A DNA stretch of 64,000 nt. It comes from Clostridiales bacterium (GTDB lineage Bacteria; Bacillota; Clostridia; Lachnospirales; Lachnospiraceae). The position numbers were made by a program, and so were the translations under genes. Numbering within the stretch: the stretch's first letter is position 1; each line of letters starts with the position of its first letter. Location of the stretch: NCBI GenBank assembly GCA_029007785.1, contig JAQXIM010000137.1, forward strand, positions 4,429 to 68,428, in the 5' to 3' direction. The notes under the pieces were generated by a model. That model did not search any database. It had not been told where the DNA came from and saw only the letters and a program-made list of their open reading frames with translations. Shown in pieces: positions 1 to 64,000 of the stretch.

Positions 1-17
1 TTCAGCAATATCTGAAA

Positions 18-58
18 ACGGAGGCAGATTCACCCGACCGGTGAATGACTGCCTCCGT
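18..58. terminator. Long hairpin, likely a bidirectional intrinsic terminator (ends the minus-strand MerR gene and an off-window plus-strand gene)
   Basis: acggaggcag (18-27) pairs with ctgcctccgt (49-58). An inner attcacc/ggtgaat stem is also present. A T-rich tract follows on the plus strand and tttt follows on the minus strand. Confidence 0.6.
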
Positions 59-110
59 CTTCTCTTTTCCTTTTACAAAAATATTTGGTTTCCCAGACAA
101 TTACTTTTTG

Positions 111-851
111 TTATTCCTTGATTCCCTTCTGACAATAGATGCGGATAGCCTCTGCTGTAAAGGCGGCAGTTCCGGCTCCACCGGCCAGATCGATATTAGC
201 CATCATGGAAGCGTCTGCTGTATACATTTCTCCCAGACTTGCGAGAATCTGAGTGGAGCAGGGATAAAAATGAGAGGTAATATATTCCTGAAGTTTCTTT
301 ACCTGTTCCTGCGCTTCGGAGGAAGCAGGATCGGTTTTAAGAAGCTGACCGAAAACAACAAAATGATTCATAAATTCCTGTGTCATGGTTTGCTTGTCCT
401 CTTTCGTCCAGTTTTTGGATACACGCTCGTATTCCTGATATTCCTCTGTTTTTCCCCAGATATCTTTCGCCTGAGCGGCATAGTCATCAAAATCTTTTGT
501 ATTAAATGCTGAAAAATCCATTATTTTGTCTCCCTTCATTTGTATTTCACGAGCGAAAGCAATCAGATTTTCAAGATGTTCTTTCTTCAAGGTCAGCAGG
601 GCAATTTGCTGTTCCAGTGCTTTGTTTTTGTTAAAGTTAGTACTTTCCATAATTTCTTTGATTGTCTTTAAAGGAAACTGTAATTCCCGATACAGCAAGA
701 TTTGCTGAAGCTGTTCCAATGAGGCGGTATTATAGAGTCGGTAACCGGCAGTAGTATGACCGGATGGTTTGAAAAGACCGATCCGATCGTAATACTGCAG
801 TGTTCTTACGCTGATTCCTGTCAATTTGCTTACTTCATTTACTGTCATCAT
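111..851 (-). CDS. MerR-family transcriptional regulator with a TipAS-like C-terminal domain
   Basis: N-terminal MerR HTH (VSKLTGISVRTLQYYDRIGL, GYRLY). The C-terminus resembles TipAS (LASLGEMYTADASMMANIDLAGGAGTAAF). Confidence 0.9.
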   Translation of the reverse strand: MMTVNEVSKLTGISVRTLQYYDRIGLFKPSGHTTAGYRLYNTASLEQLQQILLYRELQFPLKTIKEIMESTNFNKNKALEQQIALLTLKKEHLENLIAFAREIQMKGDKIMDFSAFNTKDFDDYAAQAKDIWGKTEEYQEYERVSKNWTKEDKQTMTQEFMNHFVVFGQLLKTDPASSEAQEQVKKLQEYITSHFYPCSTQILASLGEMYTADASMMANIDLAGGAGTAAFTAEAIRIYCQKGIKE

Positions 852-876
852 GATGAATTCCCCCCCGTGTATTGAT

Positions 877-907
877 AGGATACACTATGACGTAATGTCA
901 GAGTCAA
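877..907 (-). promoter_or_regulatory. MerR-type promoter with a 19-bp spacer (-35 TTGACT, -10 TATCCT on the minus strand), likely autoregulatory
   Basis: The minus strand reads TTGACT-ctgacattacgtcatagtg-TATCCT. The spacer contains the dyad TGAC-attac-GTCA. It lies about 25 nt upstream of the MerR start at 851. Confidence 0.6.
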
Positions 908-1135
908 TAGATTTCAAAAAAATAATTGGAAGAGTCTTTGAAAAAGCGGCGGAGAAATTTGGAATGGATTATGCGAAAAAGCGGAAGAAGAATGGTAAGA
1001 AGTTTGATATAATAGGAAATGTTTGATACCGATTATGAAAAACGAGTATTCAGGATCCAGGATTTATGAGAAAATGGCTGAATAAGAAAACTGTGAAACA
1101 ACAGAGATATAACATAAAGTACAGGAGAAGGTGTT

Positions 1136-1678
1136 ATGGGACATTTTTATTTTACCAGACATGGACAGACCGTTTGGAATGTGGAAAATAAGATTTGTGG
1201 AGCAACAGACAGCCCTTTGACAGAAAAGGGACGGCAGCAGGCAAAGGAATTGGCACAGAGTATTATGGAACAGGGGATTGCCATAGATGAGATTCTCTAT
1301 TCTCCGTTGAGCCGGGCGGCAGACACAGCGAGGGAAATATCTGCGTTGACGGGAATTCCGGCAAGAGTGGAACCCAGATTGATGGAGCAGTGTTTTGGTA
1401 AATGGGAATCCACTCCGAGAGACGGGGCAGATTTTCGTAAGGAAAAAGAGAATTTTGCCATAAGTTTTGAAGGAGGAGAATCCATGCTGCATTTGTGTCA
1501 GCGGATTTATAATCTGATTGATGATATAAAAAAGGAGCCGGAGAAAGTATATTTGTTGGTTGCACATAATGGGATATCCCGTGCGATTCATTCGTATTTT
1601 TATGATATGAGCAATGAGGAGTACGCATCCTTTGGCATTAAAAACTGCGAGATTTGCCGGTACGACTGGCCTCAGTGA
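1136..1678 (+). CDS. Histidine phosphatase family protein (phosphoglycerate mutase / CobC-like)
   Basis: RHG catalytic motif near the N-terminus (FYFTRHGQTVWN), a later LLVAHNG motif, and a typical size of 180 aa. Confidence 0.85.
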   Translation: MGHFYFTRHGQTVWNVENKICGATDSPLTEKGRQQAKELAQSIMEQGIAIDEILYSPLSRAADTAREISALTGIPARVEPRLMEQCFGKWESTPRDGADFRKEKENFAISFEGGESMLHLCQRIYNLIDDIKKEPEKVYLLVAHNGISRAIHSYFYDMSNEEYASFGIKNCEICRYDWPQ

Positions 1679-1829
1679 TAAGAGAGCCGGGAAATATTCC
1701 GATTACAGACAGTAAAGTACAGGATGATTTTGTAACTGTCCGAATACATGATGCATTCTATAAACCGGGAAGCAGAAGATACTATTTGTAAACAGCGGAA
1801 GACAGGATACATTTTCCGGAGAAATGACA

Positions 1830-1955
1830 GATAAACAAGAAAGGAAACAAAAGAAACAAAACAAACAAGGCAAACCAAGGAAACAAGGCAAACCAAGGAA
1901 ACAAAGCAAACAAAGGAAACAAAGCGAACAAAGGAAATAAAGGAAACAAAGGAGA
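1830..1955. repeat. About 7 tandem units of 18 nt (9-nt sub-period CAARGNAAA). The tract is nearly T-free and ends in the SD of the YbaK-like gene.
   Basis: Units caaggcaaaccaaggaaa (1866-1883 and 1884-1901, identical), caaagcaaacaaaggaaa, caaagcgaacaaaggaaa and taaaggaaacaaaggaga (1938-1955), followed by acacc ATG at 1961. Confidence 0.9.
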
Positions 1956-1960
1956 ACACC

Positions 1961-2434
1961 ATGGCAATAGATAAAGTAAAAGAGTATTTGAAGCAGTATG
2001 GTATGGAGAATAGAATTCAGGAGTTTGAAGTGTCCAGTGCCACCGTGGAACTGGCTGCCAAGGCAGTAGGGGTGGAGCCCTGTCGAATTGCGAAAACCTT
2101 GTCTTTTATGGTAAAGGAAGGGCCTATTCTTGTTGTTGCGGCAGGCGATGCCCGGATTGATAATAAGAAATATAAAGCTCAGTTTCATACAAAGGCTAAA
2201 ATGCTGACAGCGGAGCAGGTGTTGGAGCTGATTGGACATGCTGTTGGAGGGGTTTGTCCCTTTGGTATTAAGGATGGCGTAACGGTTTATCTGGATGAGT
2301 CGTTGAAACGGTTTGAAACGGTTTTTCCTGCCTGTGGAAGTGCCAACAGTGCCATTGAATTGACGATACCGGAACTGGAAGAATGCTCACGCTATGAAGC
2401 GTGGGTAGATATCTGCAAAGAAGAAGTCGAATGA
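1961..2434 (+). CDS. YbaK/EbsC-type aminoacyl-tRNA deacylase domain protein
   Basis: 157 aa. The pattern TVELAAKAVGV...IAKTL.F...GPILVVAAGDARID.KK...GGVCPFG is typical of the YbaK/ProX editing domain. Confidence 0.8.
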   Translation: MAIDKVKEYLKQYGMENRIQEFEVSSATVELAAKAVGVEPCRIAKTLSFMVKEGPILVVAAGDARIDNKKYKAQFHTKAKMLTAEQVLELIGHAVGGVCPFGIKDGVTVYLDESLKRFETVFPACGSANSAIELTIPELEECSRYEAWVDICKEEVE

Positions 2435-2457
2435 GAATGTTTCTTTTCCGAAACACA

Positions 2458-2512
2458 AGAAAGCCTCTCCCTTTGATGTAAAAGATCATTCAGAGGAAGA
2501 GGCTTTCTTTTA
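2458..2512. terminator. Hairpin between the convergent YbaK-like and PucR genes
   Basis: agaaagcctct (2458-2468) pairs with agaggctttct (2498-2508) and is followed by tttt. Confidence 0.5.
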
Positions 2513-2598
2513 TGATGGATATGCAGCCATAAGAATCAGATATCTTTATGATTTTATGATGGATATGCAGCCGTAAGAATCAGATATCTTTATGAAAT
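2511..2598. repeat. 44-nt direct repeat, two tandem copies (42/44 identical), abutting the PucR stop codon
   Basis: tatgatggatatgcagcc[a/g]taagaatcagatatctttatga occurs at 2511-2554 and 2555-2598. Confidence 0.9.
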
Positions 2599-3771
2599 TC
2601 AGGAGGTTTCCTCGAAAATTTGCCGGAGCTGAGAGGTCAGGGAAATGACTTCATGAAAGCGAATGGGATCCTGCTCCAGGCCAAGGGCATGTTTGATTTT
2701 ATTCATGCGATAACGAACTGTGTTTTCATGCTGGAATGTCTGTGCTGCCGTTTTTTTATAGTCTCCCGCATTGGCGACAAAAAGTTCTGCCGTTTTCAGA
2801 AAATCATTCACGGATTCACCGGATACATGTTTGCTGACAGTAGTCACATAGGCCTGATAGAAATCACGGGCTTCTCGGGAATCTCGGACCGAAAAAAGAA
2901 GCTGCTCCGGATTCAGGGGCTCATAATTATAGCGGAAAGCATTTGTGGAAATAGCAGTCCGCAGGGCACTTCCGCCTTCTTCCAGAACCTGTCGGATCTC
3001 TTCCTTTTTATGGATGCGGCTTACACCAATATGGATATCGGAAAGATGATTTCCCAGATTTTCAATCACATGACTGCAATGAAGCAGCAGATTTTCTTCA
3101 TCTGCATCACTGAGGATGAAAGTCAAGTGATTTTCCAGAACAAGAATCTGGGAAGGAGAAGCCTGATATTTTTGAAGAAGTTCCAGGGCAGAAAATTCCG
3201 TGTGGAAGGTTCCCTTGGCAAAAACAGCAGCAATGTAGGAGTCCAGGAGTGGTGACATGTCATGGAGAAGATCCTGCTGTTCCAATTTGCTGTGACTTAA
3301 TCGTATGTGTTCCAGTCGAAGAGTATTCAGGGTATTGGCATTATTTATGAAAAGATAGCGGTTTATTTCATTCATGATTACAGCATAGGATATACTCTCA
3401 CCAAGAACAACCAGAGGAAAAGCATGCTCATCACAGAACTGCAGTACTTCCTCTGTCAGGACTTCCAGATGACCGGTGGGAACAATAATCAATCCCGCAC
3501 ATTGATAATAAATGAAGCTTTCCAGATAGTTCATGAGCTGTGGGTCATGGACATGAAATTGATCCAGACAGGAAATATATACATCATCCTTTTCCAAAAT
3601 ACCGTCATGAATGATATCAGGATGATAGTGACAATCGCAGACAGAAACCTGTCTGACAGCATGATCCAGTCCGTTTTCCCCCGCCAGAATTTGATATCCC
3701 TGAAAACGATGACTTTTTAATATTTCTCGAAATGATACTTCCATACTCTTGATGGTACATAAATGTACCAC
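2599..3771 (-). CDS. PucR/CdaR-family transcriptional regulator
   Basis: 390 aa. The C-terminal PucR-type HTH reads KKTAAQTFQHENTVRYRMNKIKHALGL. Confidence 0.8.
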   Translation of the reverse strand: MVHLCTIKSMEVSFREILKSHRFQGYQILAGENGLDHAVRQVSVCDCHYHPDIIHDGILEKDDVYISCLDQFHVHDPQLMNYLESFIYYQCAGLIIVPTGHLEVLTEEVLQFCDEHAFPLVVLGESISYAVIMNEINRYLFINNANTLNTLRLEHIRLSHSKLEQQDLLHDMSPLLDSYIAAVFAKGTFHTEFSALELLQKYQASPSQILVLENHLTFILSDADEENLLLHCSHVIENLGNHLSDIHIGVSRIHKKEEIRQVLEEGGSALRTAISTNAFRYNYEPLNPEQLLFSVRDSREARDFYQAYVTTVSKHVSGESVNDFLKTAELFVANAGDYKKTAAQTFQHENTVRYRMNKIKHALGLEQDPIRFHEVISLTSQLRQIFEETS

Positions 3772-3963
3772 TCATCCTTTCTTTCAATCCCATAGATCTT
3801 CATATAAATAAATGAAATCAAAACACTTGTACGAGTGGATTGGCCTATCTATGTATTTTTATTGTACCACATAATAATTTTTTCGTGTATGAAAAATTAG
3901 CAAACTGATCATGCGGAAATACAGGTTTTCGATCATTATGAATGGGTAATGATCAATAAACCA

Positions 3964-3997
3964 GAGAAATCCGCTCTTTAGGGAAGAGCGGATTCTC
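3964..3997 (-). terminator. Hairpin downstream of the TrpB2-like gene
   Basis: gagaaatccgctct / agagcggattctc inverted repeat, 30 nt after the stop at 4027. Confidence 0.55.
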
Positions 3998-4026
3998 AGG
4001 AGTTTATTCATAAAATAATGCTTGTA

Positions 4027-5409
4027 TTATTCATTTCCGGGAAAGGCCGGGATGGCATTTAAGCTGGGTTTCAGATCCTCGTCGCTGGGAATTTCATCGT
4101 GCATAGTACGATTATTGTACTGTTCATAAGCCAGCATATCGAAATAACCGGTTCCTGTGAGACCGAAAAGGATAGTTTTTTCTTCGCCGGTTTCTTTGCA
4201 TTTCAATGCTTCATCGATGGCAGCGCGGATGGAGTGACTGCTTTCCGGTGCCGGGAGAATGCCTTCGTATTGGGCAAAGATAGTGGCAGCTTCAAATACG
4301 GAAGTCTGCTCTACGGTTCTGGCTTCCATAAAGCCGTCATGATACAACTGAGACAGAATCGGGCTCATGCCGTGGAAACGAAGACCTCCGGCATGGTTGG
4401 GAGAAGGAATGAATCCGCTTCCCAGGGTGTACATTTTTGCCAGAGGGCATACCATACCGGTGTCGCAGAAATCGTATACAAATTTGCCGCGGGTAAAACT
4501 GGGGCAGGAAGCCGGTTCTACGGCAATAAAGCGATAATCTCGTTCGCCGCGCAGTTTTTCACCCATGAAAGGAGCAATCAAGCCGCCAAGATTGGAGCCG
4601 CCGCCGGCACAGCCGATAATAATATCCGGTACAACACCGTATTTGTCCAAAGCTTTTTTTGCTTCCAGGCCGATTACGGACTGGTGAAGCAGTACCTGAT
4701 TCAGTACGCTTCCCAGTACATAGCGATAACCGGGAGCAGAGGTGGCTGCTTCTACTGCCTCGGAGATGGCACAGCCAAGGGAACCGGTGGTACCGGGGTG
4801 TTCTGCCAGAATTTTTCTTCCTACAGCAGTTGTATCGGAAGGGGAAGGCGTTACGGAAGCTCCGTATGTACGCATTACTTCACGGCGGAAGGGTTTCTGT
4901 TCATAGGAAACTTTAACCATGTATACTTTGCAGTCCAAACCGAAATAAGCACAGGCCATGGATAAAGCAGTACCCCACTGTCCGGCTCCGGTTTCCGTTG
5001 TAACACCTTTCAGTCCCTGCTTCTTTGCATAATAAGCCTGGGCAATGGCGGAATTCAGTTTATGGCTGCCGCTGGTATTATTACCTTCGAATTTATAGTA
5101 GATCTTTGCCGGTGTTCCCAATGCTTTTTCCAGGTTGTAGGCACGGACAGTGGGAGAGGGGCGATACGTTTTGTAATATTCCTGAATTTCTTCGGGAATA
5201 GGAATAAAAGCATCGGTATCATTAAGTTCCTGATCAATCAGATCATCACAGAATACACCGGCCAGTTCTTCTTTTGTCATGGGCTGAAGAGTACCGGGAT
5301 TCAGCAAAGGAGCCGGTTTTTCCTTCATATCAGCACGCATATTGTACCAGGAAGTGGGAATTTCTTTCTCTTCTAAGTAGATTTTGTAAGGAATTTTTTT
5401 CTCTGTCAT
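4027..5409 (-). CDS. TrpB-like PLP-dependent enzyme (tryptophan synthase beta, type 2 / TrpB2 family)
   Basis: 460 aa. PLP-lysine motif NNTSGSHKLNSA, glycine loop GCAGGGSNLGG, and the long N-terminal extension typical of TrpB2. Confidence 0.85.
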   Translation of the reverse strand: MTEKKIPYKIYLEEKEIPTSWYNMRADMKEKPAPLLNPGTLQPMTKEELAGVFCDDLIDQELNDTDAFIPIPEEIQEYYKTYRPSPTVRAYNLEKALGTPAKIYYKFEGNNTSGSHKLNSAIAQAYYAKKQGLKGVTTETGAGQWGTALSMACAYFGLDCKVYMVKVSYEQKPFRREVMRTYGASVTPSPSDTTAVGRKILAEHPGTTGSLGCAISEAVEAATSAPGYRYVLGSVLNQVLLHQSVIGLEAKKALDKYGVVPDIIIGCAGGGSNLGGLIAPFMGEKLRGERDYRFIAVEPASCPSFTRGKFVYDFCDTGMVCPLAKMYTLGSGFIPSPNHAGGLRFHGMSPILSQLYHDGFMEARTVEQTSVFEAATIFAQYEGILPAPESSHSIRAAIDEALKCKETGEEKTILFGLTGTGYFDMLAYEQYNNRTMHDEIPSDEDLKPSLNAIPAFPGNE

Positions 5410-5486
5410 TTGGTTTTACCTCCCGCATTTTCATTATGTTGAGATCAGAATATTTTGATTTCAACATTTTTATGGGATTAGGCAAA

Positions 5487-5750
5487 TAAAAAAGCCCTTA
5501 TCCCATACACGAATTGTGTTGGGACAAGAGCGATAACTCCTGCGGTGCCACCCAATTTGATGCAATGCATCCACTCAAGGCATTCTGACAAATGCCGCCT
5601 TTTGATAACGAAGAGGAACTCCGGCTCACCTACTTTATCTTCAGTTTGCTCTCCGGGACCCATTCCAATGGAGGCTGTCTGCATCGGTCACACCATTCCG
5701 ATACTCTCTGGGAGACAGGGATTCCTTGTACTTACATCCCATCAACGATT
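5487..5750 (-). promoter_or_regulatory. T-box leader (tRNA-sensing riboswitch), probable Trp specifier, controlling the TrpB2-like gene
   Basis: Minus-strand elements are a GA/K-turn (TGATGggatgtaAGTA), an AGAGAG bulge, a GGTGTGA distal loop, GAA-UGG-G (UGG at 5660-5662), and the T-box AAATTGGGTGGCACCGCA (5541-5558). A terminator hairpin (about 5494-5534) and a U-run (5488-5493) follow. Confidence 0.85.
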
Positions 5751-5756
5751 TCCTGC

Positions 5757-5785
5757 ATTTTATCATGATAAAGTGGTAGTGTCAA
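5757..5785 (-). promoter_or_regulatory. Sigma-A-like promoter for the T-box/TrpB2 transcript
   Basis: The minus strand reads TTGACA (5780-5785), a 17-nt spacer, then TAAAAT (5757-5762). Confidence 0.65.
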
Positions 5786-6097
5786 GTAGTGAAAACAGAA
5801 AAAGTTAAAAAAAATTTGAGATGTCGGACAAAAAAATAATACAAATAAAGGTGACGTAATACGCATGGAATCAGACGGTGAAATCCGGTAACTTGCAAGA
5901 GAAATAATATGGATAGGTGAATCGTCCTTTCATCATTATCAGGGTTATGGTATAATTTTACGGAGGCTGCAGTGGGGGAAAGAAACAGAACTCATGAAAA
6001 AAAGCAGAACATAAATGAAATTGGATAAATATTAAAAATTGTTCATGGTCCGGGAATAAAAATGACAAAAATTATTCCTGAAAAACGGAAAAACGAA

Positions 6098-6128
6098 TTG
6101 ACTTTCCTGCTGCCGGAAGGTGTAGACT
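6098..6128 (+). promoter_or_regulatory. MerR-type promoter with a 19-bp spacer upstream of the membrane-tethered MerR gene
   Basis: TTGACT (6098-6103), spacer ttcctgctgccggaaggtg (19 nt, dyad TTCC..GGAA), then TAGACT (6123-6128). Confidence 0.6.
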
Positions 6129-6148
6129 GATTCCAGGGAGGTGAAAAG

Positions 6149-6799
6149 GTGCATATCAATGAAGTAGAGCGTTTGGTTGACATTACGAAAAAGAATATTC
6201 GTTTTTATGAGGAGCAGGGGCTGCTCCAGCCGGCAAGAAATGAAGGAAATCGTTATCGGGAGTATTCCGAAGAGGATGTGGCCAAACTGAAAAAAATCAA
6301 ACTGCTTCGAATGCTGGGGGTTCCTATCAGCGAAATTCGACGGGTCATAGAAGAGAATATTCCCCTGGAAGATTGTCTGGAACGTCATATGATATCTCTG
6401 CGGCGTCAGGAAAAAAGTCTTCAAAAGATGCAGGAAATGTGTCGGGAAATTATGGACGCCAGGGAAATTTTTTCTGAGATTGATGCAGAATCCTATCTGA
6501 TCCGAATGAATGAGATGGAAAAAGAAGGGGTGATGTTTGTGGAAACAAAGAAAGAAGATAAACGGAGCAAAAAGAAAAGTGCCATTATCGCCGGCAGCGT
6601 TATGATCCTTCTTATGATATTGTGCATTTGTCTGTTTGCCTGGTGTGCCTGGGGAGTTGCAGAGGATCCTATGCCTGTTGGAATGTTTATAGCCTTTAGT
6701 CTTGGGATCATTGTTGTGATTGTAGGTGTGCTGCTGTCTTTGCGTATGCGGCTCAAGGAAATCGAGAAAGGGGAAATATATGAAGCTTCTAAATATTGA
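6149..6799 (+). CDS. MerR-family regulator with two C-terminal transmembrane helices (membrane-tethered)
   Basis: GTG start. MerR HTH (VERLVDITKKNIRFYEEQGLL, YREY), then a coiled region and hydrophobic stretches (AIIAGSVMILLMILCICLFAWCAW and GMFIAFSLGIIVVIVGVLLSL). Confidence 0.8.
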   Translation: MHINEVERLVDITKKNIRFYEEQGLLQPARNEGNRYREYSEEDVAKLKKIKLLRMLGVPISEIRRVIEENIPLEDCLERHMISLRRQEKSLQKMQEMCREIMDAREIFSEIDAESYLIRMNEMEKEGVMFVETKKEDKRSKKKSAIIAGSVMILLMILCICLFAWCAWGVAEDPMPVGMFIAFSLGIIVVIVGVLLSLRMRLKEIEKGEIYEASKY

Positions 6800-7091
6800 T
6801 TATGTGCCTGGAAAGGAAATTGAGGCACTGGAAATGGTGAAGGGAACCGTTGTTATGTCCAAAAATCTGGGAAAAGATTTTATGGCAGGAATGAAAACGC
6901 TGGTAGGCGGCGAGCTTTTTGGATATACGGAAATGCTGAATGAAGCACGTCAGATCGCCACGAAACGTATGGTAGATGAGGCGGAAGCTCTTGGGGCTGA
7001 TGCCATTGTTAATATTCGATATGGTTCTTCGGCTGTAATGAGCGGAGCTGCTGAGGTGGTTGCCTATGGTACGGCTGTCAAGTTTAAATAG
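6780..7091 (+). CDS. YbjQ/UPF0145 family protein (putative heavy-metal-binding domain)
   Basis: 103 aa. The motif GELFGYTEMLNEAR..A..RM...A.ALGADAIVNIRY is typical of YbjQ. SD gaaagggg lies upstream, and the start overlaps the end of the MerR gene by 20 nt. Confidence 0.8.
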   Translation: MKLLNIDYVPGKEIEALEMVKGTVVMSKNLGKDFMAGMKTLVGGELFGYTEMLNEARQIATKRMVDEAEALGADAIVNIRYGSSAVMSGAAEVVAYGTAVKFK

Positions 7092-7239
7092 AAGGATGAT
7101 TCCTTTCAGGTTTAAGGGATATTAACTCAAAACATATTTCAGCAGAGAAGGAAAGAATGTCCCTGCATTTCGAATAAAAGATTTTTTGCCGGGAAAAATA
7201 AATATCCATGCAAAAATCAGTATGGCAGGAGGCATTGTG

Positions 7240-7449
7240 ATGAAGAGTATACTAATTTGTGATACAACCAGAGAGGAAAGGGAAGAAATTATTCGCCAGT
7301 CTTTGGATTGCGGGGATGGCTGTGAAAATTGTTCCTCCTGTTGGCTGGGAGGAGGCAATCCCTTCGAGATGTATCAGCCCTATATTGATGGGGAAAAGGA
7401 AATCGCAGAAATCAACAGGGAATATCATGCCAGATATCTGCGTGGTTAA
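7240..7449 (+). CDS. Small Cys-rich hypothetical protein (69 aa, CGDGCENCSSC cluster)
   Basis: AGGAGG SD lies 7 nt upstream of the ATG at 7240, and a terminator follows immediately. No family was recognised. Confidence 0.5.
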   Translation: MKSILICDTTREEREEIIRQSLDCGDGCENCSSCWLGGGNPFEMYQPYIDGEKEIAEINREYHARYLRG

Positions 7450-7450
7450 A

Positions 7451-7501
7451 GAAGGAAGAAGATACCCGGTGGAAAACGGATATCTTCTTCCTTCTTTTTT
7501 C
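7451..7501 (+). terminator. Intrinsic terminator (may also serve the convergent MBL gene)
   Basis: gaaggaagaagata (7451-7464) pairs with tatcttcttccttc (7481-7494) and is followed by ttttttt. Confidence 0.8.
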
Positions 7502-7535
7502 AGTACATACAATTCTTTAAAACTGAGTGGGATCA

Positions 7536-8375
7536 TTAAAGCTGGATTTCCATACCGGAATAAAGGGCAGTCATACGATCTCCCATGATTTCCCGGAGCC
7601 ACTCAAAAGCAATCTGTCCGGTGCAGTGACCGGAATAAAAAACGGTGCCTTCCAAACGGTTCAATTCTTCGGCAACTTTCTGAACTTCTTCTTTTTCAAA
7701 CTGGCAGGTGCAGACTCCGTCGGGTCCCATCATATGGAAACCACCGAAGAAAGCCTTGATCTTTTTATCCGGGAATTTCTGATTGACTTCTTTTACAATA
7801 TTCTCAACTCCTCCGTGGGAACAGCTGTTGAATAAGACAAGGCCGTCTTCTTCCTCGAAAACAATGGTCTGTTCATGGGAAAAATCATCGATATGGATTT
7901 GTCCATTCTTTTCCACATACATATGGGCACGCTTTCCCCGGAGGGAGAGCTCTTTCGTCGTGTGGGGCAAAATATGAATACCATTTCCAAGGCTGCGATA
8001 TCCGTCCACATAAATCATACGATTCTCGTAGTTTTCCAGAACCTCGGAAGGGATTCCGATATATTTTTTCATATCACCAACGATTTTATAACAGCGACAG
8101 TATCCGGCACTTTTCTGAAGATAAACGCCGGCTTTTTCATTTGCTTTGAAAAAAGGAAGAAATCCGCCGGAATGATCATAGTGAGCATGGGACAGGAACA
8201 CCCCTTCCACCTCAGCCAGATTCAATCCCATTTTCCGGGCATTTTCGGTGTAAAGATCGGTTGCACCAGTGTCAACCAGATAATGATTTCCTTTGTAGGT
8301 AATCCATATGGAAAGGCCGTGTTCGCAGGCCATTCCGTTTTTTGCTGTATCCTCAACAAGAACTTTTACTTCCAT
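7536..8375 (-). CDS. MBL-fold metallo-hydrolase (COG1237-like)
   Basis: HxHxDH motif SHAHYDHSGG, and N-terminus VKVLVEDTA...EHGLSIWI typical of COG1237. An alternative upstream start is at 8414. Confidence 0.85.
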   Translation of the reverse strand: MEVKVLVEDTAKNGMACEHGLSIWITYKGNHYLVDTGATDLYTENARKMGLNLAEVEGVFLSHAHYDHSGGFLPFFKANEKAGVYLQKSAGYCRCYKIVGDMKKYIGIPSEVLENYENRMIYVDGYRSLGNGIHILPHTTKELSLRGKRAHMYVEKNGQIHIDDFSHEQTIVFEEEDGLVLFNSCSHGGVENIVKEVNQKFPDKKIKAFFGGFHMMGPDGVCTCQFEKEEVQKVAEELNRLEGTVFYSGHCTGQIAFEWLREIMGDRMTALYSGMEIQL

Positions 8376-8699
8376 AATGTTTCGTTTCCTCTCAGACAGA
8401 TTGTGTATCTTCATATACTTTTTCTGTTTTTTATCATAACATGAGAAAAATATCTCCGCAAGTGCTTAGAAATCTCCGGGCTCCGGGTATCCGGAACAGA
8501 TCTTCTTTTATATCTTCTTTTATATAAGATTGGAAATTTCATTATTATTAAAAATGTGATATACTCAAACGAGAATAACGCAGCTCTTTTCATGGCATGG
8601 AGATAAAATTCTCTTGAAACCAATGTCATATCATATATGAGTTGACTGACAAATGAGCTTAAAATGCAAAGTGCGGACAGCAAGAGGAGGGACAAGGAA

Positions 8700-9761
8700 A
8701 TGGGTGAAAAAATAGAATTCTGCAGAGGCGGCGGCTGTACGGCGAAGCTGGGACCGGGAATTTTGAATCGGGTTCTGGAACGTTTGCCCAAAGGTCCAAG
8801 AGATGAAAATTTGCTGATAGGATATGACAGCAGGGATGATGCGGCAGTTTATCGGATTTCCGACGACACGGCAATCGTGCAGACCCTTGACTTTTTCCCT
8901 CCTATGGTGGATGATCCCTACACTTTTGGTCAGATTGCAGCGGCCAATGCCCTCAGTGACATCTTCGCCATGGGCGGAGACGTGAAAACGGCACTGAATA
9001 TTGTGTGCTTCCCGGAAAAAATGGATTTGAATATTCTTGGGGCAATCATGCAGGGAGGTGCAGAGAAGGTCATCGAAGCCGGAGGAACTCTTGCCGGAGG
9101 CCACTCCATTGCCGATCAGGATGTGAAATATGGATTATCTGTGACAGGAGTTGTAAATCCAAATCGAGCTCTTGCCAACAACAGCGGTCAACCGGGAGAC
9201 AAACTGATTCTTACAAAACCTTTGGGAGTAGGAATTATCTGTACAGCAAACCGGGTGGGAGAAGCATCGAAAGAGGCCATGGAGGCGGCTGTAAATTCCA
9301 TGACAAAGCTGAATCGGAGTGCTTCGGAAATCTTTCGCCGTCATCCGATCCACGCATGTACGGACGTAACCGGATTTGGTCTTCTTGGTCATCTTCATGA
9401 AATGCTGGACGGAAAACTGACAGCGGTGATTTATGCCAAAGAGGTTCCGGTCATTTCCCAGGCTTTTACTTATGCCGATGATTTTCTGCTGACGGCAGCA
9501 GGTCAGAGAAACCGAAACCATATGGAATCTTATGTGGATTTTCGGGAAATCTCTTTTGCCATGGAAGAAGTTCTCTTTGATCCCCAGACATCCGGCGGCC
9601 TTCTGGCAGCAGTTCCTCCGGAAGCGGCAGAAGAAATTCTGGCAGAACTGGGTGAGGCAGGATTGGAAGCCAAAGTAATTGGAGCACTGGGGGACGTCAA
9701 GGAGAATATCAAGTCCGGTGGGAAGGAAATTGTGGTAATGGAAAACCAACCACTGATATAA
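8700..9761 (+). CDS. selD: Selenide, water dikinase (selenophosphate synthetase), Cys-type
   Basis: N-terminal [14 protein letters not shown] (Cys, not Sec/UGA), DDAAVY, and PurM/AIR-synthase-like domains. GAGGAGG SD is upstream. An alternative start is at 8664. Confidence 0.9.
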
Positions 9762-9802
9762 AAAACAGAAAACGTAAGAAACGAAATAAAGGGGGACTAA
9801 TT

Positions 9803-10450
9803 ATGCTGAAAGTAAATGCCATGGGAGATGCCTGTCCCATTCCTGTTGTAAAGACGAAACAGGCAATCAGGGAACTGAACGGATCTGGTGAAGTAGAAGT
9901 ATTGGTGGACAATGAAATTGCAGTGCAGAATCTGACAAAGATGGCAAAGCAGAAAGGCTATGCCATTCGTTCCAGCAAACTGGAAGAAGGAAAATTCCAG
10001 GTAAATCTTGTGATTGCCGATGAAAATCCGGAAGTTTCCGGGAATGCCGGAAATGATGGACATGGGGAAGAGACAGAGAATTCGGAAGAGACCATCTGTA
10101 TTCCGGATCAGAGGAAACGCACGGTGGTGGTTATCTCCTCCAATCAGATGGGACACGGCGATGAAGTACTGGGAAAAATGCTGATGAAAGGCTTTATTTT
10201 CGCATTGACTCAGCAGGATGCGCTTCCCGGCACGATTCTCTTCTACAACGGAGGAGCCTTTCTGACCTGTGAAGAGTCAGCATCTCTGGAGGATCTTCGT
10301 TTGCTGGAATCCCAGGGAGTGGAAATTCTGACCTGCGGCACCTGCCTGAATCATTATGGATTGGCAGATAAACTTAAGATCGGCGGTGTCACCAATATGT
10401 ATGAAATTACAGAAAAGATGATGCAGGCAGAAAGCATCGTGAAGCCATGA
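9803..10450 (+). CDS. yedF: YedF-type selenium metabolism protein (TusA/SirA-like N-domain plus DsrE-like C-domain)
   Basis: CPxP motif GDACPIPVV in the N-domain. The C-domain reads VVVISSNQMGHGDEVLG...ILTCGTCLNHYGL. Confidence 0.8.
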   Translation: MLKVNAMGDACPIPVVKTKQAIRELNGSGEVEVLVDNEIAVQNLTKMAKQKGYAIRSSKLEEGKFQVNLVIADENPEVSGNAGNDGHGEETENSEETICIPDQRKRTVVVISSNQMGHGDEVLGKMLMKGFIFALTQQDALPGTILFYNGGAFLTCEESASLEDLRLLESQGVEILTCGTCLNHYGLADKLKIGGVTNMYEITEKMMQAESIVKP

Positions 10451-11586
10451 TTTATATGGATAATGCGGCCACATCCTGGCCGAAACCGATACAGGTGGAA
10501 GAACGTATGGTGGAAGCCCTTCGAACCTTCGGAAACGGAGGCCGGGGGGCTCATGGCTCTGCTTTGACAGCGGCCAGAATGATTTATGATACCAGAGAAA
10601 TGCTGGCAGAGCTTTTCGGAGCGAGTGATCCTTCTCGAATTGCCTTTACAGCCAATTCCACTGCTTCGCTGAACATGGCCATCCAGGGTCTTCTGGTACC
10701 GGGAGATCATGTCATTACAACAGAATGTGAACATAATTCTGTCTTAAGACCCTTATATCGCCTGGAAAAACAGGGGGTAGAATTATCCATTCTAAAGGCG
10801 GATAAAAACGGTATACTGCAGTACGAAAATCTGGAGAAACTTTACCGTCCCAATACCCGGGCTGTTGTGATCACTCATGCTTCAAATCTGACGGGAAATG
10901 TGACACAGCTTTCCAGAATATCCTCTTTTACCCAGCGTCATGGTCTTCTTCTGATTATGGACGCCTCTCAGACTGCCGGTGTTCTTCCCATCTATGTGGA
11001 AGAAATGGGAATCGATGTGCTCTGCTTTACCGGCCATAAAAGTCTGCGGGGACCCCAGGGGATTGGCGGAATTTGGGTGAGAGACGGTTTGGAAATCCGG
11101 CCTCTGTCTGTGGGAGGGAGCGGAATCAGGAGTTTTGATCGGACTCATCCCAACACCATGCCGGAAGCTTTGGAAGCCGGTACGCTGAACAGCCATGGCA
11201 TTGCCGGTTTATATGGTGCACTTCAGTATTTGAACGAAATGGGTATTCCTGTTATTTATGAAAAAGAAATGAAGCTGACCCGTCGGTTTGCCGAGGGAGT
11301 CGAAGCTTTGGATAATGTGAAGCTGTACGGATCCGGACTTCACGAAGAACAGATGCGGGTTCCCATTGTATCATTGAATATTGGGGATTATGATTCTGCC
11401 AGCGTGGGTCAATGGCTTTGGGAGGATTATGAAATTGCGGTTCGAACCGGTGCTCACTGTGCACCGCTGATGCATAAAGCCCTGGGAACAGAAAATCAGG
11501 GGGCCGTACGTTTCAGCTTTTCTCATTATAATACAGAAGAGGAAGTAGATACTGCTATTGAGGCGATTCGAAAATATGCCTTGTAA
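10447..11586 (+). CDS. Class-V aminotransferase, cysteine desulfurase / selenocysteine lyase-like
   Basis: MDNAATSWPKP start, PLP lysine region FTGHKSL, and active-site RTGAHCAP. An ATGA overlap with yedF indicates translational coupling. Confidence 0.85.
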   Translation: MIYMDNAATSWPKPIQVEERMVEALRTFGNGGRGAHGSALTAARMIYDTREMLAELFGASDPSRIAFTANSTASLNMAIQGLLVPGDHVITTECEHNSVLRPLYRLEKQGVELSILKADKNGILQYENLEKLYRPNTRAVVITHASNLTGNVTQLSRISSFTQRHGLLLIMDASQTAGVLPIYVEEMGIDVLCFTGHKSLRGPQGIGGIWVRDGLEIRPLSVGGSGIRSFDRTHPNTMPEALEAGTLNSHGIAGLYGALQYLNEMGIPVIYEKEMKLTRRFAEGVEALDNVKLYGSGLHEEQMRVPIVSLNIGDYDSASVGQWLWEDYEIAVRTGAHCAPLMHKALGTENQGAVRFSFSHYNTEEEVDTAIEAIRKYAL

Positions 11587-11714
11587 TCAGGTATGAGAGC
11601 TTAGAAATTCTGTCATAAATATCTGGTCAGAAAGGCATGGACAGAGAGTTATCATCAGGTATTTTGTCATGGAATGGAGCAAAAACCGGACAGATACAAA
11701 AGGGGATCGATCAA

Positions 11715-12125
11715 ATGAGTGAACTGACATATAAGGTAAGGCTTCGAATCTATAAGGACGATCTGGTTTTCGGTCCTGGAATTGCCAGACTGATGCAGGG
11801 AATCGAAGAGACGGGCTCCATGTCGGAGGCTTGCCGGAGTATGGGGATGGCCTACTCCAAAGGCTGGAAGATTATCAAGCGGGCCCAGCAGGAACTGGGA
11901 TATCCCCTGATTGAGGGAACCAGAGGCGGAGCCAACGGAGGAAAAATGATTCTCACTGCCCAGGGAAAGGATTTTCTGGATCATTACCTTTCCTTTGAGG
12001 AAGCGGTGGAAAAAGCGGCGCAGGATTTATTTCTAAAACACATGACCGGATGGGAAAATCCATGCATTCCTATGGATCGGTCTGCAGAAAATAAGAATGT
12101 GAGAAAAACGATGGACGAAGCCTGA
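11715..12125 (+). CDS. ModE N-terminal-like winged-helix regulator
   Basis: GSMSEACRSMGMAYSKGWKIIKRAQQELGYPLIEGTRGGANGGKMILT resembles the ModE/LysR-type HTH followed by a G-rich turn. The ORF could start earlier, at 11637. Confidence 0.7.
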   Translation: MSELTYKVRLRIYKDDLVFGPGIARLMQGIEETGSMSEACRSMGMAYSKGWKIIKRAQQELGYPLIEGTRGGANGGKMILTAQGKDFLDHYLSFEEAVEKAAQDLFLKHMTGWENPCIPMDRSAENKNVRKTMDEA

Positions 12126-12170
12126 CGCATAAAAATTGAAAGATGGAAGGAAGTAAATGAGAACGGGCAA

Positions 12171-12407
12171 ATGAGAGAAAAACGTGCGTATCATGTGATT
12201 ACATTTCAGACGACCACGGAAGCCATGGCCATGGAGAAATTCTGTGAGACGAATCATCTTTCCGGAAGGATGATTCCTGTTCCAAGGGAAATATCGGCAG
12301 GCTGCGGATTGGCCTGGAGAGTTTCTTCCGAAGAATTTCCGAAGTGGTTGAAGCATGTATCTGAAACTTCGCTTCGGTATGAAAAGGTTACGGAGTTAAT
12401 GATGTGA
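12171..12407 (+). CDS. DUF3343-like small protein (putative Se/S carrier)
   Basis: 78 aa. ITFQTTTEAMAMEK...RMIPVPREISAGCGLAW matches my recollection of the DUF3343 pattern with a single conserved Cys. Confidence 0.7.
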   Translation: MREKRAYHVITFQTTTEAMAMEKFCETNHLSGRMIPVPREISAGCGLAWRVSSEEFPKWLKHVSETSLRYEKVTELMM

Positions 12408-12452
12408 GAGAGAATCCAAAAGGAACAGCATTGAAAGAAGGAGAGAAGTGAT

Positions 12453-13277
12453 ATGGCAGATGAGGCTGTAATTCTTGTCAGGGGAGCGGGAGACATTGCC
12501 ACCGGGACGATTCATCGTCTATGGTCTGCCGGATTTCGGGTCATTGCCCTGGAAACAGAATTTCCGGCAGCGATTCGGCGTCAGGTCGCTTTTGGCGAAG
12601 CGATTTACGAAGGTGAGATAGTGGTAGAAGGTGTGAAAGCGGTTCGGATTTCCGCCTGGCAGGAAGCAGAGGCAGCTTGGAGCCAGGGAGCGGTTCCTGT
12701 GCTGGTGGATCCCCAGGGGGAATGCGTGAATCAGCTTCATCCCATGGCAGTAGTCGATGCCATTTTAGCCAAGAAGAATCTGGGAACCAACAAAGGTATG
12801 GCGGAATTGACCATTGCTCTGGGTCCCGGCTTTATTGCAGGAGAAGATGTGGATGTGGTCATTGAAACCATGCGGGGACACAATCTGGGACGAATTATCC
12901 GAAGCGGTTCCGCCCTGGCGAATACCGGTGTGCCCGGTGTAATTGGCGGGTATGGTGCGGAGCGTGTTATCCATGCTCCGGAAAAAGGGATTTGCAGAAA
13001 TGTCGCTCAGATCGGTGATTTTGTGACAGAAGGGGAAGTGATTGCCTGGATTGAGCAGGAAAAAGAACGGATTCCGGTAAACGCTTCCATTACGGGACTT
13101 TTGAGGGGGCTGATACGGGATGGATATCCTGTTGTAAAGGGCTTCAAAATTGCAGATATTGATCCAAGAAAAACGGAAGCGGCCAATTGTTTTACCATAT
13201 CCGATAAAGCAAGATGTATTGGAGGCAGTGTTCTGGAACTGGTCTGCGGTTATCAGGCATCTCATCAGAAAAAATGA
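12453..13277 (+). CDS. yqeB: YqeB-family selenium-dependent molybdenum hydroxylase maturation protein
   Basis: 274 aa. VRGAGDIATG Rossmann-like start, TIALGPGF, and GVPGVIGGYG..RVI.AP, with the context expected for the EF2563/YqeB family. Confidence 0.75.
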   Translation: MADEAVILVRGAGDIATGTIHRLWSAGFRVIALETEFPAAIRRQVAFGEAIYEGEIVVEGVKAVRISAWQEAEAAWSQGAVPVLVDPQGECVNQLHPMAVVDAILAKKNLGTNKGMAELTIALGPGFIAGEDVDVVIETMRGHNLGRIIRSGSALANTGVPGVIGGYGAERVIHAPEKGICRNVAQIGDFVTEGEVIAWIEQEKERIPVNASITGLLRGLIRDGYPVVKGFKIADIDPRKTEAANCFTISDKARCIGGSVLELVCGYQASHQKK

Positions 13278-13351
13278 TTTTCGATGGAAGATCATTGCTC
13301 GAAGTGTGACGAATGCAGCTGCCGTGAATCCATACATGGTCAGGGATGCAG

Positions 13352-13453
13352 GCAATAGGAAAGATGAGGAAGACAAGTATGAAAAAGTGAGAAGGAGATA
13401 CGCCAGCGATTTGTGCCGCAATAGGAAAGATGAGGAAGACAAGTATGAAAAAG
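13352..13453. repeat. 36-nt duplication (period 66 nt) of the SD plus start-codon region of the MoeA-like gene
   Basis: gcaataggaaagatgaggaagacaagtatgaaaaag occurs at 13352-13387 and identically at 13418-13453. Confidence 0.95.
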
Positions 13454-14470
13454 ATGAAAACAGAAGAAGCCGTGGGGCAGGTTCTCTGTCATGATATCAC
13501 TCAGATTATTCCGGGTGTAACGAAGGATGCTGTATTTCGAAAAGGCCACATCATTCAGGAAGAGGATATTCCTGTCCTTTTGAGTGTAGGAAAGGATTAC
13601 ATTTATATCTGGGAAAATGACGAAAATATGCTGCATGAAAATGATGCTGCCCGGATTCTTTACGAGATGTGCAGAAATGACAATATGTATCCTTCGGAAG
13701 TAAAGGAAGGAAAGATCGAAATCCTTGCAGAATGCGATGGTCTTTTGAAGGTGGATCGTCAAAAGCTTTTTCAGGTCAACAGTCTGGGAGAAATGATGAT
13801 TGCCTCCCGTCATGGAAATACGGTGGTGCGGAAAGGGGACAAGCTGGCAGGTACCAGAATTATTCCGTTGGTAATTCAGAAAGAAAAAATGGCAAAGGCG
13901 CAGAATCTTTGTCAGGATCATCCGATTCTGACCCTTCTTCCTTTCAAAAAGAAAAAAGCTGCCGTTATTACCACAGGAAATGAAGTGTATTATGGAAGAA
14001 TTCAGGACAGCTTTACACCGGTAATTCGCCAGAAGCTGGCAGAGTATGACACGGAAGTCATTCGCCATCGGATTTTAGATGACAATCCGGAAAAGATTAC
14101 GGCAGAATGTCTGGAATCCATCAGAGAAGGGGCTGACCTTGTGATCTGTACCGGAGGCATGAGTGTGGACCCGGATGATAAGACGCCTCTGGCCATAAAG
14201 AATACTGGTGCAAGGATTGTATCCTATGGTTCACCGGTGCTTCCCGGTGCCATGTTTCTTTTGTCTTATTATCAGCACCGAATTCCGATTCTTGGTTTGC
14301 CGGGCTGTGTTATGTATGCAAAACGTACCATTTTTGATCTGGTTCTGCCCAGAATTATGGCGGATGATCCCATCACTGCAGACGAACTGGCTTCCCTGGG
14401 AGAAGGCGGCTTATGTCTGTCCTGTCCGGAATGTACATTCCCCAACTGTGGTTTTGGGAAAGGTTGGTAA
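13445..14470 (+). CDS. Molybdopterin-binding MoeA-like protein (MoCF_biosynth domain, C-terminal Cys cluster)
   Basis: TGGMSVDPDD motif in a MogA/MoeA-type fold, and C-terminal CLSCPECTFPNC. The GAGGAAG SD favours ATG 13445; the ORF opens at 13430. Confidence 0.8.
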   Translation: MKKMKTEEAVGQVLCHDITQIIPGVTKDAVFRKGHIIQEEDIPVLLSVGKDYIYIWENDENMLHENDAARILYEMCRNDNMYPSEVKEGKIEILAECDGLLKVDRQKLFQVNSLGEMMIASRHGNTVVRKGDKLAGTRIIPLVIQKEKMAKAQNLCQDHPILTLLPFKKKKAAVITTGNEVYYGRIQDSFTPVIRQKLAEYDTEVIRHRILDDNPEKITAECLESIREGADLVICTGGMSVDPDDKTPLAIKNTGARIVSYGSPVLPGAMFLLSYYQHRIPILGLPGCVMYAKRTIFDLVLPRIMADDPITADELASLGEGGLCLSCPECTFPNCGFGKGW

Positions 14471-14512
14471 TGAAAAATTCCCTATTTCTTCAGTAAGCGG
14501 AGAGATGCCATT

Positions 14513-15502
14513 ATGAAAGATCAATACGGACGCGCGATTACGTATATGCGCATTTCGATCACAGATCGCTGTAATCTACACTGTCAGTACTGTATGCCTG
14601 GAGAACCAAAACAGATTCCCAGAGAAGAAATTCTTTCCTATGAGGAAATATGTCAGACGGCAGAGGCAGCGGTGAATCTGGGAATCACACATTTTCGTAT
14701 CACCGGCGGAGAACCCCTCGTTCGAAAGGATTGTTTTCGTTTGATCCGGATGCTTCATCAGATTAACGGAGTGGAGCGGGTCAGTATGACAACGAATGGT
14801 GTTCTTCTCTTTTCGTTTATGAATGAACTGGCATCGGCAGGTCTGGATGATGTAAATGTCAGTCTGGATACCCTGAATCGGGGAGAATTTTTACATCTCA
14901 CCGGAAAGGACAGCCTTTCCTCCGTACTGGAAGGAATTGAGGCTGCTGTGGAGAGCGGAATTCCGGTCAAGCTCAATGCCGTCAATCGCCGGGGAATGGA
15001 TTGGAGAAGTCTGGTGTCTTATGCGGAGAGCCGGAAGATTCCCCTGCGTTTTATTGAAATGATGCCCATTGGTCATGGGAAAAATCATATGGGCAGTTCC
15101 AACGAGGAACTGCTGAAACAAATCGAGGAGATTTATGGTCCGGCCAGGCCGGTGGAAAACAGTTCCGATCCTGGAAATTTGATAATGGAAGAACAGGGAA
15201 GAGGACCGGCCCGGTATTATCGTTTTCAGAATTTGAATACGAAAATCGGTTTTATCAGTGCGATTCATCACCGATTTTGTGAAAGCTGCAATCGTGTACG
15301 CTTGTCTTCCACGGGATATCTGAAGGCCTGCCTTTGCTATCAGCAGGGAGCAGATCTTCGGCCGATTCTGAGGGATCCGGCTCAATCTGACGATTTGGTG
15401 AGGGTGATGAGAGAGGTGATTTACCGGAAACCCAGAGAACATGATTTTGACCATATGAAAAACATAACAGAAAAAAAATCGATGAACCGGATTGGCGGAT
15501 GA
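14513..15502 (+). CDS. moaA: GTP 3',8-cyclase (radical SAM, Moco biosynthesis)
   Basis: CNLHCQYC radical-SAM motif, ITGGEPL, and C-terminal CESCNRVRLSSTG auxiliary cluster region. Confidence 0.95.
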   Translation: MKDQYGRAITYMRISITDRCNLHCQYCMPGEPKQIPREEILSYEEICQTAEAAVNLGITHFRITGGEPLVRKDCFRLIRMLHQINGVERVSMTTNGVLLFSFMNELASAGLDDVNVSLDTLNRGEFLHLTGKDSLSSVLEGIEAAVESGIPVKLNAVNRRGMDWRSLVSYAESRKIPLRFIEMMPIGHGKNHMGSSNEELLKQIEEIYGPARPVENSSDPGNLIMEEQGRGPARYYRFQNLNTKIGFISAIHHRFCESCNRVRLSSTGYLKACLCYQQGADLRPILRDPAQSDDLVRVMREVIYRKPREHDFDHMKNITEKKSMNRIGG

Positions 15503-15604
15503 AGACATGGGGATTACGAATGTTTTTTTGATTTTGAGAGTGGGAAGCAGGAACGGCGTTGGATTCATTTGTCAGGAAATTTATGAGATGCAGTAAAGAC
15601 AAAA

Positions 15605-15670
15605 GGATGGGATCAGGATGGAATCAGGACAGGATCAGGACAGGATCAGGATGGGATCAGGAGATAAGCA
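15605..15670. repeat. Six tandem 11-nt units GGAyrGrATCA (GGA-rich), with the last unit supplying the SD of the MOSC gene
   Basis: ggatgggatca ggatggaatca ggacaggatca ggacaggatca ggatgggatca ggagataagca, followed by tt ATG at 15673. Confidence 0.95.
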
Positions 15671-15672
15671 TT

Positions 15673-16113
15673 ATGGGAACGATAAAGGCAATTTGTATCA
15701 GTGAGAAGCGCGGAACGCCCAAATATAAAGTGAACCGTGCAGAATTTGTAAAGGATTGGGGGATTCGCGGGGATGCCCACGCAGGAAACTGGCATCGGCA
15801 GGTCAGCTTTCTTTCTTTTGAAAAGATCGAAGCCTTCCGTGCAAAAGGGGCCCAGGTGGATTTTGGTGCCTTTGGAGAAAATGTGATTGCCGATGGGTTG
15901 GATTTCAAAGAACTGCCGGTGGGAACACGTCTCCGCTGTGGTGATGTGGAATTCGTGATTACACAAATCGGAAAAGAATGTCACAGTCACTGTCAGATTT
16001 TCCGGAGAATGGGAGAGTGTATTATGCCCCATGAAGGTGTATTTGCTGTGGTGGAAAAGGGCGGCTGGATCCAGGTGGGAGATCAGCTGGAACAGCTCCC
16101 CACGATTCGGTAG
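15673..16113 (+). CDS. MOSC domain-containing protein
   Basis: 146 aa. GIRGDAHAG.WHRQVS, GENV...G, and a conserved late Cys region (IGKECHSHC). Confidence 0.8.
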   Translation: MGTIKAICISEKRGTPKYKVNRAEFVKDWGIRGDAHAGNWHRQVSFLSFEKIEAFRAKGAQVDFGAFGENVIADGLDFKELPVGTRLRCGDVEFVITQIGKECHSHCQIFRRMGECIMPHEGVFAVVEKGGWIQVGDQLEQLPTIR

Positions 16114-16125
16114 GAGGAAAAAAGA

Positions 16126-17109
16126 ATGGAATCATTGTTTTCTGTACTGCAGGCCCGGCAGAATGAGGGGAAAGACAGTATGCTGGTAATGATCGTGGAT
16201 TCCGGCGGCTCTTCGCCCAGAAAAGCCGGTGCCTATATGGTTGTAGGAGAGGAAGGAATTCTTCTGGGAACCATTGGCGGCGGTAATCTGGAATATCAGG
16301 CCATGATGCGGGCACGGAATCTGCTGGGGGAGAAAAAGAACGACCAGATGAAGTACGAGCTTTCCAATCATGGAGCAGCGGAGCTGGGCATGGTCTGCGG
16401 TGGCTGGGCCAGGGTTCTTTTTTGCAGAATCAGTGGGGAATCGGAGGAAGACCGGGAACTGGTTTGCCGGGGAATGGAAGCTGCCGCCAGGCAGGAACCC
16501 TGCTGGCTTCTCCTTCCTTTTGGTGAGGGAAGGGTGAAGCTTCTGGAAATGCCGGAAGCTGATTTGGGACAAAGATCTTTTATTTTAGAAGGCCAGAATT
16601 ATTTTGGACAGCCTTTTTATTATGAAGGAAGGGTCTATATCTTCGGGGGCGGTCATGTGGCCGTGGAAACGGTGGCTCTGCTGAGTCATCTTGGTTTCCG
16701 GTGTGTTGTTGCCGATGATCGGGAAGAATTTGCAGATCCTCAGCGATTTCCGGAAGCAGAGGATACGGTATTGGTGGATTTTTCAAAACTGGAAGATTTC
16801 TTCCATTTATCCGGTGCCGATGCAGCCGTCATCATGACCCGGGGGCATCTTTGTGATACGGACGCGGAACGATTTGCCCTGAGCAGTCCGGTTGGTTATA
16901 TTGGCGTCATGGGAAGTCGGAAAAAGGCAGAATTTGTAAGAAAAAAACTGGAAGCGGAAGGATTTTCCAGGGATCAGCTGGATCGGGTGATCACGCCCAT
17001 TGGTATTGCGATTCAGGCAGAAACGCCGGCGGAAATCGCAGTCAGCATCGCAGGACAACTCATAGCCTATCGAAACGGCAGACGAAAAAAAATCCGGCCG
17101 GAAAAATGA
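16126..17109 (+). CDS. xdhC: XdhC/CoxI-family molybdenum hydroxylase accessory (cofactor insertion) protein
   Basis: N-domain SGGSSPRKAGAYMVV...GTIGGG.LE and a Rossmann domain IFGGGHVA. Confidence 0.85.
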   Translation: MESLFSVLQARQNEGKDSMLVMIVDSGGSSPRKAGAYMVVGEEGILLGTIGGGNLEYQAMMRARNLLGEKKNDQMKYELSNHGAAELGMVCGGWARVLFCRISGESEEDRELVCRGMEAAARQEPCWLLLPFGEGRVKLLEMPEADLGQRSFILEGQNYFGQPFYYEGRVYIFGGGHVAVETVALLSHLGFRCVVADDREEFADPQRFPEAEDTVLVDFSKLEDFFHLSGADAAVIMTRGHLCDTDAERFALSSPVGYIGVMGSRKKAEFVRKKLEAEGFSRDQLDRVITPIGIAIQAETPAEIAVSIAGQLIAYRNGRRKKIRPEK

Positions 17110-17162
17110 GCGGATTTCGACAGGAGGAACTCTCAATACAAAAGACAAACAAAAAAGGCAGC

Positions 17163-18005
17163 ATGAAAAAGAGAATGGCACTGCTTGTTTGCATGGTGAT
17201 GGGAATGACCATGATGATCGGATGCGGAAACAGTTCTGAAAGCGAGGAAGAAGTTGCCATTACATTATTTGCGGCAAAAAGTCTGAATACGGTAATGGAG
17301 GAGCTGATTCAGCTTTATAACGAAACCAATCCCAACGTAAAGATTGTAGGAAGCTACGACAGTTCCGGAACCCTGATGACTCAGATTGAAGAAGGGGCTG
17401 CCTGTGATGTTTTCTTCTCAGCTGCTCAGAAACAGATGGATCAGTTGGATCTGGAAGATGGGCTGGTGGAAGAAGGAACCAGATACAACGTGGTAAACAA
17501 TCAGGTGTGTGTGGTTACCTGGAAGGGAAGCGGCACAGAGGTAACCGGTCTTTCCGATATGGGTAAGGCAGACAGTATCGCTTTGGCAGACGGATCGGTT
17601 CCTGTAGGAAAATATACCAGACAGGCCATGGTAAATGCCGGTATGCTGGAAGCGGCGGACGATGTTTCTACGATTCCGACAGAAACGGTATCTCAGGCTC
17701 TCGGTGGTGTGGAGATCAATGAATGTGCCAATGTCGGTGCCGTTGCTGCAGCCGTTGCTGAAGGTTCCAATGAAGTGGGAACCGTGTACTATTCCGATAC
17801 ATATGGTTTGGAGGACAGACTGGAGATTCTGGAAATGGTATCTTATGATTTGACCGGAAATGTAATCTATCCGGTGGCTCAGATTAAAAACGGGGAAGCC
17901 AGCAAAGAAGAGGCGGCAGCAGCTAAGGATTTTGTAGAGTTTTTGATTTCAGAGGAAGCCAAATTGGTTTTTCAGAATTACTGCTTTGACACGGATGTGG
18001 AATAA
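17163..18005 (+). CDS. modA: Molybdate ABC transporter substrate-binding lipoprotein
   Basis: Lipobox MMIGCG, then ITLFAAKSL, SYDSSGTL..QI..GA..DVFFSA. Confidence 0.85.
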   Translation: MKKRMALLVCMVMGMTMMIGCGNSSESEEEVAITLFAAKSLNTVMEELIQLYNETNPNVKIVGSYDSSGTLMTQIEEGAACDVFFSAAQKQMDQLDLEDGLVEEGTRYNVVNNQVCVVTWKGSGTEVTGLSDMGKADSIALADGSVPVGKYTRQAMVNAGMLEAADDVSTIPTETVSQALGGVEINECANVGAVAAAVAEGSNEVGTVYYSDTYGLEDRLEILEMVSYDLTGNVIYPVAQIKNGEASKEEAAAAKDFVEFLISEEAKLVFQNYCFDTDVE

Positions 18006-18064
18006 AAAATGTGCGCAGAGAAAAAATCGATTCTTCCATACAAAGAAGAAAGAAGGAGAAATGA

Positions 18065-18769
18065 ATGGATCAGATGATGGTTTATTTGCAGGAACTGGAC
18101 TGGAGCCCTCTGTGGATTTCACTGAAAACCGGTGTGGCTGCCACCATTCTCTCCTTCTTTCTGGGAATCTGGGCGGCAAGAAAAACCATGAAAGCAAGTC
18201 CAAGGGTAAAATCACTGATGGATGGGATTCTGACGCTTCCCATGGTTCTGCCGCCCACCGTTGCCGGCTTTTTTCTCCTTCTTCTTTTCAGTCTGAGGCG
18301 GCCTGTGGGGGCTTATCTGTATCAGGAATGGAATATTAAAGTGGTTCAGACCTGGCTGGGATGTATTCTGGCAGCCACAGTGATTTCGTTTCCTTTGATG
18401 TATCGGAATGCCCGGGCAGCCTTTGAACAGGTGGATGTGAATCTGATTTATGCAGCCAGAACCCTGGGAATGTCGGAGTTCGCCGTGTTCTGGAAGATTG
18501 CTGTTCCTGCTGCCGGCCCCGGCATTGCTTCCGGTACGGTGCTTACCTTTGCCAGAGCTTTGGGCGAGTATGGTGCCACCTCCATGCTGGCGGGAAATAT
18601 TCCCGGGAAAACAGGGACCATTTCCCAGAAAATTGCCATGGTTATTCAGGATGGGAATTATGCCGCGGCAGGATTCTGGACGGCGGTGATTCTGGTGATT
18701 GCTTTCTTCATCCTGTTTTTGCTGAACCGGATTCTCTTCCGAAGTAACAGAAATAACCGGAGGTGGTGA
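18065..18769 (+). CDS. modB: Molybdate ABC transporter permease
   Basis: Multi-TM protein. EAA-like loop ARTLGMSEF..FWKI..P and GEYGATSMLAGNIPGKT, typical of ModB. Confidence 0.85.
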   Translation: MDQMMVYLQELDWSPLWISLKTGVAATILSFFLGIWAARKTMKASPRVKSLMDGILTLPMVLPPTVAGFFLLLLFSLRRPVGAYLYQEWNIKVVQTWLGCILAATVISFPLMYRNARAAFEQVDVNLIYAARTLGMSEFAVFWKIAVPAAGPGIASGTVLTFARALGEYGATSMLAGNIPGKTGTISQKIAMVIQDGNYAAAGFWTAVILVIAFFILFLLNRILFRSNRNNRRW

Positions 18770-18770
18770 G

Positions 18771-19850
18771 ATGGCAGGACTTCAGGTGGATATCAAAAAG
18801 AAATACGGCAGTTTTCAGCTGGATGTGGCCTTTCAGCTGGACCAGGGAACCCTCGGGATTCTGGGGGCCTCCGGATGCGGAAAGAGTCTGACCCTGAAAT
18901 GTATTGCCGGAATTGAGACGCCGGACCAGGGCAGGATTATTCTCCACGATCGTGTATTGTTTGATTCCAACAGAAAGATAAATCTTCCTCCCCAGAAACG
19001 AAAAGTGGGATATATGTTCCAGGATTATGCCCTTTTTCCTCATATGACGGTTGAAAAAAATATCATGGCAGGGATGGGAAGAAAACCGGATCTGTCACTG
19101 GTAAAAAAATACATCCGGCAGTTTCATCTGGAAGGCCTGGAAAAACATGAGCCTTCCTGGCTGTCCGGCGGGCAGAAACAGCGAGTGGCCATGGCCCGGA
19201 TGATTGCTGCCCAGCCGGAGCTTCTGCTTTTGGATGAACCCTTTTCTGCCATGGACAGTTATCTTCGATGGGAACTGGAAGGACAGATGCGTGAATTTCT
19301 GGAGCAGGCAGAAAAGCCGGCCCTTCTGGTTTCCCATAATCGGGACGAAGCGTACCGACTTTGCCAGACCGTGGGATGCATCAATCAGGGAAAGATGGAG
19401 ATCATTGAGCCTGTACGGGAATTTTTTGGGAATCCCAAGACAAGAACGTCAGCCCTTCTTTCCGGCTGCAAAAATATTTCTTCTGCCCGGATTCTGGATG
19501 AACACCATTTGCTGGCAGAGGATTGGGGGATAATTTTCACCATTCCCTGTGTTCCGGCTCATACAAAAGCAGTGGGAATTCGTGCCCATACCTTTATGGC
19601 TTCCGACAAAAGAGACAGGGACAATACGTTCCCGATTGCAGAGTCCCGTATTCTGGAAGATATGTTTGAGTGGAACATTTCTTTCCGGCTCTCAGAGAAC
19701 AGCAGCTGGATGCAATGGAAAATTCCAAAGAAGGAATGGCAGGAGGAACCGGTGGAGGTACCGGAATACGTGACAGTGGACGTGAAGAATATTATGTTTC
19801 TGGCAGAAGACGGTGAGTCCATGAAAAAAGATGGTATCATTGCTGGATAG
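18771..19850 (+). CDS. modC: Molybdate ABC transporter ATP-binding protein
   Basis: Walker A GASGCGKS, signature LSGGQKQRV, Walker B LLLDEP, and a C-terminal extension. Confidence 0.85.
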   Translation: MAGLQVDIKKKYGSFQLDVAFQLDQGTLGILGASGCGKSLTLKCIAGIETPDQGRIILHDRVLFDSNRKINLPPQKRKVGYMFQDYALFPHMTVEKNIMAGMGRKPDLSLVKKYIRQFHLEGLEKHEPSWLSGGQKQRVAMARMIAAQPELLLLDEPFSAMDSYLRWELEGQMREFLEQAEKPALLVSHNRDEAYRLCQTVGCINQGKMEIIEPVREFFGNPKTRTSALLSGCKNISSARILDEHHLLAEDWGIIFTIPCVPAHTKAVGIRAHTFMASDKRDRDNTFPIAESRILEDMFEWNISFRLSENSSWMQWKIPKKEWQEEPVEVPEYVTVDVKNIMFLAEDGESMKKDGIIAG

Positions 19851-19858
19851 ATCAGCAT

Positions 19859-20030
19859 CAGATTTGATGGAGAGTAAAGATGCCGGGAAAAAATATAAGG
19901 ATGGTACAATGATTGGACAAAAACGTGCCGGATTCGATGGAGAATAGGTCTGCCGGGATAAAGTATAAGGATGATACAATAATGAGGCAGAACCGTGCCG
20001 GATTCGATGGAGAGTGAGAATACTGTGGCA
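19859..20030. repeat. 70-nt tandem repeat, about 2.4 copies (roughly 77 percent identity between copies 1 and 2). The third copy runs into the yqeC 5' region.
   Basis: Copies start at 19859, 19929 and 19999 (c[a/g]gatt[t/c]gatggaga...tgccggga...tataaggatg.tacaat...cgtgc). Confidence 0.9.
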
Positions 20031-20072
20031 AAAATATATGGAAAAAATTCCGAGAGTAAAAATGGAACATGG

Positions 20073-20786
20073 ATGGAAATGCCCCCTGACAGGGCGTTTC
20101 CCTTTTTACAGGAAAAAAATCATGTGATTTCCCTGACGGGCGGAGGAGGAAAGACGACACTGATATACTGGCTGGCAGAATATTATGCAAAGCAAGGATA
20201 TCGAACCTTAATTTCTACGACAACCCATATGCAGCAGCCCAGGAAGGATGTGTGGGTACGGGATTGGAAGGATCTGGAGGAACACTGGAAACAGGAAGGG
20301 ATTGCTGTGATGGGAGAAGCCTGTGAGAATGGAAAGATTCGTCAGCCGGAATATACAGTTTTGGAGAGAGGTATCGAAATGGCAGATGTTGTTCTTCTGG
20401 AAGCAGACGGAGCAAAAGGGCTGCCCTGCAAGGTGCCTTCTTCCCGGGAACCGGTGATTTTGCCCCAATCGGATCTTGTGATTGGCGTCATGGGTCTGAG
20501 TGCTCTGGGGAAAACGCTGGAAGAAACGTGTTTCCGTCTGGAAGAAACCATGGCTTTCTTAGGAAAAGAAAAAGACCAGCGATTGACAGAGGAAGATGCA
20601 GCACGAATTCTTTCTTCGGAAAAAGGAACAAGAAAAAGTGTTGGAAACAGAGCATATTATGTCGTTCTGAATCAGTGCGACGATCCGGAGCGTTTCCGGA
20701 TGGGAATGGGAATTCTTCGCCGACTGGAAGACCGGGGGATAGCCGGAGGTGTGATGACCTGCCTGAAGGACGAGGCAGAATGGTGA
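20073..20786 (+). CDS. yqeC: YqeC-family selenium cofactor biosynthesis protein (P-loop)
   Basis: VISLTGGGGKTT P-loop about 20 aa from M at 20073, then LLEADGAKG and VVLNQCD. In-frame alternative starts are at 20007 (ATG) and 19995 (GTG), both inside the repeat. Confidence 0.75.
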   Translation: MEMPPDRAFPFLQEKNHVISLTGGGGKTTLIYWLAEYYAKQGYRTLISTTTHMQQPRKDVWVRDWKDLEEHWKQEGIAVMGEACENGKIRQPEYTVLERGIEMADVVLLEADGAKGLPCKVPSSREPVILPQSDLVIGVMGLSALGKTLEETCFRLEETMAFLGKEKDQRLTEEDAARILSSEKGTRKSVGNRAYYVVLNQCDDPERFRMGMGILRRLEDRGIAGGVMTCLKDEAEW

Positions 20787-20816
20787 AGAGGAAGGGTTTT
20801 CTGGAAAAGTATATCG

Positions 20817-20912
20817 GGATAAAAGGAAACAGAAAGCGAAGGAAATAAAAAGCGACGGAAAACAAGATAGACGGAAAACAAGATAGATGGAAACAGAAAG
20901 GGATAGCGAAAA
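20817..20912. repeat. Purine-rich tract with roughly 16-nt periodicity upstream of moaC (two perfect units plus degenerate units)
   Basis: gacggaaaacaagata occurs at 20854-20869 and 20870-20885. Flanking units are GAnGGAAA-like. ATG is at 20915. Confidence 0.85.
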
Positions 20913-20914
20913 CG

Positions 20915-21394
20915 ATGGGGAAACTAACACATTTTGACGAAAACGGAGCGGCTGTCATGGTGGATATTCATGAAAAAGCAGATACCAACCGGATCGCGGT
21001 GGCTGCAGGAAAAATTCATGTCAGCCGGGAAGTATTTGAGGCGATTACAGAAGGTCAGGTGAAAAAAGGAGACGTTCTGGGAGTTGCCCGAATTGCAGGT
21101 ATTATGGGAGCAAAAAAAAATGCCGATCTGATTCCTCTGTGTCATCCCATCGGGATGACCAGCTGTGAGATCTCTTTCCAATTATCGGAGGAGGAATTGT
21201 CCATTACAGCGATTTGCAGAACCGCCTGCACCGGAAAAACGGGAGTGGAAATGGAGGCACTGACCGGAGTCAGTGTTGCCCTGCTGACAATTTACGATAT
21301 GTGCAAGGCCATGGATCGATCTATGCGGATTACCGATATTCATCTGGTGGAAAAGGACGGAGGAAAAAGCGGCCATTATCAAAGTCCGATTTGA
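20915..21394 (+). CDS. moaC: Cyclic pyranopterin monophosphate synthase
   Basis: GDVLGVARIAGIMGAKK..DLIPLCHP and EMEALTGVSVALLTIYDM are classic MoaC motifs. Confidence 0.95.
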   Translation: MGKLTHFDENGAAVMVDIHEKADTNRIAVAAGKIHVSREVFEAITEGQVKKGDVLGVARIAGIMGAKKNADLIPLCHPIGMTSCEISFQLSEEELSITAICRTACTGKTGVEMEALTGVSVALLTIYDMCKAMDRSMRITDIHLVEKDGGKSGHYQSPI

Positions 21395-21504
21395 CGGATG
21401 AAGATACGTAAGAAGGAATGGATCAGATATTTATTTTAAACCGTTTTGGTGAAAGAATTCTTCTTCGCGGAAGAAGTTAACAGGAAAATCCAAGGGGGAA
21501 TTTT

Positions 21505-21996
21505 ATGTATAAGACAGGTATTATTACATTGAGTGATAAAGGAGCAAAAGGTGAAAGAGTGGATCTCAGCGGTCAGAAGATAAAGGAACTTCTTCCTGCG
21601 GATAAGTATGAAGTGGTTTCTTATGTTCTTTTGCCTGATGCGCTGGATCAAATAGAAGCGGAACTGATTCGTCTGGCAGATGACTGCGGATGTGATTTGA
21701 TTCTTACCACGGGAGGAACAGGATTTTCACCGAGAGATGTGACACCGGAAGCTACTCTTCATGTAGCGGATCGGCAGGCACCGGGAATTGCAGAGGCAAT
21801 TCGTGGATACAGCATGACCATTACCAAAAGAGCCATGCTGAGCCGGGGCGTCAGCGTAATTCGCGGAAACACTTTGATTATCAATCTTCCGGGAAGTCCA
21901 AAGGCAGTAGAGGAAAGCCTCACATATATTCTGGATACACTGGAACACGGACTGGATATTCTTTCGGGACATGGTGGAGAATGCGCCAGACGTTAA
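21505..21996 (+). CDS. mogA: MogA/MoaB-type molybdopterin adenylyltransferase domain protein
   Basis: ITLSDKG, LILTTGGTGFSPRDVTPEAT, and PGSPKA. Confidence 0.9.
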   Translation: MYKTGIITLSDKGAKGERVDLSGQKIKELLPADKYEVVSYVLLPDALDQIEAELIRLADDCGCDLILTTGGTGFSPRDVTPEATLHVADRQAPGIAEAIRGYSMTITKRAMLSRGVSVIRGNTLIINLPGSPKAVEESLTYILDTLEHGLDILSGHGGECARR

Positions 21997-22093
21997 GTGC
22001 GGTCTACCATGTTGGAAAAAAGGTAAAGAAAGAGAATTTAATCTGACGAAAGCAGAAAAATCAGAAAAAACATAAGAATTTAGAGAAAAAGTA

Positions 22094-22122
22094 TTGACAA
22101 TGCAAGTGAGGTGTTGTAAACT
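22094..22122 (+). promoter_or_regulatory. Sigma-A-like promoter for the secreted orphan gene
   Basis: TTGACA (22094-22099), a 17-nt spacer, then TAAACT (22117-22122). Confidence 0.5.
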
Positions 22123-22221
22123 TTAAATATAATCGATTATATTAAAAGTCTAGAATATAATGTTTAAAAGAGATCTCGAGTAATCCTAAGACAAGTACTG
22201 AATTCAACGGAAAGGAGAAGA

Positions 22222-23115
22222 ATGATGAAAAGATTATTCAAATTTGTGTTGTCATTAGTTTTGATACTTTCAATGTTTTCTCAGATTGCTTTTTCGCAAA
22301 CCAGGGCTGTTGTTGACGAAAAACAAGAGGTTACAGAATTAAACGAATATGAAAGTTATTGTTATTTTACTCAGACATCTGATGCGGAGCTACTAAATCA
22401 GGGATATTCTTTGAGTTATATTCGAGATATGAAGCAATTTGATTATGAAAAAGCACTATTAGAGCGAGCTACTCTTCCTATTTCCGAACTTAGAGGATAT
22501 GGGTATACAGACGAACAGATAAGGGAGCTAAAAGCATATGCAAATGGGGAAAAAGCATTTGAAGCTATAGCGCAATTTACAGCTGCCAGTTTAAGTGCAG
22601 ATATTACGTTTTCAAGTTATAGCACATCTTCATATGCATTTTCATATTCTTGGACATGGTCTTCTCTGCCTCTGCAGGTATATAAAGATATGGCAGTTAT
22701 GAAATGGAGCGGAATGGCTACTTCAGGTGCTTTATTGGGGACTGAAATTGGTAGTGTTAGTAGCGTAGTAAAATATTACTATACTACTAATGGAAATTAT
22801 TATACTTCGCAATCGGGCGAGGGAACTATAATAGAAAATGGATATTGGATAAAATTTCCATTGAGAAAAATGGATAATAATAATGCGAATTATGTTTGGG
22901 CAAAAAAAGGAACAGTTTATGCTAAGATTAATAAAAGTGGTACAGCTGCTTTAGCTAAAATGCAAGTAACGGCTATTTATGGGCATACAACAAAAAGTGT
23001 TTCTATTACACCGTCGCTAGGTTCAGGAATGACAATATCCTTTAGTAGTAATGACGGATTAGAATTGAAAGGAAATAAGACAAAATACTGTAGTAGTTCT
23101 GGAGTTATATCGTAA
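22222..23115 (+). CDS. Secreted hypothetical protein (signal peptide, S/T/Y-rich beta-type C-terminal part)
   Basis: N-terminal signal MMKRLFKFVLSLVLILSMFSQIAFSQ and a GGAGAAG SD. The codon usage is AT-rich. No family was recognised. Confidence 0.7.
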   Translation: MMKRLFKFVLSLVLILSMFSQIAFSQTRAVVDEKQEVTELNEYESYCYFTQTSDAELLNQGYSLSYIRDMKQFDYEKALLERATLPISELRGYGYTDEQIRELKAYANGEKAFEAIAQFTAASLSADITFSSYSTSSYAFSYSWTWSSLPLQVYKDMAVMKWSGMATSGALLGTEIGSVSSVVKYYYTTNGNYYTSQSGEGTIIENGYWIKFPLRKMDNNNANYVWAKKGTVYAKINKSGTAALAKMQVTAIYGHTTKSVSITPSLGSGMTISFSSNDGLELKGNKTKYCSSSGVIS

Positions 23116-23263
23116 GCATCAAATATTCCAGCGGATACTCAAATGTAAGAAGTTTCTATATAATTGAAAACAAGATACATGGAGTATTCTACTGCATCTA
23201 CAAGAATAGTGCCGCATGATGAATTCAAGGGATTATGCGGCACTACAGACATAATTATGTTCA

Positions 23264-23315
23264 CAGCCAGTTTTTTCTCTTAGACTCTGTAGAATATAAG
23301 AGAAAAAACTGACTG
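23264..23315. repeat. 19-bp inverted repeat (one mismatch) with a 14-nt loop at the IS66-relic breakpoint
   Basis: cagccagttttttctctta (23264-23282) pairs with taagagaaaaaactgactg (23297-23315). Confidence 0.85.
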
Positions 23316-23564
23316 TTCAGTGACAGTGTGGACGGAGCCAACACTAGTGCTGTGGTCTATATGATGGTCGAGATGGCAAAGAACTATGAGCTGAATATAT
23401 TCAGATATCTAGAGTATTTGTTGGAGCAGTGGCCTGACAGTAGTTGGAGAGATGAAGAACTGGTCGAGTTAGTTCCCTGGAGTGAGAAATTCCAATTTAT
23501 CAAAAACGGAAGGGAAATTAAAGTAAATTACTCCAATATCGTATTGTTCGGGGTCATTTTATAA
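23298..23564 (+). pseudogene. IS66-family transposase C-terminal remnant (truncated, with an in-frame TGA)
   Basis: The frame reads KRKN*LFSDSVDGANTSAVVYMMVEMAKNYELNIFRYLEYLL...LVPWS, compared with the IS66 motif GRKNWLFS..GA.ASA..YS..ETAK.N.LN...YL..LL...LLPW. TGA at 23310 sits where Trp is expected. No N-terminal transposase part is present. Confidence 0.7.
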
Positions 23565-23604
23565 AGACTGCTTTTATATTTTTTGTTTACGTTATATCGG
23601 AGGA

Positions 23605-24345
23605 GTGATTTCTATAGAAAAGGTACAACAATTTTTTCGTAAAAATGTTATAGTGATTATTATTGGACTGATACTGTTTGGTATCATCTATCGGGATGTT
23701 TTTGTACCAGACATATCCTATGTCGGAGCCCTGTATAGTGAGCGCGAGGGTGAAAAATGGCTTTCCGAAAATTACACGGAGTCATACCAATTACTGTCAG
23801 ATAGAATAGGGTCCCGGTATACTTCTGCTGACAGTATATATTACTATGAGATGGTATTGACAGAGACGTATACTTACCCCAGTCGGGAGACAGAATACAG
23901 AATTCTGTATGCTCTTGCAGCGGATCAGTTAGAGAATGGTGTGAAAACTTCAGGTGCTGCAGATGTTACAATATATTTCATCGCGATGAAACAGTCTGAG
24001 GATGGAAAATGGGAAAGAACCCAGGATATTCAGCTGCAGGATGTGGAGGTCACTCTGATGATGTTTGATCCGGTTCAATTGGAGTCGGTTGCCAGTGACA
24101 CCTGTCTGGTGGAGGAGAAGGACAGCAGGCAAAGCGAACACAAAGTATATTCTGTAAAATCAATGAATCAGAAAGATGCAGATATACAGGAAATATCTTC
24201 ACTGCACGTTACGTATACGACAACAGAACCGTTAAAGGAAGACATGGGGATATTCCAGTTGGATACACGATGGATCCCGACAGTAAATCACAAAAAATCC
24301 CAGACGTTGACGACGGTTTGTTTTCCTTTTTTATTGTGTGAATGA
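23605..24345 (+). CDS. Membrane-anchored hypothetical protein
   Basis: GTG start after a GGAGGAG SD. One N-terminal TM helix (VIVIIIGLILFGIIY). No family was recognised. Confidence 0.55.
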   Translation: MISIEKVQQFFRKNVIVIIIGLILFGIIYRDVFVPDISYVGALYSEREGEKWLSENYTESYQLLSDRIGSRYTSADSIYYYEMVLTETYTYPSRETEYRILYALAADQLENGVKTSGAADVTIYFIAMKQSEDGKWERTQDIQLQDVEVTLMMFDPVQLESVASDTCLVEEKDSRQSEHKVYSVKSMNQKDADIQEISSLHVTYTTTEPLKEDMGIFQLDTRWIPTVNHKKSQTLTTVCFPFLLCE

Positions 24346-24461
24346 ATCCTGTTCCAGCAGCTTTTTTACAGAGAATCCATTGTGAAAAAGCTGGAATGTA
24401 TTATTCTTTCCGGAACAGTTTATAATGTGATAATAAAGTTAAGAAAAACATCACAAAAGAA

Positions 24462-24488
24462 TTAGCACTCACCTATTGACAGTGCTAA
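24462..24488 (+). promoter_or_regulatory. CIRCE operator (HrcA binding site) upstream of hsp20
   Basis: TTAGCACTC-acctattga-CAGTGCTAA matches 17 of 18 positions of the consensus TTAGCACTC-N9-GAGTGCTAA. A TATAAT box lies at 24421-24426. Confidence 0.85.
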
Positions 24489-24613
24489 CAACAAGTGGTA
24501 AAACATAATCGAACAAAGGAAAAGGGACTCAGAAAGAAAAATCGACAGCCCCCAAACGCTCCGGGTTCATAAAGAAACATCAAAATGGACATATTTATAA
24601 GGAGGAATGGATT

Positions 24614-25054
24614 ATGTTGATGCCTAGTTTATTTGGAGAAAGCTTATTGGATGACTTTTGGAACATGGAAATGCCGACAGTCAGAAGTTACACTTCTGCA
24701 AAGAACCCCTACGATCTGATGACCACCGATGTGAAAGAGACGGAAAACGGATATGAGATCCATATGAATTTGCCGGGAGTCAAGAAAGAAGATGTGAAGG
24801 CAGAATTGAAAGATGGTTATTTGACCATTCAGGCTTCCACCGCTTCCAATCAGGAAACGAAAGACAATGATGGAAAATATATTCGCCGAGAACGTTACAG
24901 CGGTTCCTGCAGCAGAAGTTTCTTTGTAGGAAAAGAAGTAACTCAGGAAGAGATCAAAGCCAGGTTTGAGGATGGTGTCCTGAAATTGGATATTCCGAAA
25001 AAAGAAGCAAAGAAAGTAGAAGAACAGAAGAAGTACATCACTATAGAAGGTTAA
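24614..25054 (+). CDS. Hsp20/alpha-crystallin small heat-shock protein
   Basis: The alpha-crystallin domain reads DVKETENGYEIHMNLPGVKKEDVKAELKDGYLTI...RFEDGVLKLDIPK. Confidence 0.9.
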   Translation: MLMPSLFGESLLDDFWNMEMPTVRSYTSAKNPYDLMTTDVKETENGYEIHMNLPGVKKEDVKAELKDGYLTIQASTASNQETKDNDGKYIRRERYSGSCSRSFFVGKEVTQEEIKARFEDGVLKLDIPKKEAKKVEEQKKYITIEG

Positions 25055-25156
25055 GTATTGTGATAGGAGAAGAAAGGGGCCGGTTTTACCGGCCCTCTTT
25101 CTTATCGAAAAAAACAGAATGGAAGAGATGGATTTATCGAGGCAGGAGGTGATAGT

Positions 25157-26206
25157 ATGAAAGGAAAAAGAGATTATTATGAAATTCTGGGGGTCACAAA
25201 AGACGCAGATGCTGCAGTAATCAAGCGTGCTTACCGAAAGTTGGCGAAAAAATATCACCCTGACAGTAATAAAGGAAACCAAAAGGCGGAAGAAGTCTTT
25301 AAAGAAATCACAGAGGCTTATGGAGTCCTCGGCGATGAAAAAAAGAGAAAGCTGTATGACCAGTATGGTTTTGCAGCCTTTGATGAGACCGGAGCGGGGG
25401 CTGGATATCAGGATAACCAGGGCTTTGGCGGCGGTTATGGAAATGGTAACTTCTATCGGAGGGAAGGACCGAATGGTTATCAGGAATTCCATTTCGAAGG
25501 AAACGGTGGGGATATGGATGATATCCTGAAGAACTTTTTTGGCGGTTCCTTCCATGGCAGTGATTTTGGATCTTTCCATGGCTTTCGGAATTCCGGTTCT
25601 TCCCAGAGAGGAGGAAATGGTTCTTTTGCACGAAAGGGTATGGATTTGAATGCGGATATGGAGGTTACCTTTGATGAGGCGGCCTTCGGAGGTACGAGAA
25701 AGATTCATTTGCAGGAAAGTGATGGGACGGAAAGAGCGTATGAAGTGCATATACCGGCAGGAATTGCTTCCGGTCAGGTAATTCGCATGAAAGGAAAAGG
25801 AAATCCGGGATCCGGAGGCGGTGAAAATGGGGATTTGATGCTTAAGGTGACGGTAAAGGATAAGCCCGGTTTCCACCGAGAGGGTCAGGATGTCTATACG
25901 ACAGTACGCGTTCCCTTCGCAACGGCCGTTCTGGGCGGTGAGGTCACCATCGGCACCATTTATGGAGATGTGCGCTGCAATGTGAAAGCAGGAACTCAGT
26001 CCGGCAGCAAAATACGTTTGAGAGGAAAAGGTATCGCTTCCATGGATCATCCTCAGACCCGGGGTGATCAGTTTGTTACGGTTCAAATTGAAGTGCCCAG
26101 AAATCTGGGAGAAGAGGAGAAACGGAAGCTGCGGGAATTTGATGCAGCCTGTGAGCGGAATGGTCATACTTCCAGCCGGGGCGGAGCCCGGGCTGCACGA
26201 ATGTAA
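25157..26206 (+). CDS. DnaJ-class co-chaperone lacking the zinc-finger domain (CbpA-like, type II)
   Basis: J domain DYYEILGV...KKYHPD, a G/F-rich linker, and C-terminal substrate-binding domains. No CxxCxGxG repeats are present. Confidence 0.85.
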
Positions 26207-26326
26207 AAAAGAAAATACACCGCGCACCTGGTGGTATCCTTGATATGGCATAAATTTTCTTTTATAACAAACTTTTAAAATTTTTTCATATATTGGCTGG
26301 CCGACAATACCTCTTGCATAACATGG

Positions 26327-26356
26327 AACCGCTGTCTGAAAAGGCAGCGGTTTTTT
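26327..26356 (+). terminator. Intrinsic terminator 120 nt downstream of the DnaJ-like gene
   Basis: aaccgctg ... cagcggtt stem followed by tttttt (26351-26356). Confidence 0.75.
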
Positions 26357-26556
26357 CAAGAAGAAACTTCGTCCCTATTGCATAAAATTCTCCGGGAGGA
26401 TACGCATACCGCTCCAAAAGAAGTTTTTCTGTAAGCAGCCACGCGGCAGTGCGAGACTTCCGCGAGTCGAACTCTTTGTTCAAATTGCTTTCCTCTAGCA
26501 AATGTAGTAGACTGAAAATAAAGATGGATTCATAGATGACCAGGGGGTGAACAGTT

Positions 26557-28953
26557 ATGGAAACTCTTGCTTTGCTTTCTCAATTTGTTTTTGTCGCTGC
26601 AAATTTATCGGAGAAGGTAGGAGAGCATATTTTTGGAAAGGCTCTGGACGCGGTTCTGGACAAGATGATCGAGAATCCCAGAAAAAAGCCGGATGCAGAC
26701 TTGAGCGGAAATGATCTTCTGGTGTGGCAATTTTGTGATTGTTTGTGTAAAGCACATAAGGAAACCTGTGAGATCTATGGGTGGGAGTATTCAGAGCAAG
26801 CGATTCGCCAGTTTATTTCATCCGAAGAAAATGCAGAATGGTCAGAGTGTTTTTCAGAACAAAAGCTGAAACAGTTTCTAAAAAGACTGGTGGGGGATGA
26901 GGCAGCGGAAATTGTTACAGACCATGTATTAAATACATGGTTCCGTTGCTTTCAGCAGGAAGTAGCCTGTCATCTGGAACTATATAACTGGCAATCGATG
27001 TTGACAAAGAGTGTAAGGTTTGAAGACGCTTCGTCCGGTATCCAGACAGGTGAAATAAAATCCAGCTTATCGGTTACGAAGGAGGAAGCGGCATCCTTCG
27101 TATCATTGTGGAAGGAAGTGATGAATTCTTCGCTCCCCGGCAGAGATGCGGATCAAAAGAAATGGGGAGATGCCATCAAATCCTGTCAGAATTTGATAGA
27201 AAGTATTCTTGAAAAGATGAAAACCGGAACACTTTACGACTTTACGCTTGATTTGCAGTCGTATGATCCGGAAACTTTTCCTGCCTATCAGTGCTGCTGC
27301 AGCGGAAATCCGGTTAAGGAAATATCCTTTGAGGGGACGGAACTTCCGTTATTTTATGCAGATCTCATTCTGCGAGAGGCAGACTTGATTCTTGGAGAAG
27401 ATTATTGGCTGCGCATGGATTCCTCCATCTATACAATAAATAATCGATTTGTAAAGCTGGAACGTCTTCAGTCCCATTTGAAAGAAGCAAAAACAATAAT
27501 TCAGACAGGAAAAGAGGATTGTCGGTGGGCCCTGGAAACCGGGGAAGCTGTTCTCCGAGCAAAGAGCAGTATAGAGAAATGGGATAGAGTGTGCTGTGAT
27601 CAACTGGAGATCTGTGGTACACTTTTAGAGGAGGTCAGAAGTGGTTTGATGATAAACCGTCCGGATCAAAAAAATCTGGTATCCAGGCCGGTTTTCAGCG
27701 GTGCTTTCGACAGTGTTTTGGGACAAGAGGAATCCAATCTGGAGAAATTGGAATTATCTGCCATGAAACATATAGCCAGCGGTCATACGATTCTGCTTCA
27801 GGGACCGCAGATTATGGATAATGCCAATTTTCTGCGGCTGCTTCAGTACGAGGATATCCGCAAATTATGTAAAAATGGATTTTTCGTATATTCTGCATAT
27901 GGAAATCTTCATACACCCAGAGATTTTCTGATGGACAGACTTGGCAAAACGGAAAAATCCAGTGATCAGTATTTCAAGTTCAGCAGTTTGGATGCATATC
28001 AGAATGATGAGTATGGTGCAGCACTTCGTGAAACTGTGAGACGAGCATTAAGTGATCGGAAGCAGTATGGTGATTTTCGAGAGAAGATTCCATCGGAAAT
28101 ACAGAATTCCGTGGAAGAGCTATATGAATCATACCAATTGGCAGCGGAGTGTTTTGAAGAAGCAGAATCCATGAAGTATCATCAGTCAGCGAAGAAGCGA
28201 ACGATGAAATCCTTTATTAATTACTATAGTTTTCAAAGTCCCGAATTGAGTCTGGATACATTGATTGATAGTCGGCTGAGAGAATTGGAAGAGGATGAAA
28301 AGGAATGCAGCCAGCCAGGACGGAAGGAAATCCTGGAAAGATTCCGAATCATTCAGGGACAAATAAATGAAGAGAAGAAAAGAAAGACGGCAGGAGCCTG
28401 GATGCGGAGTAATTATTATGACACTCTCAACGCATGGAAAACAGAAACAGAAGATTTTAAGATACAGGAAAGCCTGGAGCTTTTCGAAAAACTCATCGAC
28501 AGATGCTATCTTCTGTTCAGAGGATTTCTAAGCTGCAATAGTGTAGCCTTGCCGGAAACAGAGCCCAGATTGAGATTGTATCATTCTCGAAAAGATCTTC
28601 AAAAAAAGACAAAGGTGGACTATATGTACGATTCGTACAAAAGAAGAAGCACCATTCCCCATCGCAGCTTCATTTCCTGGGATACGCTTATGGAACAGGC
28701 ACTGAATATTCGTGGAATTATTAATGATCCCGGTATTCCCATGGAAAATCAGAAGGAAAAGATTTTTCAGGAAACGGAAATCACCTGTGATTTTGTGCTT
28801 GATCATATTGGAGGAAGTCTTGTGGCTTCCGAAGCCAATATTTTAACGATTAAGAAAAACAAAGTGGCGATGACGGATCGTAAAGAGAAAGATACGGATA
28901 TAGAACTCAGTCATATGGAAGTGGTGGATGTGAATCTGGAAATGGAAGGCTGA
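26557..28953 (+). CDS. Large hypothetical protein (798 aa, predicted mostly helical, Cys-rich N-terminal third), orphan
   Basis: Uninterrupted 2.4-kb ORF with a GGGGGTG SD-like element. A possible promoter is TTGCTT-17-TAGACT at 26485-26513. I could not recognise any conserved catalytic motif. Confidence 0.7.
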   Translation: METLALLSQFVFVAANLSEKVGEHIFGKALDAVLDKMIENPRKKPDADLSGNDLLVWQFCDCLCKAHKETCEIYGWEYSEQAIRQFISSEENAEWSECFSEQKLKQFLKRLVGDEAAEIVTDHVLNTWFRCFQQEVACHLELYNWQSMLTKSVRFEDASSGIQTGEIKSSLSVTKEEAASFVSLWKEVMNSSLPGRDADQKKWGDAIKSCQNLIESILEKMKTGTLYDFTLDLQSYDPETFPAYQCCCSGNPVKEISFEGTELPLFYADLILREADLILGEDYWLRMDSSIYTINNRFVKLERLQSHLKEAKTIIQTGKEDCRWALETGEAVLRAKSSIEKWDRVCCDQLEICGTLLEEVRSGLMINRPDQKNLVSRPVFSGAFDSVLGQEESNLEKLELSAMKHIASGHTILLQGPQIMDNANFLRLLQYEDIRKLCKNGFFVYSAYGNLHTPRDFLMDRLGKTEKSSDQYFKFSSLDAYQNDEYGAALRETVRRALSDRKQYGDFREKIPSEIQNSVEELYESYQLAAECFEEAESMKYHQSAKKRTMKSFINYYSFQSPELSLDTLIDSRLRELEEDEKECSQPGRKEILERFRIIQGQINEEKKRKTAGAWMRSNYYDTLNAWKTETEDFKIQESLELFEKLIDRCYLLFRGFLSCNSVALPETEPRLRLYHSRKDLQKKTKVDYMYDSYKRRSTIPHRSFISWDTLMEQALNIRGIINDPGIPMENQKEKIFQETEITCDFVLDHIGGSLVASEANILTIKKNKVAMTDRKEKDTDIELSHMEVVDVNLEMEG

Positions 28954-29059
28954 GGATATATATCCATTCATGCGTCCCGGATTTGTGCAGAAGGAAAAGT
29001 ATTGAAAATGGAAGTCTGAGATCCATACATCCACATATACATCCTGGAAGTGTGTAAAC
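28940..29059. repeat. Degenerate tandem duplication (period 66 nt, about 70 percent identity by eye) spanning the 3' end of the 798-aa gene
   Basis: aaatggaag[g/t]ctgag...atcca...cc.gga..tgtg occurs at 28940-28992 and 29006-29059. Confidence 0.6.
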
Positions 29060-29097
29060 ATCGGGGAATGAATTAGAAAGAGAAGGATAGCAGAAAT

Positions 29098-29754
29098 ATG
29101 GACACAATAAAGAGATATTTTGAATTAGCAGAGGAACGGCCGGAGTTATTTTCTCAGTCCGTACAGATTCCGTTGGTGTTGGAAGAAAAGATGATGCGGA
29201 ATTTTGCCGAAGAGACGGGAAAAAAGATGGGGATGGTTTATGACAATTCTCCTTTCTTCTATGTGATTGCCGATTTGTGCCGTGGAAAAAAAGGTCTTTT
29301 CAGTTATGCCAGGGTGATTTACTGTAATGCCCGGAGCAATGGCGCGGTGGCCATTCCCCGGTGCGGTGATTTCTTTGGTTTGTTGTCGATTTATCGTCAT
29401 GGACCCCGCTGCGAAAGCCTGGAATTTCCCCGGGGATTTGCGGAGTCGGGAGAGTTCTCTTCCGGCGAACTCATCCAGAGAGAATTGTCGGAGGAACTGG
29501 GGCTGAAAAAAGAGGAATGTTTGATTCGTAAACTGGGAAATCTGCGGGCAGATGCAGGCTTGTCTGCCGGTCTGGTACAGATCTTTCTGGCTGATATTTC
29601 TCCGGAAGCGAAAATTGATTTGACGGATGAGGAAGGAATTTTCGGCTTTCGATGGGTGACAGAAGAAACACTGCGATCCATGATTGCAGACGGAAGAATA
29701 ACGGATGGATTTACCATTTCTTCCTATGGAATGCTGACATGCACCAATCTGTAA
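29098..29754 (+). CDS. Nudix-hydrolase-like protein
   Basis: Near-canonical Nudix box GFAESGEFSSGELIQRELSEELGL (GX5EX8REUXEEXGU, one extra residue). Confidence 0.6.
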   Translation: MDTIKRYFELAEERPELFSQSVQIPLVLEEKMMRNFAEETGKKMGMVYDNSPFFYVIADLCRGKKGLFSYARVIYCNARSNGAVAIPRCGDFFGLLSIYRHGPRCESLEFPRGFAESGEFSSGELIQRELSEELGLKKEECLIRKLGNLRADAGLSAGLVQIFLADISPEAKIDLTDEEGIFGFRWVTEETLRSMIADGRITDGFTISSYGMLTCTNL

Positions 29755-29816
29755 GGAACATTTTCCAGGACAGGGATTCAGAATAGTGGAAAAACGAAGG
29801 AGAAAGGGGATAACCC

Positions 29817-32480
29817 ATGGAACATCTGCGCTGTGTTGTGGAAAGAATTACTTATCAGAATACAGAAAATGGCTATACTGTACTGAAGGTGGCTGTTAAA
29901 AACTACCATGAGCTGGTTACGGTTGTGGGAATCATGCCGGATACCCATGTGGGTTCCGTCCTTTCTCTGGAGGGATTCTGGAAAGTGGATGCCAAATACG
30001 GAAGGCAGTTTTCTGTGGAAAAATATGAGGAAACTCTGCCGGCTACGGTTTATGGTATCGAGAAATACCTGGGCTCCGGGCTGATTAAAGGTGTCGGACC
30101 TAAATTTGCCCGGAGAATTGTGGAGAAGTTCGGAAAGGATACGCTGGATATTATCGAAGAAGAACCGGATCGTCTGCTGGAGGTGGCAGGAATCGGTGCA
30201 GTCCGGGTAGCGCGGATTCGAAAGAGCTGGGAAGAGCAGAAAGAAATCAAGAATATTATGCTGTTTCTCCAGAGTCATGGAGTCAGTACGGCCCATGCAA
30301 CGAAGATATTCAAAACCTATGGCAGCGACAGTATTCAGGTGGTGGAGGAAAATCCCTATCGTCTTGCCGATGATATCTGGGGAATTGGTTTTAAGACGGC
30401 AGATACCATTGCGGAAAAGCTGGGAATCGGCAAGGAACGGTTTATACGGTTAAGGAGCGGTTTGTTTTATACCCTGAATAAGCTGTCGGAGAGCGGTCAT
30501 TGTTATGCTGTCCGGGAACAGTTGATTGAGGCCGCGGAAAAGCTTTTGGAGGTGGAGGCTCCTCAGCTGGAAATGACTCTGGATGAGATGCTTCGTACTG
30601 AAGAGGTGATCCGGGATGAGGAGGCCATCTATCTTCCAGCCTTCTATTTTTCAGAAGCCGGGTGTGCCAGGCGGCTGGGAACGCTGATGGATGCAGAACG
30701 TAAAATGAAGATGGATCCGGACAAAGTAATGGATCGTGTACTGAAACAGTCCGAGATTTCATATGATAAGATACAGCAGGAAGCGATTTATGCAGCCATT
30801 TCTTCCAAGGTAATGATTCTCACCGGAGGACCGGGAACCGGAAAAACGACAACTACCATGGGAATTATTTCTGCCTATCAGATTGCCGGTTATCAGGTGA
30901 TTCTGGCAGCGCCGACGGGACGGGCAGCCAAAAGAATGTCGGAGGCCACGGGAATGGAAGCGAAAACCATTCATCGTCTTCTGGAATATAAACCGCCGGA
31001 AGGGTATCAGAAAAATGAGGAAGCCCCTTTGGAAGGAGATGTTCTGATTCTCGATGAGTGTTCCATGATTGATATTATGCTGATGTATCATGTGCTGAAA
31101 GCTATGCCGGATCATATGACACTGATTATGGTCGGCGATACGGATCAGCTGCCCAGCGTGGGTGCCGGAAATGTGCTGAAGGATATGATTGCATCCGGAA
31201 AGATTCCCGTGGCTCGTCTTACAAGGATATTCCGTCAGGCTCAGGGCAGCAGGATTATTATGAATGCCCATCGCATTAATCAGGGAGAAAATATCGACAT
31301 GAGGGGCGGCAAGGATTCGGATTTCTTCTTTGCGGCTAAAGAAACCAATGAAGAAGTGGTGGAAACTCTGGTTCAGTATTGTACGAAAAATCTTCCCCGG
31401 TATTACCATGTGGATGCGCTGCAGGACATCCAGGTTCTGACACCCATGCAGAGAGGAATATGCGGTGCGGCCAATTTGAATCAGCTGCTTCAGGAAGCTA
31501 TGAATCCATCGGATATTTTCCTCCGGCGGGGCGGAACCCAATATCGTCTGAATGATAAGGTGATGCAGATCCGCAACAATTATGACAAGGAAGTATTCAA
31601 CGGGGATATTGGAAAAATTATCCGGGTGGATATGGAAGAACGGGAGCTGACTGTGGATTATGACGGACGGAGTGTGGTCTATGATGTTTCCGAACTGGAC
31701 GAATTGGTGTTAGCTTATGCCACAACGATTCATAAATCCCAGGGTTCCGAGTATCCTATTGTTGTGATGCCCTTTACCATGAGTCATTTTGTCATGCTTC
31801 AGAGAAATCTCCTTTATACCGGTGTAACCCGGGCAAAAAAGATTCTTGTTCTCATTGGAGAAAAGAGGGCAGTTTATTATGCCATTCAAAATGAGACGAC
31901 AACGGCGAGAAATACAAAACTGGCCCAGAGACTGATTCAGAATATCGCCGATGCGGCGAATTCGATGCCGACAAAAACAGGGGATTCTGCCATTTTCCAA
32001 CAGGGAAATGTTGTTTCATTCCAAAAGGAAACCATTGAAAAATCAAAAAACGAAGAAAAGGTAATTAACTGGAAAGGCGGCATCCGGATCCCTCTGGTTC
32101 GTGAGGAACCCTCCTTTTACCGGGGCGATTTGTTCCAGAGGTTGTCCCAGTCCAGTTTTCGCAGCAGTTTTTCTCTGAGGGCCAATGATCGGGCTTATGT
32201 CCGGGAGAAGGGAATGGATACAGTACGCAGTCATGCCCATGAGTTTATTGAAAAACGTCTGGCTCCGGCAGAGCCGGTAAAGGACGGGAAACAGACACCC
32301 ATGCGGGGTCATCCCGCCTTTGTTGCCCAGCATGCTACGGGCACCTGCTGTCGGGGATGTCTGGAAAAATGGCATGGAATTCCCAAAGGGAGACCTCTGA
32401 CGGAATCAGAAAAAAACTATGTGGTGGATGTCATCATGGAATGGATCTGCCGTCAGATGCAGACAAACATGGGAAAATAA
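29817..32480 (+). CDS. recD2: RecD2-type SF1B DNA helicase fused to a C-terminal DUF4186 domain
   Basis: N-terminus ITYQNTENGYTVLKV and HhH region, Walker A GGPGTGKTT, Walker B ILDECSM, TIHKSQGSEYP. The last ~130 aa (from about 32080) carry GKQTPMRGHPAFVAQHATGTCCRGCLEKWHGIP, typical of DUF4186. Confidence 0.85.
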   Translation: MEHLRCVVERITYQNTENGYTVLKVAVKNYHELVTVVGIMPDTHVGSVLSLEGFWKVDAKYGRQFSVEKYEETLPATVYGIEKYLGSGLIKGVGPKFARRIVEKFGKDTLDIIEEEPDRLLEVAGIGAVRVARIRKSWEEQKEIKNIMLFLQSHGVSTAHATKIFKTYGSDSIQVVEENPYRLADDIWGIGFKTADTIAEKLGIGKERFIRLRSGLFYTLNKLSESGHCYAVREQLIEAAEKLLEVEAPQLEMTLDEMLRTEEVIRDEEAIYLPAFYFSEAGCARRLGTLMDAERKMKMDPDKVMDRVLKQSEISYDKIQQEAIYAAISSKVMILTGGPGTGKTTTTMGIISAYQIAGYQVILAAPTGRAAKRMSEATGMEAKTIHRLLEYKPPEGYQKNEEAPLEGDVLILDECSMIDIMLMYHVLKAMPDHMTLIMVGDTDQLPSVGAGNVLKDMIASGKIPVARLTRIFRQAQGSRIIMNAHRINQGENIDMRGGKDSDFFFAAKETNEEVVETLVQYCTKNLPRYYHVDALQDIQVLTPMQRGICGAANLNQLLQEAMNPSDIFLRRGGTQYRLNDKVMQIRNNYDKEVFNGDIGKIIRVDMEERELTVDYDGRSVVYDVSELDELVLAYATTIHKSQGSEYPIVVMPFTMSHFVMLQRNLLYTGVTRAKKILVLIGEKRAVYYAIQNETTTARNTKLAQRLIQNIADAANSMPTKTGDSAIFQQGNVVSFQKETIEKSKNEEKVINWKGGIRIPLVREEPSFYRGDLFQRLSQSSFRSSFSLRANDRAYVREKGMDTVRSHAHEFIEKRLAPAEPVKDGKQTPMRGHPAFVAQHATGTCCRGCLEKWHGIPKGRPLTESEKNYVVDVIMEWICRQMQTNMGK

Positions 32481-32573
32481 CACCGTACAAAAAATCGATG
32501 CCGGACTCCTTTACCGGACAGCTCGGAAAACAATACCTTGTATAAAATAAGACAGCAAATAAAAAACATGCGG

Positions 32574-32622
32574 GAACCCTAAACGTTAGATGATAGATGG
32601 ATCTGACTTTTAGGGTTCTTTA
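32574..32622 (+). terminator. Hairpin downstream of recD2
   Basis: gaaccctaaa (32574-32583) pairs with tttagggttc (32609-32618) and is followed by ttta. The loop is large. Confidence 0.45.
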
Positions 32623-32775
32623 CATTGTCTGGAAAAGTATTTGTGTGTTCCAGTGAGAAAAACCAAAGGTCGTGTTCACAGTTTTTTCAGACTTATTTCA
32701 AGTAAATTTTAGATTGGGTGAGTATAGTGATATACGAAATATCCATGAATTTCTAATTAAAGGAGGAAGGATGCA

Positions 32776-33906
32776 TTGATCGAGGTAAATCATTTGACAA
32801 AACGGTATGGAAATCATACAGCCGTTTCCGATTTATCCTTTTCCATTGAGGACGGACAGATCTATGGTCTTTTGGGTCCAAATGGTGCAGGGAAATCTAC
32901 AACGATGAATATAATGACAGGCTGTCTGGCTGCCACTTCCGGTGAGGTGAAAATAAACGGATTTGATATTTTTGAGGAGCCGAATGAAGCCAAGAAGCAG
33001 ATCGGGTATTTACCGGAGCAGCCGCCCCTTTACCTGGATCGGACGCCCAGAGAGTATCTTCGTTTTGTTGGTCAGGCAAGGGGAATTTCCGGAAAAAAAT
33101 TGACTCGGCAAATCGAAAATGTCATGGCCGTCACCCAGATTACCGATGTGGCGGATCGGCTGATGAAAAACCTGTCCAAAGGATATAAACAGAGAGTGGG
33201 AATTGCCCAGGCTATTTTGGGAGATCCCCAGGTAATTATTCTGGATGAACCAACAGTTGGTCTGGATCCCAGACAGATTATGGAAATCCGGGAATTGATA
33301 CGGAAACTGGGGGAAAATCATACGGTAATTCTGTCCAGCCATATTCTTTCCGAAGTACAGGCCGTTTGCCAGAAGGTCATGATTATTTCCAAAGGAAAGC
33401 TGGTAGCCAGTGATACACCGGAAAATCTGGAAAAACTTTTTGCCGGACGGCTGACCATTGCAGTAAAAGCAGAGATTCAGGAAGAAGAGGTTCCTGAAAT
33501 TCTCTCTTCCATGGCATCGGTGACCAGATGGACGGTACAATCCCAGGGAAATGGATGCTGCCGTATGGAATTGGAGATTGAACAGGGTATCCGGTCAGAA
33601 GATGTTTGTCGAGAGCTTTTCTTTGCTTTTGCCGAGGCAAAGAAAGCCATTCTGGAAATGAACACCGGTAAGATTAGTCTTGAAGATGTATTCATGGAGC
33701 TGACAAATCTGGAACGAACAGAAGAATCGGATCAGAAAAATTTGTCCGGCCAATATGATGCCGGGGAAATGGATTCCGAACAGGATCCGGAAGATACGTC
33801 CGAATTGGCCTTTGATTCCGAGCAGAGTGAAAATGATTCCGGACAGGATGAAAAAAAAGAAACAGAAGGGAACTCTGAAAAAGAAGAAGGGGAGGTGAAA
33901 GAATGA
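32776..33906 (+). CDS. ABC transporter ATP-binding protein (GldA-like) with an acidic C-terminal tail
   Basis: TTG start after AGGAGGAAGG. Walker A GPNGAGKST, signature LSKGYKQRV, Walker B IILDEP, and a D/E/S-rich last ~70 aa. Confidence 0.85.
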   Translation: MIEVNHLTKRYGNHTAVSDLSFSIEDGQIYGLLGPNGAGKSTTMNIMTGCLAATSGEVKINGFDIFEEPNEAKKQIGYLPEQPPLYLDRTPREYLRFVGQARGISGKKLTRQIENVMAVTQITDVADRLMKNLSKGYKQRVGIAQAILGDPQVIILDEPTVGLDPRQIMEIRELIRKLGENHTVILSSHILSEVQAVCQKVMIISKGKLVASDTPENLEKLFAGRLTIAVKAEIQEEEVPEILSSMASVTRWTVQSQGNGCCRMELEIEQGIRSEDVCRELFFAFAEAKKAILEMNTGKISLEDVFMELTNLERTEESDQKNLSGQYDAGEMDSEQDPEDTSELAFDSEQSENDSGQDEKKETEGNSEKEEGEVKE

Positions 33907-34769
33907 TTGCAGTATTAAAAAATGAGATCTGTTCGTATTTCACCAATATGGCTGCATATGTAATCAGTGCTTTCCTGCTGTTTTTTGCAGGAATCTATAC
34001 GATGGTATATAACCTGAATTATGCAGTGGCGAATTATGAGGTTGTTTTAAGCGGCATGTCCTTCATCTTTCTTGTCATTGTTCCGATTCTGACCATGCGG
34101 GTGATCGCGGAAGAACGGCATCAGAAAACAGATCAGCTTTTATATTCGCTGCCCCTTTCCATGGGAAAGATTATTCTGGGAAAATACCTTGCCATGCTTT
34201 GTATTTTCCTGATACCGATTGCTGTCATCTGTATTTATCCCATTATTCTGTCTGCCTTCGGTAATGTTAGTTTTCCTGTTGCCTACACGGCAATCCTGGG
34301 CTTTTTCCTTCTGGGAGCTTCTCTGATTGCCATTGGAACCTTTGTTTCCTCTGTAACGGAAAGTCAGGCAGTGGCAGCCGGTTTGTGTTTCGTTGTGATG
34401 CTGCTGAATTATTTCCTGTCCAGTCTGTCCTCTTTCGTATCCAGCTCTGCCATATCATCTGTGGCAGCCTTGACGATCTGCATTTTACTGTTCAGTATCG
34501 TATTCTATCTTTTAACGAAAAACAGTTGGGTGTCCGCAGGAATCGGAGCGATTCTGGAAGTCATTACATGGATTGTCTATGTGGCAGACAGCAGCAAACT
34601 GGAAGGTCTGTTTGGCACGATTATGGAAGAGCTTTCTTTGTTTGAGCAGTTTCAGGTTTTTGTTGACGGGATTCTTGATTTGACGGGAGTGGTATATTTC
34701 CTGTCTGTTATTGTATTCTTTTTGTTCCTGAGTATACAATCCATGGAAAAGAGGAGGTGGAGTGAATGA
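33903..34769 (+). CDS. ABC-2 type permease (GldF-like)
   Basis: Six or more hydrophobic segments. ATGA overlap with the ATPase gene. Confidence 0.75.
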   Translation: MIAVLKNEICSYFTNMAAYVISAFLLFFAGIYTMVYNLNYAVANYEVVLSGMSFIFLVIVPILTMRVIAEERHQKTDQLLYSLPLSMGKIILGKYLAMLCIFLIPIAVICIYPIILSAFGNVSFPVAYTAILGFFLLGASLIAIGTFVSSVTESQAVAAGLCFVVMLLNYFLSSLSSFVSSSAISSVAALTICILLFSIVFYLLTKNSWVSAGIGAILEVITWIVYVADSSKLEGLFGTIMEELSLFEQFQVFVDGILDLTGVVYFLSVIVFFLFLSIQSMEKRRWSE

Positions 34770-36262
34770 AGACATTAAAAGGCTTAAGCAAAGAAGAAAA
34801 GAAAAACCGGGAGCCGAAAGAGAGAATGTCTCTGAAAGAATCTCTGACCACCCGCTCTTTCCGGGCCGGCGGTTACAGTGCCGTTGCCGCTGCTTTGCTG
34901 CTGGTGATCCTGGTTGCTGTCAATGTGGTCGTTCGCACTATTCCGGTAAGCATTACGAAAATTGACATGACTTCCAATCAACTGTACTCGATTTCAGAGG
35001 AAACCGAGAAAATGGTGGGTGGACTTTTGAAGGATGTGACGATTTACTGGGTTGTACAATCGGGACAGGAAGACAGCAACCTGGGTCGGCTGCTGGAACA
35101 GTATACGTCTCTTTCTGATAAAATCAGCCTGAAAAAAAAGGATCCGGATGTATATCCCACATTTCTTCAGAAATACGATGTGGAAGATGTTTATAATAAT
35201 TCCCTTCTGGTGGAATCGGGAGATCGGTATCGCTACGTAGATGCCAACGATATTTATGAATATGATTACAGCAATTACTATACCACAGGAAGTTATGATG
35301 TAAGCTTTAATGGAGAAAATGCGGTAACATCGGCAATCAATTATGTCATGAGTGAAGATCTGCCGAAGCTATATATTCTTACCGGTCACGGTGAGACAGA
35401 GCTTTCTTCTGCCTTCTCCAAAGCTCTGACCGATGGAAATATTGAGACGGAATCCCTGTCTCTGCTGACGGTGGATTCTGTTCCGGAAGATGCGGATGCC
35501 GTACTTGCACTGGCACCCGCCAGCGATATCTCTGACGGTGAAAAGGAAATCCTTCAGACTTATCTCCGGGAAGGAGGAAATTTTGTTTTCCTTTCCAATC
35601 CTCCGGAGGAAGGCACCCTTAAGAATTGGGCAGAACTGATGGCTGACTATGGTGTGGAAGCAGAAGACGGAATTGTCATGGAAGGAAATTCCGGTTACTA
35701 TGCATCAGGCGCCCCGTTCTATCTGCTTCCGGAACTGGAGTACCATGAAATCACTTCACCTCTCAGTGAAAGCGGTTATCGTGTTCTTCTTCCTATTTCC
35801 CAGGGACTGAAGATTGCAGAAGAACTGCCGGAAGGTGTTGCTGTAGATTCTCTGCTGACAACTTCGGATGATGCCTACTCAAAAGTGGACGGTTATAATC
35901 TCTCTACCTATGAAAAGGAAGACAATGATCTGGATGGTCCTTTTTCCCTGGCTGTGGCAATTACCAATGAGGTGGATGAGGATACCACCGGCAAGATTAT
36001 ATGGATAGGTTCCGGTTCTGTCATTGATGAACAGACCAATATGCAGGTGTCCGGAGGAAACCAGGATCTGTTTTTAAATGCGATTAACTGGATTTGTGAA
36101 AAACAGGACAGCATTGCCATCCATGCCAAGAGTTTGAGCTATGAATATCTGACAATTAACAGCCGTTTTGCTTCTGTGTTTACAATTGTTATTGTCGCTT
36201 TGATTCCTCTTTGCTGCATAGCAGCAGGTATCATGATCTGGGTAAGGAGGAGACGTCGATGA
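34766..36262 (+). CDS. GldG-like ABC-transport auxiliary protein
   Basis: N- and C-terminal TM anchors and a large extracytoplasmic domain. LYILTGHGE and IIWIGSGSVID motifs are typical of the ABC_transp_aux family. Confidence 0.7.
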   Translation: MKTLKGLSKEEKKNREPKERMSLKESLTTRSFRAGGYSAVAAALLLVILVAVNVVVRTIPVSITKIDMTSNQLYSISEETEKMVGGLLKDVTIYWVVQSGQEDSNLGRLLEQYTSLSDKISLKKKDPDVYPTFLQKYDVEDVYNNSLLVESGDRYRYVDANDIYEYDYSNYYTTGSYDVSFNGENAVTSAINYVMSEDLPKLYILTGHGETELSSAFSKALTDGNIETESLSLLTVDSVPEDADAVLALAPASDISDGEKEILQTYLREGGNFVFLSNPPEEGTLKNWAELMADYGVEAEDGIVMEGNSGYYASGAPFYLLPELEYHEITSPLSESGYRVLLPISQGLKIAEELPEGVAVDSLLTTSDDAYSKVDGYNLSTYEKEDNDLDGPFSLAVAITNEVDEDTTGKIIWIGSGSVIDEQTNMQVSGGNQDLFLNAINWICEKQDSIAIHAKSLSYEYLTINSRFASVFTIVIVALIPLCCIAAGIMIWVRRRRR

Positions 36263-37269
36263 AACGAGGAAAGAAGCTGATGATTCTGACGGTGGTGTGC
36301 ATGGCAGCCTGTGGGGCAGCTTTTGCAGCCATAAAGTTCCAGGCCCGGAATGAAGAGGAAGAATCTTCCGGAGTTTCGATTTATCAGGGAGAGGAAGATC
36401 ATATTCAGGCTCTTTTCTGGGATTACAATGGAGAATCTCTTCGCTTTGAAAAGAATGGAGATCAGTGGCAGTATGCCGAGGATGAAGAATTTCCGCTTCA
36501 GGAGTCGATATTGGAAAGCATGGAGAGCGCTCTCCGTGATGTCCAGGCAGTGAAGGTAATTGAAGATCCGGAATCGGAGGAGGAATACGGACTGGATCAG
36601 CCGGTTTGTGTCGTGTCTGTAACTGGTGACAGCGGCATTTCCCTTTCTTTTGGAAATGAAACCAGCCTGGGCGGGGAACGATATGTTTCCATTGGGGACG
36701 GAAAGATTTATATTCTGGATTCATCCTTGATGGATGAGTTCTCCTATGGTTTGTACGATTTGACAGAAAATGAAACCATTCCTTCCATGACGGATGTGAC
36801 AGGCATCACTCTGGAGAAGGGTGGTGAGACCATGAAGTTGATTTATCAGGAAGCAGATATATCTGATGAAGAAGAAGTCCCCGAATGGTTTTTGGAAGAA
36901 AAAGGGGGAGAGTACACGTCGTTGGATACGGATTCTGTGGAAAATCTTCTGAATACCTTTACCGGACTGAGCTGGGGCGGCTGTGTGAACTACCATGTGT
37001 CGGAAGAAGAGCTGAAGGAATACGGGCTGGATGAACCGGAGGCAAGGGTAACCGTTTATTACGGGGAAGCCTCAGAAGGAAGCGAAGACGAAGATACTTC
37101 TTCGGAAGATGAATCCTCTCAGGGGCAGGAATTTGTACTGGAGATCGGTGGGGAATGCGATGAGGGCGTTTATGCCCGAATGGCAGGCTCTCAAATGGTT
37201 TACTGGATTGATTCCTCCGTGTATGACAGTATTTTGGAGGCAGATGAGGAATCCCTTCTTTCCAAATAG
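36259..37269 (+). CDS. DUF4340-like protein (partner of GldG-like systems)
   Basis: N-terminal anchor. W.Y..DEEFPL....L.....AL.......I.D......YGLD.P, repeated twice. ATGA overlap with the previous gene. Confidence 0.65.
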   Translation: MKRGKKLMILTVVCMAACGAAFAAIKFQARNEEEESSGVSIYQGEEDHIQALFWDYNGESLRFEKNGDQWQYAEDEEFPLQESILESMESALRDVQAVKVIEDPESEEEYGLDQPVCVVSVTGDSGISLSFGNETSLGGERYVSIGDGKIYILDSSLMDEFSYGLYDLTENETIPSMTDVTGITLEKGGETMKLIYQEADISDEEEVPEWFLEEKGGEYTSLDTDSVENLLNTFTGLSWGGCVNYHVSEEELKEYGLDEPEARVTVYYGEASEGSEDEDTSSEDESSQGQEFVLEIGGECDEGVYARMAGSQMVYWIDSSVYDSILEADEESLLSK

Positions 37270-37432
37270 TCACAATGGTGTCTAATAAAGAACAGGAAAT
37301 TGAGGATTCGGGCAGGCGGAGCGTTCAAGGCGAGCATTCTTCCTGCCCGGAAATTGAATCTGGAAAGAAAGGAAAGACACCGGATATTTCAGTTTTACAA
37401 ATATAGTTCATCGATAAAGAAAAGCAGCAACG

Positions 37433-37490
37433 GAAATCCTTTTCAGGCGAATCCTCAAAAAAGAGAGGATTTGCCAGGAAAGGATTTTTA
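37433..37490 (+). terminator. Long imperfect hairpin (about 23 bp) followed by a T-run
   Basis: gaaatccttttcaggcgaatcctc (37433-37456) pairs with gaggatttgccaggaaaggattt (37465-37487) and is followed by ttttta. Confidence 0.6.
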
Positions 37491-37586
37491 TGTTTAGATT
37501 TGCCGAAATTTTACATAATACTTACATGGTTTTGATATCTGTCTTCACATGACTTGTTTACTATAAATAGGACTGGAGGAATAAAA

Positions 37587-38390
37587 ATGGAAAAATTGTT
37601 GAAAAAAAAGGGATTTATTTGTGATATGGACGGTGTGATCTATCATGGAAACCGTCTGCTTCCCGGTGTGAAAGAGTTTCTGCAGTGGCTGCGGGACAAT
37701 GATAAGAGATATTTGTTTTTGACGAATTCCGGGCAGTGTACACCGAAAGAACTTCAGCAAAGATTGGGCCGAATGGGATTGGAAGTGGAAGAATCTCATT
37801 TTTATACCAGTGCGTTGGCTACTGCTCATTTTCTTGACAGTCAGGCTCCCGGCTGCAGTGCCTTTGTTCTGGGTGAACATGGAATTCTGAATGCTTTATA
37901 CGAGGTTGGGATTACTTACAATGATGTCAATCCGGATTATGTCATTGTGGGAGAATCCACAGGATATAATCTGGAAATGATTACCAAGGCAGTGCGTCTG
38001 GTAAATGCAGGAGCAAAACTGATTGGTACCAATTATGATCTGACAGGCCCCACAGAAAATGGAATTGCGCCGGCTTGTCGTGCCCTTCTGGCTCCCATTG
38101 AGCTGGCTACGGGAAAGAAAGCTTATTACGTAGGAAAACCCAATCCATTAATGATGCGGACAGGCCTGAAAATGCTGGGTGTTCATTCGGAAGAGGCTGC
38201 CATCATTGGAGACCGGATGGATACGGATATTGTGGCAGGAATTGAAACCGGATTGGATACGGTGCTTGTTCTGTCCGGTGTCACATCCCGGGAAGATTGT
38301 CTTGAGTTTCCTTACCGCCCCAGAGTGATTCTGAATGGTGTTGGGGATATTGCAGCAGCTGCCAACAGCAGAAAGGCAGAATCCTTATGA
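37587..38390 (+). CDS. HAD-IIA family hydrolase (NagD-like sugar phosphatase)
   Basis: DMDGVIY motif I, LTNS motif II, and GKP...GDRMDTD motifs III/IV. Confidence 0.85.
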   Translation: MEKLLKKKGFICDMDGVIYHGNRLLPGVKEFLQWLRDNDKRYLFLTNSGQCTPKELQQRLGRMGLEVEESHFYTSALATAHFLDSQAPGCSAFVLGEHGILNALYEVGITYNDVNPDYVIVGESTGYNLEMITKAVRLVNAGAKLIGTNYDLTGPTENGIAPACRALLAPIELATGKKAYYVGKPNPLMMRTGLKMLGVHSEEAAIIGDRMDTDIVAGIETGLDTVLVLSGVTSREDCLEFPYRPRVILNGVGDIAAAANSRKAESL

Positions 38391-39316
38391 AATATGCGAT
38401 TGTAGATGTGGGTTCCAACTCCATGCGTTTATCGGTATATCAGATTTTTCCTGATAAGAAGTTTGAACTGCTGTTTTCGGAAAAGGAAATGGCAGGACTG
38501 AACACTTATATTCATGATGGTCTGATGACTTATGCAGGAATTCAGAAAGCCTGCACCGTACTGAAACAGTTTCAGGAATTGCTGTCTCATCTGAAAATTG
38601 AGGAAATGCATGTATTTGCCACAGCACCCTTGAGAAATATTGAGAATACGGAGGAAGCTCTACAGGAAATCAAACGCCAGACAGGAGTGGATGTGGATGT
38701 CCTTTCCGGAGTTGAAGAGTCTGAGTTGGGATATTACGGTGCGACTCATGGAGTTCAAATGGAAAATGGCGCCATTTTTGATATTGGCGGAGGAAGTACA
38801 GAGATTGCAGAGATTTGCGGAGGTACCATCTGCCATGCCCAGAGCATTCCTCTTGGATCCTTGCAGCTTTATAATCAGAATGTGGAAAAGTTTTGGCCGA
38901 AAAAGAAAGAATGTAAGGCCATTCGGGATAAAATTACGGAAACATTTTCAGAAATTACCTTGCCGGAAAGAAAGAAACGTATGGTATGCGGTGTCGGCGG
39001 TACAGCCAGAGCTGTTTTGAAGATTGCAAATGTATTGCTGGAAAGACCGGATGACACCCGGACCCTGACGGCAAAAGAGTTTTCTTATGTTTGTCAAACC
39101 TTGCTGAGACGAGACGAAACTGCCCGTTCTCTGGTTCTTCGGGTATGTCCTGACCGGATTCATACGATTCTGCCTGGCCTGTTGTTGATGGGTATGGTAT
39201 GCCGTTCTCTTTGTGCCAATGTTCTGTATGTCAGTCCTTATGGTGTTCGGGAAGGATACGTATACTGGCAGCAGCAAAGGGAGAAAGGCTCTGCAGAGAC
39301 AGAGAAAGAGGAATGA
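38387..39316 (+). CDS. ppx: Ppx/GppA-family phosphatase (exopolyphosphatase)
   Basis: DVGSNSMRL and DIGGGSTE motifs. ATGA overlap with the HAD gene. Confidence 0.85.
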   Translation: MKYAIVDVGSNSMRLSVYQIFPDKKFELLFSEKEMAGLNTYIHDGLMTYAGIQKACTVLKQFQELLSHLKIEEMHVFATAPLRNIENTEEALQEIKRQTGVDVDVLSGVEESELGYYGATHGVQMENGAIFDIGGGSTEIAEICGGTICHAQSIPLGSLQLYNQNVEKFWPKKKECKAIRDKITETFSEITLPERKKRMVCGVGGTARAVLKIANVLLERPDDTRTLTAKEFSYVCQTLLRRDETARSLVLRVCPDRIHTILPGLLLMGMVCRSLCANVLYVSPYGVREGYVYWQQQREKGSAETEKEE

Positions 39317-39317
39317 A

Positions 39318-41384
39318 ATGAGAGAAAAGAATTGTTTTGTAAATCGGGAACTTTCATGGCTGAAATTCAATGAGAGGGTTTTGGAAGAAGCAGAGAGTGA
39401 AAAGGTTCCTCTCTGCGAGAGACTTTCTTTCGTTTCTATTTTTCAGAGTAATCTGGATGAGTTTTTTATGGTTCGGATTGGATCTCTGAAGGATCAGATT
39501 GGGCTGGGCAAAAAAGTTCGGGACAATAAAACGGGAATGACGCCGGAGGATCAGATTGATGCGGCATTAGAGCAGGTAAGAATCCTGAACTGTCGTAAAG
39601 ACAATGTATATCGTGAATTATTGAATCAGCTGGAACGTGCGGGAATCCGCATAGTGGATTTTCGGACTATAACCAGGGAAGAAGGAAATCGGTTGGAAAA
39701 ATATTTTGATCAGGAACTGCTTCCCCTTCTGTCCCCCATTATTGTGGGAAAGCGACAGTCCTTCCCTTTTCTGAAAAACCGCGATATTTATGCGGCAGCT
39801 GTACTGGAAACGAAGAATGGGAAGAAGAAAATGGGAATCATCCCCTGCGGTACCGGTGTTTTTCCCAGATTGATAAAAATATCCGACGGTGAATATATGC
39901 TTTCGGAGGAACTGATTCTGCATTTTATTCCCAAAGCATTTAAAGGATATCGCATTCAGTCGAAATCCCTTCTTCGTATTACCAGAAGTGCAGACATTGA
40001 TGCCGATGCTCTGTATGATGAAGAGATGGATTATCGGGAATTCATGGAAGGGTTGATGAAGAAGCGCCGCCGGTTGGAACCGGTTCGCATCGAATTGAGC
40101 CGGGAGCTGGACCGGGATATGGTGGAGCACCTTTGTGAGCTGATTGATATAGATAAAAAGGCGGTGTTCTCTTGCGGAACTCCTCTGGATTTATCCTTTG
40201 TATTTCAGTTTCAGGATATTCTTCGTCAGCACAGTGAATTCTTTTATGAAAAAAGAGTTCCCCAGAAATCCACAAGGTTCCGAGATGGAGAAGCTTTTCT
40301 GCCCCAGATTCTGGAGAAGGATCATCTCTTATCCTATCCTTTTGACTGTATGACTCCTTTCCTGAGAATGCTCCGGGAAGCAGCCTCGGATCCTAAGGTG
40401 GTTTCCATTAAAATGACTTTATATCGTATGGCAAAACAAAGTGAAATTGTAAGTACTTTGATTGAAGCGGCGGAGAATGGAAAAGAGGTTCTGGTTCTGG
40501 TGGAACTAAAGGCGAGATTTGATGAGGAAAATAATATTGTCTGGTCGCGGAGATTGGAAGAAGCGGGATGCAATGTGATTTACGGTCTTCCCGGATATAA
40601 AGTTCATTCCAAACTGTGTCTGATTTCAAGGATTGAAGATGGTCAGCCCCAGTATATTACTCAGATTGGTACGGGAAATTATAATGAAAAAACTTCCCGT
40701 CTCTATACAGATTTTTCCCTGATGACAGCCAATTCTCAGATTGGTCACAGTGCAGCACTGGTTTTCCAGGCTCTGGCTAAGGGAGAGACGGTCCGCAGCA
40801 GCGAAGCTTTGATGGTGGCCCCCCATAGTCTTCAGAACCGTATTCTGGAAAAAATAGATCAGGAGATAGAACATGCCAAAAAAGGGGAGAAGAGCTACAT
40901 TGGTGTGAAAGTAAACTCACTGACGGATAAAGAGATCATGGATCGTCTGATTCAGGCAAGCCAGGCAGGCGTTACCATTGATATGGTGGTAAGAGGTATT
41001 TGCTGTCTTCTTCCCGGTATCCCCGGAAAAACAGAAAATATTCGGATTATCAGTATTGTGGGATGCTTTCTGGAACATTCCAGGATTTACATTTTTGGCT
41101 GTGATGAAAGGGAAGAGATTTACATTTCTTCCGCTGACTTTATGACAAGAAATATGCTGCGCCGGGTGGAAGCTGCGGCACCTATCTGGGATCCGGATAT
41201 CCGGCAGCAGATTCGTTTCATGTTTGATACGATGCTGCGTGATAATTGTCAGGCCAGACAGCTGCAGCCGGATGGACAGTATGTACGACTGAAACCTGAA
41301 GAAAATGAGAACCCTGTGAATTCTCAGGAATTATTCTTTAAAAAAGCTTATGAGCAAGCCCGGAACGTATCGGCAGAAGAATGA
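39318..41384 (+). CDS. ppk: Polyphosphate kinase 1
   Basis: FVNRELSWLKFNERVL start, NLDEFFMVR, and two PLD-like regions including YKVHSKLCLI. Confidence 0.95.
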   Translation: MREKNCFVNRELSWLKFNERVLEEAESEKVPLCERLSFVSIFQSNLDEFFMVRIGSLKDQIGLGKKVRDNKTGMTPEDQIDAALEQVRILNCRKDNVYRELLNQLERAGIRIVDFRTITREEGNRLEKYFDQELLPLLSPIIVGKRQSFPFLKNRDIYAAAVLETKNGKKKMGIIPCGTGVFPRLIKISDGEYMLSEELILHFIPKAFKGYRIQSKSLLRITRSADIDADALYDEEMDYREFMEGLMKKRRRLEPVRIELSRELDRDMVEHLCELIDIDKKAVFSCGTPLDLSFVFQFQDILRQHSEFFYEKRVPQKSTRFRDGEAFLPQILEKDHLLSYPFDCMTPFLRMLREAASDPKVVSIKMTLYRMAKQSEIVSTLIEAAENGKEVLVLVELKARFDEENNIVWSRRLEEAGCNVIYGLPGYKVHSKLCLISRIEDGQPQYITQIGTGNYNEKTSRLYTDFSLMTANSQIGHSAALVFQALAKGETVRSSEALMVAPHSLQNRILEKIDQEIEHAKKGEKSYIGVKVNSLTDKEIMDRLIQASQAGVTIDMVVRGICCLLPGIPGKTENIRIISIVGCFLEHSRIYIFGCDEREEIYISSADFMTRNMLRRVEAAAPIWDPDIRQQIRFMFDTMLRDNCQARQLQPDGQYVRLKPEENENPVNSQELFFKKAYEQARNVSAEE

Positions 41385-41427
41385 GAACGAAACAATAATA
41401 AAAAGGAAAAACAATAAAAACAAAAAT

Positions 41428-41475
41428 AACAGCGAGTCCCTGGCAGTTTTCGTCAGAGGCTCGCTGTTGTTTCTG
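41428..41475. terminator. Hairpin between the convergent ppk and AMP-ligase genes
   Basis: aacagcgag (41428-41436) pairs with ctcgctgtt (41460-41468) and is followed by a T-rich tract. Confidence 0.5.
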
Positions 41476-41545
41476 TTTCTATCTTATTGGAATGATCTGC
41501 ATTTTCATTTTTGTAAACTATTTTGAATCTTCAGGAAGGGAAAGA

Positions 41546-43315
41546 TCAAACAGCTTCTTCAATGTCTTCTTCTTCCTGACGTTCCTGTTCCTTTTTTGAA
41601 AGAATTTCCTGGGTGAGACCGATACGGTTGGTCTTAAAATGCCAGAAAGGTCTTTCAGGCAGAATATTGATTTCTACAGGATGCATATGACTTTCCAATG
41701 CATCGAAAATCTTTTGTTCCACATCCTGCAGAGTATAACCGTCTTCCAGAACAATGTACAGATAGGGAAGAAAATATCCCTTATGATCAATATCCGGAAC
41801 ATTAACGAAAAACTCATCCGCAAGTCCTTCGATTTTATGATCTGCCAGAATGTTCTCCATGGTCAGCATATCAAGGAAGCCGCCGCTGTAACGAGGGCAG
41901 GGGTTACGGTTTACGATATAGATGATACCGTCTTCATCCATGTATCCCATATCGCCCAGATGGAGCCAGGTTCTTCCGTCTTCGTGAACCCGAAGAGCCT
42001 TTTTGGTGGACTCTTCATCATCGTAGCCTATCATCTGTCCTTTGCCGCAGATGCAAATCTCACCAATCTGGTTGTAGGTCAGCTCGGTCTCCGTGCCGGG
42101 TTTGAAAATGGAAACAAGATCAAGAGGCATGGGAACACCCATATTGCCGTTGTTCATGAACTTGGGCGCCATGGGAAGGGTAGCACTGGAACCTGCTTCG
42201 CTGCAGCCGTAACCGGTGGTGACAGTGAAATTACAGTTATGGGAATCAAAGTAGTGCTGAATTCTTTCCATCTGGGTGTTGTTCATTGCCTCACATCCGG
42301 CACCGGAAGATTTCAGATGAGACATATCGTAATCCTTGGGAATCCGTTTGCTGTTCATCAGAATCTCATAAAACATGGGAATCTGAGGCCAGATATTGGG
42401 TTTGTAACGCATTACTTCAAGATCGATGTCTTCGGGAAATACGAAGGGATCCATGATCAGCAGTTTGTTGGAGGTCATGGGAAGGAGAACCATGGAAACA
42501 ACAACGGCAACCAGAGAAGGAGGCAGACATGTTATCAGCCAGGTGGGACGGAAATCAGCGTTGTCACCATAGAAATTCATCTGACATACTACACCCAGAA
42601 TGGTGTGGGCAGAATGAAGAACCTGCTTGGAAGGTCCGGTGGATCCGCTGGTGTAGCAGCGGTACAGAACCCGGTGGATATCGGCAGGAACAGCAACTTC
42701 ACCGGTGTAATGATCTCCGCCTTCAAGGAAATCATTCCAGGAAATAATGGCGTCACCGCTGGCACAAACTTCCGGATAGCAGGAATCCAGGCAAGCCTGA
42801 ATATGCTCCGGCAGGGTTTCCCTGCAGCCATGGGTCAGGGGAGAAATGAGAACGATTTTCTCCACTCCGCCGGCAAGGAACGCTTCCATCTCTTCCTGAG
42901 AGAGAAAATCCTGGGCAAAAATAATTTTTGCGTTTGCCTTTACAACGGCTTCCACATTCTCTGCCAGGGTGTTGTCACGGCAAAGAATGGAGGCACCAAT
43001 CTTTTCTGCTGCCAGAAGTAAAGTCATGAACTCGGGAATCAGACGAAGAAAGACAGGAACCTGATCTCCTTCCTTGAATCCCAGGGCTTTCATCGCTCTG
43101 GCGATGCGGTCAGCCTGGGCAAAAATATCACCCCAAAGGATATCTTCGCCGTAATAGTGAATGGCGGGAACGTCCATGCCGGGGCAATGGGCGGTAAGAT
43201 ATTCCGTCAGAGTGCAGGAAGGCTGTTGAATCATCTGAAGCAGCATCGGAGGATAGTACTTCATCCAAGGTCTATCGATGCTGGGTTTTCCGGTTAAAGT
43301 TGTTTTGTTGCACAT
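41546..43315 (-). CDS. AMP-dependent synthetase/ligase (acyl-CoA synthetase-like)
   Basis: AMP-binding signature YTSGSTGPSK, TGYGCSE, and LHLGDMGYMDEDG. Confidence 0.85.
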   Translation of the reverse strand: MCNKTTLTGKPSIDRPWMKYYPPMLLQMIQQPSCTLTEYLTAHCPGMDVPAIHYYGEDILWGDIFAQADRIARAMKALGFKEGDQVPVFLRLIPEFMTLLLAAEKIGASILCRDNTLAENVEAVVKANAKIIFAQDFLSQEEMEAFLAGGVEKIVLISPLTHGCRETLPEHIQACLDSCYPEVCASGDAIISWNDFLEGGDHYTGEVAVPADIHRVLYRCYTSGSTGPSKQVLHSAHTILGVVCQMNFYGDNADFRPTWLITCLPPSLVAVVVSMVLLPMTSNKLLIMDPFVFPEDIDLEVMRYKPNIWPQIPMFYEILMNSKRIPKDYDMSHLKSSGAGCEAMNNTQMERIQHYFDSHNCNFTVTTGYGCSEAGSSATLPMAPKFMNNGNMGVPMPLDLVSIFKPGTETELTYNQIGEICICGKGQMIGYDDEESTKKALRVHEDGRTWLHLGDMGYMDEDGIIYIVNRNPCPRYSGGFLDMLTMENILADHKIEGLADEFFVNVPDIDHKGYFLPYLYIVLEDGYTLQDVEQKIFDALESHMHPVEINILPERPFWHFKTNRIGLTQEILSKKEQERQEEEDIEEAV

Positions 43316-43847
43316 GATAATACTCCTTTTTTCTCCCCAAAATTGGCTATGATTATAAAAATATTTTTGATATAATTTTAAAGCGAAAAATACTTTGACA
43401 AATAAGACTCCTACATTATAACAATAAGTGACATGTTTTGTAACTTGAATAAAGTTGAATCATGAGGAATAAATGGAAATTCAATTTTTAATTTGAAAAA
43501 CACAATAAAAAAGTGATAGTAATACAAAAATAATGCATAATTATTATGACATTTTCATAAATAACAGAAAAAATCTTACGGCGTAATTTACGTGAATGGA
43601 AGACGTGATATTTCATGATGTGTTGGGGAATCTGTACAAAAAAGGACAAAAAAGAAAAAATAGTGAAGTATTATATATTTTTTGTTGACAGGGAAAATGT
43701 CAGTGATATTCTTACTATAGAGGATATGGTGATTTTCGAAAAACAATTTATTAAGAATGAAAATGACGATATTTATATTTCGAATGTAAATAATAGCAAA
43801 GGGCTGGCAGAAGCAGAGAGCTTTTTAAAAATCATGGATGAAAAAAT

Positions 43848-44780
43848 TTGCAGGACAATGGGAAGATGAAGAATATGAAAATATTGAATCACGAAAAAAA
43901 GGATCAGATAGGCAGGAATGATAAAGAGAGTTTTCTGTGTTTTCGGGAAATACGAGCACGCCTGGCAGCGAGCCGGCCGAAAGTTCATTGTCTTACCAAT
44001 CCGGTGACGATGAAAGATGTGGCAAATCTTCTTTTAACAGCCGGCGGGAGTGCCATCATGGCTCAAAGTAAAAAGGAAGCAGCAGAAATCACCTCATTTT
44101 GTCAGGCTACTTTACTGAATACAGGGGTTCCGGATGATGAGAAATGGGAAGCCTGTCGGATTGCCGGGCAGACAGCGAATACCTTGGGACATCCGGTTGT
44201 TTTGGATCCGGTGGGAATCAGTGCCAGTCGATATCGGGCAGAGGAAATGGAAAAACTGCTTCGGTATGTGAAGGTTTCTGTGATACGCTGCAATCAGGGA
44301 GAGGCAGCTTTTCTCCTTCATAGGAAAATGGAAAGCCAGGGAGGTGTGGAAACTTCTCTGAAGGTGGGAGAAGCAGAGCAGACAGAATTAGCGGAAAGAC
44401 TGGCAAACGCATATGGCTGTGTATCTTTGATCAGCGGTCCTGTGGATGTGGTTTCCGATGGATCTCGGAGTATTGTTATGAGAGGGGGAGATTCACGGGC
44501 AGTCCGGGTGACAGGAAGCGGTTGTATGCTCTCTGCCTTATGTGCACTGTTGACGGGAGCCGGTATATCATCCTTTGAAGCGGCTGTAGCAGCGTCAGCA
44601 ATATGGAAAGAAAGCTGCTGCAAGGCCGGAGTCCGGACGGATCAGATCAATGGAGGCATGGGCAGTTTCCATACGTATTTGTTTGATGCACTGGATCAAA
44701 TTTGTCAGGGAAAAGATGACGGGAATCAACAGGACACAAAAATGGAGTTGGTATCCGGTCAAAAACAGCAGAAAATTTAG
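43848..44780 (+). CDS. thiM: Hydroxyethylthiazole kinase
   Basis: VHCLTNPVTMKDVANLLLTAGGSAIMA, VVLDPVG, RCNQGE, and VTGSGCMLSAL. The start is uncertain (ATGs at 43848, 43866 and 43875). Confidence 0.85.
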   Translation: MQDNGKMKNMKILNHEKKDQIGRNDKESFLCFREIRARLAASRPKVHCLTNPVTMKDVANLLLTAGGSAIMAQSKKEAAEITSFCQATLLNTGVPDDEKWEACRIAGQTANTLGHPVVLDPVGISASRYRAEEMEKLLRYVKVSVIRCNQGEAAFLLHRKMESQGGVETSLKVGEAEQTELAERLANAYGCVSLISGPVDVVSDGSRSIVMRGGDSRAVRVTGSGCMLSALCALLTGAGISSFEAAVAASAIWKESCCKAGVRTDQINGGMGSFHTYLFDALDQICQGKDDGNQQDTKMELVSGQKQQKI

Positions 44781-44796
44781 AGAATATAGAGGGGAT

Positions 44797-46164
44797 ATGA
44801 CGATGAGAGGGGAAAAAACTGCCCGAATTGATATGCTTCAGGGCTCTTTGATGGATAAAATCATGCTTTTCGCACTGCCGCTGGCAGCCAGCAGTATTCT
44901 GCAGCAGCTGTTCAACTCTGCTGATGTAGCTGTGGTGGGACGGTTTGCCGGAAACCAGGCCCTGGCAGCAGTGGGAGGCAACAGTCCGGTTATTAATCTT
45001 TTACTGAATCTTTTTGTGGGACTTTCCGTGGGAGCCAATGTCGTGATTGCCAACTATGTTGGTCAGGGAAAAAGAGAAAAAGCCCAGGAGGCCGTTCATA
45101 CCGTTTTTCTTATGGCATTGATCAGCGGCTTTCTTTTGATTTTTCTCGGCTTTTTTGCATCCAGACCGATTCTGACGCTGATTAATACGCCGGCAGATGT
45201 TCTGGAACTGGCAACGATTTATTTGAAAATCTATTTTGCCGGAATGCCTTTTATTATGGTTTACAATTTTGGTGCGGCAATTCTTCGAAGCATAGGAGAT
45301 ACGAAGAAACCTCTTTTGTGCCTGATTGTGTCCGGTACCATCAATGTCTGTCTGAATCTGGTGTTTGTCATTGTTTTTGAGCTCAGTGTGGTAGGTGTTG
45401 GTCTGGCCACGGTGATTTCCAATGGGATCAGCGCAGTGATGGTGGTTCGCTTCTTATTAGAAGCAGACGAATGGATTCGGTTGGATTTGAGAAAACTTCG
45501 TTTTTATAAAGAACAGGTAATTCGTATTGTCCAGGTCGGCATACCGGCAGGAATTCAGGGAATGGTATTTTCGATTTCCAACGTATGTATACAATCGGGA
45601 ATTAATGGATTTGGAACAGATGCGGTGGCTGGTTCGGCAGCGGCTTTGAATTTTGAATTTTTTACTTATTTTGTAACCAGTGCTTTCAGTCAGGCAGCGG
45701 TTACATTTACCAGTCAGAATTATGGTGCGGGAAATCTGGAACGGTGCAGAAAAGTATTCTTTCGTTGTCTGGCGGCAGGAACAGGAATTACCGGGCTCAT
45801 GGGTCTTGTATTTATCTTATTCCGCCGTCCTCTGGTGGGAATCTATACGACAGATTCCATGGCAGTTCAATTTGCCCTGATGCGAATGATGCATGTGCAG
45901 ATTGTAGAATTTATGCCGTGTATTTACGAAGTAACCGGCGGCGTTCTTCGGGGGCTGGGTCATTCCATGCTTCCTGCGGTGCTTATGATGTTTGGAACCT
46001 GTGTGGTCAGGGTGGTTTGGGTATATACGGTTTTTCAGTGGAATCCTCAGTTCGAGGTTCTGATGAGTGTATATCCGGTAACCTGGCTCATTACCATTGT
46101 TCTTTTGCTGATGGCATATTTTTATGTGGCAGGGTCCCTGAAGAAAAAGCAGATTCTTTGTTAA
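44797..46164 (+). CDS. MATE-family efflux transporter
   Basis: 12-TM pattern. LFALPLAASSILQQLFNSADVAVVGRF is typical of MatE. The ORF opens at 44650, but the ATG at 44797 follows the thiM stop. Confidence 0.85.
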   Translation: MTMRGEKTARIDMLQGSLMDKIMLFALPLAASSILQQLFNSADVAVVGRFAGNQALAAVGGNSPVINLLLNLFVGLSVGANVVIANYVGQGKREKAQEAVHTVFLMALISGFLLIFLGFFASRPILTLINTPADVLELATIYLKIYFAGMPFIMVYNFGAAILRSIGDTKKPLLCLIVSGTINVCLNLVFVIVFELSVVGVGLATVISNGISAVMVVRFLLEADEWIRLDLRKLRFYKEQVIRIVQVGIPAGIQGMVFSISNVCIQSGINGFGTDAVAGSAAALNFEFFTYFVTSAFSQAAVTFTSQNYGAGNLERCRKVFFRCLAAGTGITGLMGLVFILFRRPLVGIYTTDSMAVQFALMRMMHVQIVEFMPCIYEVTGGVLRGLGHSMLPAVLMMFGTCVVRVVWVYTVFQWNPQFEVLMSVYPVTWLITIVLLLMAYFYVAGSLKKKQILC

Positions 46165-46712
46165 TTTTTGTTATAAACCCAATAGCTGACACTGGGAACA
46201 TCTCCTTCATTGTATATGAAATGGGAGGTGTTCTTTTTTATGTAAAGAGAATCTCCTTCATTTAATAGAATGGTTTCGTCTTTCAGCCGAACCGACATCT
46301 GGCCGGACAACACCGTACAATTCTCGTCATAAAGATGACGGGAGAATTGGGGGTCACGGACTTTTCCGGGCTGGATGGTGATGATCTGGCAAAGAGGACT
46401 GTTCATTCCAAAATCATAGTAGGTAACGCTTTGATTAAATTCCGGATACTTTTTGACCAAGGCTTCATTCTGGCGAATCAGCAGAGTCTCCACCTGTTCC
46501 TCGGAAATCATTTCGTAAATGGAAGTTCCCAGGGAAGAACAGATTTGCTGCAGTTGATCAAGGGTAGGACTGGTCAGACTTCTCTCCAGATTGCTGAGAT
46601 AGGCAATGGAAAGACCGCTGTATTCTGCCAGCATACTCAGCGTGATCTGTTTTTCTTTCCGAAGCCCTTTGATGCGGGCTCCGATATTGGAAACATTTTC
46701 TTTTTTGGTCAT
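46161..46712 (-). CDS. XRE-family HTH regulator with a C-terminal cupin domain
   Basis: HTH ITLSMLAEYSGLSIAYLSNLERS and a cupin-like C-terminus. AGGAGG SD lies 6 nt before ATG 46712. The 3' end overlaps the MATE stop by 4 nt. Confidence 0.85.
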   Translation of the reverse strand: MTKKENVSNIGARIKGLRKEKQITLSMLAEYSGLSIAYLSNLERSLTSPTLDQLQQICSSLGTSIYEMISEEQVETLLIRQNEALVKKYPEFNQSVTYYDFGMNSPLCQIITIQPGKVRDPQFSRHLYDENCTVLSGQMSVRLKDETILLNEGDSLYIKKNTSHFIYNEGDVPSVSYWVYNKN

Positions 46713-47052
46713 GAGTATCCTCCTCTCTGATTCAATCCTTTTTATCACCATGAGGATTTATGTCCGTTCATTTGTCCCTTGGTTCGTATTAAGAGTTACC
46801 AGACAAATGAACCTGAAGTCGATTCTTCGTGCTTTGTACTCTCAAAATCGACTCAAACATTCGAAGCATTTGGGTTCGATTCCTGATTATCATAGATGAA
46901 AAAAGGGGAAAAATCAAGCCGCGGTTTTTATAAACAAACAAAAAGAAATACAATTACTGGAAAAAGATTATGGAAGTCTAAAGCTTGAGGAGGAGAGAAG
47001 AAGAGAGAGTGAAAGTAAAGGGAGAATGAGATGAAAAAACAGAAAATAACCA

Positions 47053-47081
47053 TTGACGGAAGAGGTTGATAGTGGTATCAT
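47053..47081 (+). promoter_or_regulatory. Candidate promoter for the M24 peptidase gene
   Basis: TTGACG (47053-47058), a 17-nt spacer, then TATCAT (47076-47081). Confidence 0.4.
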
Positions 47082-47170
47082 TCAGATAGAATTTTATATT
47101 GGTAAAAAATATTTCAATATTGTAAAAAATTAGGCAAATTTTAAAGAGAAAATCTTGCGAGGTTTTAGAA

Positions 47171-48232
47171 ATGGAACGTTTGTATACTTATATGGAAAAG
47201 GAACAGATTCAGGGGATGTTTATCAGCCGTCCTGTGAATGTAAAGTACATCAGCCATTTTAGTAACAGTGATGCTTTTCTTTTTCTGACTCGGGAAGAAA
47301 AGTATTTGCTTACGGATCCCAGATATACGGAGGAGGCTCTGGCCGAGTGCCCCGATTATCAGATTCTGAACTGGAGACAGTACGGCTCCATTGCCAATGC
47401 TTTGGCTGAACTCGTAAAAAAGCATCCGTTAAAGGCTTTGGGTTATGAAGATACCTTTATGTCGGTAAGACAGTTCCATGAACTGAAAGAAGCAATTCCT
47501 CAGGTGGAATTGGTTCCGGCTGACGGGCTTGTGGAACAGTTCCGGGCTGTAAAAAGACCGGAAGAAATCGAATGCCTTCGAATTTCCTGCGATATTGCCT
47601 CCAGAGCTTATGAGAAGATACAGAAGGATATCCGGGTGGGTGTTACAGAGAAGGAATTGGCTGCCAGACTCAGCTATTATATGGTTATGGAAGGTGCTGA
47701 CACCCAGCCCTATGGAAATATTCTGATTTCCGGTGCCAGAACATCTCTGCTTCATGGCATTCCGTCTGCCAAGGCCATTGAATACGGTGATCTGGTTCTG
47801 ATGGATTATGGCTGTCAGTATCATGGATATCTGTCAGATATGACGAGAACTCTTGTCGTTGGAAAAGCAACTCCAAAGCAGAAAGAAGTATATCGTTTGG
47901 AACAGCAGATGGTAGCCGACGTCATGGATTATCTGAAAGACGGTGCCTCGCCAAAGGAAGCCTACCATCGTTCCACCAAAGCGATTGAAGGAACGGAGTA
48001 TTTTCCTTATCATTATTCCGGTATTGGTCACGGCGTGGGAATGTTTGTTCATGAAATTCCTTTCATGGGTCCTGCGTCTGAAGATAAGATCCAGGCAGGC
48101 AATGTAATGACCGTAGAGCCTGGAATCTATATTCCGGGATGGGGCGGAATCCGCATTGAGAATCAGCTGTTGATTACGAAGGATGGAAATGAGAATCTGA
48201 TTGGAGCAACAATGGATCTGATTGAGCTCTAA
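47171..48232 (+). CDS. M24-family Xaa-Pro aminopeptidase/dipeptidase
   Basis: Creatinase-like N-domain. Metal ligand motifs DYGCQYHGY.SDMTR, GIGHGVGMFVHE, and TVEPG. Confidence 0.9.
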   Translation: MERLYTYMEKEQIQGMFISRPVNVKYISHFSNSDAFLFLTREEKYLLTDPRYTEEALAECPDYQILNWRQYGSIANALAELVKKHPLKALGYEDTFMSVRQFHELKEAIPQVELVPADGLVEQFRAVKRPEEIECLRISCDIASRAYEKIQKDIRVGVTEKELAARLSYYMVMEGADTQPYGNILISGARTSLLHGIPSAKAIEYGDLVLMDYGCQYHGYLSDMTRTLVVGKATPKQKEVYRLEQQMVADVMDYLKDGASPKEAYHRSTKAIEGTEYFPYHYSGIGHGVGMFVHEIPFMGPASEDKIQAGNVMTVEPGIYIPGWGGIRIENQLLITKDGNENLIGATMDLIEL

Positions 48233-48373
48233 AAACAATACAGAATCTCTCCGATATCTGAAAAGATAGATGGGACAAACACCTTATAAAGAAAAGAATG
48301 ATTATGGTTGCGGAGGCAGGAGTGCTGAGCAATTCAGATATCATAAAGTCAATCAAAAAAAGGAGGACACAGT

Positions 48374-50059
48374 ATGAAGAAAAAACACTTGTTAGTATGG
48401 GTTATGGCTTTGGCTATGGCAGCAGGCACGATTGGCTGCTCCACGCCTTCCACATCTGTTCAGGACCAGACAAAGGCACCGGAAGCACAGAACGAACAGA
48501 ACGATGCACAGGGCGAAGGCCAGGAAGCTGACGCTGCCGGTGAGAAGATCTTCCGTTATTCCAACACGGTAGATATTGCTACCATTGATCCGAATAAGTC
48601 TAATGCAGTAGCAGACAGCACGGTTTCTTATCATCTGTACGATGGTCTGTACCGTAACGTTCAGGGTGATCTGCAGCCGGCAACAGCAACCAGCTATGAT
48701 GTAACGGATGATGGTCTGGTTTACACCTTCCATTTGAGAGAAGATGCGAAATGGAGTGATGGTGAGCCGGTTACCGCCAAGGATTTTGAGTACGGAATGA
48801 AACGTCTCTGTGATCCCGCTGCAGCATGTCCGATGAGTTATCTTGGCGCTGTTCTGAAGAATGGTAACGCTGTTACTGCAGGTGAGAAGAGTGTTGATGA
48901 ATTGGGCGTAAAGGTTATTGATGATTACACTCTGGAGATTACTCTGGAAAATCCTGCGGATTACTTTGTAAGTATGACCAGTATGGCTTGCTTCGCACCG
49001 GTCCGTGAAGATAAGGTAGAAGAGTATGGTGAACAGTATGGTTCCGCAGCAGATAAAGCTGTTTATAATGGACCTTTTGTATGTTCCGAGTATGGCAACG
49101 GCAAACTGGTTATGGAGAAAAATGAAAACTACTATGCAGTAGATCAGATCACTCTGGATGGTGTAGAACTTCTTACCATCGCTGATAACAACACTGCTGT
49201 TTCCATGTTCGATGCAGGGGAGCTGGATCTGGTAGAAGTTCCTTCCGAACTGGCTGCTCAGTATGAAGGTAAGACTCTCAGCTACTACAGCGGTGCTGAT
49301 GATTATGCTGCACTGAACCATAACAACGAATATCTGGCCAACAAGAACTTCCGTCTGGCTCTGAACTATGCTCTGAATCGTGAAGAATACAATCTGCTGG
49401 CTCACAATGGTCTGTATGAAGCGAACCAGCGCTACGTTCTTCCTCAGGTACGCGGTGTTGAGCAGGATTACGGAACCGAGTATCCGCTGGAAGCTTTCCC
49501 GCTGCAGAACGATATGGACAAAGCCAATGAATATATGACGGCAGCTATGCAGGAGTTGGGTGTATCCGATCCTTCCGAGATTTCTCTGAAACTGGTTGTT
49601 TCCGATACGGATACTGCAAAGAAAGAGGCTGAGATTGTTGCAAACCAGTGGACCACCAACCTGGGTATCAAGATTGATATCAACATGGTTCCCGGTGCGA
49701 CAAGAAATGCTATGCTGATTCCCAATAACGATGAATTTGACATTATCATGACCGGTTGGGCACCGGATTACTCCGATCCTTACAGCTATCTGGAACTGTG
49801 GCACAGCGAATCTCAGTATAATTATCTGAACTACCATAGTGATGCTTACGATGGATACCTGGATGCTTCCAAGACTACCAGAGGCGAAGAGCGTATGGAA
49901 AATCTGTACAATGCAGAGAAGACTTTGCTGGAAGACGGTGCTCTCGTTCCCCTGCAGCTGCGTGAAGTACAGTATATGGTAAGCGATCGTGTTCAGAACC
50001 TGGGAGCATACTTCATTGGTCTGAACTACGATTACATGTATGCAGATATTACAGAATAA
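48374..50059 (+). CDS. Peptide ABC transporter substrate-binding lipoprotein (family 5, Opp/Dpp-type)
   Basis: Lipobox AAGTIGCS. 561 aa with the SBP_bac_5-like pattern (FRYS....ATIDPNK, W.DG.PVTA.DF). Confidence 0.85.
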   Translation: MKKKHLLVWVMALAMAAGTIGCSTPSTSVQDQTKAPEAQNEQNDAQGEGQEADAAGEKIFRYSNTVDIATIDPNKSNAVADSTVSYHLYDGLYRNVQGDLQPATATSYDVTDDGLVYTFHLREDAKWSDGEPVTAKDFEYGMKRLCDPAAACPMSYLGAVLKNGNAVTAGEKSVDELGVKVIDDYTLEITLENPADYFVSMTSMACFAPVREDKVEEYGEQYGSAADKAVYNGPFVCSEYGNGKLVMEKNENYYAVDQITLDGVELLTIADNNTAVSMFDAGELDLVEVPSELAAQYEGKTLSYYSGADDYAALNHNNEYLANKNFRLALNYALNREEYNLLAHNGLYEANQRYVLPQVRGVEQDYGTEYPLEAFPLQNDMDKANEYMTAAMQELGVSDPSEISLKLVVSDTDTAKKEAEIVANQWTTNLGIKIDINMVPGATRNAMLIPNNDEFDIIMTGWAPDYSDPYSYLELWHSESQYNYLNYHSDAYDGYLDASKTTRGEERMENLYNAEKTLLEDGALVPLQLREVQYMVSDRVQNLGAYFIGLNYDYMYADITE

Positions 50060-50360
50060 AGCAAACAGGCTTTTTTGTATATCGGTTGGAGACAGAAAGA
50101 CGAAACCGTAGGAATCTCAGGAGATTTTCAACATAGTGTTTTCGCCTTTTAACAGATGGATTCAGTATTGACGGGTACCGCCTCTTTTCCGAGGAAGGGA
50201 GGCGGTACTTATTTGAATTTCGAGAATAGACGAATCTGGGGATTCCGGAATACGAAAGATATATCATCTTTTGTTTCCAATCGGGATATCGATGGTCATG
50301 CTGAGAAGGGTTGGCTTCGTCCGGACATTGGACATGGCCAAAATGAGGAGAGAGTTTTAT

Positions 50361-51281
50361 ATGAAGAAATACATCTTAAAACGAATCGGTATTTCTTTGG
50401 TTACCGTGTTCGTTCTGGTTACTGTTGTATTCTTCCTGGCAAGACTGATGCCGGGAGGTCCCTTCAATGATCCGAAGATGTCTGCCACTGCGAAAGAAAA
50501 CCTGAGTGCTTACTATGGTTTCGATAAGCCGGTTTTCGAGCAGTATCTTACGTATCTGAATAATTTGGTTCACGGAAACTTTGGATATTCCACGAAATAT
50601 CCCGGACGTACCGTTAACAGTCTGCTTGCCGGATCTTTTCCTTTTTCTGCAGACTTAGGTATTCGTGCTCTGTGCTTTGCTGTATCTTTTGGTTTGGTAT
50701 TTGGTATTATATCAGCACTGAACCGAGGGACAAAGATAGACTTGTTCTTTGTTATTGTGGCGGTTATCGGTACCAGTGTACCGGACTTTATCATGGGAGC
50801 TTTGCTTCAGCATTTCTTTGCGGTAAAATGGGGACTATTTCCAATAGCAGAGTATAAGGGATTTGCTTATACCATTCTGCCATCCATCGGTCTTGGATTC
50901 TACACCATGGCCTCGGTATCGCGAATCATGCGAGCCAGTATGTTGGAGGTTGTACAGCAGGATTATATAAAGACAGCCCGTTCCAAAGGAATTTCAAAGT
51001 TCCGCATTACCTGGAAGCATCAGTTCCGAAATGCAATTATGCCTGTGGTAACCATGATGGGTCCCACCGTAGCTGCTGTTTTGACTGGTACCTTCGTTAT
51101 CGAGTCCATTTTTGCCATCCCTGGTATGGGAAAATATTACGTAGAGAGTGTACAGAATAATGATTATTCTTTGATTCTTGGAATGACAGTTTTCTATGGC
51201 ACTTTCCTGGTACTTTGTAATATGGTTGTTGACATTCTCTATGGTATTATTGACCCGAGAATTCGAGTGGCGGAAAAGTAG
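50361..51281 (+). CDS. Peptide ABC transporter permease (OppB/DppB-type)
   Basis: MKKYILKRIG...VTVVFFL start and the EAA-like motif YIKTARSKGISKFRI..KH.FRNA. Confidence 0.9.
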   Translation: MKKYILKRIGISLVTVFVLVTVVFFLARLMPGGPFNDPKMSATAKENLSAYYGFDKPVFEQYLTYLNNLVHGNFGYSTKYPGRTVNSLLAGSFPFSADLGIRALCFAVSFGLVFGIISALNRGTKIDLFFVIVAVIGTSVPDFIMGALLQHFFAVKWGLFPIAEYKGFAYTILPSIGLGFYTMASVSRIMRASMLEVVQQDYIKTARSKGISKFRITWKHQFRNAIMPVVTMMGPTVAAVLTGTFVIESIFAIPGMGKYYVESVQNNDYSLILGMTVFYGTFLVLCNMVVDILYGIIDPRIRVAEK

Positions 51282-51289
51282 GTGACAGG

Positions 51290-52279
51290 ATGGAAAAGAA
51301 AAACAAGAAAAATACACAGGACAAGCAATCGGAAACTCTCCGGAACCAGGCAGAAAAGAGAAAACTGACTCCGGAAGATTTCCAATTTGTGGGAAAAAAT
51401 ATTGAGAAAATGGAATCCATTTCCCGTCCGAGCCTGACATTCTGGCAAGAGGCTTGGCGCAGAATCCGTGGAAATAGGGTGGCCTTTTTCAGTCTGATTC
51501 TTTTGATTACATATGGGGTTTTGGCAATTATTGCTCCTATGCTGAGTCAGTATGGTTTTGATCAGCAGGATGCCTACAATATGAGCCAGGGCTTTTCTGC
51601 CGCTCACTGGCTGGGAACCGACTCCCTTGGCCGTGATTTGTGGGTTCGTGTATGGATGGGAGCAAGAGTATCTCTTAGTATCGGTATCCTGGCAGCTGGT
51701 TTGAATACTGTTATCGGTACCGTTCTGGGCGGATTTTGCGGATATTACGGCGGCAAGCTGGATATGATTGTGATGCGTATTATCGATATCATATATGGTA
51801 TCCCCCAGCTGATTGTCTGTATTCTGGTTATGATGGTTCTTGGTTCCGGCGTTAAGAGTCTGGTTATTGCCATGATCATCGTAGGATGGACGGGAACCTG
51901 CCGATTTACCCGAGGCGAAGTATACCGCCTGAAGGAACAGGAATTTGTTCTGGCGGCTCGGGTAATGGGTGAGTCTACTTTTATGATTATTGTGAGAGAA
52001 ATTATTCCCAATATCATGGGACTTCTGATTACGAATCTGGCTATGGCAATACCCAGTGCGATTTTCCAGGAGGCGTTTTTGAGTTATATTGGTCTTGGTA
52101 TTTCTCCGCCTCAGGCAAGCTGGGGAGTATTGGCAAAAGAGGGCACGAAGATGATGACGGCAGCCCCTCATTTACTGTATGTTCCGGCATTCTTTATTTG
52201 CAGTACCGTTTTGGCATTGAACCAGCTGGGCAATGGTCTTCGCGATGCATTTGATCCCAGACTGCGCGGAGCGGATTAA
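51290..52279 (+). CDS. Peptide ABC transporter permease (OppC/DppC-type)
   Basis: HWLGTDSLGRD motif, EFVLAARVMGES, and a multi-TM pattern. Confidence 0.9.
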   Translation: MEKKNKKNTQDKQSETLRNQAEKRKLTPEDFQFVGKNIEKMESISRPSLTFWQEAWRRIRGNRVAFFSLILLITYGVLAIIAPMLSQYGFDQQDAYNMSQGFSAAHWLGTDSLGRDLWVRVWMGARVSLSIGILAAGLNTVIGTVLGGFCGYYGGKLDMIVMRIIDIIYGIPQLIVCILVMMVLGSGVKSLVIAMIIVGWTGTCRFTRGEVYRLKEQEFVLAARVMGESTFMIIVREIIPNIMGLLITNLAMAIPSAIFQEAFLSYIGLGISPPQASWGVLAKEGTKMMTAAPHLLYVPAFFICSTVLALNQLGNGLRDAFDPRLRGAD

Positions 52280-52291
52280 GGAGGAATATTT

Positions 52292-53314
52292 ATGGCAGAA
52301 AATATTTTAGAGATCAAAAACCTGCAGTTCTCCTTCCACACCTATGGTGGTGTGGTAAAATCCGTGCGGGATGTCAGTTTCAATGTTCGGGAAGGAGAGA
52401 TTCTTGGTATTGTAGGAGAGAGCGGCTGCGGCAAGAGTGTAACTTCTCAGTGCATTCTTCGCCTGAATCCGGAACCTCCGGGATTCTTTGAAAGTGGATC
52501 CATCAAGTACCGGGGAGAAGAGATTACAACAAAGACAGACAAAGAAATGAGAAAAATCCGAGGCGTGGAAATCGGTTTTATTTTTCAGGATCCTATGACG
52601 AGTTTGAACCCTACGGCCACCATCGGAAAACAGATTGAAGAAGTTTTCGTGGGACGTAAGGATATTTCCAAAAAAGAACGGAAAGAACGTGCTCTTGAGA
52701 TTCTTCGTCTGGTAGGTATCAATGAACCGGAACGGCGTTACCGTCAGTATCCCCACGAGCTTTCCGGAGGTATGAAGCAGCGCGTCATGATTGCCATTGC
52801 TTTGGTAGGAAAGCCCAGTATTATTATCGCAGATGAACCTACGACTTCCCTGGATGTTACCATCGAAGCACAGATTCTTGATCTGCTGAAGGATCTGAAG
52901 GAGAAACTGAATACTTCCATTATTCTGATTACCCATGATCTGGGTGTTATCGCGAAGATGTGCGACCGTGTTCTGGTTATGTACGGCGGCAAGATTGTGG
53001 AGAGAGGCAGTGTAGATGAGATTTTCTATGAGACCTCTCATCCCTATACAGCCGGCTTGATTCAGTCCATTGCCACTCTGAATACGGATAAGAATCAGAA
53101 ACTGATTCCCATTGATGGTACACCGCCTGATTTGTTTGCACCGCCTAAGGGATGTCCTTTTTCCGCACGCTGTGAATTTGCCATGAAGATCTGCAGCGAA
53201 GCATTGCCGGAAGAGTATGTATTATCTCCCGAGCATACCTGCAGCTGCTGGCTGCGTCATCCCGATGCACCGAAGGTAAATATTATGAAACGAGATACGA
53301 AGGAGGGATCCTGA
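52292..53314 (+). CDS. Peptide ABC transporter ATP-binding protein (OppD-type)
   Basis: GESGCGKSV, LSGGMKQRV, IIADEPTTSLD, and the C-terminal oligo_HPY region HPYT. Confidence 0.9.
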   Translation: MAENILEIKNLQFSFHTYGGVVKSVRDVSFNVREGEILGIVGESGCGKSVTSQCILRLNPEPPGFFESGSIKYRGEEITTKTDKEMRKIRGVEIGFIFQDPMTSLNPTATIGKQIEEVFVGRKDISKKERKERALEILRLVGINEPERRYRQYPHELSGGMKQRVMIAIALVGKPSIIIADEPTTSLDVTIEAQILDLLKDLKEKLNTSIILITHDLGVIAKMCDRVLVMYGGKIVERGSVDEIFYETSHPYTAGLIQSIATLNTDKNQKLIPIDGTPPDLFAPPKGCPFSARCEFAMKICSEALPEEYVLSPEHTCSCWLRHPDAPKVNIMKRDTKEGS

Positions 53315-54288
53315 TGGGAAAGAATATCGATCGTTCACAACCGCTCTTTCAGGTAGAGGATCTTTGTCAGTATTTCCATGTTGCAAAAGGGAAGGAACTG
53401 AAGGCAGTAGATCATGTTAATTTCTCTATTTACAAAGGAGAAACTCTCGGTTTGGTAGGAGAGAGCGGCTGCGGTAAATCTACTACAGGCCGTTGTCTGG
53501 TAAAACTGTATAAGCCGACGGCAGGAAAAATCACCTATAAGGGAAAAGATATTTTTTCCTATAATAAACAGGAAGAAAAGGAATTCCGAAAAAATGTACA
53601 GATGATTTTCCAGAATCCCCATTCCTCTCTGAATCCCAGAAGTACGGTTAAGGATATTGTTGGTTATGGTATGAAACTCCATGGTCTGGCCACCGATGCG
53701 GATATGGATCAGAAGGTAGAAGAGATTCTGAAGCGGGTAGGCTTGAATCGTGATCATATGTCACGTTTTCCCCATGAGTTTTCCGGCGGACAGAAGCAGA
53801 GAATCGGTATTGCCAGAGCTCTGGCAGTGGAACCGGAATTTGTAATCTGTGATGAACCGATTTCCGCTCTGGATGTTTCCATTCAGGCACAGGTTCTGAA
53901 CATGCTGAAAGAACTTCAGGAAGAAATGGGATTGACCTACCTTTTTATTGCCCATGATCTGAGTGTTGTTAAATACATTTCGGACCGCGTTATTGTTATG
54001 TATCTGGGTACTATGGTCGAATTTGCGGATGCAGAGGAACTGTATGAAAATCCGCTTCATCCTTACACACAGGTATTGCTTTCTTCCATTCCGGTGGCGG
54101 ATCCCAAGCTGGTACGCGAGAAGAAGCGTATTATGGTAAAGGGAGAAATTCCCAGCCCCATTAATCCTCCGGACTGCTGTCGTTTTGTTGAGCGGTGTCC
54201 TTATGCCACCGATGAATGCCGCAGCAAGCTTCCGGAACTGAAGGAAGTCCAGAAGGGTCATTACGTAGCTTGTCATCGGATTAAGTAA
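53314..54288 (+). CDS. Peptide ABC transporter ATP-binding protein (OppF-type)
   Basis: GESGCGKST, FSGGQKQRI, VICDEPISALD, and HPYT. The start overlaps the previous stop. Confidence 0.9.
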   Translation: MGKNIDRSQPLFQVEDLCQYFHVAKGKELKAVDHVNFSIYKGETLGLVGESGCGKSTTGRCLVKLYKPTAGKITYKGKDIFSYNKQEEKEFRKNVQMIFQNPHSSLNPRSTVKDIVGYGMKLHGLATDADMDQKVEEILKRVGLNRDHMSRFPHEFSGGQKQRIGIARALAVEPEFVICDEPISALDVSIQAQVLNMLKELQEEMGLTYLFIAHDLSVVKYISDRVIVMYLGTMVEFADAEELYENPLHPYTQVLLSSIPVADPKLVREKKRIMVKGEIPSPINPPDCCRFVERCPYATDECRSKLPELKEVQKGHYVACHRIK

Positions 54289-54347
54289 ACGTTTGTATCA
54301 TGGGGGCAAATCCTTTTGACCCCAACATCATACATATAAATATAGTT

Positions 54348-54420
54348 TTATGAAAAATGCTCTAAGCGGGGTCGTGATCCTGATGGTTCATGAAATCGGT
54401 ACTTAGAGCATTTTTCATAA
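54348..54420. repeat. 19-bp perfect inverted repeat with a 35-nt loop downstream of the opp-like operon (terminator or protein-binding palindrome)
   Basis: ttatgaaaaatgctctaag (54348-54366) pairs with cttagagcatttttcataa (54402-54420). Confidence 0.7.
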
Positions 54421-54588
54421 GAATAGAATGTACAGATCCATCAGGAATGATGAAATAATTCTACAATAATAAAATAAGAAATAAACCTCGAAATTTCCAA
54501 GGGAGTATGATATACTAGTTTAAACTAGACCTATTTGTCCTTCTGGCAGAGAAGAATAGAAGGAATTTATTTTTCGAAAGACGAATAT

Positions 54589-55035
54589 ATGTCTGTGACG
54601 AAAAGCCCGAGAGGGGAGCAAGAGGATATGATAGATAAAGAAAAAGTGAAGATTATGACCAGGGAAGCCATGCTGGAAAAAAAGAACAAAAAACATGGAC
54701 TTCCGGCACAAAATTTTTTTATGGATGACTATATAAGCCTCCAGGTCATTAAAGGGGTGATAGGAACCACTCTCTTGTACGCGGTGGGAGTGGCAGTCTG
54801 GCTTCTGTATACTATGGATTCCTGGATCAATAGTTACTCCCTGATTCAGGTTTGGGATGTTGTGATACGGCTTGGAATTCTGTATCTGGTGATTCTCGTC
54901 ATATCGGTTGCGATACTGATTATGGTCTATTCTCTGAAATATTTTCGGGCAGGCCGTTTGCTCAAAGAGCAGCAGTATTATTTGAAAAAGCTAAGCCGAT
55001 ACTATGAGAACGAAGAGAAAAAGCGGGGGGAGTAG
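54589..55035 (+). CDS. Hypothetical membrane protein (2-3 TM helices, K/E-rich termini)
   Basis: The ORF is open from 54535 (TTG), and ATG candidates are at 54589 and 54628. TM segments are GVIGTTLLYAVGVAVWLLY and LGILYLVILVISVAILIMVY. Confidence 0.5.
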   Translation: MSVTKSPRGEQEDMIDKEKVKIMTREAMLEKKNKKHGLPAQNFFMDDYISLQVIKGVIGTTLLYAVGVAVWLLYTMDSWINSYSLIQVWDVVIRLGILYLVILVISVAILIMVYSLKYFRAGRLLKEQQYYLKKLSRYYENEEKKRGE

Positions 55036-55038
55036 TTT

Positions 55039-55986
55039 ATGGAAGGGTTATTATATATAAGACAGAAGACAAAAATGTTTTTTGCTGATTATGATATGTA
55101 CATTATACCGATGGTGAAATTTGTTCTGATGATGGCAATATTCCTTCTGATGAACTGGCATTTGGGCTATCGATATGTACAGATGAAATGGATTCTTGTT
55201 ATACTGGTATCTCTGGTCGGATGCCTTCTCCCCTGGAGCGGTTTGACGGCTTTATCCGGTCTCTATCTTATGGGTCATGTTTCTGCACTGTCCTGGGAAG
55301 GGGCTGTTGTTTTGGCTGCTGTTATGCTGGCAGCAGTCATTATCCATTATTTATTTTTACCGGGCAGCAGTTTTGTGATTGTACTGGTTCCCTTGGCGTT
55401 TTATCTAAAAGTTCCTTATCTGATACCGCTTCTGGTGGGCGTGTTTGGATCTGCCCTGTCATTTCTGCCGGTGGGAATCGGAGTTATGGTTTATTATCTG
55501 ATGCTTAGCCTGGAGCGGGGGGCTGCTTTCCTCAGTGATCCCGGAAGTTCCATTGCTCAGTGTTTCCTGCAGATTCTGAACGGCCTTGCCGGGGATTCCA
55601 TGTTGATTGTTACCCTGGCTTCCTTCTGTCTGGTAACTTTGTTGGTATATACATTGAATCGTCTCTCGTTTGACTATTCCAAATATATCTCCATAGCAGC
55701 CGGAGGCGTGCTGAATATTCTGATTTTCCTTTTTGGAGGAATTTTGCTGGAAACCACCTTTTCCTATGCGGGCCTGTTGATTGGTACCCTGGTCTGTACT
55801 TTTGCAGCCGTTTTGATTTCTTTCTGGGTGGGAGCTGTTGATTATTCCCGGGCAGAAAGACTTCAGTTTGAAGACGATGAATACGTTTATTATGTGAAGG
55901 CGGTTCCAAAGATCAGTATAGCAGTTCCGGATCGAAAGGTTCAGGAAATTACATCTCCCAAGGAGAGTCAGAAAGAAGAACTGTAG
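55039..55986 (+). CDS. Hypothetical polytopic membrane protein (about 8 TM helices)
   Basis: 315 aa and highly hydrophobic. It starts 4 nt after the previous ORF. No family was recognised. Confidence 0.6.
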   Translation: MEGLLYIRQKTKMFFADYDMYIIPMVKFVLMMAIFLLMNWHLGYRYVQMKWILVILVSLVGCLLPWSGLTALSGLYLMGHVSALSWEGAVVLAAVMLAAVIIHYLFLPGSSFVIVLVPLAFYLKVPYLIPLLVGVFGSALSFLPVGIGVMVYYLMLSLERGAAFLSDPGSSIAQCFLQILNGLAGDSMLIVTLASFCLVTLLVYTLNRLSFDYSKYISIAAGGVLNILIFLFGGILLETTFSYAGLLIGTLVCTFAAVLISFWVGAVDYSRAERLQFEDDEYVYYVKAVPKISIAVPDRKVQEITSPKESQKEEL

Positions 55987-56091
55987 AAAAGCATCCGGAA
56001 AGGGAAAACCGGAGAAGCCGAAGAATTATTTTGAAACGGAAGAACGATGGATTGTGCAGTCCGGGGGACTGCTGTAGAAAAGAGGACTAAG

Positions 56092-56961
56092 ATGTCGAGC
56101 TTTTTTTATCGAATCAGCGAAATTGAGCTGCCGCGGATTACTGCCACTGATATCCTGGAAATTCTTATTATTGCCTTTGCGCTGTATCACATTCTGATAT
56201 GGGTCAGAAATACAAGAACCTGGTTCCTTCTGAAGGGAGTTGTGGTGATTCTGCTCTTTTTTGGATTTGCTGCAGTGCTTAAGTTGAATACGATTCTATT
56301 CATTGCGGAACGTTCCTTGAGTGTTATTGCTATCGCAATACTTGTAGTTTTCCAGCCGGAGTTGAGGAAAGCTCTGGAACAATTGGGGAAAAATAACGCA
56401 ATCTTTAATTTGTTTTCCGGTTCTCAGGATGGAAATGAAAATGAGTTTGATCAAAAAACCGTGGAAGAACTGGTACATGCTTCTTATGCTTTGGGCAGAG
56501 CAAGAACAGGAGCATTGATTGTAATTGAAAGAGAGATTCCTTTGGGAGAATATGTCCGTACCGGAATCGAAGTGGATGCACTTCTTACCAGCTCATTGCT
56601 GATTAATATTTTTGAACATAATACTCCTCTCCACGATGGAGCCGTTGTGGTTCGGGGAAATCGAGTGGAGGCGGCTACCTGCTATCTGCCCCTTTCTAAG
56701 AATACCAATATTCCCAAGGAACTGGGGACACGTCATCGGGCGGCCATCGGTGTGAGTGAAGTATCGGATAGTATTACTATTGTTGTATCCGAGGAGACGG
56801 GAAAGGTTTCTGTTGCATCCGACGGAGTATTGAGCCATAATCTGGAAGCGGAGCAGTTGAGAGAACTTCTGGAGACTCTTCGTACGCCGAAGGAGCCCAA
56901 AGGACTTGGTTTAAAGTTCTGGAAAGGAAGACCAAAGAATGAAAGAAAAGATTCGGAATAA
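56092..56961 (+). CDS. cdaA: Diadenylate cyclase (membrane-bound, CdaA/DacA)
   Basis: Three N-terminal TM helices. The DAC domain carries TPLHDGAVVV and GTRHRAA motifs. Confidence 0.95.
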   Translation: MSSFFYRISEIELPRITATDILEILIIAFALYHILIWVRNTRTWFLLKGVVVILLFFGFAAVLKLNTILFIAERSLSVIAIAILVVFQPELRKALEQLGKNNAIFNLFSGSQDGNENEFDQKTVEELVHASYALGRARTGALIVIEREIPLGEYVRTGIEVDALLTSSLLINIFEHNTPLHDGAVVVRGNRVEAATCYLPLSKNTNIPKELGTRHRAAIGVSEVSDSITIVVSEETGKVSVASDGVLSHNLEAEQLRELLETLRTPKEPKGLGLKFWKGRPKNERKDSE

Positions 56962-58273
56962 CTGGTCTCTGAAATTGCTTTCTGTGGGTATCGCGATTAT
57001 TATTTGGCTGCTTGTTGTTAACTACGATAATCCTTACATGACCAGAACGATTACCGGCATTCCCATTGAAATCCTAAATGAGGAGACCATTACCGGACAT
57101 GATATGGTGTATACAGTATCCGGAAGTCAGACGGCATCTGTGCGTGTGCGGTGTCCAAGAAAGATTGCCCAGGCTCTGAAGGCTTCTGATTTTCGGGCTG
57201 AGGCTGATTTTAATAATATTTATACTCTGACAAACCAGGTGCCGGTTACGATTACCTGTACCAATACCCGGGTTTCCAGCGATGAGATCACTCAGTTGAC
57301 TCAGAGTCTGAAAATAGAACTGGAACAGATCAAAGAAAGAAAAATGGATGTGAAGGTGAATGTGGAAGGAGAACCCGCTGCCGGTTATCAGGTGGGGAAT
57401 ATTACCTGTTCACCAGCCATTGTATCGGTGAAAGCACCTCAGTCTTTCCTGGATCAAATCAGTTATGTTGGTGTAGAAATCAGTGTGGATGGAATTTTCC
57501 AGACGCTGGAGCAGCAAACCACTCTTCTGTTTTATAATGCAGGCGGAGGTATCCTGGATTATGACGGAGTGGATGCGTTGAAGGTCAGCACCATGGATAT
57601 TTATGTGGAAGTAGAGATTCTAAATGTAAAATCTGTGGGTGTGGCTTATACTGTAACCGGACAGGATGCGGTAGCATCCGGATACCAGTATTCCGGTGTG
57701 GAACTGAGTCCCAGTACGGTGGAAGTTTCGGGAAGAAAGTCGGCTTTGGCGGATGTAGTGAGTATTCAGATTCCCGATGGAGAACTGGATGTGACCGGTG
57801 CCCGTGAAAATATTGTAAAAACCTTTGATTTGCGGGAGATGCTGCCGGAAGGCGTAACTTTGGTAAATGAGGAAGAGTATGAACTGAAAGTAACCCTGAA
57901 AGTGGAAAGACTGGAGACGAAGAGTATTCTTCTGAATACTTCCGACTTGCATATAGAAAACCTGGATGATTCTCTGGTTGTGGATTCCATGGACTCCAAC
58001 GTTAGTGTCCGGCTGGAAGGACTGGCCTCGGATTTGAATGAATTGGATTCCGGCGAACTGATGGGAATCCTGGATCTGAGTGGTCTGGGAGAAGGCGAAC
58101 ATACGATTACTGTGGGGCTGGAGGTTCCTGTCGGATATCGTGTGGTAGGAACACCCGCTGTGAAGCTGGTGCTGGCCGAGAAAAAAACAGAAGAGTCTCA
58201 GGAAAATCAGGATGAAAACCCAGATGAAAGTTCCGCAGAATCTTCCTCGGAAGAACACGGAGACAATCCCTGA
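56939..58273 (+). CDS. cdaR: CdaR (YbbR-domain) regulator of CdaA
   Basis: N-terminal anchor LKLLSVGIAIIIWLLV and repeated YbbR-like beta domains. It overlaps the end of cdaA. Confidence 0.85.
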   Translation: MKEKIRNNWSLKLLSVGIAIIIWLLVVNYDNPYMTRTITGIPIEILNEETITGHDMVYTVSGSQTASVRVRCPRKIAQALKASDFRAEADFNNIYTLTNQVPVTITCTNTRVSSDEITQLTQSLKIELEQIKERKMDVKVNVEGEPAAGYQVGNITCSPAIVSVKAPQSFLDQISYVGVEISVDGIFQTLEQQTTLLFYNAGGGILDYDGVDALKVSTMDIYVEVEILNVKSVGVAYTVTGQDAVASGYQYSGVELSPSTVEVSGRKSALADVVSIQIPDGELDVTGARENIVKTFDLREMLPEGVTLVNEEEYELKVTLKVERLETKSILLNTSDLHIENLDDSLVVDSMDSNVSVRLEGLASDLNELDSGELMGILDLSGLGEGEHTITVGLEVPVGYRVVGTPAVKLVLAEKKTEESQENQDENPDESSAESSSEEHGDNP

Positions 58274-58289
58274 ATCAGCAAATAAAAAG

Positions 58290-58328
58290 CCAGGCTGATC
58301 CAATAGAAAGTTCTTTGGAACAGCCTGG
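58290..58328 (+). terminator. Hairpin after cdaR (weak, no clean T-run)
   Basis: ccaggctg (58290-58297) pairs with cagcctgg (58321-58328). Confidence 0.35.
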
Positions 58329-58429
58329 TAAAAATTTCCGGAAAACTGGAATCGGCTGCCGGCAGCAAGATCTTGCAGCGGCGCAGCAAAAAAGAAAAGA
58401 ATGTCAGATGACAAACGGGATAAGACCCG

Positions 58430-60115
58430 ATGAAATATCAGAAAATAGGAGATGTGAGAGTTATGTTAAATTATCAAAGATATAAGAGAGTTCCTGTAGT
58501 GGATTATCCGGAAAGAGAGTGGCCGAATAAAGAGATTATGAAAGCACCGATCTGGTGCAGCGTAGATCTTAGAGACGGCAATCAGGCTTTGATTGAACCC
58601 ATGGTTGTATCCGAGAAGGTTGAGATGTTCAATTATCTGGTTAAGCTGGGATTCAAGGAGATTGAGGTCGGATTTCCTTCTGCCTCTCAGTTGGAGTTTG
58701 ATTTCCTTCGCCAGCTGGTAGATCGTAAGCTGATTCCGGATGATGTAACGGTTCAGGTTCTTGTTCAGTGCCGTGAGCATCTGCTGACCCGTACTTTTGA
58801 AGCAATCAAGGGACTTCCCCGGGCCATCGTTCATATTTATAATTCCACTTCTACTTTGCAGAGAGATGTGGTTTTCGGAAAGACAAGAGAAGAAATCAAA
58901 CAGATTGCCATTGAAGGCACAAAGATGGTAAAAGAAATGGCAAAGGATTTTCCTGGAAAGATTCAGCTGGAGTATTCGCCGGAAAGTTTTACAGGAACGG
59001 AGCTTGATTATGCACTGGAAGTATGTACAGCAGTACAGGAAATCTGGCAGCCCACAAAAGAGAACAAGATCATCTTCAATCTTCCCTCTACCGTAGAGAT
59101 GAATACACCGAATGTATATGCAGATCAGATTGAATGGATGAATAAGCATTTCAAGGACAGAGAGACCATTACCCTCAGCGTACATCCTCATAATGACCGG
59201 GGAACCGGTGTTGCAGCTGCAGAACTGGCTCTTCTGGCCGGTGCCGACCGTGTGGAAGGTACTCTTTTCGGCAACGGTGAGAGAACCGGAAATGTGGACA
59301 TACTGAATATTGCCTACAATATGTTCTCTCAGGGTATTAATCCGGAACTGGAACTGGAAAATATCCGTGAGACCATTGAAGTATATGAAAGATGCAGTAA
59401 GATGCATATCCATGAGAGACATCCCTATGCCGGAAAACTGGTATTCACTGCTTTCTCCGGTTCCCATCAGGATGCTATCAATAAGGGTATGAAGGCACTT
59501 CATGAAAGAAACGGAAAATACTGGGAAGTTCCTTACCTTCCCATTGATCCTATGGATATCGGCCGTGAATATGAACCGATTGTTCGAATCAATAGTCAGT
59601 CTGGTAAGGGCGGCGTAGCTTATGTAATGGAATCCTGCTTCGGCTTCAAGATGCCCAAGGGAATGCATAAAGAATTTGCCGATGTGATCCAGGCAATTGC
59701 GGAAAAACAGGGTGAGGTTGCTCCGGAATCCATCTACGCCAAGTTTGAGGAAGAATATCTCAATTCCAGGGAACCTTTTGAGCTGATTCATTATGAAATT
59801 CGCGATGTAGGCATGGATACGAAAGCGGAACTGAAATTCAAATACAAAGGCGAATTGATGGAAGCAGAATTTGTGGGAAATGGTCCTATCGATGCCGTAA
59901 AGGGTGCTCTTTTGTCCAAGGTTGATCTGAAGGCAAAAGTACTGGATTACGATGAACATGCATTGACCCAGGGTTCCAAGTCAAAAGCAGCTGCTTATAT
60001 TCATATGGTAGATCTGGCTACCGGAAGATCTACTTACGGTGTTGGTGTAAGCTCCAATATTACCAGAGCTTCTATTCGCGGTATCTTTAGTGCAATGAAT
60101 CGTTTGTTCCGGTAA
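58430..60115 (+). CDS. leuA: 2-isopropylmalate synthase (long form, LeuA type 2)
   Basis: WCSVDLRDGNQAL, EVGFPSAS, SVHPHNDRGTG, and the C-terminal LeuA dimer/regulatory domain. An alternative start is at 58463. Confidence 0.9.
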   Translation: MKYQKIGDVRVMLNYQRYKRVPVVDYPEREWPNKEIMKAPIWCSVDLRDGNQALIEPMVVSEKVEMFNYLVKLGFKEIEVGFPSASQLEFDFLRQLVDRKLIPDDVTVQVLVQCREHLLTRTFEAIKGLPRAIVHIYNSTSTLQRDVVFGKTREEIKQIAIEGTKMVKEMAKDFPGKIQLEYSPESFTGTELDYALEVCTAVQEIWQPTKENKIIFNLPSTVEMNTPNVYADQIEWMNKHFKDRETITLSVHPHNDRGTGVAAAELALLAGADRVEGTLFGNGERTGNVDILNIAYNMFSQGINPELELENIRETIEVYERCSKMHIHERHPYAGKLVFTAFSGSHQDAINKGMKALHERNGKYWEVPYLPIDPMDIGREYEPIVRINSQSGKGGVAYVMESCFGFKMPKGMHKEFADVIQAIAEKQGEVAPESIYAKFEEEYLNSREPFELIHYEIRDVGMDTKAELKFKYKGELMEAEFVGNGPIDAVKGALLSKVDLKAKVLDYDEHALTQGSKSKAAAYIHMVDLATGRSTYGVGVSSNITRASIRGIFSAMNRLFR

Positions 60116-60162
60116 GGAATCGGAAGAGACGGTGACTAACTGCCATAAGCAGGGAGGGATTT

Positions 60163-60636
60163 ATGAATCGACAGGAGTTTTTACGTCGACTGGAGGAAGC
60201 GCTGCAAGGCGAAGTTTCTCCTCAGGTACTGCAGTCAAACCTGCAGTATTATCAGAATTACATTTATGATGAGATGAGAAAGGGACGTTCGGAAGAAGAG
60301 ATCCTTGCCGAGCTGGGAGATCCCCGGCTGATTGCAAGAACGATTGCGGACAGCCAGAATTCGGGATCGTCTTCCTATGGATATGAGGATAGCCGCAGTT
60401 TCGGCAGCAGATATACGTATGAGGAACCTTCGGAAGAGAATCATCGAGGCAGCTATTCCTTCCATGTTCGAAAGTTCAGCGGAATTGTTCCTACTTTGAT
60501 TATTGCAGCAATTATTGTTCTTATTCTTTTCTTGCTGTCGACCGTGTTTGCTGTTGCACTGAAACTTCTGTTGTCACCTGTTTTCTGGACAATTTTCGCC
60601 GTTTTGATCTTGTGGAGAATTATTACCAAAAAATAA
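60163..60636 (+). CDS. DUF1700-like membrane protein
   Basis: MNRQEFLRRLEEAL......Q..L.YY..Y......[16 protein letters not shown], followed by two TM helices. Confidence 0.7.
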   Translation: MNRQEFLRRLEEALQGEVSPQVLQSNLQYYQNYIYDEMRKGRSEEEILAELGDPRLIARTIADSQNSGSSSYGYEDSRSFGSRYTYEEPSEENHRGSYSFHVRKFSGIVPTLIIAAIIVLILFLLSTVFAVALKLLLSPVFWTIFAVLILWRIITKK

Positions 60637-60788
60637 TGATATAAGCCAGTAGACATAAAATGCATACTTGCAGCGGAACACTTTGTTCTGGAATATTTCC
60701 GGAAAAACAGACCATACTAGAATTGTGCTTCATAGAGAGGCATGGATACAGATTCCGCGTCGGCGGGAAAGTTTAGGAGGTACCGGAA

Positions 60789-61034
60789 ATGACAGACAAC
60801 AGAAATCAGGAAAGAAACCGATTTGAAAACGGCAATCAAAACAGAGAGCAGAATTGCGACAGAAACCGTTCGGAAAACAGAAGTCAGAATCGCAGCTCCA
60901 ATCTGGATGGCAGATTTGATATGCAGGACAGAAGTCAGAATTGCCGGGAAAAGGAACAGAATCGCACCAGAAATCGTGCGGAAAACAAAAATCAGAATCA
61001 GAACCGCATGCAGAATCGCCAGGAAAACGATTGA
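60789..61034 (+). CDS. Low-complexity N/R/Q/E-rich small protein (81 aa)
   Basis: AGGAGG SD lies 8 nt before the ATG, and a strong terminator lies 80 nt downstream. The DNA shows cagaatcgc-type repeats. No family was recognised. Confidence 0.5.
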   Translation: MTDNRNQERNRFENGNQNREQNCDRNRSENRSQNRSSNLDGRFDMQDRSQNCREKEQNRTRNRAENKNQNQNRMQNRQEND

Positions 61035-61114
61035 TCGGCAGCGGACGGAAAAACGTATGAAACCGGAAAGGCAGAAGAATAGTTTGGAAAAATTCTGTCT
61101 CATGGAAGAGTGGG

Positions 61115-61144
61115 TACGGGTGTCGCAGGACACCCGTATTTTTA
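61115..61144 (+). terminator. Strong intrinsic terminator
   Basis: tacgggtgtc (61115-61124), loop gcag, gacacccgta (61129-61138), then tttttat. Confidence 0.85.
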
Positions 61145-61302
61145 TGGGAAGATGCTGACATTTTCTGGGTAAAAAAAAGCGGAGAATGAAAGAACATGGC
61201 AAAAGCAGATCATTATTGGTATGAGCAGAATCAGGGATGAAAGGTATGACTTTTTTTGTCAGCTGTCATATGTTAAAGTAGGAAGAAGCCGGAGGTCACG
61301 GA

Positions 61303-61596
61303 ATGGAGCTGATTAGTATCCAGCAATGGATGCGAAATGGATATGGGAGGGATCGGCTGCTGGATTTGAGACCGATCGATTGCTATAAACGAGGTCATTT
61401 GGCCGGTGCCGAGTCTGCGCCCTGGGAGGAAAAAGGGCGGTGGATGATGTCACTGGACCGGAAAAAGAAAATTGTCTTGATCTGTTACAGTGGGGCAACT
61501 GCCATAAAGGCGGCCTATGAGCTGGAAGCCATGGGATTTCATACAGCGGTTATTGCCGGCGGATATCATCGGCTAGGGTATCCTGATTGTCCGTAA
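61303..61596 (+). CDS. Single-domain rhodanese-like protein
   Basis: LLDLRP...Y..GHL.GA and the active-site loop CYSGATA. Confidence 0.75.
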   Translation: MELISIQQWMRNGYGRDRLLDLRPIDCYKRGHLAGAESAPWEEKGRWMMSLDRKKKIVLICYSGATAIKAAYELEAMGFHTAVIAGGYHRLGYPDCP

Positions 61597-61841
61597 CCCA
61601 TCAATGGAAAACCGACAGCGGCATCCCTGAGTTCCCATGTGGTTTTCAGATGTGGCTGTCGGTAAACCTGAGAAAAGGAGAATTACCGGATAGTTGGGAA
61701 GAATCCTGGCGGAAAGAGGAATTATTACATGACAACAGAGAAAAGGAATGCTACAATATAGCAGGAGCCGATTTTGAGAGTGCAAAGCACGAAAAAAACG
61801 ACGAGAGACTCATTTGTCGGACAACTCATAGCATAAAAATA

Positions 61842-63032
61842 ATGGAAGATGGGGATAATGGATTGAATTACGAATGGATTGCGCCCTGCCATTTTGGTTT
61901 GGAGGCGGTTTGCAAAAAAGAAATATTAGATTTGGGTTATTCGATTATCAGTGTGGAGGATGGCAGAGTTGTTTTTTCCGGAGACGAAGGAGCAGCCTGT
62001 CGGGCCAATATGTTTCTGCGTACTGCAGAAAGAGTTCTTCTGAAAGCGGCAGAATTCACTGCGGAGACATTTGATGAATTGTTTGAGAAAACAAAGGCAG
62101 TTGCCTGGGAGGATTATATTCCGGCTGACGGAAAATTCTGGGTTACGAAAGCTTCTTCCATCAAGAGTAAGCTTTTCAGCCCTTCGGATATCCAGTCCAT
62201 TATGAAGAAAGCCATGGTGGAGCGGTTGAAATCGGTGTATCGTGTTTCCTGGTTCCCGGAAACAGGAGCTTCCTATCCTTTGCGGGTTTTTCTGATGAAA
62301 GACCGGGTAACGGTGGGATTGGATACCAGCGGAGATTCCCTTCACAAGAGAGGATACCGTAAACTGACAGCCAAGGCTCCCATTACGGAGACTCTGGCAG
62401 CTGCTCTTTTGATGCTTACCCCCTGGAATCGGGATCGTATTCTGGTGGATCCTTTCTGCGGCAGCGGAACCTTCCCCATTGAGGCAGCGATGATGGCAGC
62501 CAATATGGCTCCGGGAATGAACCGCAGTTTTCTGGCAGAAAAATGGACCAACCTGATTCCAAAGAAACTGTGGTATGAAGCAGCCGATGAGGCGGCAGAT
62601 CTTGTGGATGATACGGCAGAGGTGGATATTCAGGGGTTTGATATTGATGGAGAAATCGTTCGGGCAGCCAGAGAAAATGCCAGGGAAGCCGGAGTGGATC
62701 ATATGATTCATTTCCAGCAGAGACCGGTAAGTCAGCTCAGCCACCCGAAAAAATACGGATTTCTGGTGATGAATCCTCCTTATGGAGAAAGAATCGAAGA
62801 AAAAGAAAACCTGCCGGATCTGTATCGCACCATTGGAGAGCGGTTTGCTGCCCTGGATTCCTGGTCCTGCTATATGATTACTTCCTATGAAGATGCAGAA
62901 CGATATTTTGGAAGAAAAGCGGACAAAAACAGAAAAATATATAACGGTATGATGAAGACTTATTTCTATCAGTTTATGGGACCGAAGCCTCCGAAACGTA
63001 AGCGTCCGGAGGAAAGAGAGGAGACAGTATGA
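61842..63032 (+). CDS. THUMP-domain class I SAM-dependent RNA methyltransferase (RlmL/YpsC-like)
   Basis: Ferredoxin-like plus THUMP N-terminus, DPFCGSGTF SAM motif, and catalytic NPPYGERI. The ORF opens at 61587, but homology starts near M at 61842. Confidence 0.85.
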   Translation: MEDGDNGLNYEWIAPCHFGLEAVCKKEILDLGYSIISVEDGRVVFSGDEGAACRANMFLRTAERVLLKAAEFTAETFDELFEKTKAVAWEDYIPADGKFWVTKASSIKSKLFSPSDIQSIMKKAMVERLKSVYRVSWFPETGASYPLRVFLMKDRVTVGLDTSGDSLHKRGYRKLTAKAPITETLAAALLMLTPWNRDRILVDPFCGSGTFPIEAAMMAANMAPGMNRSFLAEKWTNLIPKKLWYEAADEAADLVDDTAEVDIQGFDIDGEIVRAARENAREAGVDHMIHFQQRPVSQLSHPKKYGFLVMNPPYGERIEEKENLPDLYRTIGERFAALDSWSCYMITSYEDAERYFGRKADKNRKIYNGMMKTYFYQFMGPKPPKRKRPEEREETV

Positions 63033-63637
63033 AGCAGAAATTGATTTTTGCCACAGGAAATGCAGGCAAAATGAAGGAAATACGAGCCATACTAGGAGAC
63101 TTGGATGTGGAAATTCTTTCCTCCAGGGAAGCAGGAGTTCAGGCAGATATTGTGGAAGACGGAAAAACTTTCCTGGAAAATGCCCGGATCAAAGCCCGTG
63201 CGATCCATGAGATCACGGGTGCTCTGGTACTGGCAGATGATTCCGGACTGGAAGTTGATTATTTGGATAAGGCACCGGGAGTTTATTCTGCTCGTTTTAT
63301 GGGAGAAGATACCTCCTATGAAATCAAAAATCAGGCAATTATTGATAAATTGGAAGGCGTGGAGGGATCTGACCGCAGCGCCAGGTTCCGCTGTGTTATC
63401 GATGCGGTTTTTCCCGACGGAACAGAAACAGCAGAAGAAGGTACCATTGAGGGATGGATTGCCAAGGAACCCAGCGGCAACGGGGGATTTGGATATGATC
63501 CCATTTTCTATCTTCCGGAAAGGGATCTGACTACGGCAGATTTGTCGGCAGAAGAGAAGAATGCCATCAGTCATCGCGGAATTGCCCTCCGTAAAATCCG
63601 TCCTGCCATTGAAGCCTGGCTGGAGGCACAGAAATGA
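63029..63637 (+). CDS. rdgB: dITP/XTP pyrophosphatase (RdgB/HAM1)
   Basis: FATGNAGKMKEI, ADDSGLEVD, RSARF, GFGYDPIF, and ISHRG. Confidence 0.95.
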   Translation: MKQKLIFATGNAGKMKEIRAILGDLDVEILSSREAGVQADIVEDGKTFLENARIKARAIHEITGALVLADDSGLEVDYLDKAPGVYSARFMGEDTSYEIKNQAIIDKLEGVEGSDRSARFRCVIDAVFPDGTETAEEGTIEGWIAKEPSGNGGFGYDPIFYLPERDLTTADLSAEEKNAISHRGIALRKIRPAIEAWLEAQK

Positions 63638-64000
63638 AGATACTTTTAATCAGTGATACCCACGGACGGTTGGATAATTTTCGAAGAATTCTGAAGTCCG
63701 TGGGGCCCATGGATTGGGTTCTCCATATGGGTGATGTAACCGGAGATGAGGAACTGGTGAAGGCGGAAGCAGGCTGTCCCGTTGAATTTGTTGCCGGTAA
63801 CTGTGACCGAATGAGTCAGGAACCCTGGGATCGATTCCTTAGTCTGGGAGGTCATGGAATCCTGATGACCCACGGTCATCGTTATCACGTAAATTATGGA
63901 TTGGATGAACTGGAAGAAGCGGCAGAACTTTGGGAAGCAGATGTGGTGCTCTATGGACATACCCATGTGCCGGAAATTACATATCGGGGCGATCGGGTCT
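63634..64000 (+). CDS. YfcE/MJ0936-type metallophosphoesterase (partial, runs off the window)
   Basis: My own translation gives MKILLISDTHG..., HMGDV, GNCD, HGH, and GHTH. There is an ATGA overlap with rdgB. It is absent from the ORF track because no stop lies in the window. Confidence 0.8.
   Translation, partial: MKILLISDTHGRLDNFRRILKSVGPMDWVLHMGDVTGDEELVKAEAGCPVEFVAGNCDRMSQEPWDRFLSLGGHGILMTHGHRYHVNYGLDELEEAAELWEADVVLYGHTHVPEITYRGDRV

Follow-up and report, generated by a model that had tools for sequence, protein, structure and literature searches.

Results

The window (the whole 64-kb stretch of DNA that was analysed) comes from a pig-gut Lachnospiraceae-like bacterium of an uncultured species and carries a selenium/molybdenum-cofactor operon, the proteins of which were assigned using Pfam and NCBIfam as YqeB, a MoeA-like MoCF domain protein, MoaA, a MOSC protein, the ModC ATPase, YqeC, and MoaC. 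Tandem Repeats Finder (TRF) and a direct-repeat search, applied to the entire window, recovered seven repeat loci, designated A to G, every one of which is located at a gene boundary (Table 1). All arrays lie in spacers. Four of the loci (C to F) are inside the operon, at the yqeB/moeA-like, moaA/MOSC, modC/yqeC, and yqeC/moaC junctions, and A, B, and G are located outside this cluster. A previous reading of these letters (the sequence-only reading) had reported at least seven tandem-repeat loci in intergenic junctions, and the seven listed were all found again, G by local alignment. The gene names given to the junctions were also correct, as was the claim that repeats take in a Shine-Dalgarno (SD) sequence and start codon or a stop codon: SD and start are included in copy 2 of locus C and copy 3 of locus E, and a stop in copy 1 of locus G. 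The unit lengths proposed for D (11 nt) and E (70 nt) stood, but the copy counts of 6 and 2.4 were replaced by those in Table 1.

Table 1. Repeat loci in the window and an associated strain-variable segment (positions are those of the window).
Feature	Position	Strand	Description
A	1840..1958	+	18-nt unit AAAGGAAACAAAGCAAAC, 6.6 copies (9-nt sub-period, 13 copies); TRF score 152
25-nt segment	1733..1757	+	single-copy in the window; tandemly duplicated in X7 and X10
B	2508..2595		44-nt unit, 2 copies, one base apart (97-98% identical); TRF score 169
C	13352..13453	+	exact 36-nt copies at 13352-13387 and 13418-13453; 66-nt spacing
D	15604..15662	+	11-nt unit AGGATGGGATC, 5.4 copies, in the moaA/MOSC spacer; TRF score 83
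E	19861..20070	+	three 70-nt copies at 19861, 19931, and 20001; TRF span 19861-20015 (70 nt, 2.2 copies), the third, more diverged copy extending to 20070; TRF score 205
F	20818..20903	+	AAGGAAACAGAAAGCG, 2.4 copies, then GACGGAAAACAAGATA, 2.5 copies; purine-rich, nested; TRF scores 57 and 73
G	28937..29054	+	degenerate duplication, period of about 66 nt, 28937-28987 versus 29003-29054

Eight tandem arrays with a score of at least 50 were detected in the window versus 0.2 to 0.4 per shuffled 64-kb window. The density of all arrays was 0.125 per kb in the window versus 0.061 per kb in 1.26 Mb of comparator loci, and that of non-coding arrays was 0.094 per kb versus approximately 0.02 to 0.028 per kb. 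This excess over the comparators, approximately 3- to 5-fold, is genuine but modest in size, and it was the reason for choosing the window. To that extent the density is atypical for operons, as previously claimed, but some other Clostridia loci match that of the window, and junction repeats of a like kind were observed in L026, L003, L005, L027, and L064. Within the window, seven repeat-bearing junctions fall in the first 30 kb versus 0 to 1 in the following 34 kb. Each locus has a unit of its own, distinct in length (9/18, 11, 16, 44, 66, and 70 nt) and in sequence; loci have no unit in common, and AGGAAACA and the unit of F were essentially confined to their own arrays. Promoter prediction across the arrays yielded none, and structure prediction yielded no hairpins, the centroid structures being essentially open.

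Strains were compared using Logan metagenome contigs and unitigs (X series) together with comparator loci (L series). Whole-unit length differences between strains were observed at six of the seven loci, B being counted on indirect grounds, and these changes occur among strains with one common gene order. The copy-number variation that the sequence-only reading had envisaged at these junctions was thus found, and the opposite outcome, an invariant copy number, applies to G alone, which showed no length change in X3 and X7. The long allele is not always that of the window: X3 and X5 have longer versions of A and, probably, of B.

Array A forms the leader of a YbaK/EbsC-like tRNA-editing-domain gene, ending 2 nt before the ATG at 1961. 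The unit is almost free of T, the array is predicted to be unstructured, and the last unit supplies the SD (AAGGAG). One additional 18-nt unit is present at 1908 in the X3 and X5 contigs, and in the X7 and X10 contigs positions 1818-1929 are skipped and 21 nt substituted, a net change of about -91 nt that corresponds to five units. The 25-nt segment listed in Table 1 shares this spacer; its duplication, found in X7 and X10 only, appears as a 25-nt insertion resembling the neighbouring sequence, at 1753 in X7 and at 1732 in X10. Array B, the sequence of which is unique within the window, lies between a bidirectional terminator hairpin (approximately 2461-2507) and the stop (2599-2601) of a minus-strand PucR-like regulator gene. 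In X3 and X5, a 74-nt unitig shows a variant joint between units, and its depth in X3 is approximately 5-fold that of the flanks; joint and depth together suggest at least three copies in X3. The X7 and X9 contigs start at 2552 and are weakly compatible with one copy, so that the copy number probably ranges from one to at least three across strains.

Locus C, missed by TRF, was recovered by the direct-repeat search at 100% identity. Both copies contain an ATG and the SD GAGGAAG. Initiation of the MoeA-like gene belongs to copy 2, alignments with relatives beginning at the first residue of the ORF at 13454, and copy 1 is a decoy start with a 3-codon ORF (ATG AAA AAG TGA). The copies are separated by 30 nt of filler that is unique within the window and unaccounted for by simple tandem duplication. 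Copy 1, filler, and copy 2 are all covered by a 96-nt X1 unitig, and a 1419-nt X7 contig omits exactly 66 nt of the locus. At array D, a sixth partial unit (15659-15664) supplies the AGGAG SD for the ATG at 15673, and the MOSC profile alignment begins at the residue encoded there. The array contains approximately ten GGA/GGGA motifs in an 11-nt register with the SD at the end. One 11-nt unit fewer is present in an X3 contig spanning 15110-15726, the sole change being that a non-conserved upstream ATG is put out of frame. The moaA/MOSC junction measures 170 nt in the window versus 5-20 nt in nearly all relatives. The longest ORFs for the MOSC protein and the MoeA-like gene begin within the repeats.

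At locus E, copy 3 contains the real SD (GGAGAG), the GTG start at 20025, and the first approximately 15 codons of yqeC, and the N-terminus so encoded, (M)AKIYGKN, aligns with MKIYGKD of the nearest homologues. The stored gene call for yqeC begins 99 nt too late. Copies 1 and 2 are decaying and yield chained short uORFs, each stop lying 8 nt beyond the next start. In X9, one copy fewer is present (73 nt skipped, 4 nt in between). The comparator locus L001, which represents the same strain as X7, also has 2.2 copies, which are 92% alike mutually, versus 79% in the window. Identity between the window and L001 is 83.7% for copies 1 and 2 and 93.7-95.1% for the flanking coding DNA; on this comparison, the upstream copies at modC/yqeC evolve at approximately three times the pace of the genes on either side. 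The L001 copies are closer to each other than to their counterparts in the window (83-84%), which points to turnover or conversion. A 1-nt insertion truncates uORF1 in L001, and neither the uORF peptide nor the frame is conserved.

Locus F consists of two abutting 16-nt arrays (20823-20893) framed by a 22-nt pair with 64-nt spacing at 20818 and 20882, and a unique 11-nt segment (20904-20914) separates it from the ATG at 20915. One 16-nt unit fewer was observed in L001/X7, X5, and X6; both alleles occur within X5, which may be a strain mixture, and L002 has a different 16-nt array at this junction. Aside from the 16-nt indel, the yqeC/moaC spacers of the window and L001 share 98% identity, above the value for the coding flanks, which could reflect either constraint or recent recombination. 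At locus G, the terminal codons and stop (CTGGAAATGGAAGGCTGA) of the 798-aa gene at 26557-28953 are duplicated, upstream of a NUDIX-domain gene (ATG at 29098). The halves of G are approximately 72% identical (local alignment score of 33 versus 13.1 +/- 2.3 in shuffles), and it is an old, fixed, degenerate duplication.

In L083 and L084, the two nearest sister contigs, the order xdhC-modA-modB-modC-yqeC-moaC is kept, with a modC/yqeC spacer of 48-49 nt and an overlap of yqeC with moaC. No arrays were found at the orthologous junctions of relatives, which measure 5-49 nt or overlap. Since junctions are compact and repeat-free in sister taxa that share this gene order, the arrays are young, lineage-specific expansions inside old adjacencies.

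Discussion

We consider that the arrays are probably VNTRs and young tandem duplications in spacers that arose through slippage or recombination, survived at boundaries, and are near-neutral. Head-to-tail copies far above chance and whole-unit copy-number differences between close strains are what define a VNTR. As in bacterial VNTRs and minisatellites generally, the units (9-70 nt) are arranged head-to-tail and mostly intergenic, alleles of close strains differ by whole units, and the longer, purer tracts are variable, the degenerate locus G being invariant. In Mycobacterium tuberculosis, intergenic MIRU/VNTR loci serve for MLVA typing (PMC12817950; reviewed in PMC3899988). The present case differs in that a single cofactor operon of a gut commensal contains several arrays, and in that several units duplicate the SD, start, or stop region of the gene concerned.

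Several other repeat systems were considered. The phase-variable simple sequence repeats of Neisseria and Haemophilus are contingency loci (PMC5084427, PMC12721329), and both they and, probably, the present arrays are hypermutable tracts near gene starts with heritable, reversible length variants. Contingency tracts are, however, located inside an ORF or between promoter elements, so that a change of unit turns expression on or off, and mostly belong to surface or restriction-modification genes. The present arrays precede housekeeping cofactor genes, are situated 5' of the SD, and affect neither the frame nor the SD-to-start spacing; the spacing is fixed by unique sequence or by the last unit, no promoter is predicted, and a contingency switch was rejected. 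Leader-peptide repeat attenuation has been described for the pil1 pilus operon of Streptococcus gallolyticus (PMC3894217). Locus E resembles pil1 in having variable repeats in short upstream ORFs and a downstream hairpin with a T-run (20075-20101), but the uORFs are not conserved between strains, uORF1 being truncated in L001. The hairpin lies within the conserved N-terminal coding region of yqeC and is therefore not a leader terminator, and attenuation at E was also rejected. In marine Beggiatoaceae, intergenic direct repeats of one heptamer, TAACTGA, occur at 169 loci, and S1, Csp, or CsrA has been proposed as a post-transcriptional regulator (PMC4679880). These repeats, like ours, are short and at many loci precede the start codon by a few nt. 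The present loci each use a different unit, unlike the single heptamer, so a common recognition motif is absent and a single-motif network of this type does not apply.

With respect to mechanism, purine-rich, low-complexity leaders near SD sites would supply many short direct repeats, a segment would be duplicated through slipped-strand mispairing or unequal recombination, and, once two copies are present, whole units might be gained or lost at a high rate. It is established that tandem repeats change by whole units via slippage or recombination (PMC3899988), and whole-unit changes together with within-array homogenisation in L001 are the basis on which we infer this origin here. The placement at boundaries may reflect survivorship. 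Intragenic duplications would be purged by selection, and a duplication wholly in a spacer, or across a start or stop, would leave one intact gene copy and a harmless fragment, the surplus copies then decaying at an approximately neutral rate. Loci C, E, and G duplicate their own gene's 5' or 3' end, as the survivorship model predicts. Expression would probably be affected little, through a lengthened leader lacking structure, a decoy start, or a short uORF. The clustering in the first 30 kb, with four arrays in one operon, indicates that a purely uniform neutral process is insufficient, and the filler of C and the high conservation of the F spacer also count against this reading.

The sequence-only reading had also proposed slippage-prone tracts that tune translation. 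The instability stands, given the whole-unit differences at six loci; that the arrays persist as an adaptive rheostat, copy number tuning the output of the downstream gene, has a small chance of being correct. Extra SD-like standby sites, decoy starts, chained uORFs, or an altered distance from the upstream stop could act as routes, and a population would thereby vary the stoichiometry of selenium/molybdenum-cofactor maturation proteins. Such tuning is consistent with the presence of an SD-like AAGGA, AGGA, or CGGA in each unit of arrays A, D, and F (in A and D, the final unit itself serves as the SD), the SD and ATG retained in copy 1 of locus C, the chained uORFs at E, the conservation of the F spacer, the concentration of four arrays in one functionally coherent operon, and variable repeats with copy-number-dependent expression known in other bacteria (PMC12817950, PMC3894217). 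However, the units are upstream of the SD and never alter its spacing to the start, modelled start-site accessibility varies by no more than 0.09 among the alleles observed, L001 has not kept the uORF peptide or frame, E copies 1 and 2 diverge at approximately three times the flank rate, and sister taxa cope with compact or overlapping junctions. A bolder form, in which the junction arrays are selected, evolvable "dials" that would set the relative translation of the selenium-dependent molybdenum-cofactor maturation proteins MoeA-like, MOSC, YqeC, and MoaC strain by strain, as a graded, operon-internal contingency variation in a metabolic pathway of a gut commensal, through changes in unit number within SD-derived leaders and chained uORFs, seems to us unlikely.

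A CsrA-type RNA-binding platform, in which repeated GGA motifs in a leader, one overlapping the SD, recruit or titrate a repressor, would accommodate the GGA register of array D and the one GGA per unit in A and F, and in A and D the SD is overlapped by the last GGA. CsrA is known to recognise A(N)GGA, often at sites that overlap the SD, and such a platform has also been suggested for the Beggiatoaceae repeats (PMC4679880). Nevertheless, GGA belongs to any SD-derived unit and is expected in duplicated SD regions, no unit or spacing is common to the arrays, the motifs are predicted to lie outside hairpin loops, and copy number drifts between strains. The orthologous sister-taxon junctions are array-free, and a CsrA/Rsm-bound leader with conserved sites was rejected on that ground. 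The RNA-binding platform, also put forward earlier, is thus very improbable. The option of duplication scars from recent modular assembly of the cluster is largely refuted and, in our judgement, extremely improbable: cluster gene order does vary between families (moaC-mog comes first in L003-L007), and E and F flank yqeC, but moaA and MOSC are adjacent and compact in almost all relatives, the xdhC-to-moaC order is conserved in both sister contigs, copy number varies among strains of identical gene order, and A, B, and G are not in the cluster. Assembly artefacts of the metagenome-assembled genome, e.g. collapsed or duplicated strain haplotypes, deserve next to no credence. In X1, the best-matching run, unitigs are interrupted at several arrays, and the duplicated form of C was found in X1 only, which may be the source sample. 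In contrast, arrays A, D, E, and F recur with shifted copy numbers in contigs of other studies and years (X3, X5, X6, X7/L001, X9, and X10), and their presence in independent pig-gut and gut metagenome assemblies refutes an artefact for these four; at E, copies only 79% alike could not be strain haplotypes.

On the best reading, therefore, the arrays are unstable spacer DNA of an ordinary VNTR type, present at unusual density in one cofactor operon, and not a new control system. They may provide a clean natural example of why tandem duplications seem aimed at boundaries, in that the survivors leave one intact gene copy, and they are a warning for annotation, in that junction duplications yield false upstream starts and displaced gene calls. 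If copy number did tune translation in this operon, contingency-type variation would extend from pathogen surface antigens to commensal core metabolism, an extension that none of the present findings requires. The six variable loci are ready strain markers for VNTR typing of this uncultured pig-gut Lachnospiraceae species.

Results

Every repeat locus listed in the sequence-only reading was recovered using Tandem Repeats Finder and a direct-repeat search (loci A to G; Table). The gene names proposed for the selenium/molybdenum-cofactor (Se/Mo) cluster were upheld by Pfam and NCBIfam, and the gene order, selD, yedF-like, cysteine-desulfurase-like, HTH gene, yqeB, moeA-like, moaA, MOSC, xdhC, modA, modB, modC, yqeC, moaC and mog, places four arrays at the junctions yqeB/moeA-like (C), moaA/MOSC (D), modC/yqeC (E) and yqeC/moaC (F). 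A YbaK-like gene has A on one side and B on the other. G comes after an unannotated 798-aa gene, and the two halves of the G duplication align with a score of 33, compared with 13.1 +/- 2.3 in shuffles. Exact-protein look-ups with the YbaK-like and MOSC proteins, and metagenome contig scans with YqeC peptides and moaC 5' DNA, returned no match.

Repeat loci and other features of the window, with comparator arrays (X, metagenome runs with contigs of the organism; L, comparator loci)
Feature	Position	Description	Other strains, relative to window
A	1840-1958	18 nt x6.6	+18 nt in X3, X5; about -91 nt (five units) in X7, X10
B	2508-2595	44 nt x2	variant joint between units, with higher unitig depth, in X3, X5
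C	13352 and 13418	two exact 36-nt copies	exactly -66 nt in X7 (1419-nt contig)
D	15604-15662	11 nt x5.4	-11 nt in X3
E	19861, 19931, 20001	70-nt copies	one 70-nt copy fewer in X9
F	20818-20903	two 16-nt arrays within a 64-nt-spaced pair	-16 nt in L001/X7, X5, X6; both alleles in X5
G	28937-28987 and 29003-29054	degenerate duplication, period ~66 nt	same length in X3, X7
Single copy	1733-1757	25 nt	tandem duplication in X7, X10
C filler	13388-13417	30 nt, strong SD-like AAGGAG; no second copy in window	
Hairpin	20075-20101	10-bp GC-rich stem, then CTTTTT; resembles intrinsic terminator	kept in L001, with a perfect A-T pair for the window's G-T wobble
T-box leader	5517-5754 (-)	RF00230, 97.4 bits; upstream of PLP-dependent enzyme gene 4027-5409 (-)	
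Long ORF	24644-26359 (-)	571 aa, no Pfam/NCBIfam match	
Long ORF	26557-28953 (+)	798 aa, no Pfam/NCBIfam match	
Helicase gene	29817-32480	RecD2/YrrC-type, DUF4186 domain fused at C-terminus (887 aa)	
L026 array	2158-2201	17-nt duplication including moaC ATG; in or near Mo/Se cluster	
L003 array	12002-12049	14 nt x3.4 shortly before yedF; in or near Mo/Se cluster	
L064 array	5624-5832	12 nt x12, ends at start codon; in or near Mo/Se cluster	
L084 repeat	1-85	18/36-nt purine-rich AGAAAACCGCCAGGAGAG x3.9, within xdhC reading frame	

Eight arrays were observed in the window, compared with 0.2-0.4 per 64 kb in shuffles, and the overall rate was 0.125 per kb compared with 0.061 in 80 comparator loci (1.26 Mb). 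For non-coding arrays, the rate was 0.094 per kb against about 0.02-0.028, an excess stated as a range of about 3-5 fold because the crude, ORF-based coding/intergenic split places A and D under spurious ORFs. The suggestion that this density is not typical is only partly right: individual comparators, e.g. L064, are equally dense, and similar junction repeats were observed in other Clostridia (L026, L003, L064, L005 and L027). The arrays are concentrated in the first 30 kb, a clustering for which a purely uniform neutral process does not account; between 32 and 37 kb and between 50 and 58 kb the operons are compact and free of arrays. In L084, one of the nearest sister contigs, the repeat within xdhC probably represents an in-frame expansion of the linker that joins the two XdhC domains. 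The GC skew is positive throughout positions 1-64000 and the AT skew in 13 of 16 bins; the plus strand is purine-rich and bears most genes, as expected of the leading strand in a Bacillota genome, and in the arrays, the mRNA strand is the one rich in purines.

The organism was present in public pig-gut and gut metagenome runs, and the strain comparison proposed in the sequence-only reading, conducted throughout on Logan or ENA contigs, revealed whole-unit differences in copy number in several runs. Because both longer and shorter alleles occur elsewhere, the process is bidirectional relative to the window. Three or more copies of B are inferred in X3 and X5 from the variant joint and unitig depth, and the duplicated form of C was observed in X1 only, a run that may be the source sample.

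At A and D, the final unit of the array serves as the Shine-Dalgarno (SD) site of the downstream gene. At C, the moeA-like gene takes its real SD and start codon from copy 2, and relatives align from the first residue of the ORF that opens at 13454. Copy 1 offers decoys of both, the ATG leading into AAA AAG TGA; the filler between these copies could be a templated insertion or remnant. When spacers were examined as decayed copies of flanking genes, C alone scored (z = 23), and this origin received no significant support for the non-repeat parts of A, B, D and F (z <= 1.7). At G, the duplicated sequence is the end of the preceding gene, with its final codons and stop.

Locus E is the yqeC initiation region in triplicate. 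The nearest YqeC homologues start MKIYGKD..., matched by (M)AKIYGKN... from GTG 20025, so copy 3 holds the true SD (GGAGAG), start and approximately 15 codons. The other two copies have decayed and form chained 26-codon uORFs; as the 70-nt period is not divisible by 3, each of these terminates 8 nt beyond the next ATG. The N-terminal segment MKIYGK...AFPFL.EK.HVISL, kept in the nearest homologues, puts the start of yqeC at that GTG (253 aa, 20025-20786); the stored call (220 aa, start GTG 20124) seems to have been misled by the junction repeats. A terminator role for the hairpin, separating the repeats from yqeC, was considered and rejected, since homologues place the coding start upstream, and the hairpin falls within the conserved N-terminal coding region.

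Discussion

VNTR-type instability is the best-supported explanation for these arrays. Whole-unit change through slippage or recombination is well established for tandem repeats (PMC3899988), and contigs of other studies and years yielded the arrays with altered copy numbers. These independent contigs also make an assembly artefact, the case that the sequence-only reading had named as refuting, exceedingly improbable. The same reading had proposed duplication scars from recent modular assembly of the cluster. On the contigs of the two closest relatives by YqeC (62% identity), the order xdhC-modA-modB-modC-yqeC-moaC is the same, with 48-49 nt between modC and yqeC, a 13-23 nt overlap of yqeC with moaC, and no arrays at either junction; moaA and MOSC are adjacent in almost all relatives, separated by 5-20 nt compared with 170 nt in the window. 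The adjacencies are thus old and the array expansions within them lineage-specific, which removes assembly scars as an explanation; we consider that origin highly improbable. Moreover, a third strain (L002) carries a different 16-nt array at yqeC/moaC, showing that this junction has turned over repeatedly.

An effect of copy number on translation, through the additional SD-like sites, decoy starts and uORFs, is the least improbable alternative, although we regard it as unlikely. Between the window and L001 (same strain as X7), E copies 1-2 are 83.7% identical, compared with 93.7-95.1% for flanking coding DNA, and uORF1 is truncated in L001 by a 1-nt insertion. The modelled unpaired probability of the start regions differs by <=0.09 between observed alleles. 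As a counter-observation, the F spacer, indel aside, retains 98% identity between the window and L001. The two E copies of L001 are 92% alike mutually and 83-84% identical to the copy at the matching position in the window (79-87% over all four pairings), a sequence pattern that indicates conversion, or loss and then re-duplication. A CsrA-type binding platform appears very unlikely. No secondary structure was predicted for the arrays, and no repeat unit was common to more than one locus. In Rfam, the T-box leader was the lone match in the window, and none of the junctions matched a riboswitch or another RNA family; no RNA runs containing the region were found. The first F unit resembles the A unit (AAAGGAAACA..AAGCGA), but no more than purine-rich sequence yields.

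For VNTR-type instability, we propose that slippage or unequal recombination seeds a duplication in purine-rich leader DNA, after which units are gained and lost. A duplication would persist only in a spacer or where it spans a start or stop, leaving one gene copy intact, and such survivorship would place the repeats on gene boundaries. The structure of C, E and G is exactly what this survivorship would require.

Follow-up and report, generated by a model that had tools for sequence, protein, structure and literature searches.

That selD, yqeB and yqeC belong with molybdenum hydroxylases carrying labile selenium is established from comparative genomics, in the literature since 2008 (PMC2276186, PMC5322559). 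In Clostridioides difficile, a yqeB deletion resembles selD mutants, and yqeB and selD are needed for xanthine/urate use (PMC11448449); in C. sporogenes, XDH and 2,8-dioxopurine dehydrogenase (DOPDH) activity requires SelD (bioRxiv 10.1101/2025.04.24.650524). The reference orphan-selD SDMH locus is EF2563-EF2582 of Enterococcus faecalis V583, which includes selD (EF2567), a yedF-like gene (EF2566), sclA (EF2568), yqeB (EF2563), yqeC (EF2564) and XDH (EF2570) (PMC2276186). The original prediction for the DNA described here, which invoked a third selenium trait marked by selD, yqeB and yqeC, is in agreement with this comparative and genetic work, as is its statement that YqeB, YqeC, YedF and DUF3343 are without assigned biochemical reactions (PMC11448449, PMC5322559); however, the EF2568-type enzyme is at least partly characterised, its E. 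faecalis representative being SclA, a selenocysteine lyase (bioRxiv 10.1101/2020.02.07.939272).

The window, i.e., the whole 64-kb stretch of DNA analysed, derives from an uncultured Clostridiales MAG. Sixteen consecutive genes on one strand occupy positions 8700-21996 (Table 1), and the combination of selenium activation, molybdate uptake and molybdenum-cofactor (Moco) synthesis genes in one array is confirmed. All families named in the original prediction were found, and the key profiles exceed their trusted cut-offs, with YqeB, YqeC, YedF, the EF2568-type desulfurase and DUF3343 each above the curated value. The spacing of the NCBI protein accessions matched in the array (MDD6213334, 336, 339, 341, 343, 344, 346 and 347) likewise leads one to expect exactly 16 consecutive annotated genes, numbered 332-347. 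The predicted same-strand arrangement thus stands, but the short gaps ascribed to it stand only in part: there are 4-nt overlaps at yedF/csd and xdhC/modA, a gap of 1 nt at modB/modC, and mostly 12-60 nt elsewhere, whereas five gaps (yqeB to the MoeA-like gene, moaA to MOSC, modC to yqeC, yqeC to moaC, and moaC to mogA) measure 110-222 nt, so that the array may comprise several transcription units. Short tandem or direct repeats are present in four of these five gaps, the exception being moaC to mogA.

Table 1 Features of the array, in gene order. Identity calls are profile matches against curated cut-offs (TIGR/NCBIfam) or Pfam gathering scores; scores are in bits
Feature	Position	Strand	Evidence
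selD, selenide water dikinase, Cys type	8700..9761	+	TIGR00476 398 vs 125
yedF, TusA-like plus DsrE-like selenium metabolism protein	9803..10450	+	TIGR03527 215 vs 110; PF01206 TusA
csd, class V PLP enzyme, EF2568/SclA family (cysteine desulfurase or selenocysteine lyase)	10447..11586	+	TIGR01977 434 vs 377
modE-N, ModE N-terminal-like winged-helix regulator	11637..12125	+	PF00126 HTH_1 32 vs 26.6
DUF3343, putative Se/S carrier protein	12171..12407	+	PF11823 86 vs 25; annotated MDD6213336
yqeB, marker of selenium-dependent molybdenum hydroxylase system	12453..13277	+	TIGR03309 365 vs 220
moeA-like, truncated 'molybdopterin-binding protein'	13430..14470	+	PF00994 (MoCF_biosynth) at residues 178-309 only
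moaA, GTP 3',8-cyclase	14513..15502	+	TIGR02666 337 vs 284
MOSC, stand-alone MOSC-domain protein	15559..16113	+	PF03473 50 vs 22.7; match from residue 39
xdhC-family Moco chaperone / maturation factor	16126..17109	+	PF13478 (XdhC_C) 139.5; PF02625 (XdhC_CoxI) 60.8
modA, molybdate-binding protein	17106..18005	+	TIGR01256 111 vs 62.5
modB, molybdate ABC permease	18065..18769	+	TIGR02141 198 vs 182.6
modC-like ABC ATPase	18771..19850	+	PF00005; best NCBIfam TIGR02142 199, below 285
70-nt tandem repeat, 2.2 copies, modC-to-yqeC gap	19861..20015		TRF score 205
yqeC, SIMIBI-class P-loop NTPase, selenium cofactor trait marker	20073..20786	+	TIGR03172 218 vs 73
moaC, cyclic pyranopterin monophosphate synthase	20915..21394	+	TIGR00581 198 vs 141.5; NF006870 226 vs 162
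mogA/moaB-family molybdopterin adenylyltransferase	21505..21996	+	PF00994 112; TIGR00177 101 vs 85

SelD carries a GGGCTAK motif and is therefore of the Cys type, as predicted; its longest ORF begins at 8664, and ATG 8700, which is preceded by an AGGAGG ribosome-binding site, is the likely start. YedF contains CPIP and CGTC motifs, the class V enzyme has GHK (PLP lysine) and GAHCAP (catalytic Cys), and the conserved Cys of DUF3343 lies in SAGCG. The ModE-N-like protein is without Mop/TOBE domains, scores 64 bits with TIGR00637, under the cut-off of 98.5, and has its probable true start near 11715. The AF2 model of YqeB (pLDDT 83.5) predicts a Rossmann-like N-terminal domain and a biotinyl-carrier (BCCP)-like barrel-sandwich domain; Cys246 and Cys255 are invariant. 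YqeC has a Walker A motif, GGGGKTT, and its AF2 model (pLDDT 94) matches the folds of MipZ/MinD, SRP54, MeaB and HypB, so that on modelling grounds YqeC is a SIMIBI NTPase similar to chaperones that deliver cofactors (MeaB and HypB); a conserved FPFL motif is located upstream of the annotated start, GTG 20124. Both proteins are already named for the selenium-dependent molybdenum hydroxylase system in the NCBI annotation.

Among the Moco proteins, the MoeA-like protein (NCBI start 13445) aligns to E. coli MoeA residues 130-317 only, and has a C-terminal CxxCxxCx4C (Cys4) tail that is kept in 22 of 22 relatives, with family identities of 72-80% across Clostridia. The MOSC protein, with a probable gene start near 15673, also hits NF011069, a model of MoaC/MOSC fusions, over its MOSC half. 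XdhC scores under the curated cut-offs of NF045664 (271 vs 350) and TIGR02964 (149 vs 161.6), and the MogA/MoaB protein under that of NF006932 (142 vs 158).

Near-identical arrays are present in at least 10 of 80 related species sampled, and the array is thus not special to this locus. The comparison sample was drawn from species-representative genomes and consists of the 80 best YqeB loci; 10 of these have 13 or more of the 16 families, and four have all 16. The carriers include cultured strains, Oliverpabstia intestinalis BSM-380-WT-5A (L052) and Lachnospiraceae bacterium MGYG-HGUT-00136 (L002), which have the same array, whereas the present locus, put forward as a compact model, is a poor experimental one because its source is an uncultured MAG. 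The gut Clostridia arrays (L052, L002 and the MAGs L044, L046, L050 and L021) have the same 15-16 families as the window and share its selD-through-modC order, with protein identities of 38 to 81%; however, yqeC-moaC-mogA precedes selD in these arrays and follows modC in the window, whose gene order is a cyclic permutation of theirs. In L050 and L052, unlike the window, yqeC and moaC are inverted. The 70-nt repeat is located at the junction created by the permutation, with a stretch of low GC that carries the remnant of a transposase just downstream. The repeat cores have no other occurrence within the window, and a contig from an independent assembly (L082) matches the modC-to-yqeC junction with 95% identity across 2,627 bp. 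The array is more than a chance arrangement, because in other species these families again surround yqeB and keep their order, and because the junction recurs independently.

Moco synthesis in E. coli receives sulfur from TusA together with IscS; Moco sulfuration is carried out by a NifS-like enzyme that acts with either MOSC or XdhC. These precedents bear on an alternative in which at least two unrelated operons lie side by side, a general Moco-biosynthesis/molybdate-uptake locus and a sulfur-moving set of csd, YedF, DUF3343 and MOSC; sulfur would then go to the molybdopterin dithiolene, or to an ordinary Mo=S via XdhC, and SelD, YqeB and YqeC would be mere neighbours. The five long gaps could divide transcription units, the desulfurase scores under the cut-off of the SclA-specific exception model (363 vs 525 bits), and DUF3343 has no selenium-specific subfamily and is present in genomes without SelD (PMC5322559). 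Against this, selD stands directly ahead of yedF and csd (a 41-nt gap, then the 4-nt overlap), the two-domain YedF (TIGR03527) is almost confined to selD-positive genomes (PMC2276186, PMC5322559), and the selenium markers are interleaved with Moco genes (yqeB between DUF3343 and the MoeA-like gene, yqeC between modC and moaC) in a manner conserved across species, which makes the side-by-side arrangement unlikely.

A second alternative, that SelD serves mainly selenocysteine or 2-selenouridine synthesis and is adjacent to yqeB incidentally, is considerably less probable still. Our scan covered the 64-kb window, so selA, selB, selC or selU may lie elsewhere in the genome, and many organisms combine several selenium traits (PMC5322559, PMC5029168); however, selA, selB, selU and tRNAs of any kind are absent from the window, 54 of the 80 related loci have selD no more than 10 kb from yqeB, and Haft and Self found selD and TIGR03309 to be close together where selD is an orphan and far apart where other traits occur (PMC2276186). 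Furthermore, the link with YqeB and YqeC would survive the presence of other selenium traits. Least credible is the proposal, raised in the 2008 paper with respect to a putative selenate reductase in the E. coli neighbourhood, that YqeB and YqeC are accessory to a molybdoenzyme of selenate/selenite reduction and detoxification rather than to a selenium-containing enzyme, as phylogenetic profiles led Haft and Self themselves to reject it (PMC2276186), later genetics connects SelD and YqeB with purine catabolism (PMC11448449, bioRxiv 10.1101/2025.04.24.650524), and xanthine permease and XDH-type subunits are recurrent neighbours in related loci.

We therefore regard the array, with a probability of roughly 80%, as an accessory module for maturation within the third selenium utilisation trait, one that makes a selenium-bearing molybdenum cofactor and delivers it to xanthine-dehydrogenase-family hydroxylases encoded elsewhere, and as a typical instance of the established system for maturing selenium-dependent molybdenum hydroxylases. 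This reading draws on the marker profiles, all above curated cut-offs, and the Cys-type SelD; on the interleaving of selenium and Moco genes and its recurrence; on the published selD/yqeB genetics and comparative genomics and the identity of EF2568 as SclA, cited above; on the resemblance of the YqeC model to MeaB/HypB and the BCCP-like domain modelled in YqeB; and on the yqeB neighbours in the 80 loci, of which the commonest further ones are xanthine/uracil permease (33 loci) and the molybdenum hydroxylase large subunit (26), followed by the hydroxylase FAD subunit (21), a MocA-like transferase (19) and the 2Fe-2S subunit (15). Counting against it are the long gaps, the occurrence of DUF3343 without SelD, a C. 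difficile yqeC deletion without phenotype (PMC11448449), and the content of the 64-kb window, in which there is no molybdenum hydroxylase, MoaD/MoaE (MPT synthase), MoeB, MocA-type cytidylyltransferase, canonical MoeA or purine permease. Because of these absences the array is not a full supply chain with everything in one place, as first proposed, and the original interpretation as a whole is partly supported: other loci must provide MPT synthase, MoeB and the cytidylyltransferase, and the client hydroxylase is assumed to be encoded elsewhere in the genome. Likewise, none of the related loci with at least 12 core families has, by an ORF-based count, a molybdenum hydroxylase, a purine permease or MocA within 10 kb.

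Homology assigns molybdate import to ModABC, probably under control of the ModE-N-like regulator, synthesis of cyclic pyranopterin monophosphate to MoaA and MoaC, adenylation of molybdopterin to MogA/MoaB, and selenophosphate synthesis to SelD. The roles that we propose for YqeB, YqeC, MOSC, YedF and DUF3343 are inferred only. The EF2568/SclA-type PLP lyase may draw selenium out of selenocysteine and carry it as an enzyme-bound perselenide; DUF3343, with its one conserved Cys, and YedF, with its CPxP and CGxC motifs, could relay the selenium to SelD. Molybdenum may be inserted by the non-canonical MoeA-like protein, and XdhC would hold the finished Moco while MOSC, YqeB and YqeC use selenophosphate to replace Mo=S with a terminal Mo=Se; YqeB might contribute its Rossmann-like domain, carrier-like barrel-sandwich domain and two invariant Cys, and YqeC might act as a nucleotide-driven SIMIBI chaperone. 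Installation of Mo=Se would parallel sulfuration by NifS-like plus MOSC (Moco sulfurase) and by NifS4 plus XdhC, and insertion of the cofactor into the apo-hydroxylase would be the last step.

C. difficile has the same yqeB and yqeC families as the window, but its selD, yqeB and yqeC are dispersed, with yqeC near xdhA1/xdhB1 and mocA and yqeB among pyrimidine genes, whereas all three are in one array here (PMC11448449). The E. faecalis V583 locus, like the window, clusters selD, TIGR03527 YedF, TIGR01977 desulfurase/selenocysteine lyase, TIGR03309 YqeB and TIGR03172 YqeC; it has xanthine dehydrogenase and purine-catabolic genes, in contrast to the 64-kb window, in which there are no hydroxylase or catabolic genes, and it differs from the window, where modABC, moaA, moaC, mogA, MOSC and the MoeA-like gene are interleaved with the selenium genes. 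In the eukaryotic Moco sulfurase, a NifS-like domain is joined to a C-terminal domain that contains MOSC, and in Rhodobacter capsulatus NifS4 acts with XdhC in Moco sulfuration. The window shares with these systems a class V PLP desulfurase-like enzyme, MOSC and XdhC, here as separate proteins, and adds SelD, YedF, DUF3343, YqeB and YqeC, which by analogy points to selenium, not sulfur, as the terminal ligand.

The 16-gene array at 8700-21996 is best read, with a probability of roughly 0.8, as a maturation module for selenium-dependent molybdenum hydroxylases (SDMHs), whereas the roles of its individual proteins are assigned with much lower confidence. ORF calls combined with Pfam and NCBIfam profile scans resolve it into 16 consecutive ORFs, all on the + strand, and the spacing of the accession numbers found for eight genes is that expected of 16 consecutive annotated genes. 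The original prediction is thus correct in its coordinates, strand, number of genes and assigned families, and the YqeB, YqeC, YedF, EF2568-type and DUF3343 profiles all match ORFs of the array. Three markers of SDMH maturation are present in the window, selD, YqeB (TIGR03309) and YqeC (TIGR03172/PF19842).

Features of the window, with genes of the array numbered in their order
Feature	Position	Strand	Match or remark
PucR-family regulator	2599-3771	-	adjoins the PALP-family ORF
PALP-family PLP enzyme, 460 aa	4027-5409	-	
T-box leader	5517-5754	-	RF00230, 97.4 bits vs 93; upstream of the PALP-family ORF
1 selD		+	TIGR00476, 398 bits vs cut-off 125
2 yedF		+	TIGR03527, 215 vs 110
3 EF2568-type class V PLP enzyme (csd)		+	TIGR01977, 434 vs 377
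4 ModE-N-like wHTH protein		+	weak, under cut-off: TIGR00637, 64 vs 98.5; PF00126, 32 bits
5 DUF3343 / Se_S_carrier		+	PF11823
6 yqeB		+	TIGR03309, 365 vs 220, full-length match 7-264
7 MoeA-like, 346 aa		+	MoCF_biosynth domain only
8 moaA		+	
9 MOSC protein, stand-alone		+	
10 xdhC		+	
11 modA		+	
12 modB		+	
13 modC-like ATPase		+	
14 yqeC		+	TIGR03172, 218 vs 73; PF19842, 145 bits
15 moaC		+	
16 mogA/moaB		+	
Direct repeat, ~37 nt	13352-13454		repeats the sequence around the start of the MoeA-like gene
Cys4 tail of the MoeA-like protein	14405-14470	+	GG-x-C-x2-C-x2-C-x4-C-x-FG
Repeat of an 11-nt unit	15604-15662		5.4 copies; upstream of the probable MOSC start
Match to Logan contig DRR025072 (L082)	19194-21819		95% identity over 2,627 bp
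Tandem repeat, 70 nt	19861-20015		2.2 copies with 81% matches; occupies the gap between modC and yqeC
Hairpin	20075-20101		
Two 16-nt repeats	20823-20893		between yqeC and moaC
Low-GC segment	22000-24500		35.5% vs about 45-49%; directly downstream of the array; two ORFs without family match
Transposase remnant, 78 aa	23328-23564		IS66-type C-terminus, in the low-GC segment
ORF, 571 aa	24644-26359	-	no Pfam, PHROGs or NCBIfam match
ORF, 798 aa	26557-28953	+	no Pfam or PHROGs match
Rhodanese-domain protein, 97 aa, stand-alone	61303-61596	+	beside an RlmL-like methyltransferase

Sequence motifs agree with these assignments in several of the translations. SelD, preceded by an AGGAGG ribosome-binding site at its start 8700, carries the active-site motif GGGCTAK and is therefore of the Cys type; YedF has the CPIP and CGTC motifs, DUF3343 a single Cys, YqeC a GGGGKTT motif, and the class V enzyme its PLP lysine and the GAHCAP cysteine. 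The latter scores below the cut-off of the SclA-specific model NF040779 (363 bits vs 525), but passes the broader EF2568 model. The wHTH protein does not have the architecture of a ModE regulator, since it comprises at most 162 aa, with the N-terminal domain only and no Mop/TOBE match. The short gaps and overlaps that had been described for the array are borne out by two overlaps of 4 nt each and by several gaps in the range 1-60 nt, but not by five larger gaps (110-222 nt), all but one of which hold short tandem or direct repeats. Predicted promoters and terminators did not exceed the shuffled expectation in number and are thus uninformative on operon structure. No Moco riboswitch (RF01055) or other Rfam family was found in 8300-22300 even at E ≤ 1, nor did RF01055 reach its gathering score anywhere in the window.

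The association of orphan SelD, YqeB and YqeC with labile-selenium hydroxylases was accurately given as established in the original prediction, but is an idea 18 years old: YqeB (TIGR03309), YqeC (TIGR03172), YedF (TIGR03527) and the TIGR01977 lyase were described as companions of orphan selD and SDMHs by Haft and Self (PMC2276186), and YedF and DUF3343 were later added as candidates for selenium trafficking by Lin et al. (PMC5322559). The EF2568 protein of E. faecalis is a characterised selenocysteine lyase, SclA (bioRxiv 10.1101/2020.02.07.939272). Deletion of yqeB in C. difficile resembles selD mutants on xanthine and urate, while deletion of yqeC gives no phenotype; the mechanism is stated by the authors to be unknown (PMC11448449). 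The original statement that the reactions of YqeB, YqeC, YedF and DUF3343 are unassigned is likewise accurate. Xanthine dehydrogenase and 2,8-dioxopurine dehydrogenase activity require SelD in C. sporogenes, and YqeB, YqeC and SelD occur in all strains with the urate cluster (bioRxiv 10.1101/2025.04.24.650524). Our literature search yielded no later mechanistic work on YqeB beyond the papers cited here. YqeC in the source MAG, and YqeB in related MAGs, are named selenium cofactor biosynthesis proteins by NCBI.

An alignment search with YqeB across GTDB species-representative genomes gave 524 confirmed loci, and the best 80 of these, with identities to the window YqeB of up to 69%, were searched by tblastn with the 16 window proteins (core families). 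Among these 80, yqeC lies within 10 kb of yqeB in 68 loci, selD in 54, the desulfurase in 51, yedF and DUF3343 in 47 each, xdhC in 43, and each of the moa, mod, MOSC and MoeA-like families in 22-28. Ten of the 80 loci contain 13 or more of the 16 families, and four (L044, L046, L050 and L052) contain all of them, so that the uniqueness of the array had been overstated. Its proposed use as a compact model also fails, because the source is a MAG and the locus is therefore not tractable; the same cassette occurs in cultured strains. L052 is from cultured Oliverpabstia intestinalis BSM-380-WT-5A, and a further related locus, L002, from the isolate Lachnospiraceae bacterium MGYG-HGUT-00136. A 437-aa YqeB homologue from an ENA metagenome (P0002) has an internal duplication of ~165 residues; it is not a YqeB fusion, and the duplication is probably recent or an assembly artefact.

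The order in the relatives is yqeC-moaC-mogA-selD-yedF-csd-DUF3343-(modE-N)-yqeB-moeA-like-moaA-MOSC-xdhC-modABC, of which the window shows a cyclic permutation, with yqeC-moaC-mogA placed after modC. The 70-nt tandem repeat, whose cores are absent elsewhere in the window, sits exactly at the junction that sets the two orders apart, and this junction is real, as it is kept in an independent metagenome contig (L082). The low-GC segment downstream of the array may reflect the rearrangement or an insertion. In a rival reading, Moco and sulfur-relay operons lie side by side but have separate functions; the interleaving of selenium with Moco genes, which is conserved, speaks against this alternative, and we consider it unlikely.

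When the other ORFs of the 80 loci were clustered and representatives annotated, the commonest further neighbours of yqeB were a xanthine/uracil permease (33 loci), the large (26 loci, within 10 kb), FAD (21) and 2Fe-2S (15) subunits of molybdenum hydroxylases, and a MocA-like transferase (19). These neighbours tie the surroundings of YqeB independently to purine-type molybdenum hydroxylases. In an ORF-based count, no locus with 12 or more core families has a hydroxylase within 10 kb, and the window is alike: Pfam scans of all its ORFs of at least 100 aa revealed no hydroxylase of the xanthine dehydrogenase family, and hydroxylase subunits, MocA and xanthine permease from the related loci gave zero tblastn matches. 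Pfam and further profile scans of every window ORF of at least 100 aa and of small intergenic ORFs likewise found no MoaD/MoaE, MoeB, MocA/MobA-type transferase or canonical MoeA. The claim that everything is gathered in one array thus overstates its completeness; with these components absent from the window, the array is an accessory module and not a complete supply chain. The original interpretation is nevertheless correct in kind and partly supported.

According to a second alternative, SelD would chiefly serve selenocysteine or selenouridine traits; the same ORF scan detected no SelA, SelB or SelU, ARAGORN predicted no tRNA in the window, and we regard this explanation as very improbable. 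The rhodanese-domain protein is too short for the selenouridine synthase SelU and lacks the P-loop part. That the array is accessory to selenate detoxification is the least probable explanation of all.

Searches of PDB sequences gave nothing significant for YqeB, YqeC and DUF3343, and only a TusA-like domain for YedF. In the AlphaFold2 model of YqeB (pLDDT 83.5), the N-terminal domain is Rossmann-like and bears a loop, RGGGD-ATG, that is invariant. A barrel-sandwich domain follows at about residues 172-237, and the C-terminal helices contain two cysteines, C246 and C255, that are invariant in the family alignment. While the whole chain has no convincing match in the PDB (TM about 0.3), the barrel-sandwich domain alone fits well to biotin carboxyl carrier proteins (target-normalised TM 0.77-0.88, rmsd 1.2-2.1 Å). 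Attachment of biotin or lipoyl was rejected, as the family does not conserve the lysine that this protein has at the biotinyl position, which makes a swinging-arm cofactor unlikely. Relatedness of YqeB to XdhC was also rejected: the profile comparison with the window XdhC is not significant (probability 1.6%), and the alignment covers only 29 columns at a glycine-rich beta-alpha-beta start.

Judged by its model (pLDDT 94), YqeC is a SIMIBI-class P-loop NTPase that resembles MipZ/MinD, SRP54/FtsY, MeaB, HypB and ArsA (TM 0.4-0.49), and a role as a nucleotide-gated chaperone for cofactor delivery would fit this fold. The NCBI annotation places its start at GTG 20124 (220 aa), whereas ATG 20073 would give 237 aa; homologues measure 230-260 aa and share a nearly invariant FPFL motif upstream of the GTG, and the annotated start is probably too late. 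The terminator-like hairpin in this region was rejected as a terminator because it falls within the part of yqeC that encodes the conserved N-terminus.

The MoeA-like protein lacks the four-domain architecture of MoeA: only PF00994 is matched (residues 178-309), with neither MoeA_N nor MoeA_C, all MoeA equivalog models score far under cut-off, and the alignment with E. coli MoeA is confined to residues 130-317 of the latter. A Cys4 tail takes the place of domain IV; its CxxCxxCx4C motif occurs in 22 of 22 relatives and hints at a site for a metal or an Fe-S cluster. The family is highly conserved in Clostridia (72-80% identity), has no curated equivalog model and is annotated merely as 'molybdopterin-binding protein'.

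Homology assigns molybdate uptake to ModABC, synthesis of cPMP to MoaA and MoaC, adenylation of MPT to MogA/MoaB, and synthesis of selenophosphate to SelD. Selenium would be mobilised by the SclA-like lyase and passed to SelD by DUF3343 and YedF, and the MoeA-like protein would insert molybdenum. Sulfuration of Moco is performed by NifS-like/MOSC and NifS4/XdhC proteins. In a parallel manner, Moco may be held on XdhC while MOSC, YqeB and YqeC use selenophosphate to form the terminal selenido ligand, and the finished cofactor would then be delivered to hydroxylases encoded elsewhere.

A more specific proposal, which we put forward tentatively and consider rather doubtful as a whole, is that this conserved array of 16 genes, which lacks a hydroxylase, acts in trans as a self-contained factory for seleno-Moco. 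The selenium would be placed on XdhC-bound Moco prior to insertion, not on the assembled enzyme, by a complex in which YqeB and YqeC join the free-standing MOSC protein and the truncated MoeA-like protein; the CxxCxxCx4C tail of the latter may coordinate a metal or hold an Fe-S cluster. One array would serve several client hydroxylases encoded elsewhere. If so, two core parts of the selenium cofactor pathway, MOSC and the Cys4 MoeA-like protein, would have been overlooked so far.

In gut bacteria, molybdenum hydroxylases drive the anaerobic breakdown of purines and urate, a process relevant to hyperuricaemia and gout, and the route by which the labile selenium ligand reaches them is still unsolved. 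The recurrent array provides a defined cassette for heterologous reconstitution, and adds three under-studied candidates to YqeB and YqeC: XdhC, and, as further candidates for the selenium insertion step, the MOSC and Cys4 MoeA-like proteins. The locus brings no new kind of system; what the comparison with related loci reveals is that a fixed accessory set of about 16 genes travels without its client enzyme in several gut Clostridia, cultured strains included.

Follow-up and report, generated by a model that had tools for sequence, protein, structure and literature searches.

What is a dense array of GGA-rich 11-nt units doing between two cistrons of a molybdenum-cofactor operon? The array lies in front of a MOSC-domain gene of an uncultured Lachnospiraceae bacterium, and a sequence-only reading had likened its motif density to that of a CsrA-type binding array, while also naming a stack of standby Shine-Dalgarno (SD) sites as a possible role. 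The stretch of DNA that was analysed, called the window in the following, has a length of 64 kb. The host locus is a Mo-cofactor/molybdate-uptake operon in which the genes for a 274-aa protein of unknown function, a MoCF_biosynth (MoeA-like) protein and MoaA are followed by a 170-nt spacer, then by those for MOSC, XdhC, ModA, ModB and ModC, and then by those for YqeC and MoaC. The cistrons on either side of the spacer are as follows:

14513 to 15502, forward strand: moaA, the upstream cistron, with radical SAM and Mob_synth_C domains (domain match)
15673 to 16113, forward strand: MOSC-domain gene, 146 aa, with its ATG at 15673 and a start, MGTIK..., that is common to relatives (domain match and relatives)

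DNA of this organism was found chiefly in gut metagenomes, from the pig and others. Its LeuA is 87-88% identical to that of Lachnospiraceae metagenome-assembled genomes and 84% identical to that of Hominifimenecus. The MOSC protein was a singleton in a set of 5.8 billion proteins, where the next match was 77% identical, and exact-protein look-ups of the MOSC and MoaA of the window returned no record. Two ORFs of the window, at 22222-23112 (297 aa) and 23605-24342 (246 aa), are without a Pfam match. An Rfam search of the window gave only a T-box (5517-5754) at the gathering threshold and no Moco riboswitch (RF01055), and at a permissive threshold the region 15400-15800 yielded a single noise-level match (E=3.1). 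The T-box leader (97.4 bits, reverse strand) is located upstream of a gene for a 460-aa PLP-dependent (PALP) enzyme (4030-5409, reverse strand).

The repeat tract fills the final third of the moaA-MOSC spacer. Tandem Repeats Finder placed it at 15604-15662, with a period of 11, 5.4 copies, 87% matches and a score of 83, and its parts can be listed as follows:

15604 to 15658, forward strand: five full 11-nt units, head to tail, consensus AGGAYRGRATC (sequence and Tandem Repeats Finder)
15659 to 15663, forward strand: truncated sixth unit, AGGAG, which is the SD of the MOSC gene, 9 nt 5' of the ATG (16S-tail duplex of -7.4 to -8.7 kcal/mol)

The units run in the order AGGATGGGATC (U1), AGGATGGAATC (U2), AGGACAGGATC (U3), AGGACAGGATC (U4) and AGGATGGGATC (U5), and then AGGAG. 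Where the sequence-only reading had counted six tandem GGA-rich units, there are five full ones and a 5-nt stub, which does supply the SD, as had been recognized (AGGAG at 15659-15663, 9 nt 5' of the ATG at 15673). The tract is not the entire leader of the MOSC gene, as had been stated, being the last ~70 nt of the 170-nt spacer that follows the moaA stop codon (15500-15502). The count of 11 GGA triplets in 66 nt was correct and compares with approximately 2.2 expected, making the tract the densest GGA cluster of the 64-kb window when both strands are counted. These triplets do not keep the strict 11-nt register ascribed to them, since GGA comes twice per unit, at a spacing alternating between 4 and 7 nt, and not once per 11 nt. 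A 15-nt unit pattern matched five times within the tract, a count that was reached by 0 of 100 shuffles. The tandem repeat before the MOSC gene is thus a real and not a chance feature.

In order to compare alleles of the junction, Logan contigs from independent pig-gut and gut metagenomes were placed on the locus. The five-unit allele is that of the window and of run X1. Runs X3 and X7, which are ~99% identical overall, carry a four-unit allele (U2 to U5, an 11-nt deletion) on contigs that span the tract and both flanks. As the tract is tied to both flanks in contigs of the independent samples X1, X3 and X7, it is not an assembly artefact. An empty allele was found in runs X8 and X10, which come from two different studies and represent the same species at about 97% identity (96-98% over 20 kb). 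In these contigs, 15519/15520 is joined straight to 15673, so that the moaA stop stands 18 nt from the MOSC ATG, and the missing part is the following:

15521 to 15672, forward strand: strain-specific intercistronic segment of 152 nt, made up of 83 nt of unique sequence, the repeat and 9 nt more (missing from the X8 and X10 contigs)

Absence from closely related strains is one half of what the sequence-only reading had named as speaking against a role of the tract, the other half being identical MOSC expression in those strains; this first half is what X8 and X10 display. The tract is dispensable, as same-species strains exist without it and start MOSC 18 nt after the moaA stop, as do most relatives. 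With head-to-tail units of high identity and a copy number that is polymorphic between strains, it has the properties of a variable-number tandem repeat. It does not have those of a classical contingency (phase-variation) locus, as it lies upstream of the SD and no promoter is predicted. Changes in unit number leave the 9-nt spacing from SD to ATG and the MOSC frame unaffected.

The alleles also bear on the proposal that the tract is coding, in the form of a phase-variable N-terminal extension translated from ATG 15583 or 15607 through the tract, with 11-nt steps switching the frame. In the five-unit allele, TTG 15559, ATG 15583 and ATG 15607 do stand in the MOSC frame with no intervening stop. 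However, the upstream SD pairing of ATG 15583 and 15607 is weak (-4.3 and -1.8 kcal/mol, respectively), all relatives have the start MG(T/I)IK right after the SD, and the four-unit allele breaks the frame of the extension and keeps the MOSC ORF intact. We give a coding extension next to no probability, the four-unit allele being the observation that rules it out.

Longer alleles in X1 and X4, which had been suggested by short high-depth unitigs with a U4-to-U2 junction, were withdrawn because satellites of unrelated organisms share the same 31-mers of the tract at depths of >100,000. In runs X18-X24, unrelated organisms are rich in satellites built from AGGACAGGATC-like units, which reach a summed depth of >100,000 in X19. 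Given this satellite DNA, short metagenome unitigs on 15604-15662 need flanking sequence. Comparable 11-mer minisatellites are also present in unrelated metagenome contigs.

Outside the species, the array is not conserved, and the spacers of relatives at the genus and family level are short and free of it. In the three nearest relatives, whose MOSC proteins are 77%, 75% and 73% identical, the spacers measure 92, 41 and 7 nt and contain no repeat, and the array occurred in 0 of 80 more distant species-representative genomes, in most of which the ...IGG-stop of moaA precedes the MOSC ATG by anything from a few nt to some tens of nt. The sites of the tract were looked for in 86 related loci and were absent from all of them. 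Judged from these outgroups, the 152-nt event was probably an insertion in one sub-lineage and not a deletion. An origin of the insert from a mobile element was considered and rejected, as neither the window nor the fetched loci contain a second copy of the segment, plasmids and phages gave no match to it, and its junction shows no microhomology, no letters being shared there. At the same junction, the genome of an uncultured Hungatella (L024, 2959-3006) carries a 16-nt tandem duplication, x2.3, of the moaA 3' end and SD (ACAGATAGGAGGATAA / ACAGACAGGAGGAAAA / ACAGATGGGA). This independent duplication shows that the moaA-MOSC junction is prone to slippage.

Other arrays of the window differ between strains as well. 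In strain X10, 16 nt are missing at 20873 and a further 12 nt at 8500. The contig of strain X8 skips 19892-19966, which corresponds to one 70-nt copy fewer. From this strain variability of further arrays it follows that slippage is general in the species. The 12-nt repeat ATCTTCTTTTAT (x2.2) lies at 8500-8525, with one unit fewer in X10, a 70-nt repeat (x2.2) occupies 19861-20015 between modC and yqeC, and two adjoining 16-nt arrays, AAGGAAACAAAAAGCG (x2.4) and GACGGAAAACAAGATA (x2.5), are located at 20823-20893 in the leader of moaC (ATG 20915). In the modA-modB spacer (18008-18023), strain X10 carries inserted sequence, namely single nucleotides (C, G) and a block of 20 nt, AATTAATTCTTCCATGCAAG. 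At 13352-13453, a duplication with a 66-nt period takes in the region around the SD and start of the gene for the MoeA-like protein, AATAGGAAAGATGAGGAAGACAAGTATGAAAAAG occurring twice, and gives rise to a decoy start 5' of ATG 13430. A further array, at 1840-1958, repeats the 9-nt unit AAAGGAAAC, which is almost devoid of T, approximately 13 times, has an 18-nt super-period and reaches the SD AAAGGAGAA of a gene for a YbaK/tRNA_edit-domain protein (ATG 1962); most of its units are weak anti-SD binders. The idea that all junction repeats of the window are SD arrays was dropped, as phased strong anti-SD minima were found in the MOSC tract only; the wider pattern in the window is therefore one of frequent junction duplications and not of SD arrays.

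As RNA, the tract has no stable structure. The fold of the spacer has a z of -0.04, and 56% of the tract shuffles fold equally well. No G-quadruplex was predicted by ViennaRNA with G-quadruplexes enabled. As complementary partners within the window, only the tract itself and chance-level matches with 3 mismatches were found, and an inverted-repeat scan of the window gave only short 11-nt pairings with the tract at chance level. What the units do share is complementarity to the 16S 3' tail. Against GAUCACCUCCUUUCU, which is the Firmicute consensus tail and not that of the organism itself, the duplex minima of U1 to U5 are -12.0, -7.6, -9.0, -9.0 and -12.0 kcal/mol in an 11-nt phase, compared with -7.4 to -8.7 kcal/mol for the true MOSC SD against the same consensus. 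Of all window positions, 3.6% are at or below -9 kcal/mol. By direct reading, 9 of the 11 letters of the unit AGGAUGGGAUC coincide with those of AGGAGGUGAUC, the ideal extended SD. If the consensus tail is assumed, the tract is an unstructured, 16S-tail-complementary stretch upstream of a ribosome-binding site, as in standby or multi-SD leaders. The proposal of a stack of standby SD sites thereby receives computational support, each unit having a predicted duplex energy of -7.6 to -12.0 kcal/mol with the 16S 3' tail and following the 11-nt phase. The tract also contains start codons of its own, which open a predicted upstream ORF:

15618 to 15704, forward strand: predicted uORF of 28 codons, out of frame (+1), AUG at 15618 and stop UGA at 15702-15704 (prediction only)

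The predicted uORF covers both the SD and the start codon of MOSC, and its internal AUG at 15651 gives a 17-codon ORF that ends at the same UGA (15702-15704). At SD distance, U1 is predicted to pair for AUG 15618 and U4 for AUG 15651, with -12.7 and -9.0 kcal/mol, respectively.

The density of GGA words is also what suggests a CsrA-type platform, where CsrA dimers sitting on CAGGA words, one of them over the SD, would repress or activate translation of MOSC, or where the spacer would titrate CsrA. Many Lachnospiraceae are flagellated and carry csrA-fliW. The tract contains 8 AGGA, 7 CAGGA and 2 exact, CsrB-type CAGGA[UAC]G words, so that multiple GGA cores stand in an A(N)GGA or CAGGA(U/A/C)G context, and one GGA lies inside the AGGAG of the SD. 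CAGGA(U/A/C)G is the repeat of CsrB, and E. coli CsrA has been reported as an activator of moaA translation (PMC7652899). The latter report tempers the view that either of the proposed roles would be unusual inside a Moco operon. On the other hand, no hairpin of the predicted minimum-free-energy fold presents GGA in its loop, whereas 51 of 55 SELEX ligands of CsrA present GGA in a hairpin loop (PMC7652899). There is also no match to the ACA..GGA consensus in the tract, and the GGA spacing of 4-7 nt would probably be too tight for joint occupancy of neighbouring sites. The tract is found in no relative and is missing from same-species strains. Furthermore, the 64-kb window contains no csrA or fliW, as tblastn with approximate B. 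subtilis CsrA and FliW-like queries gave no match in it. Like CsrB/RsmZ sponge RNAs and CsrA-regulated leaders (glgC, hag; PMC7652899), the tract packs many CAGGA(N)G-like words into a short RNA, places a GGA over the SD and belongs to a pathway with a CsrA link in E. coli (moaA). Unlike them, it has its GGA outside of hairpin loops and 4-7 nt apart, lies inside an mRNA spacer and not in an sRNA gene, and is not conserved. The resemblance that had been drawn from motif density therefore holds for the CAGGA words and the GGA on the SD, but not for hairpin presentation, the ACA..GGA consensus, spacing or conservation, and we consider CsrA binding to be an unlikely explanation.

The period of the tract might alternatively matter at the level of DNA. 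Four GATC sites and five direct repeats at 11 bp, i.e., about one helical turn, could form a protein-binding or methylation array, such as a site for a response regulator of the OmpR type or an operator for MOSC-xdhC-modABC that is sensitive to GATC methylation. The strict 11-bp period would fit helical phasing, and the four GATC sites within 45 bp are the densest such cluster of the window, compared with 0.33 expected per 75 bp. Yet GATC is otherwise ordinary across the window (observed/expected 0.83) and has been lost from U2, no promoter is predicted nearby, and the tract is dispensable and not conserved. A DNA-level element is, in our judgement, very improbable.

We posit, as somewhat the better-founded account, that the tract is a young, copy-number-variable 11-nt minisatellite within a 152-nt insert of one sub-lineage, and that it was born by slippage and serves as a dispensable, ribosome-capturing spacer. 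It may have arisen by slipped-strand duplication of an SD/start-like sequence, as the unit AGG-ATGGGA-TC joins an SD core to ATGGGA, the word with which MOSC starts. That the units consist of SD/start sequence may be coincidence, or such sequence may have seeded them. Neither a sigma-70-like promoter nor an intrinsic terminator is predicted in the moaA-MOSC spacer, and for this reason the tract is presumably transcribed as part of a polycistronic mRNA. The locus was looked for in RNA runs and turned up in none of them. The resulting RNA would be purine-rich and without stable structure, and it would carry five phased strong complements to the 16S tail, which makes an effect on ribosome traffic the most likely one. 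The 30S subunits might be captured upstream of the true SD, in a standby or decoy position, and captured subunits may start at the two in-tract AUGs and translate the short out-of-frame uORF over the MOSC start. Changes in unit number, produced by slippage from strain to strain, would then adjust MOSC translation in either direction and not switch it. We take the tract to be, most likely, a variable-number repeat of an ordinary sort whose effect is at most a tuning of translation, and its most likely function is a modest effect on MOSC translation.

Engineered leaders bear on the direction that such an effect may take. In Bacillus, tandem ribosome-binding sites gave a gain in output only if every site came with its own start codon in frame and the SDs were spaced by 15-21 nt, and SD arrays without start codons gave none (PMC9723656). 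These requirements for spacing and frame suggest that an 11-nt array with out-of-frame AUGs may be neutral or inhibitory and not stimulatory. The main rival to a modest effect on translation is a purely neutral role, in which the repeat would be debris of slippage, tolerated by the intercistronic spacer and without measurable consequence for the expression of MOSC. This is consistent with the loss of the whole segment in same-species strains, the variable unit number, the similar variation of other window arrays, the satellites that matching 11-mers form in unrelated organisms and the lack of gain from SD-only arrays in Bacillus (PMC9723656). However, ribosomes would hardly be expected to overlook five anti-SD sites of -7.6 to -12 kcal/mol that stand just 5' of a start codon, in combination with two AUGs that have SDs of their own and an ORF extending over the start of MOSC. 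We regard neutrality as a serious but clearly less probable explanation than the ribosome-capturing spacer.

A more far-reaching version of ribosome capture would make the tract an evolvable translation dial. The units, as mimics of an extended SD, would capture 30S subunits and feed the uORF over the MOSC start, and slippage (0, 4, 5... units) would reset the ratio of MOSC, and perhaps of XdhC and ModABC, to MoaA between strains. The junction duplications before the moeA-like gene, yqeC and moaC would act likewise, and together they would retune the stoichiometry of the cofactor-maturation operon at the strain level in this selenium/molybdenum cluster; a variant in which the tract titrates CsrA is included here. 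We view this proposal, as a whole, as doubtful.

Among known systems, mycobacterial MIRU are intergenic variable-number tandem repeats of 40-100 nt in operon spacers. The tract resembles them in its head-to-tail intercistronic units within an operon, its strain-variable copy number, its presence or absence between close strains and a gene that works without the element. It differs from them in its unit of 11 nt instead of 40-100 nt, its restriction to a single locus with no other copy in the window, and its SD-like units without coupled stop and start codons. With ribosome standby sites and engineered tandem leaders (PMC3936740; PMC9723656) it shares a single-stranded stretch 5' of the true ribosome-binding site and several anti-SD sites able to recruit 30S subunits. 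Unlike the engineered tandem leaders, which needed in-frame starts and 15-21 nt (PMC9723656), it has an 11-nt spacing and AUGs that are out of frame, and its net effect may for that reason even be negative.

Start-proximal arrays of short direct repeats are represented by TAACTGA heptamers in Beggiatoaceae (PMC4679880) and by G-rich heptamers in Xanthomonas and Nostoc (PMC4692102). The roles proposed for them are the regulation of translation or the binding of CsrA, S1 or Csp (PMC4679880; PMC4692102). The MOSC tract likewise has short tandem units immediately 5' of a start codon, but while the heptamers form genome-wide families with one conserved word, it is confined to one locus with an 11-mer of its own, and the other junction repeats of the window are unrelated to it. 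In the tlpB leader of Helicobacter pylori, a variable G-repeat is the target of the sRNA RepG (PMC8295292). The two cases are alike in that regulation after transcription could be graded by the variable length of a simple repeat in the leader of an mRNA; they are unlike in that the MOSC tract has no complementary C/U-rich partner in the window and is built from an 11-mer and not a homopolymer. The tract is a real but ordinary object, namely a lineage-specific, dispensable and copy-number-variable repeat in an operon spacer.

The present evidence is mainly a caution that GGA-rich tandem tracts before start codons look CsrA-like by composition alone, and comparison of strains is a quick way to learn if a tract of this kind can be dispensed with. 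If translation is tuned by the repeat, the locus would be a natural case of SD-mimicking repeats that set cistron ratios in an operon of a gut commensal, and it would provide standing variation in these ratios between strains of one species.

Follow-up and report, generated by a model that had tools for sequence, protein, structure and literature searches.

In the window (the whole 64,000-nucleotide stretch of DNA analysed here), the spacer between modC and yqeC is occupied by a tandem repeat with a 70-nt period, which is very probably the decaying remnant of a tandem duplication of the modC–yqeC junction itself; the two short, chained upstream reading frames that lie within it (uORF1 and uORF2) would then be side-products of the copying. 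The neighbouring genes are modA, modB, modC, yqeC, moaC and mogA/moaB. The features to which we refer throughout are as follows.

modC, 18771–19850, + strand: molybdate ABC transporter ATPase, 359 aa

Unit A, 19827–19896, + strand: the real modC tail KDGIIAG, its TAG stop, spacer, a relic Shine-Dalgarno sequence (GGAGAG) and a relic yqeC start (GGG)

Unit B, 19897–19966, + strand: all relic; modC tail KDGTMIGQ, CAA at the stop position, Shine-Dalgarno sequence GGAGAA, start GGG

Unit C, 19967–20042, + strand: relic modC tail KDDTIMRQ, CAG at the stop position; the working yqeC Shine-Dalgarno sequence GGAGAG (20009–20014), GTG 20025 and yqeC codons 1–6

uORF1, 19867–19947, + strand: MESKDAGKKYKDGTMIGQKRAGFDGE, then a stop; a by-product frame, no Shine-Dalgarno match

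uORF2, 19937–20017, + strand: MENRSAGIKYKDDTIMRQNRAGFDGE, then a stop; origin as for uORF1, weak Shine-Dalgarno match

yqeC, 20025–20786, + strand: selenium-dependent hydroxylase accessory protein, 253 aa, GTG start, with ATG 20007 as a possible alternative

Terminator-like hairpin, 20075–20101, + strand: 10-bp stem and 7-nt loop, followed by CTTTTT

Working from modC towards yqeC, we find that the repeat is real, as the original prediction held, and far beyond chance: TRF reports a period-70 array at 19861–20015 (2.2 copies, 81% matches, score 205), with in-register copies at 19861, 19931 and 20001. A repeat search adds a second block, GG.AAAAATATA.GGA, which takes the array on to 20042 with a 1-nt shift. 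The array as a whole spans from ~19821–19827 to 20042 and amounts to ~3.1 units, in place of the 2.4 copies first counted; the earlier figure of about 77% identity between the DNA copies was close, our measurement being 55/70 (79%). Its left edge consists of the final 8–10 codons of modC plus the stop, and its right edge of the yqeC Shine-Dalgarno sequence, start and first six codons. No repeat signal could be found to the left of ~19821 or to the right of 20042, and an array reaching deeper into either modC or yqeC was rejected for this reason.

The inclusion of the end of modC in the repeat was examined with a register test, in which the last 40 nt of modC (19821–19860) were compared with the sequence at all offsets between −600 and +600. 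The best two of 1122 in the window are +70 and then +140, with 21/40 and 20/40 matches against a mean of 10.6 (sd 2.9); in a second strain, L023, it is offsets +141 and +71 that take the first two places, with 26/40 and 23/40 matches. A stringent local alignment (+2/−3) of the window's modC tail with the units is not significant alone; our assignment of homology between the two is made because the register test and strain L023 showed it. The array is confined to a single locus, a search of the 2.35-Mb genome returning no second copy of the unit and just four weak matches with no motif in common. Since an independent assembly (Logan DRR025072, the source of L023) has the identical three-copy layout, the array is not an assembly artefact.

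Alignment of the copies, phased as 19827–19896, 19897–19966 and 19967–20037, reveals what a unit is made of: a modC tail (K-D-G-I-I-A-G), a stop, a spacer, a Shine-Dalgarno sequence, a start and the first codons of yqeC. Unit A has the phase of the inferred original, with GGG at the position where unit C has GTG, and unit C has an additional base that units A and B lack. In a six-unit alignment the register is such that the modC frame is also the uORF frame, the real tail KDGIIAG and its stop falling opposite KDGTMIGQ and KDDTIMRQ; in the inner copies the TAG stop of modC has thus become CAA or CAG, and the start codon has been lost. Similarity is shared by half-units: on the left, units B and C are alike and differ from unit A; on the right, units A and B are alike and differ from unit C.

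The two 26-codon reading frames are placed exactly as originally described, running from ATG 19867 to TAG 19947 and from ATG 19937 to TGA 20017, with ATG 20007 in the frame of yqeC; every stop starts 8 nt beyond the ATG of the following frame, and from one copy to the next the reading frame moves by +1, since 70 = 3×23+1. The ATG of uORF1 lies inside the relic Shine-Dalgarno region GATGGAGAG, its body is the relic modC tail read in modC's old frame, and its stop falls inside the next relic Shine-Dalgarno sequence; the TGA of uORF2 is placed between the yqeC Shine-Dalgarno sequence and GTG 20025. A fixed overlap of stop and ATG every 70 nt arises because the same ATG and the same stop recur with the period. 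The stop itself takes the form T-purine-purine within a purine-rich Shine-Dalgarno region, a form that gives a stop codon in three of its four possible triplets. Both frames are also open further upstream, to ATG 19831 and TTG 19913. In terms of hand-over geometry, the modC stop and ATG 19867 of uORF1 are separated by a 16-nt gap, the uORF1 stop overlaps the uORF2 ATG (−11 nt), and the uORF2 stop lies 7 nt before GTG 20025 or 8 nt past the start of ATG 20007 (−11 nt). Calculated Shine-Dalgarno duplex energies are +0.4 kcal/mol for the uORF1 ATG, −3.3 for that of uORF2 and −6.8 for GTG 20025.

The similarity of the two peptides stands, with 17/26 identical residues measured where 16/26 had been given. 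When the 17 differences are placed at random, 15.1 ± 1.5 positions remain identical, compared with 18 observed when the stop is counted (P = 0.054), so the identity is not beyond what chance gives. A synonymous excess in the uORF frame is weak and inconsistent (P = 0.003 for window copy 1 against L023 copy 2; P = 0.054 and P = 0.31 for the other two unit pairs) and is the main item that we do not fully dismiss.

At the far end of the array lies yqeC, whose product scores 218 bits against TIGR03172 (cut-off 73) and 145 bits against PF19842, the Pfam YqeC model (cut-off 27.6), and on alignment has both a P-loop, GGGGKT, and a conserved N-terminal AFPFL motif. For the upstream neighbour, modC, the NCBIfam modC_ABC and PRK11144 models match with scores under the curated cut-offs, and Pfam ABC_tran matches as well. 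For yqeC, the most likely start is GTG 20025. The window sequence AKIYGKNSESKNGTWMEMPPDRAFPFL aligns gap-free with the N-termini of the closest homologues, MKIYGKDAKSGDGAYRKLPTEAAFPFL and MRIYGTDAK..., which begin MKIYGKDAKSGDGAYRKLPTEAAFPFLKEKGHVVSL and MRIYGTDAKGRGG...; the window reads V-AKIYGKNSESKNGTWMEMPPDRAFPFLQEKNHVISL, where V is GTG 20025 and falls in the homologues' Met column, thereby aligning with termini of the form M-x-K-I-Y. Other YqeC homologues start MSKLYLRN..., MAEIYIQS... or MSKVYLSK.... GTG 20025 has, moreover, the best anti-Shine-Dalgarno pairing of all the candidates (−6.8 kcal/mol at a spacing of 8), compared with −3.3 for ATG 20073, −5.5 at a spacing of 1 for ATG 20079 and −4.3 kcal/mol for GTG 20124.

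An AlphaFold2 model of the 253-aa protein (mean pLDDT 95) places residues 3–7 (KIYGK) and 16–18 in a predicted beta-hairpin, with mean pLDDT values of 91 and 87 for the first two ten-residue blocks. The homologue N-termini, the Shine-Dalgarno match and this hairpin together contradict the earlier proposal that the real start is at 20073 or 20079. We consider it highly likely that translation begins at GTG 20025 or ATG 20007, and rather unlikely, if by no means negligible, that it does so at 20073 or 20079; use of the latter pair as a secondary start is conceivable because there is a shorter class of YqeC homologues that begins M-x5-FPFL. The assembly's own call, GTG 20124 (220 aa), cuts off the conserved AFPFL motif. 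With the start at GTG 20025, the third repeat copy therefore holds the working yqeC ribosome-binding site and first six codons.

The terminator-like hairpin lies within yqeC codons 17–28, its 3′ arm and T-run encoding the AFPFL motif; with a folding energy of −17.4 kcal/mol (z = −1.5) it is not exceptional. L023 keeps the hairpin, one G-U pair being changed to A-U by a synonymous substitution. It is probably incidental to the repeat.

L023 is the sole further contig spanning the spacer that was recovered by exact-protein look-ups with ModC, ModB, MoaC and YqeC variants, and represents a second strain, ~95% identical. Here TRF extends the array to the equivalent of window position 19827, with a period of 71, 2.7 copies and a score of 268–273. 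Identities between the window and L023 are as follows.

modC: 96.8%

Relic part, 19851–20006: 85.3% (14.7% different)

Working Shine-Dalgarno and start region, 20007–20042: 97.2%

yqeC: 95.0%

The relic part hence diverges about 3–4 times faster than the flanking coding sequence (3–5% different), at or above the synonymous rate of the neighbouring genes according to a rough estimate from identity counts. The inner copies appear unconstrained, to judge from this identity (against 95–97% in the flanks), a 1-nt indel and the lost start and stop codons. In L023 a 1-nt insertion in copy 1 reduces uORF1 to MESKDAGINI and a stop, 10 codons that end 40 nt before the next ATG, so that the chain is broken there; uORF2 is intact, reading MESKDAGIKYKDGTVVGQNRAGFDGE up to its stop. 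In L023 the relic units agree with one another at 65/70 positions, as against 55/70 in the window, and each of them resembles its own neighbour more than the window unit at the corresponding position, a pattern that points to concerted evolution or re-duplication. Between these two strains, the only two compared, no difference in copy number was found, each having three units.

Two close relatives have no array. In these, the Logan contigs L025 and L026, which were recovered by exact-protein look-ups like L023, the order modA-modB-modC-yqeC-moaC is as in the window, with ModC 75–77% and YqeC 63–64% identical. The comparison of the modC–yqeC spacer in relatives, proposed with the original prediction, was run on these: the spacer is 48–49 nt long and non-repetitive (TRF detects no tandem repeat), it contains no uORF, and it presents AGGAGG or GGGAGG followed by ATG. 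It aligns with unit C, having CGTGCC, the Shine-Dalgarno sequence and the start codon, then K-I-Y-G, in common. Elsewhere, a scan with the pattern TGCCGGATTCGATGGAGA gave 72 single chance matches in metagenome contigs and 71 in genome contigs, all in unrelated taxa, and a BLAST search of the region against all of the pattern-scan loci produced nothing relevant. Among 60 GTDB relatives the best YqeC match is 44% identical, too distant for DNA comparison; in a same-genus genome, YqeC is fused to a different upstream gene.

The relatives also bear on the end of modC. The final 12 residues of ModC, GESMKKDGIIAG, are specific to the window's lineage, the L025 and L026 proteins ending 12 residues earlier at FLTDD; L023 keeps the tail as GGSMDKDGIIVG. 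The tail may be older than the duplication, or modC may have acquired it from the array once an older stop near 19812 was lost.

Taken together, these data lead us to favour a scheme in which a ~70-bp segment that took in the modC stop codon, the ribosome-binding site and start of yqeC and the ~34-nt spacer between them underwent tandem duplication. The suggestion of a duplicated N-terminal coding fragment, made at the outset, would thus be right as to duplication; it falls short as to extent, the whole junction (modC stop, spacer and yqeC start) having been copied and not a piece of YqeC alone. The junction would have been duplicated once, and the relic-only middle segment probably duplicated again later, since the half-unit sharing pattern (B and C alike on the left, A and B on the right) fits such a second event; the units would then have been partly homogenised against each other. 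Only the outermost parts would still be at work: the leftmost modC tail and stop, and the rightmost Shine-Dalgarno sequence (GGAGAG, 20009–20014) with GTG 20025. Everything between the modC stop and that last Shine-Dalgarno sequence would be free to drift, the uORFs being chimeric relic frames, probably functionless, that take their ATG from the copied Shine-Dalgarno region and their body from the copied modC tail in modC's old frame. Probably the only net effect would be an enlargement of the modC–yqeC spacer from ~34–48 nt to 174 nt, with yqeC translated from its own Shine-Dalgarno sequence.

Saying this, several observations sit less comfortably with a duplication relic. Some 140 nt of apparently useless DNA has been kept through 20–45% divergence of the units, in a lineage with compact genomes, and the same three units are seen in both strains, with no copy-number polymorphism. 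uORF2 is likewise intact in both, its stop 7 nt before GTG 20025 being placed where it would suit translational coupling, and one of the three unit comparisons shows the synonymous excess in the uORF frame (P = 0.003).

The state of uORF2 and the synonymous excess also give some purchase to a termination-reinitiation relay feeding yqeC, as first proposed, whereby ribosomes ending modC would restart at uORF1, then uORF2 and then yqeC, so keeping modC and yqeC coupled across the enlarged spacer. The stop/start geometry is real (−11 nt between uORF1 and uORF2; +7 or −11 nt from uORF2 to yqeC), uORF2 survives in both strains, and there is the weak, inconsistent synonymous excess in frame. Against this, the overlaps are automatic from a 70-nt period, and the first hand-over needs a restart 16 nt past the modC stop at an ATG without a Shine-Dalgarno match (+0.4 kcal/mol); in experiments with E. 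coli and Haloferax, gaps of ~20 nt almost abolish reinitiation coupling (PMC10666635). The chain is broken by the cut of uORF1 to 10 codons in a strain ~95% identical, divergence across the array is close to neutral, yqeC carries a Shine-Dalgarno sequence itself, and the L025 and L026 relatives make do with a plain 48–49-nt spacer and AGGAGG or GGGAGG, with neither repeat nor uORF. In view of the missing Shine-Dalgarno sequences at the uORF ATGs, the truncation in L023, the fast divergence and the absence from relatives, the relay is unsupported and we hold it to be highly improbable; were it true, it would stand as a rare natural example of bacterial reinitiation in several steps. A variant, in which the array arose as a relic and was later co-opted, its units passing modC ribosomes through both mini-ORFs, or at least uORF2, to the yqeC start across the 174-nt spacer, would amount to a natural multi-step relay made out of duplicated gene ends, and is in our judgement also highly improbable.

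Riboswitches and ModE operators are known from molybdate and molybdenum-cofactor (Moco) operons, and the setting here, together with the terminator-like hairpin downstream (20075–20101), invites the idea of a repeated cis-regulatory element: operators in tandem at which a cluster regulator would bind, or a tandem RNA sensor for yqeC-moaC-mog. Parts of the unit, TGCCGGGA.AAA.TATAAGGATG and GCCGGATTYGATGGAGA, are indeed well kept in all copies of both strains; these kept blocks are, on the other hand, exactly the copied Shine-Dalgarno/start region and the copied modC tail. An Rfam scan of 16500–22500 (E ≤ 10) found nothing in the spacer (19851–20125), Moco-type motifs included; folds of single units and of the whole spacer are no better than those of shuffled sequences (z from −1.5 to +1.0), and RNAalifold gives −3 to −4 kcal/mol for four and for six units, without a conserved fold or convincing covariation. 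The motif does not recur anywhere in the genome, the region upstream of modA included, the hairpin is inside conserved YqeC coding sequence, and the element is missing from relatives with the same gene order, all of which makes regulation of this kind highly unlikely. A last reading, that the uORFs encode paralogous micropeptides with a function as small proteins, can draw on two open 26-codon frames with 17/26 identical residues, but this identity is within chance expectation (P = 0.054), the frames lack Shine-Dalgarno sequences and are absent in relatives, uORF1 is truncated in L023, and the peptide is chimeric, joining a copied Shine-Dalgarno region to the copied ModC tail; we regard it as extremely unlikely, the least probable reading of all.

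A junction duplication finds its closest parallels among the intergenic tandem repeats and VNTRs of bacterial operons: the spacer of an operon holds head-to-tail units of tens of bases whose length is not divisible by three, small overlapping ORFs result from copied stop and start signals of the neighbouring genes, related species lack the array, and units are homogenised within a strain. In mycobacteria, MIRU-type repeats are intergenic and carry overlapping stop and start signals; unlike these, the modC–yqeC array is single-locus and not a dispersed family. Unlike VNTRs, it shows no copy-number difference (in two strains), and its units are old and diverged (79% identical) rather than near-identical. 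Leader-peptide attenuators and regulatory uORFs, of the trp and erm types, stand upstream of bacterial operons, and the array resembles them in having short ORFs ahead of a gene with a hairpin and T-run nearby, yet it has no Shine-Dalgarno sequence, no regulatory codon run and no alternative ORF–hairpin pairings, and its hairpin is inside the YqeC coding sequence. As in termination-reinitiation pairs, a stop lies within a few bases of the next start (−11 nt and +7 nt here); in known coupled pairs, however, it is real, conserved genes that are linked, in most cases with an overlap of 4 or 1 nt (Huber et al. 2019, PMC6728339; 2023, PMC10666635), whereas the upstream ORFs of the array are relic frames without initiation signals, with a 16-nt first hand-over and a break in the sister strain. 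We take the array for an ordinary duplication of a gene junction, one more intergenic tandem repeat, and it lies outside the described classes of uORF, attenuator and riboswitch.

The locus carries a caution for the reading of such spacers, in that a tandem duplication across a gene junction automatically yields paralogous, regularly overlapping mini-ORFs that resemble a designed uORF relay. For annotation, the likely start of YqeC is corrected to GTG 20025 (253 aa), against the 220 aa from GTG 20124 given in the assembly. More broadly, tandem repeats seem to arise readily at the gene junctions of this selenium and molybdenum-cofactor cluster. A 16-nt array is also present before moaC, where the window and L023 differ by one unit.

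In the assembly's own gene call (P0001), yqeC begins at GTG 20124 and yields a product of 220 aa; a start at this position forfeits 33 residues of YqeC, among them the conserved AFPFL motif and an N-terminal beta-hairpin that is modelled with high confidence. GTG 20124 is probably a mis-called start. The same stretch of the gene carries a further element:

20075-20101: terminator-like hairpin with a 10-bp stem, within yqeC codons 17-28

The stem is flanked by an A-run on its upstream side and by CTTTTT on its downstream side, with the 3' arm and T-run encoding the AFPFL motif. Contig L023, from a second strain, retains the hairpin, a synonymous change converting a G-U pair to A-U. The structure could be an internal attenuator, or it could be a coincidence.

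Immediately upstream of moaC, the yqeC-moaC spacer holds a purine-rich, 16-nt tandem repeat (window 20823-20893; L023 1631-1692). Between the two strains compared, the array differs by one 16-nt unit, whilst the remainder of the spacer is 99% identical; the array 5' of moaC is thus a true copy-number-variable repeat. Three other tandem arrays are found in the window:

1840-1958: tandem array, period 9/18
2508-2595: tandem array, period 44
15604-15662: tandem array, period 11

Taken with the arrays at 19827-20042 and 20823-20893, these suggest that tandem repeats accumulate at gene junctions in this lineage.

Related genomes also carry repeats beside yqeC. In a genome of the same genus (G001; contig L011, 781-2262), a 493-aa ORF joins a MocA/MobA-like nucleotidyltransferase domain to a following YqeC as an in-frame fusion, the linker of which consists of an 18-nt tandem repeat (SSDSGITSDSGIALDTG): a further yqeC-junction repeat, unrelated in sequence. 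In a genome of the same family (G027; contig L014, 2190-2335), a 56-nt tandem repeat (2.6 copies, 98% identity) lies directly 3' of the yqeC homologue.

Contig L024 (Logan SRR25400512) joins the window at 20226 and is 100% identical to it from there onward; ahead of the join lie 488 nt of AT-rich DNA (L024 1-488) that are not present in the window's genome, representing either a mobile insertion that disrupts yqeC after the P-loop or a chimeric contig. The YqeC homologue P0002 (ENA; 378 aa) contains an internal tandem duplication of ~140 residues, with AVAGVPAEQGKLTALPSEQ... present twice; the duplication may be genuine or may have arisen during assembly.
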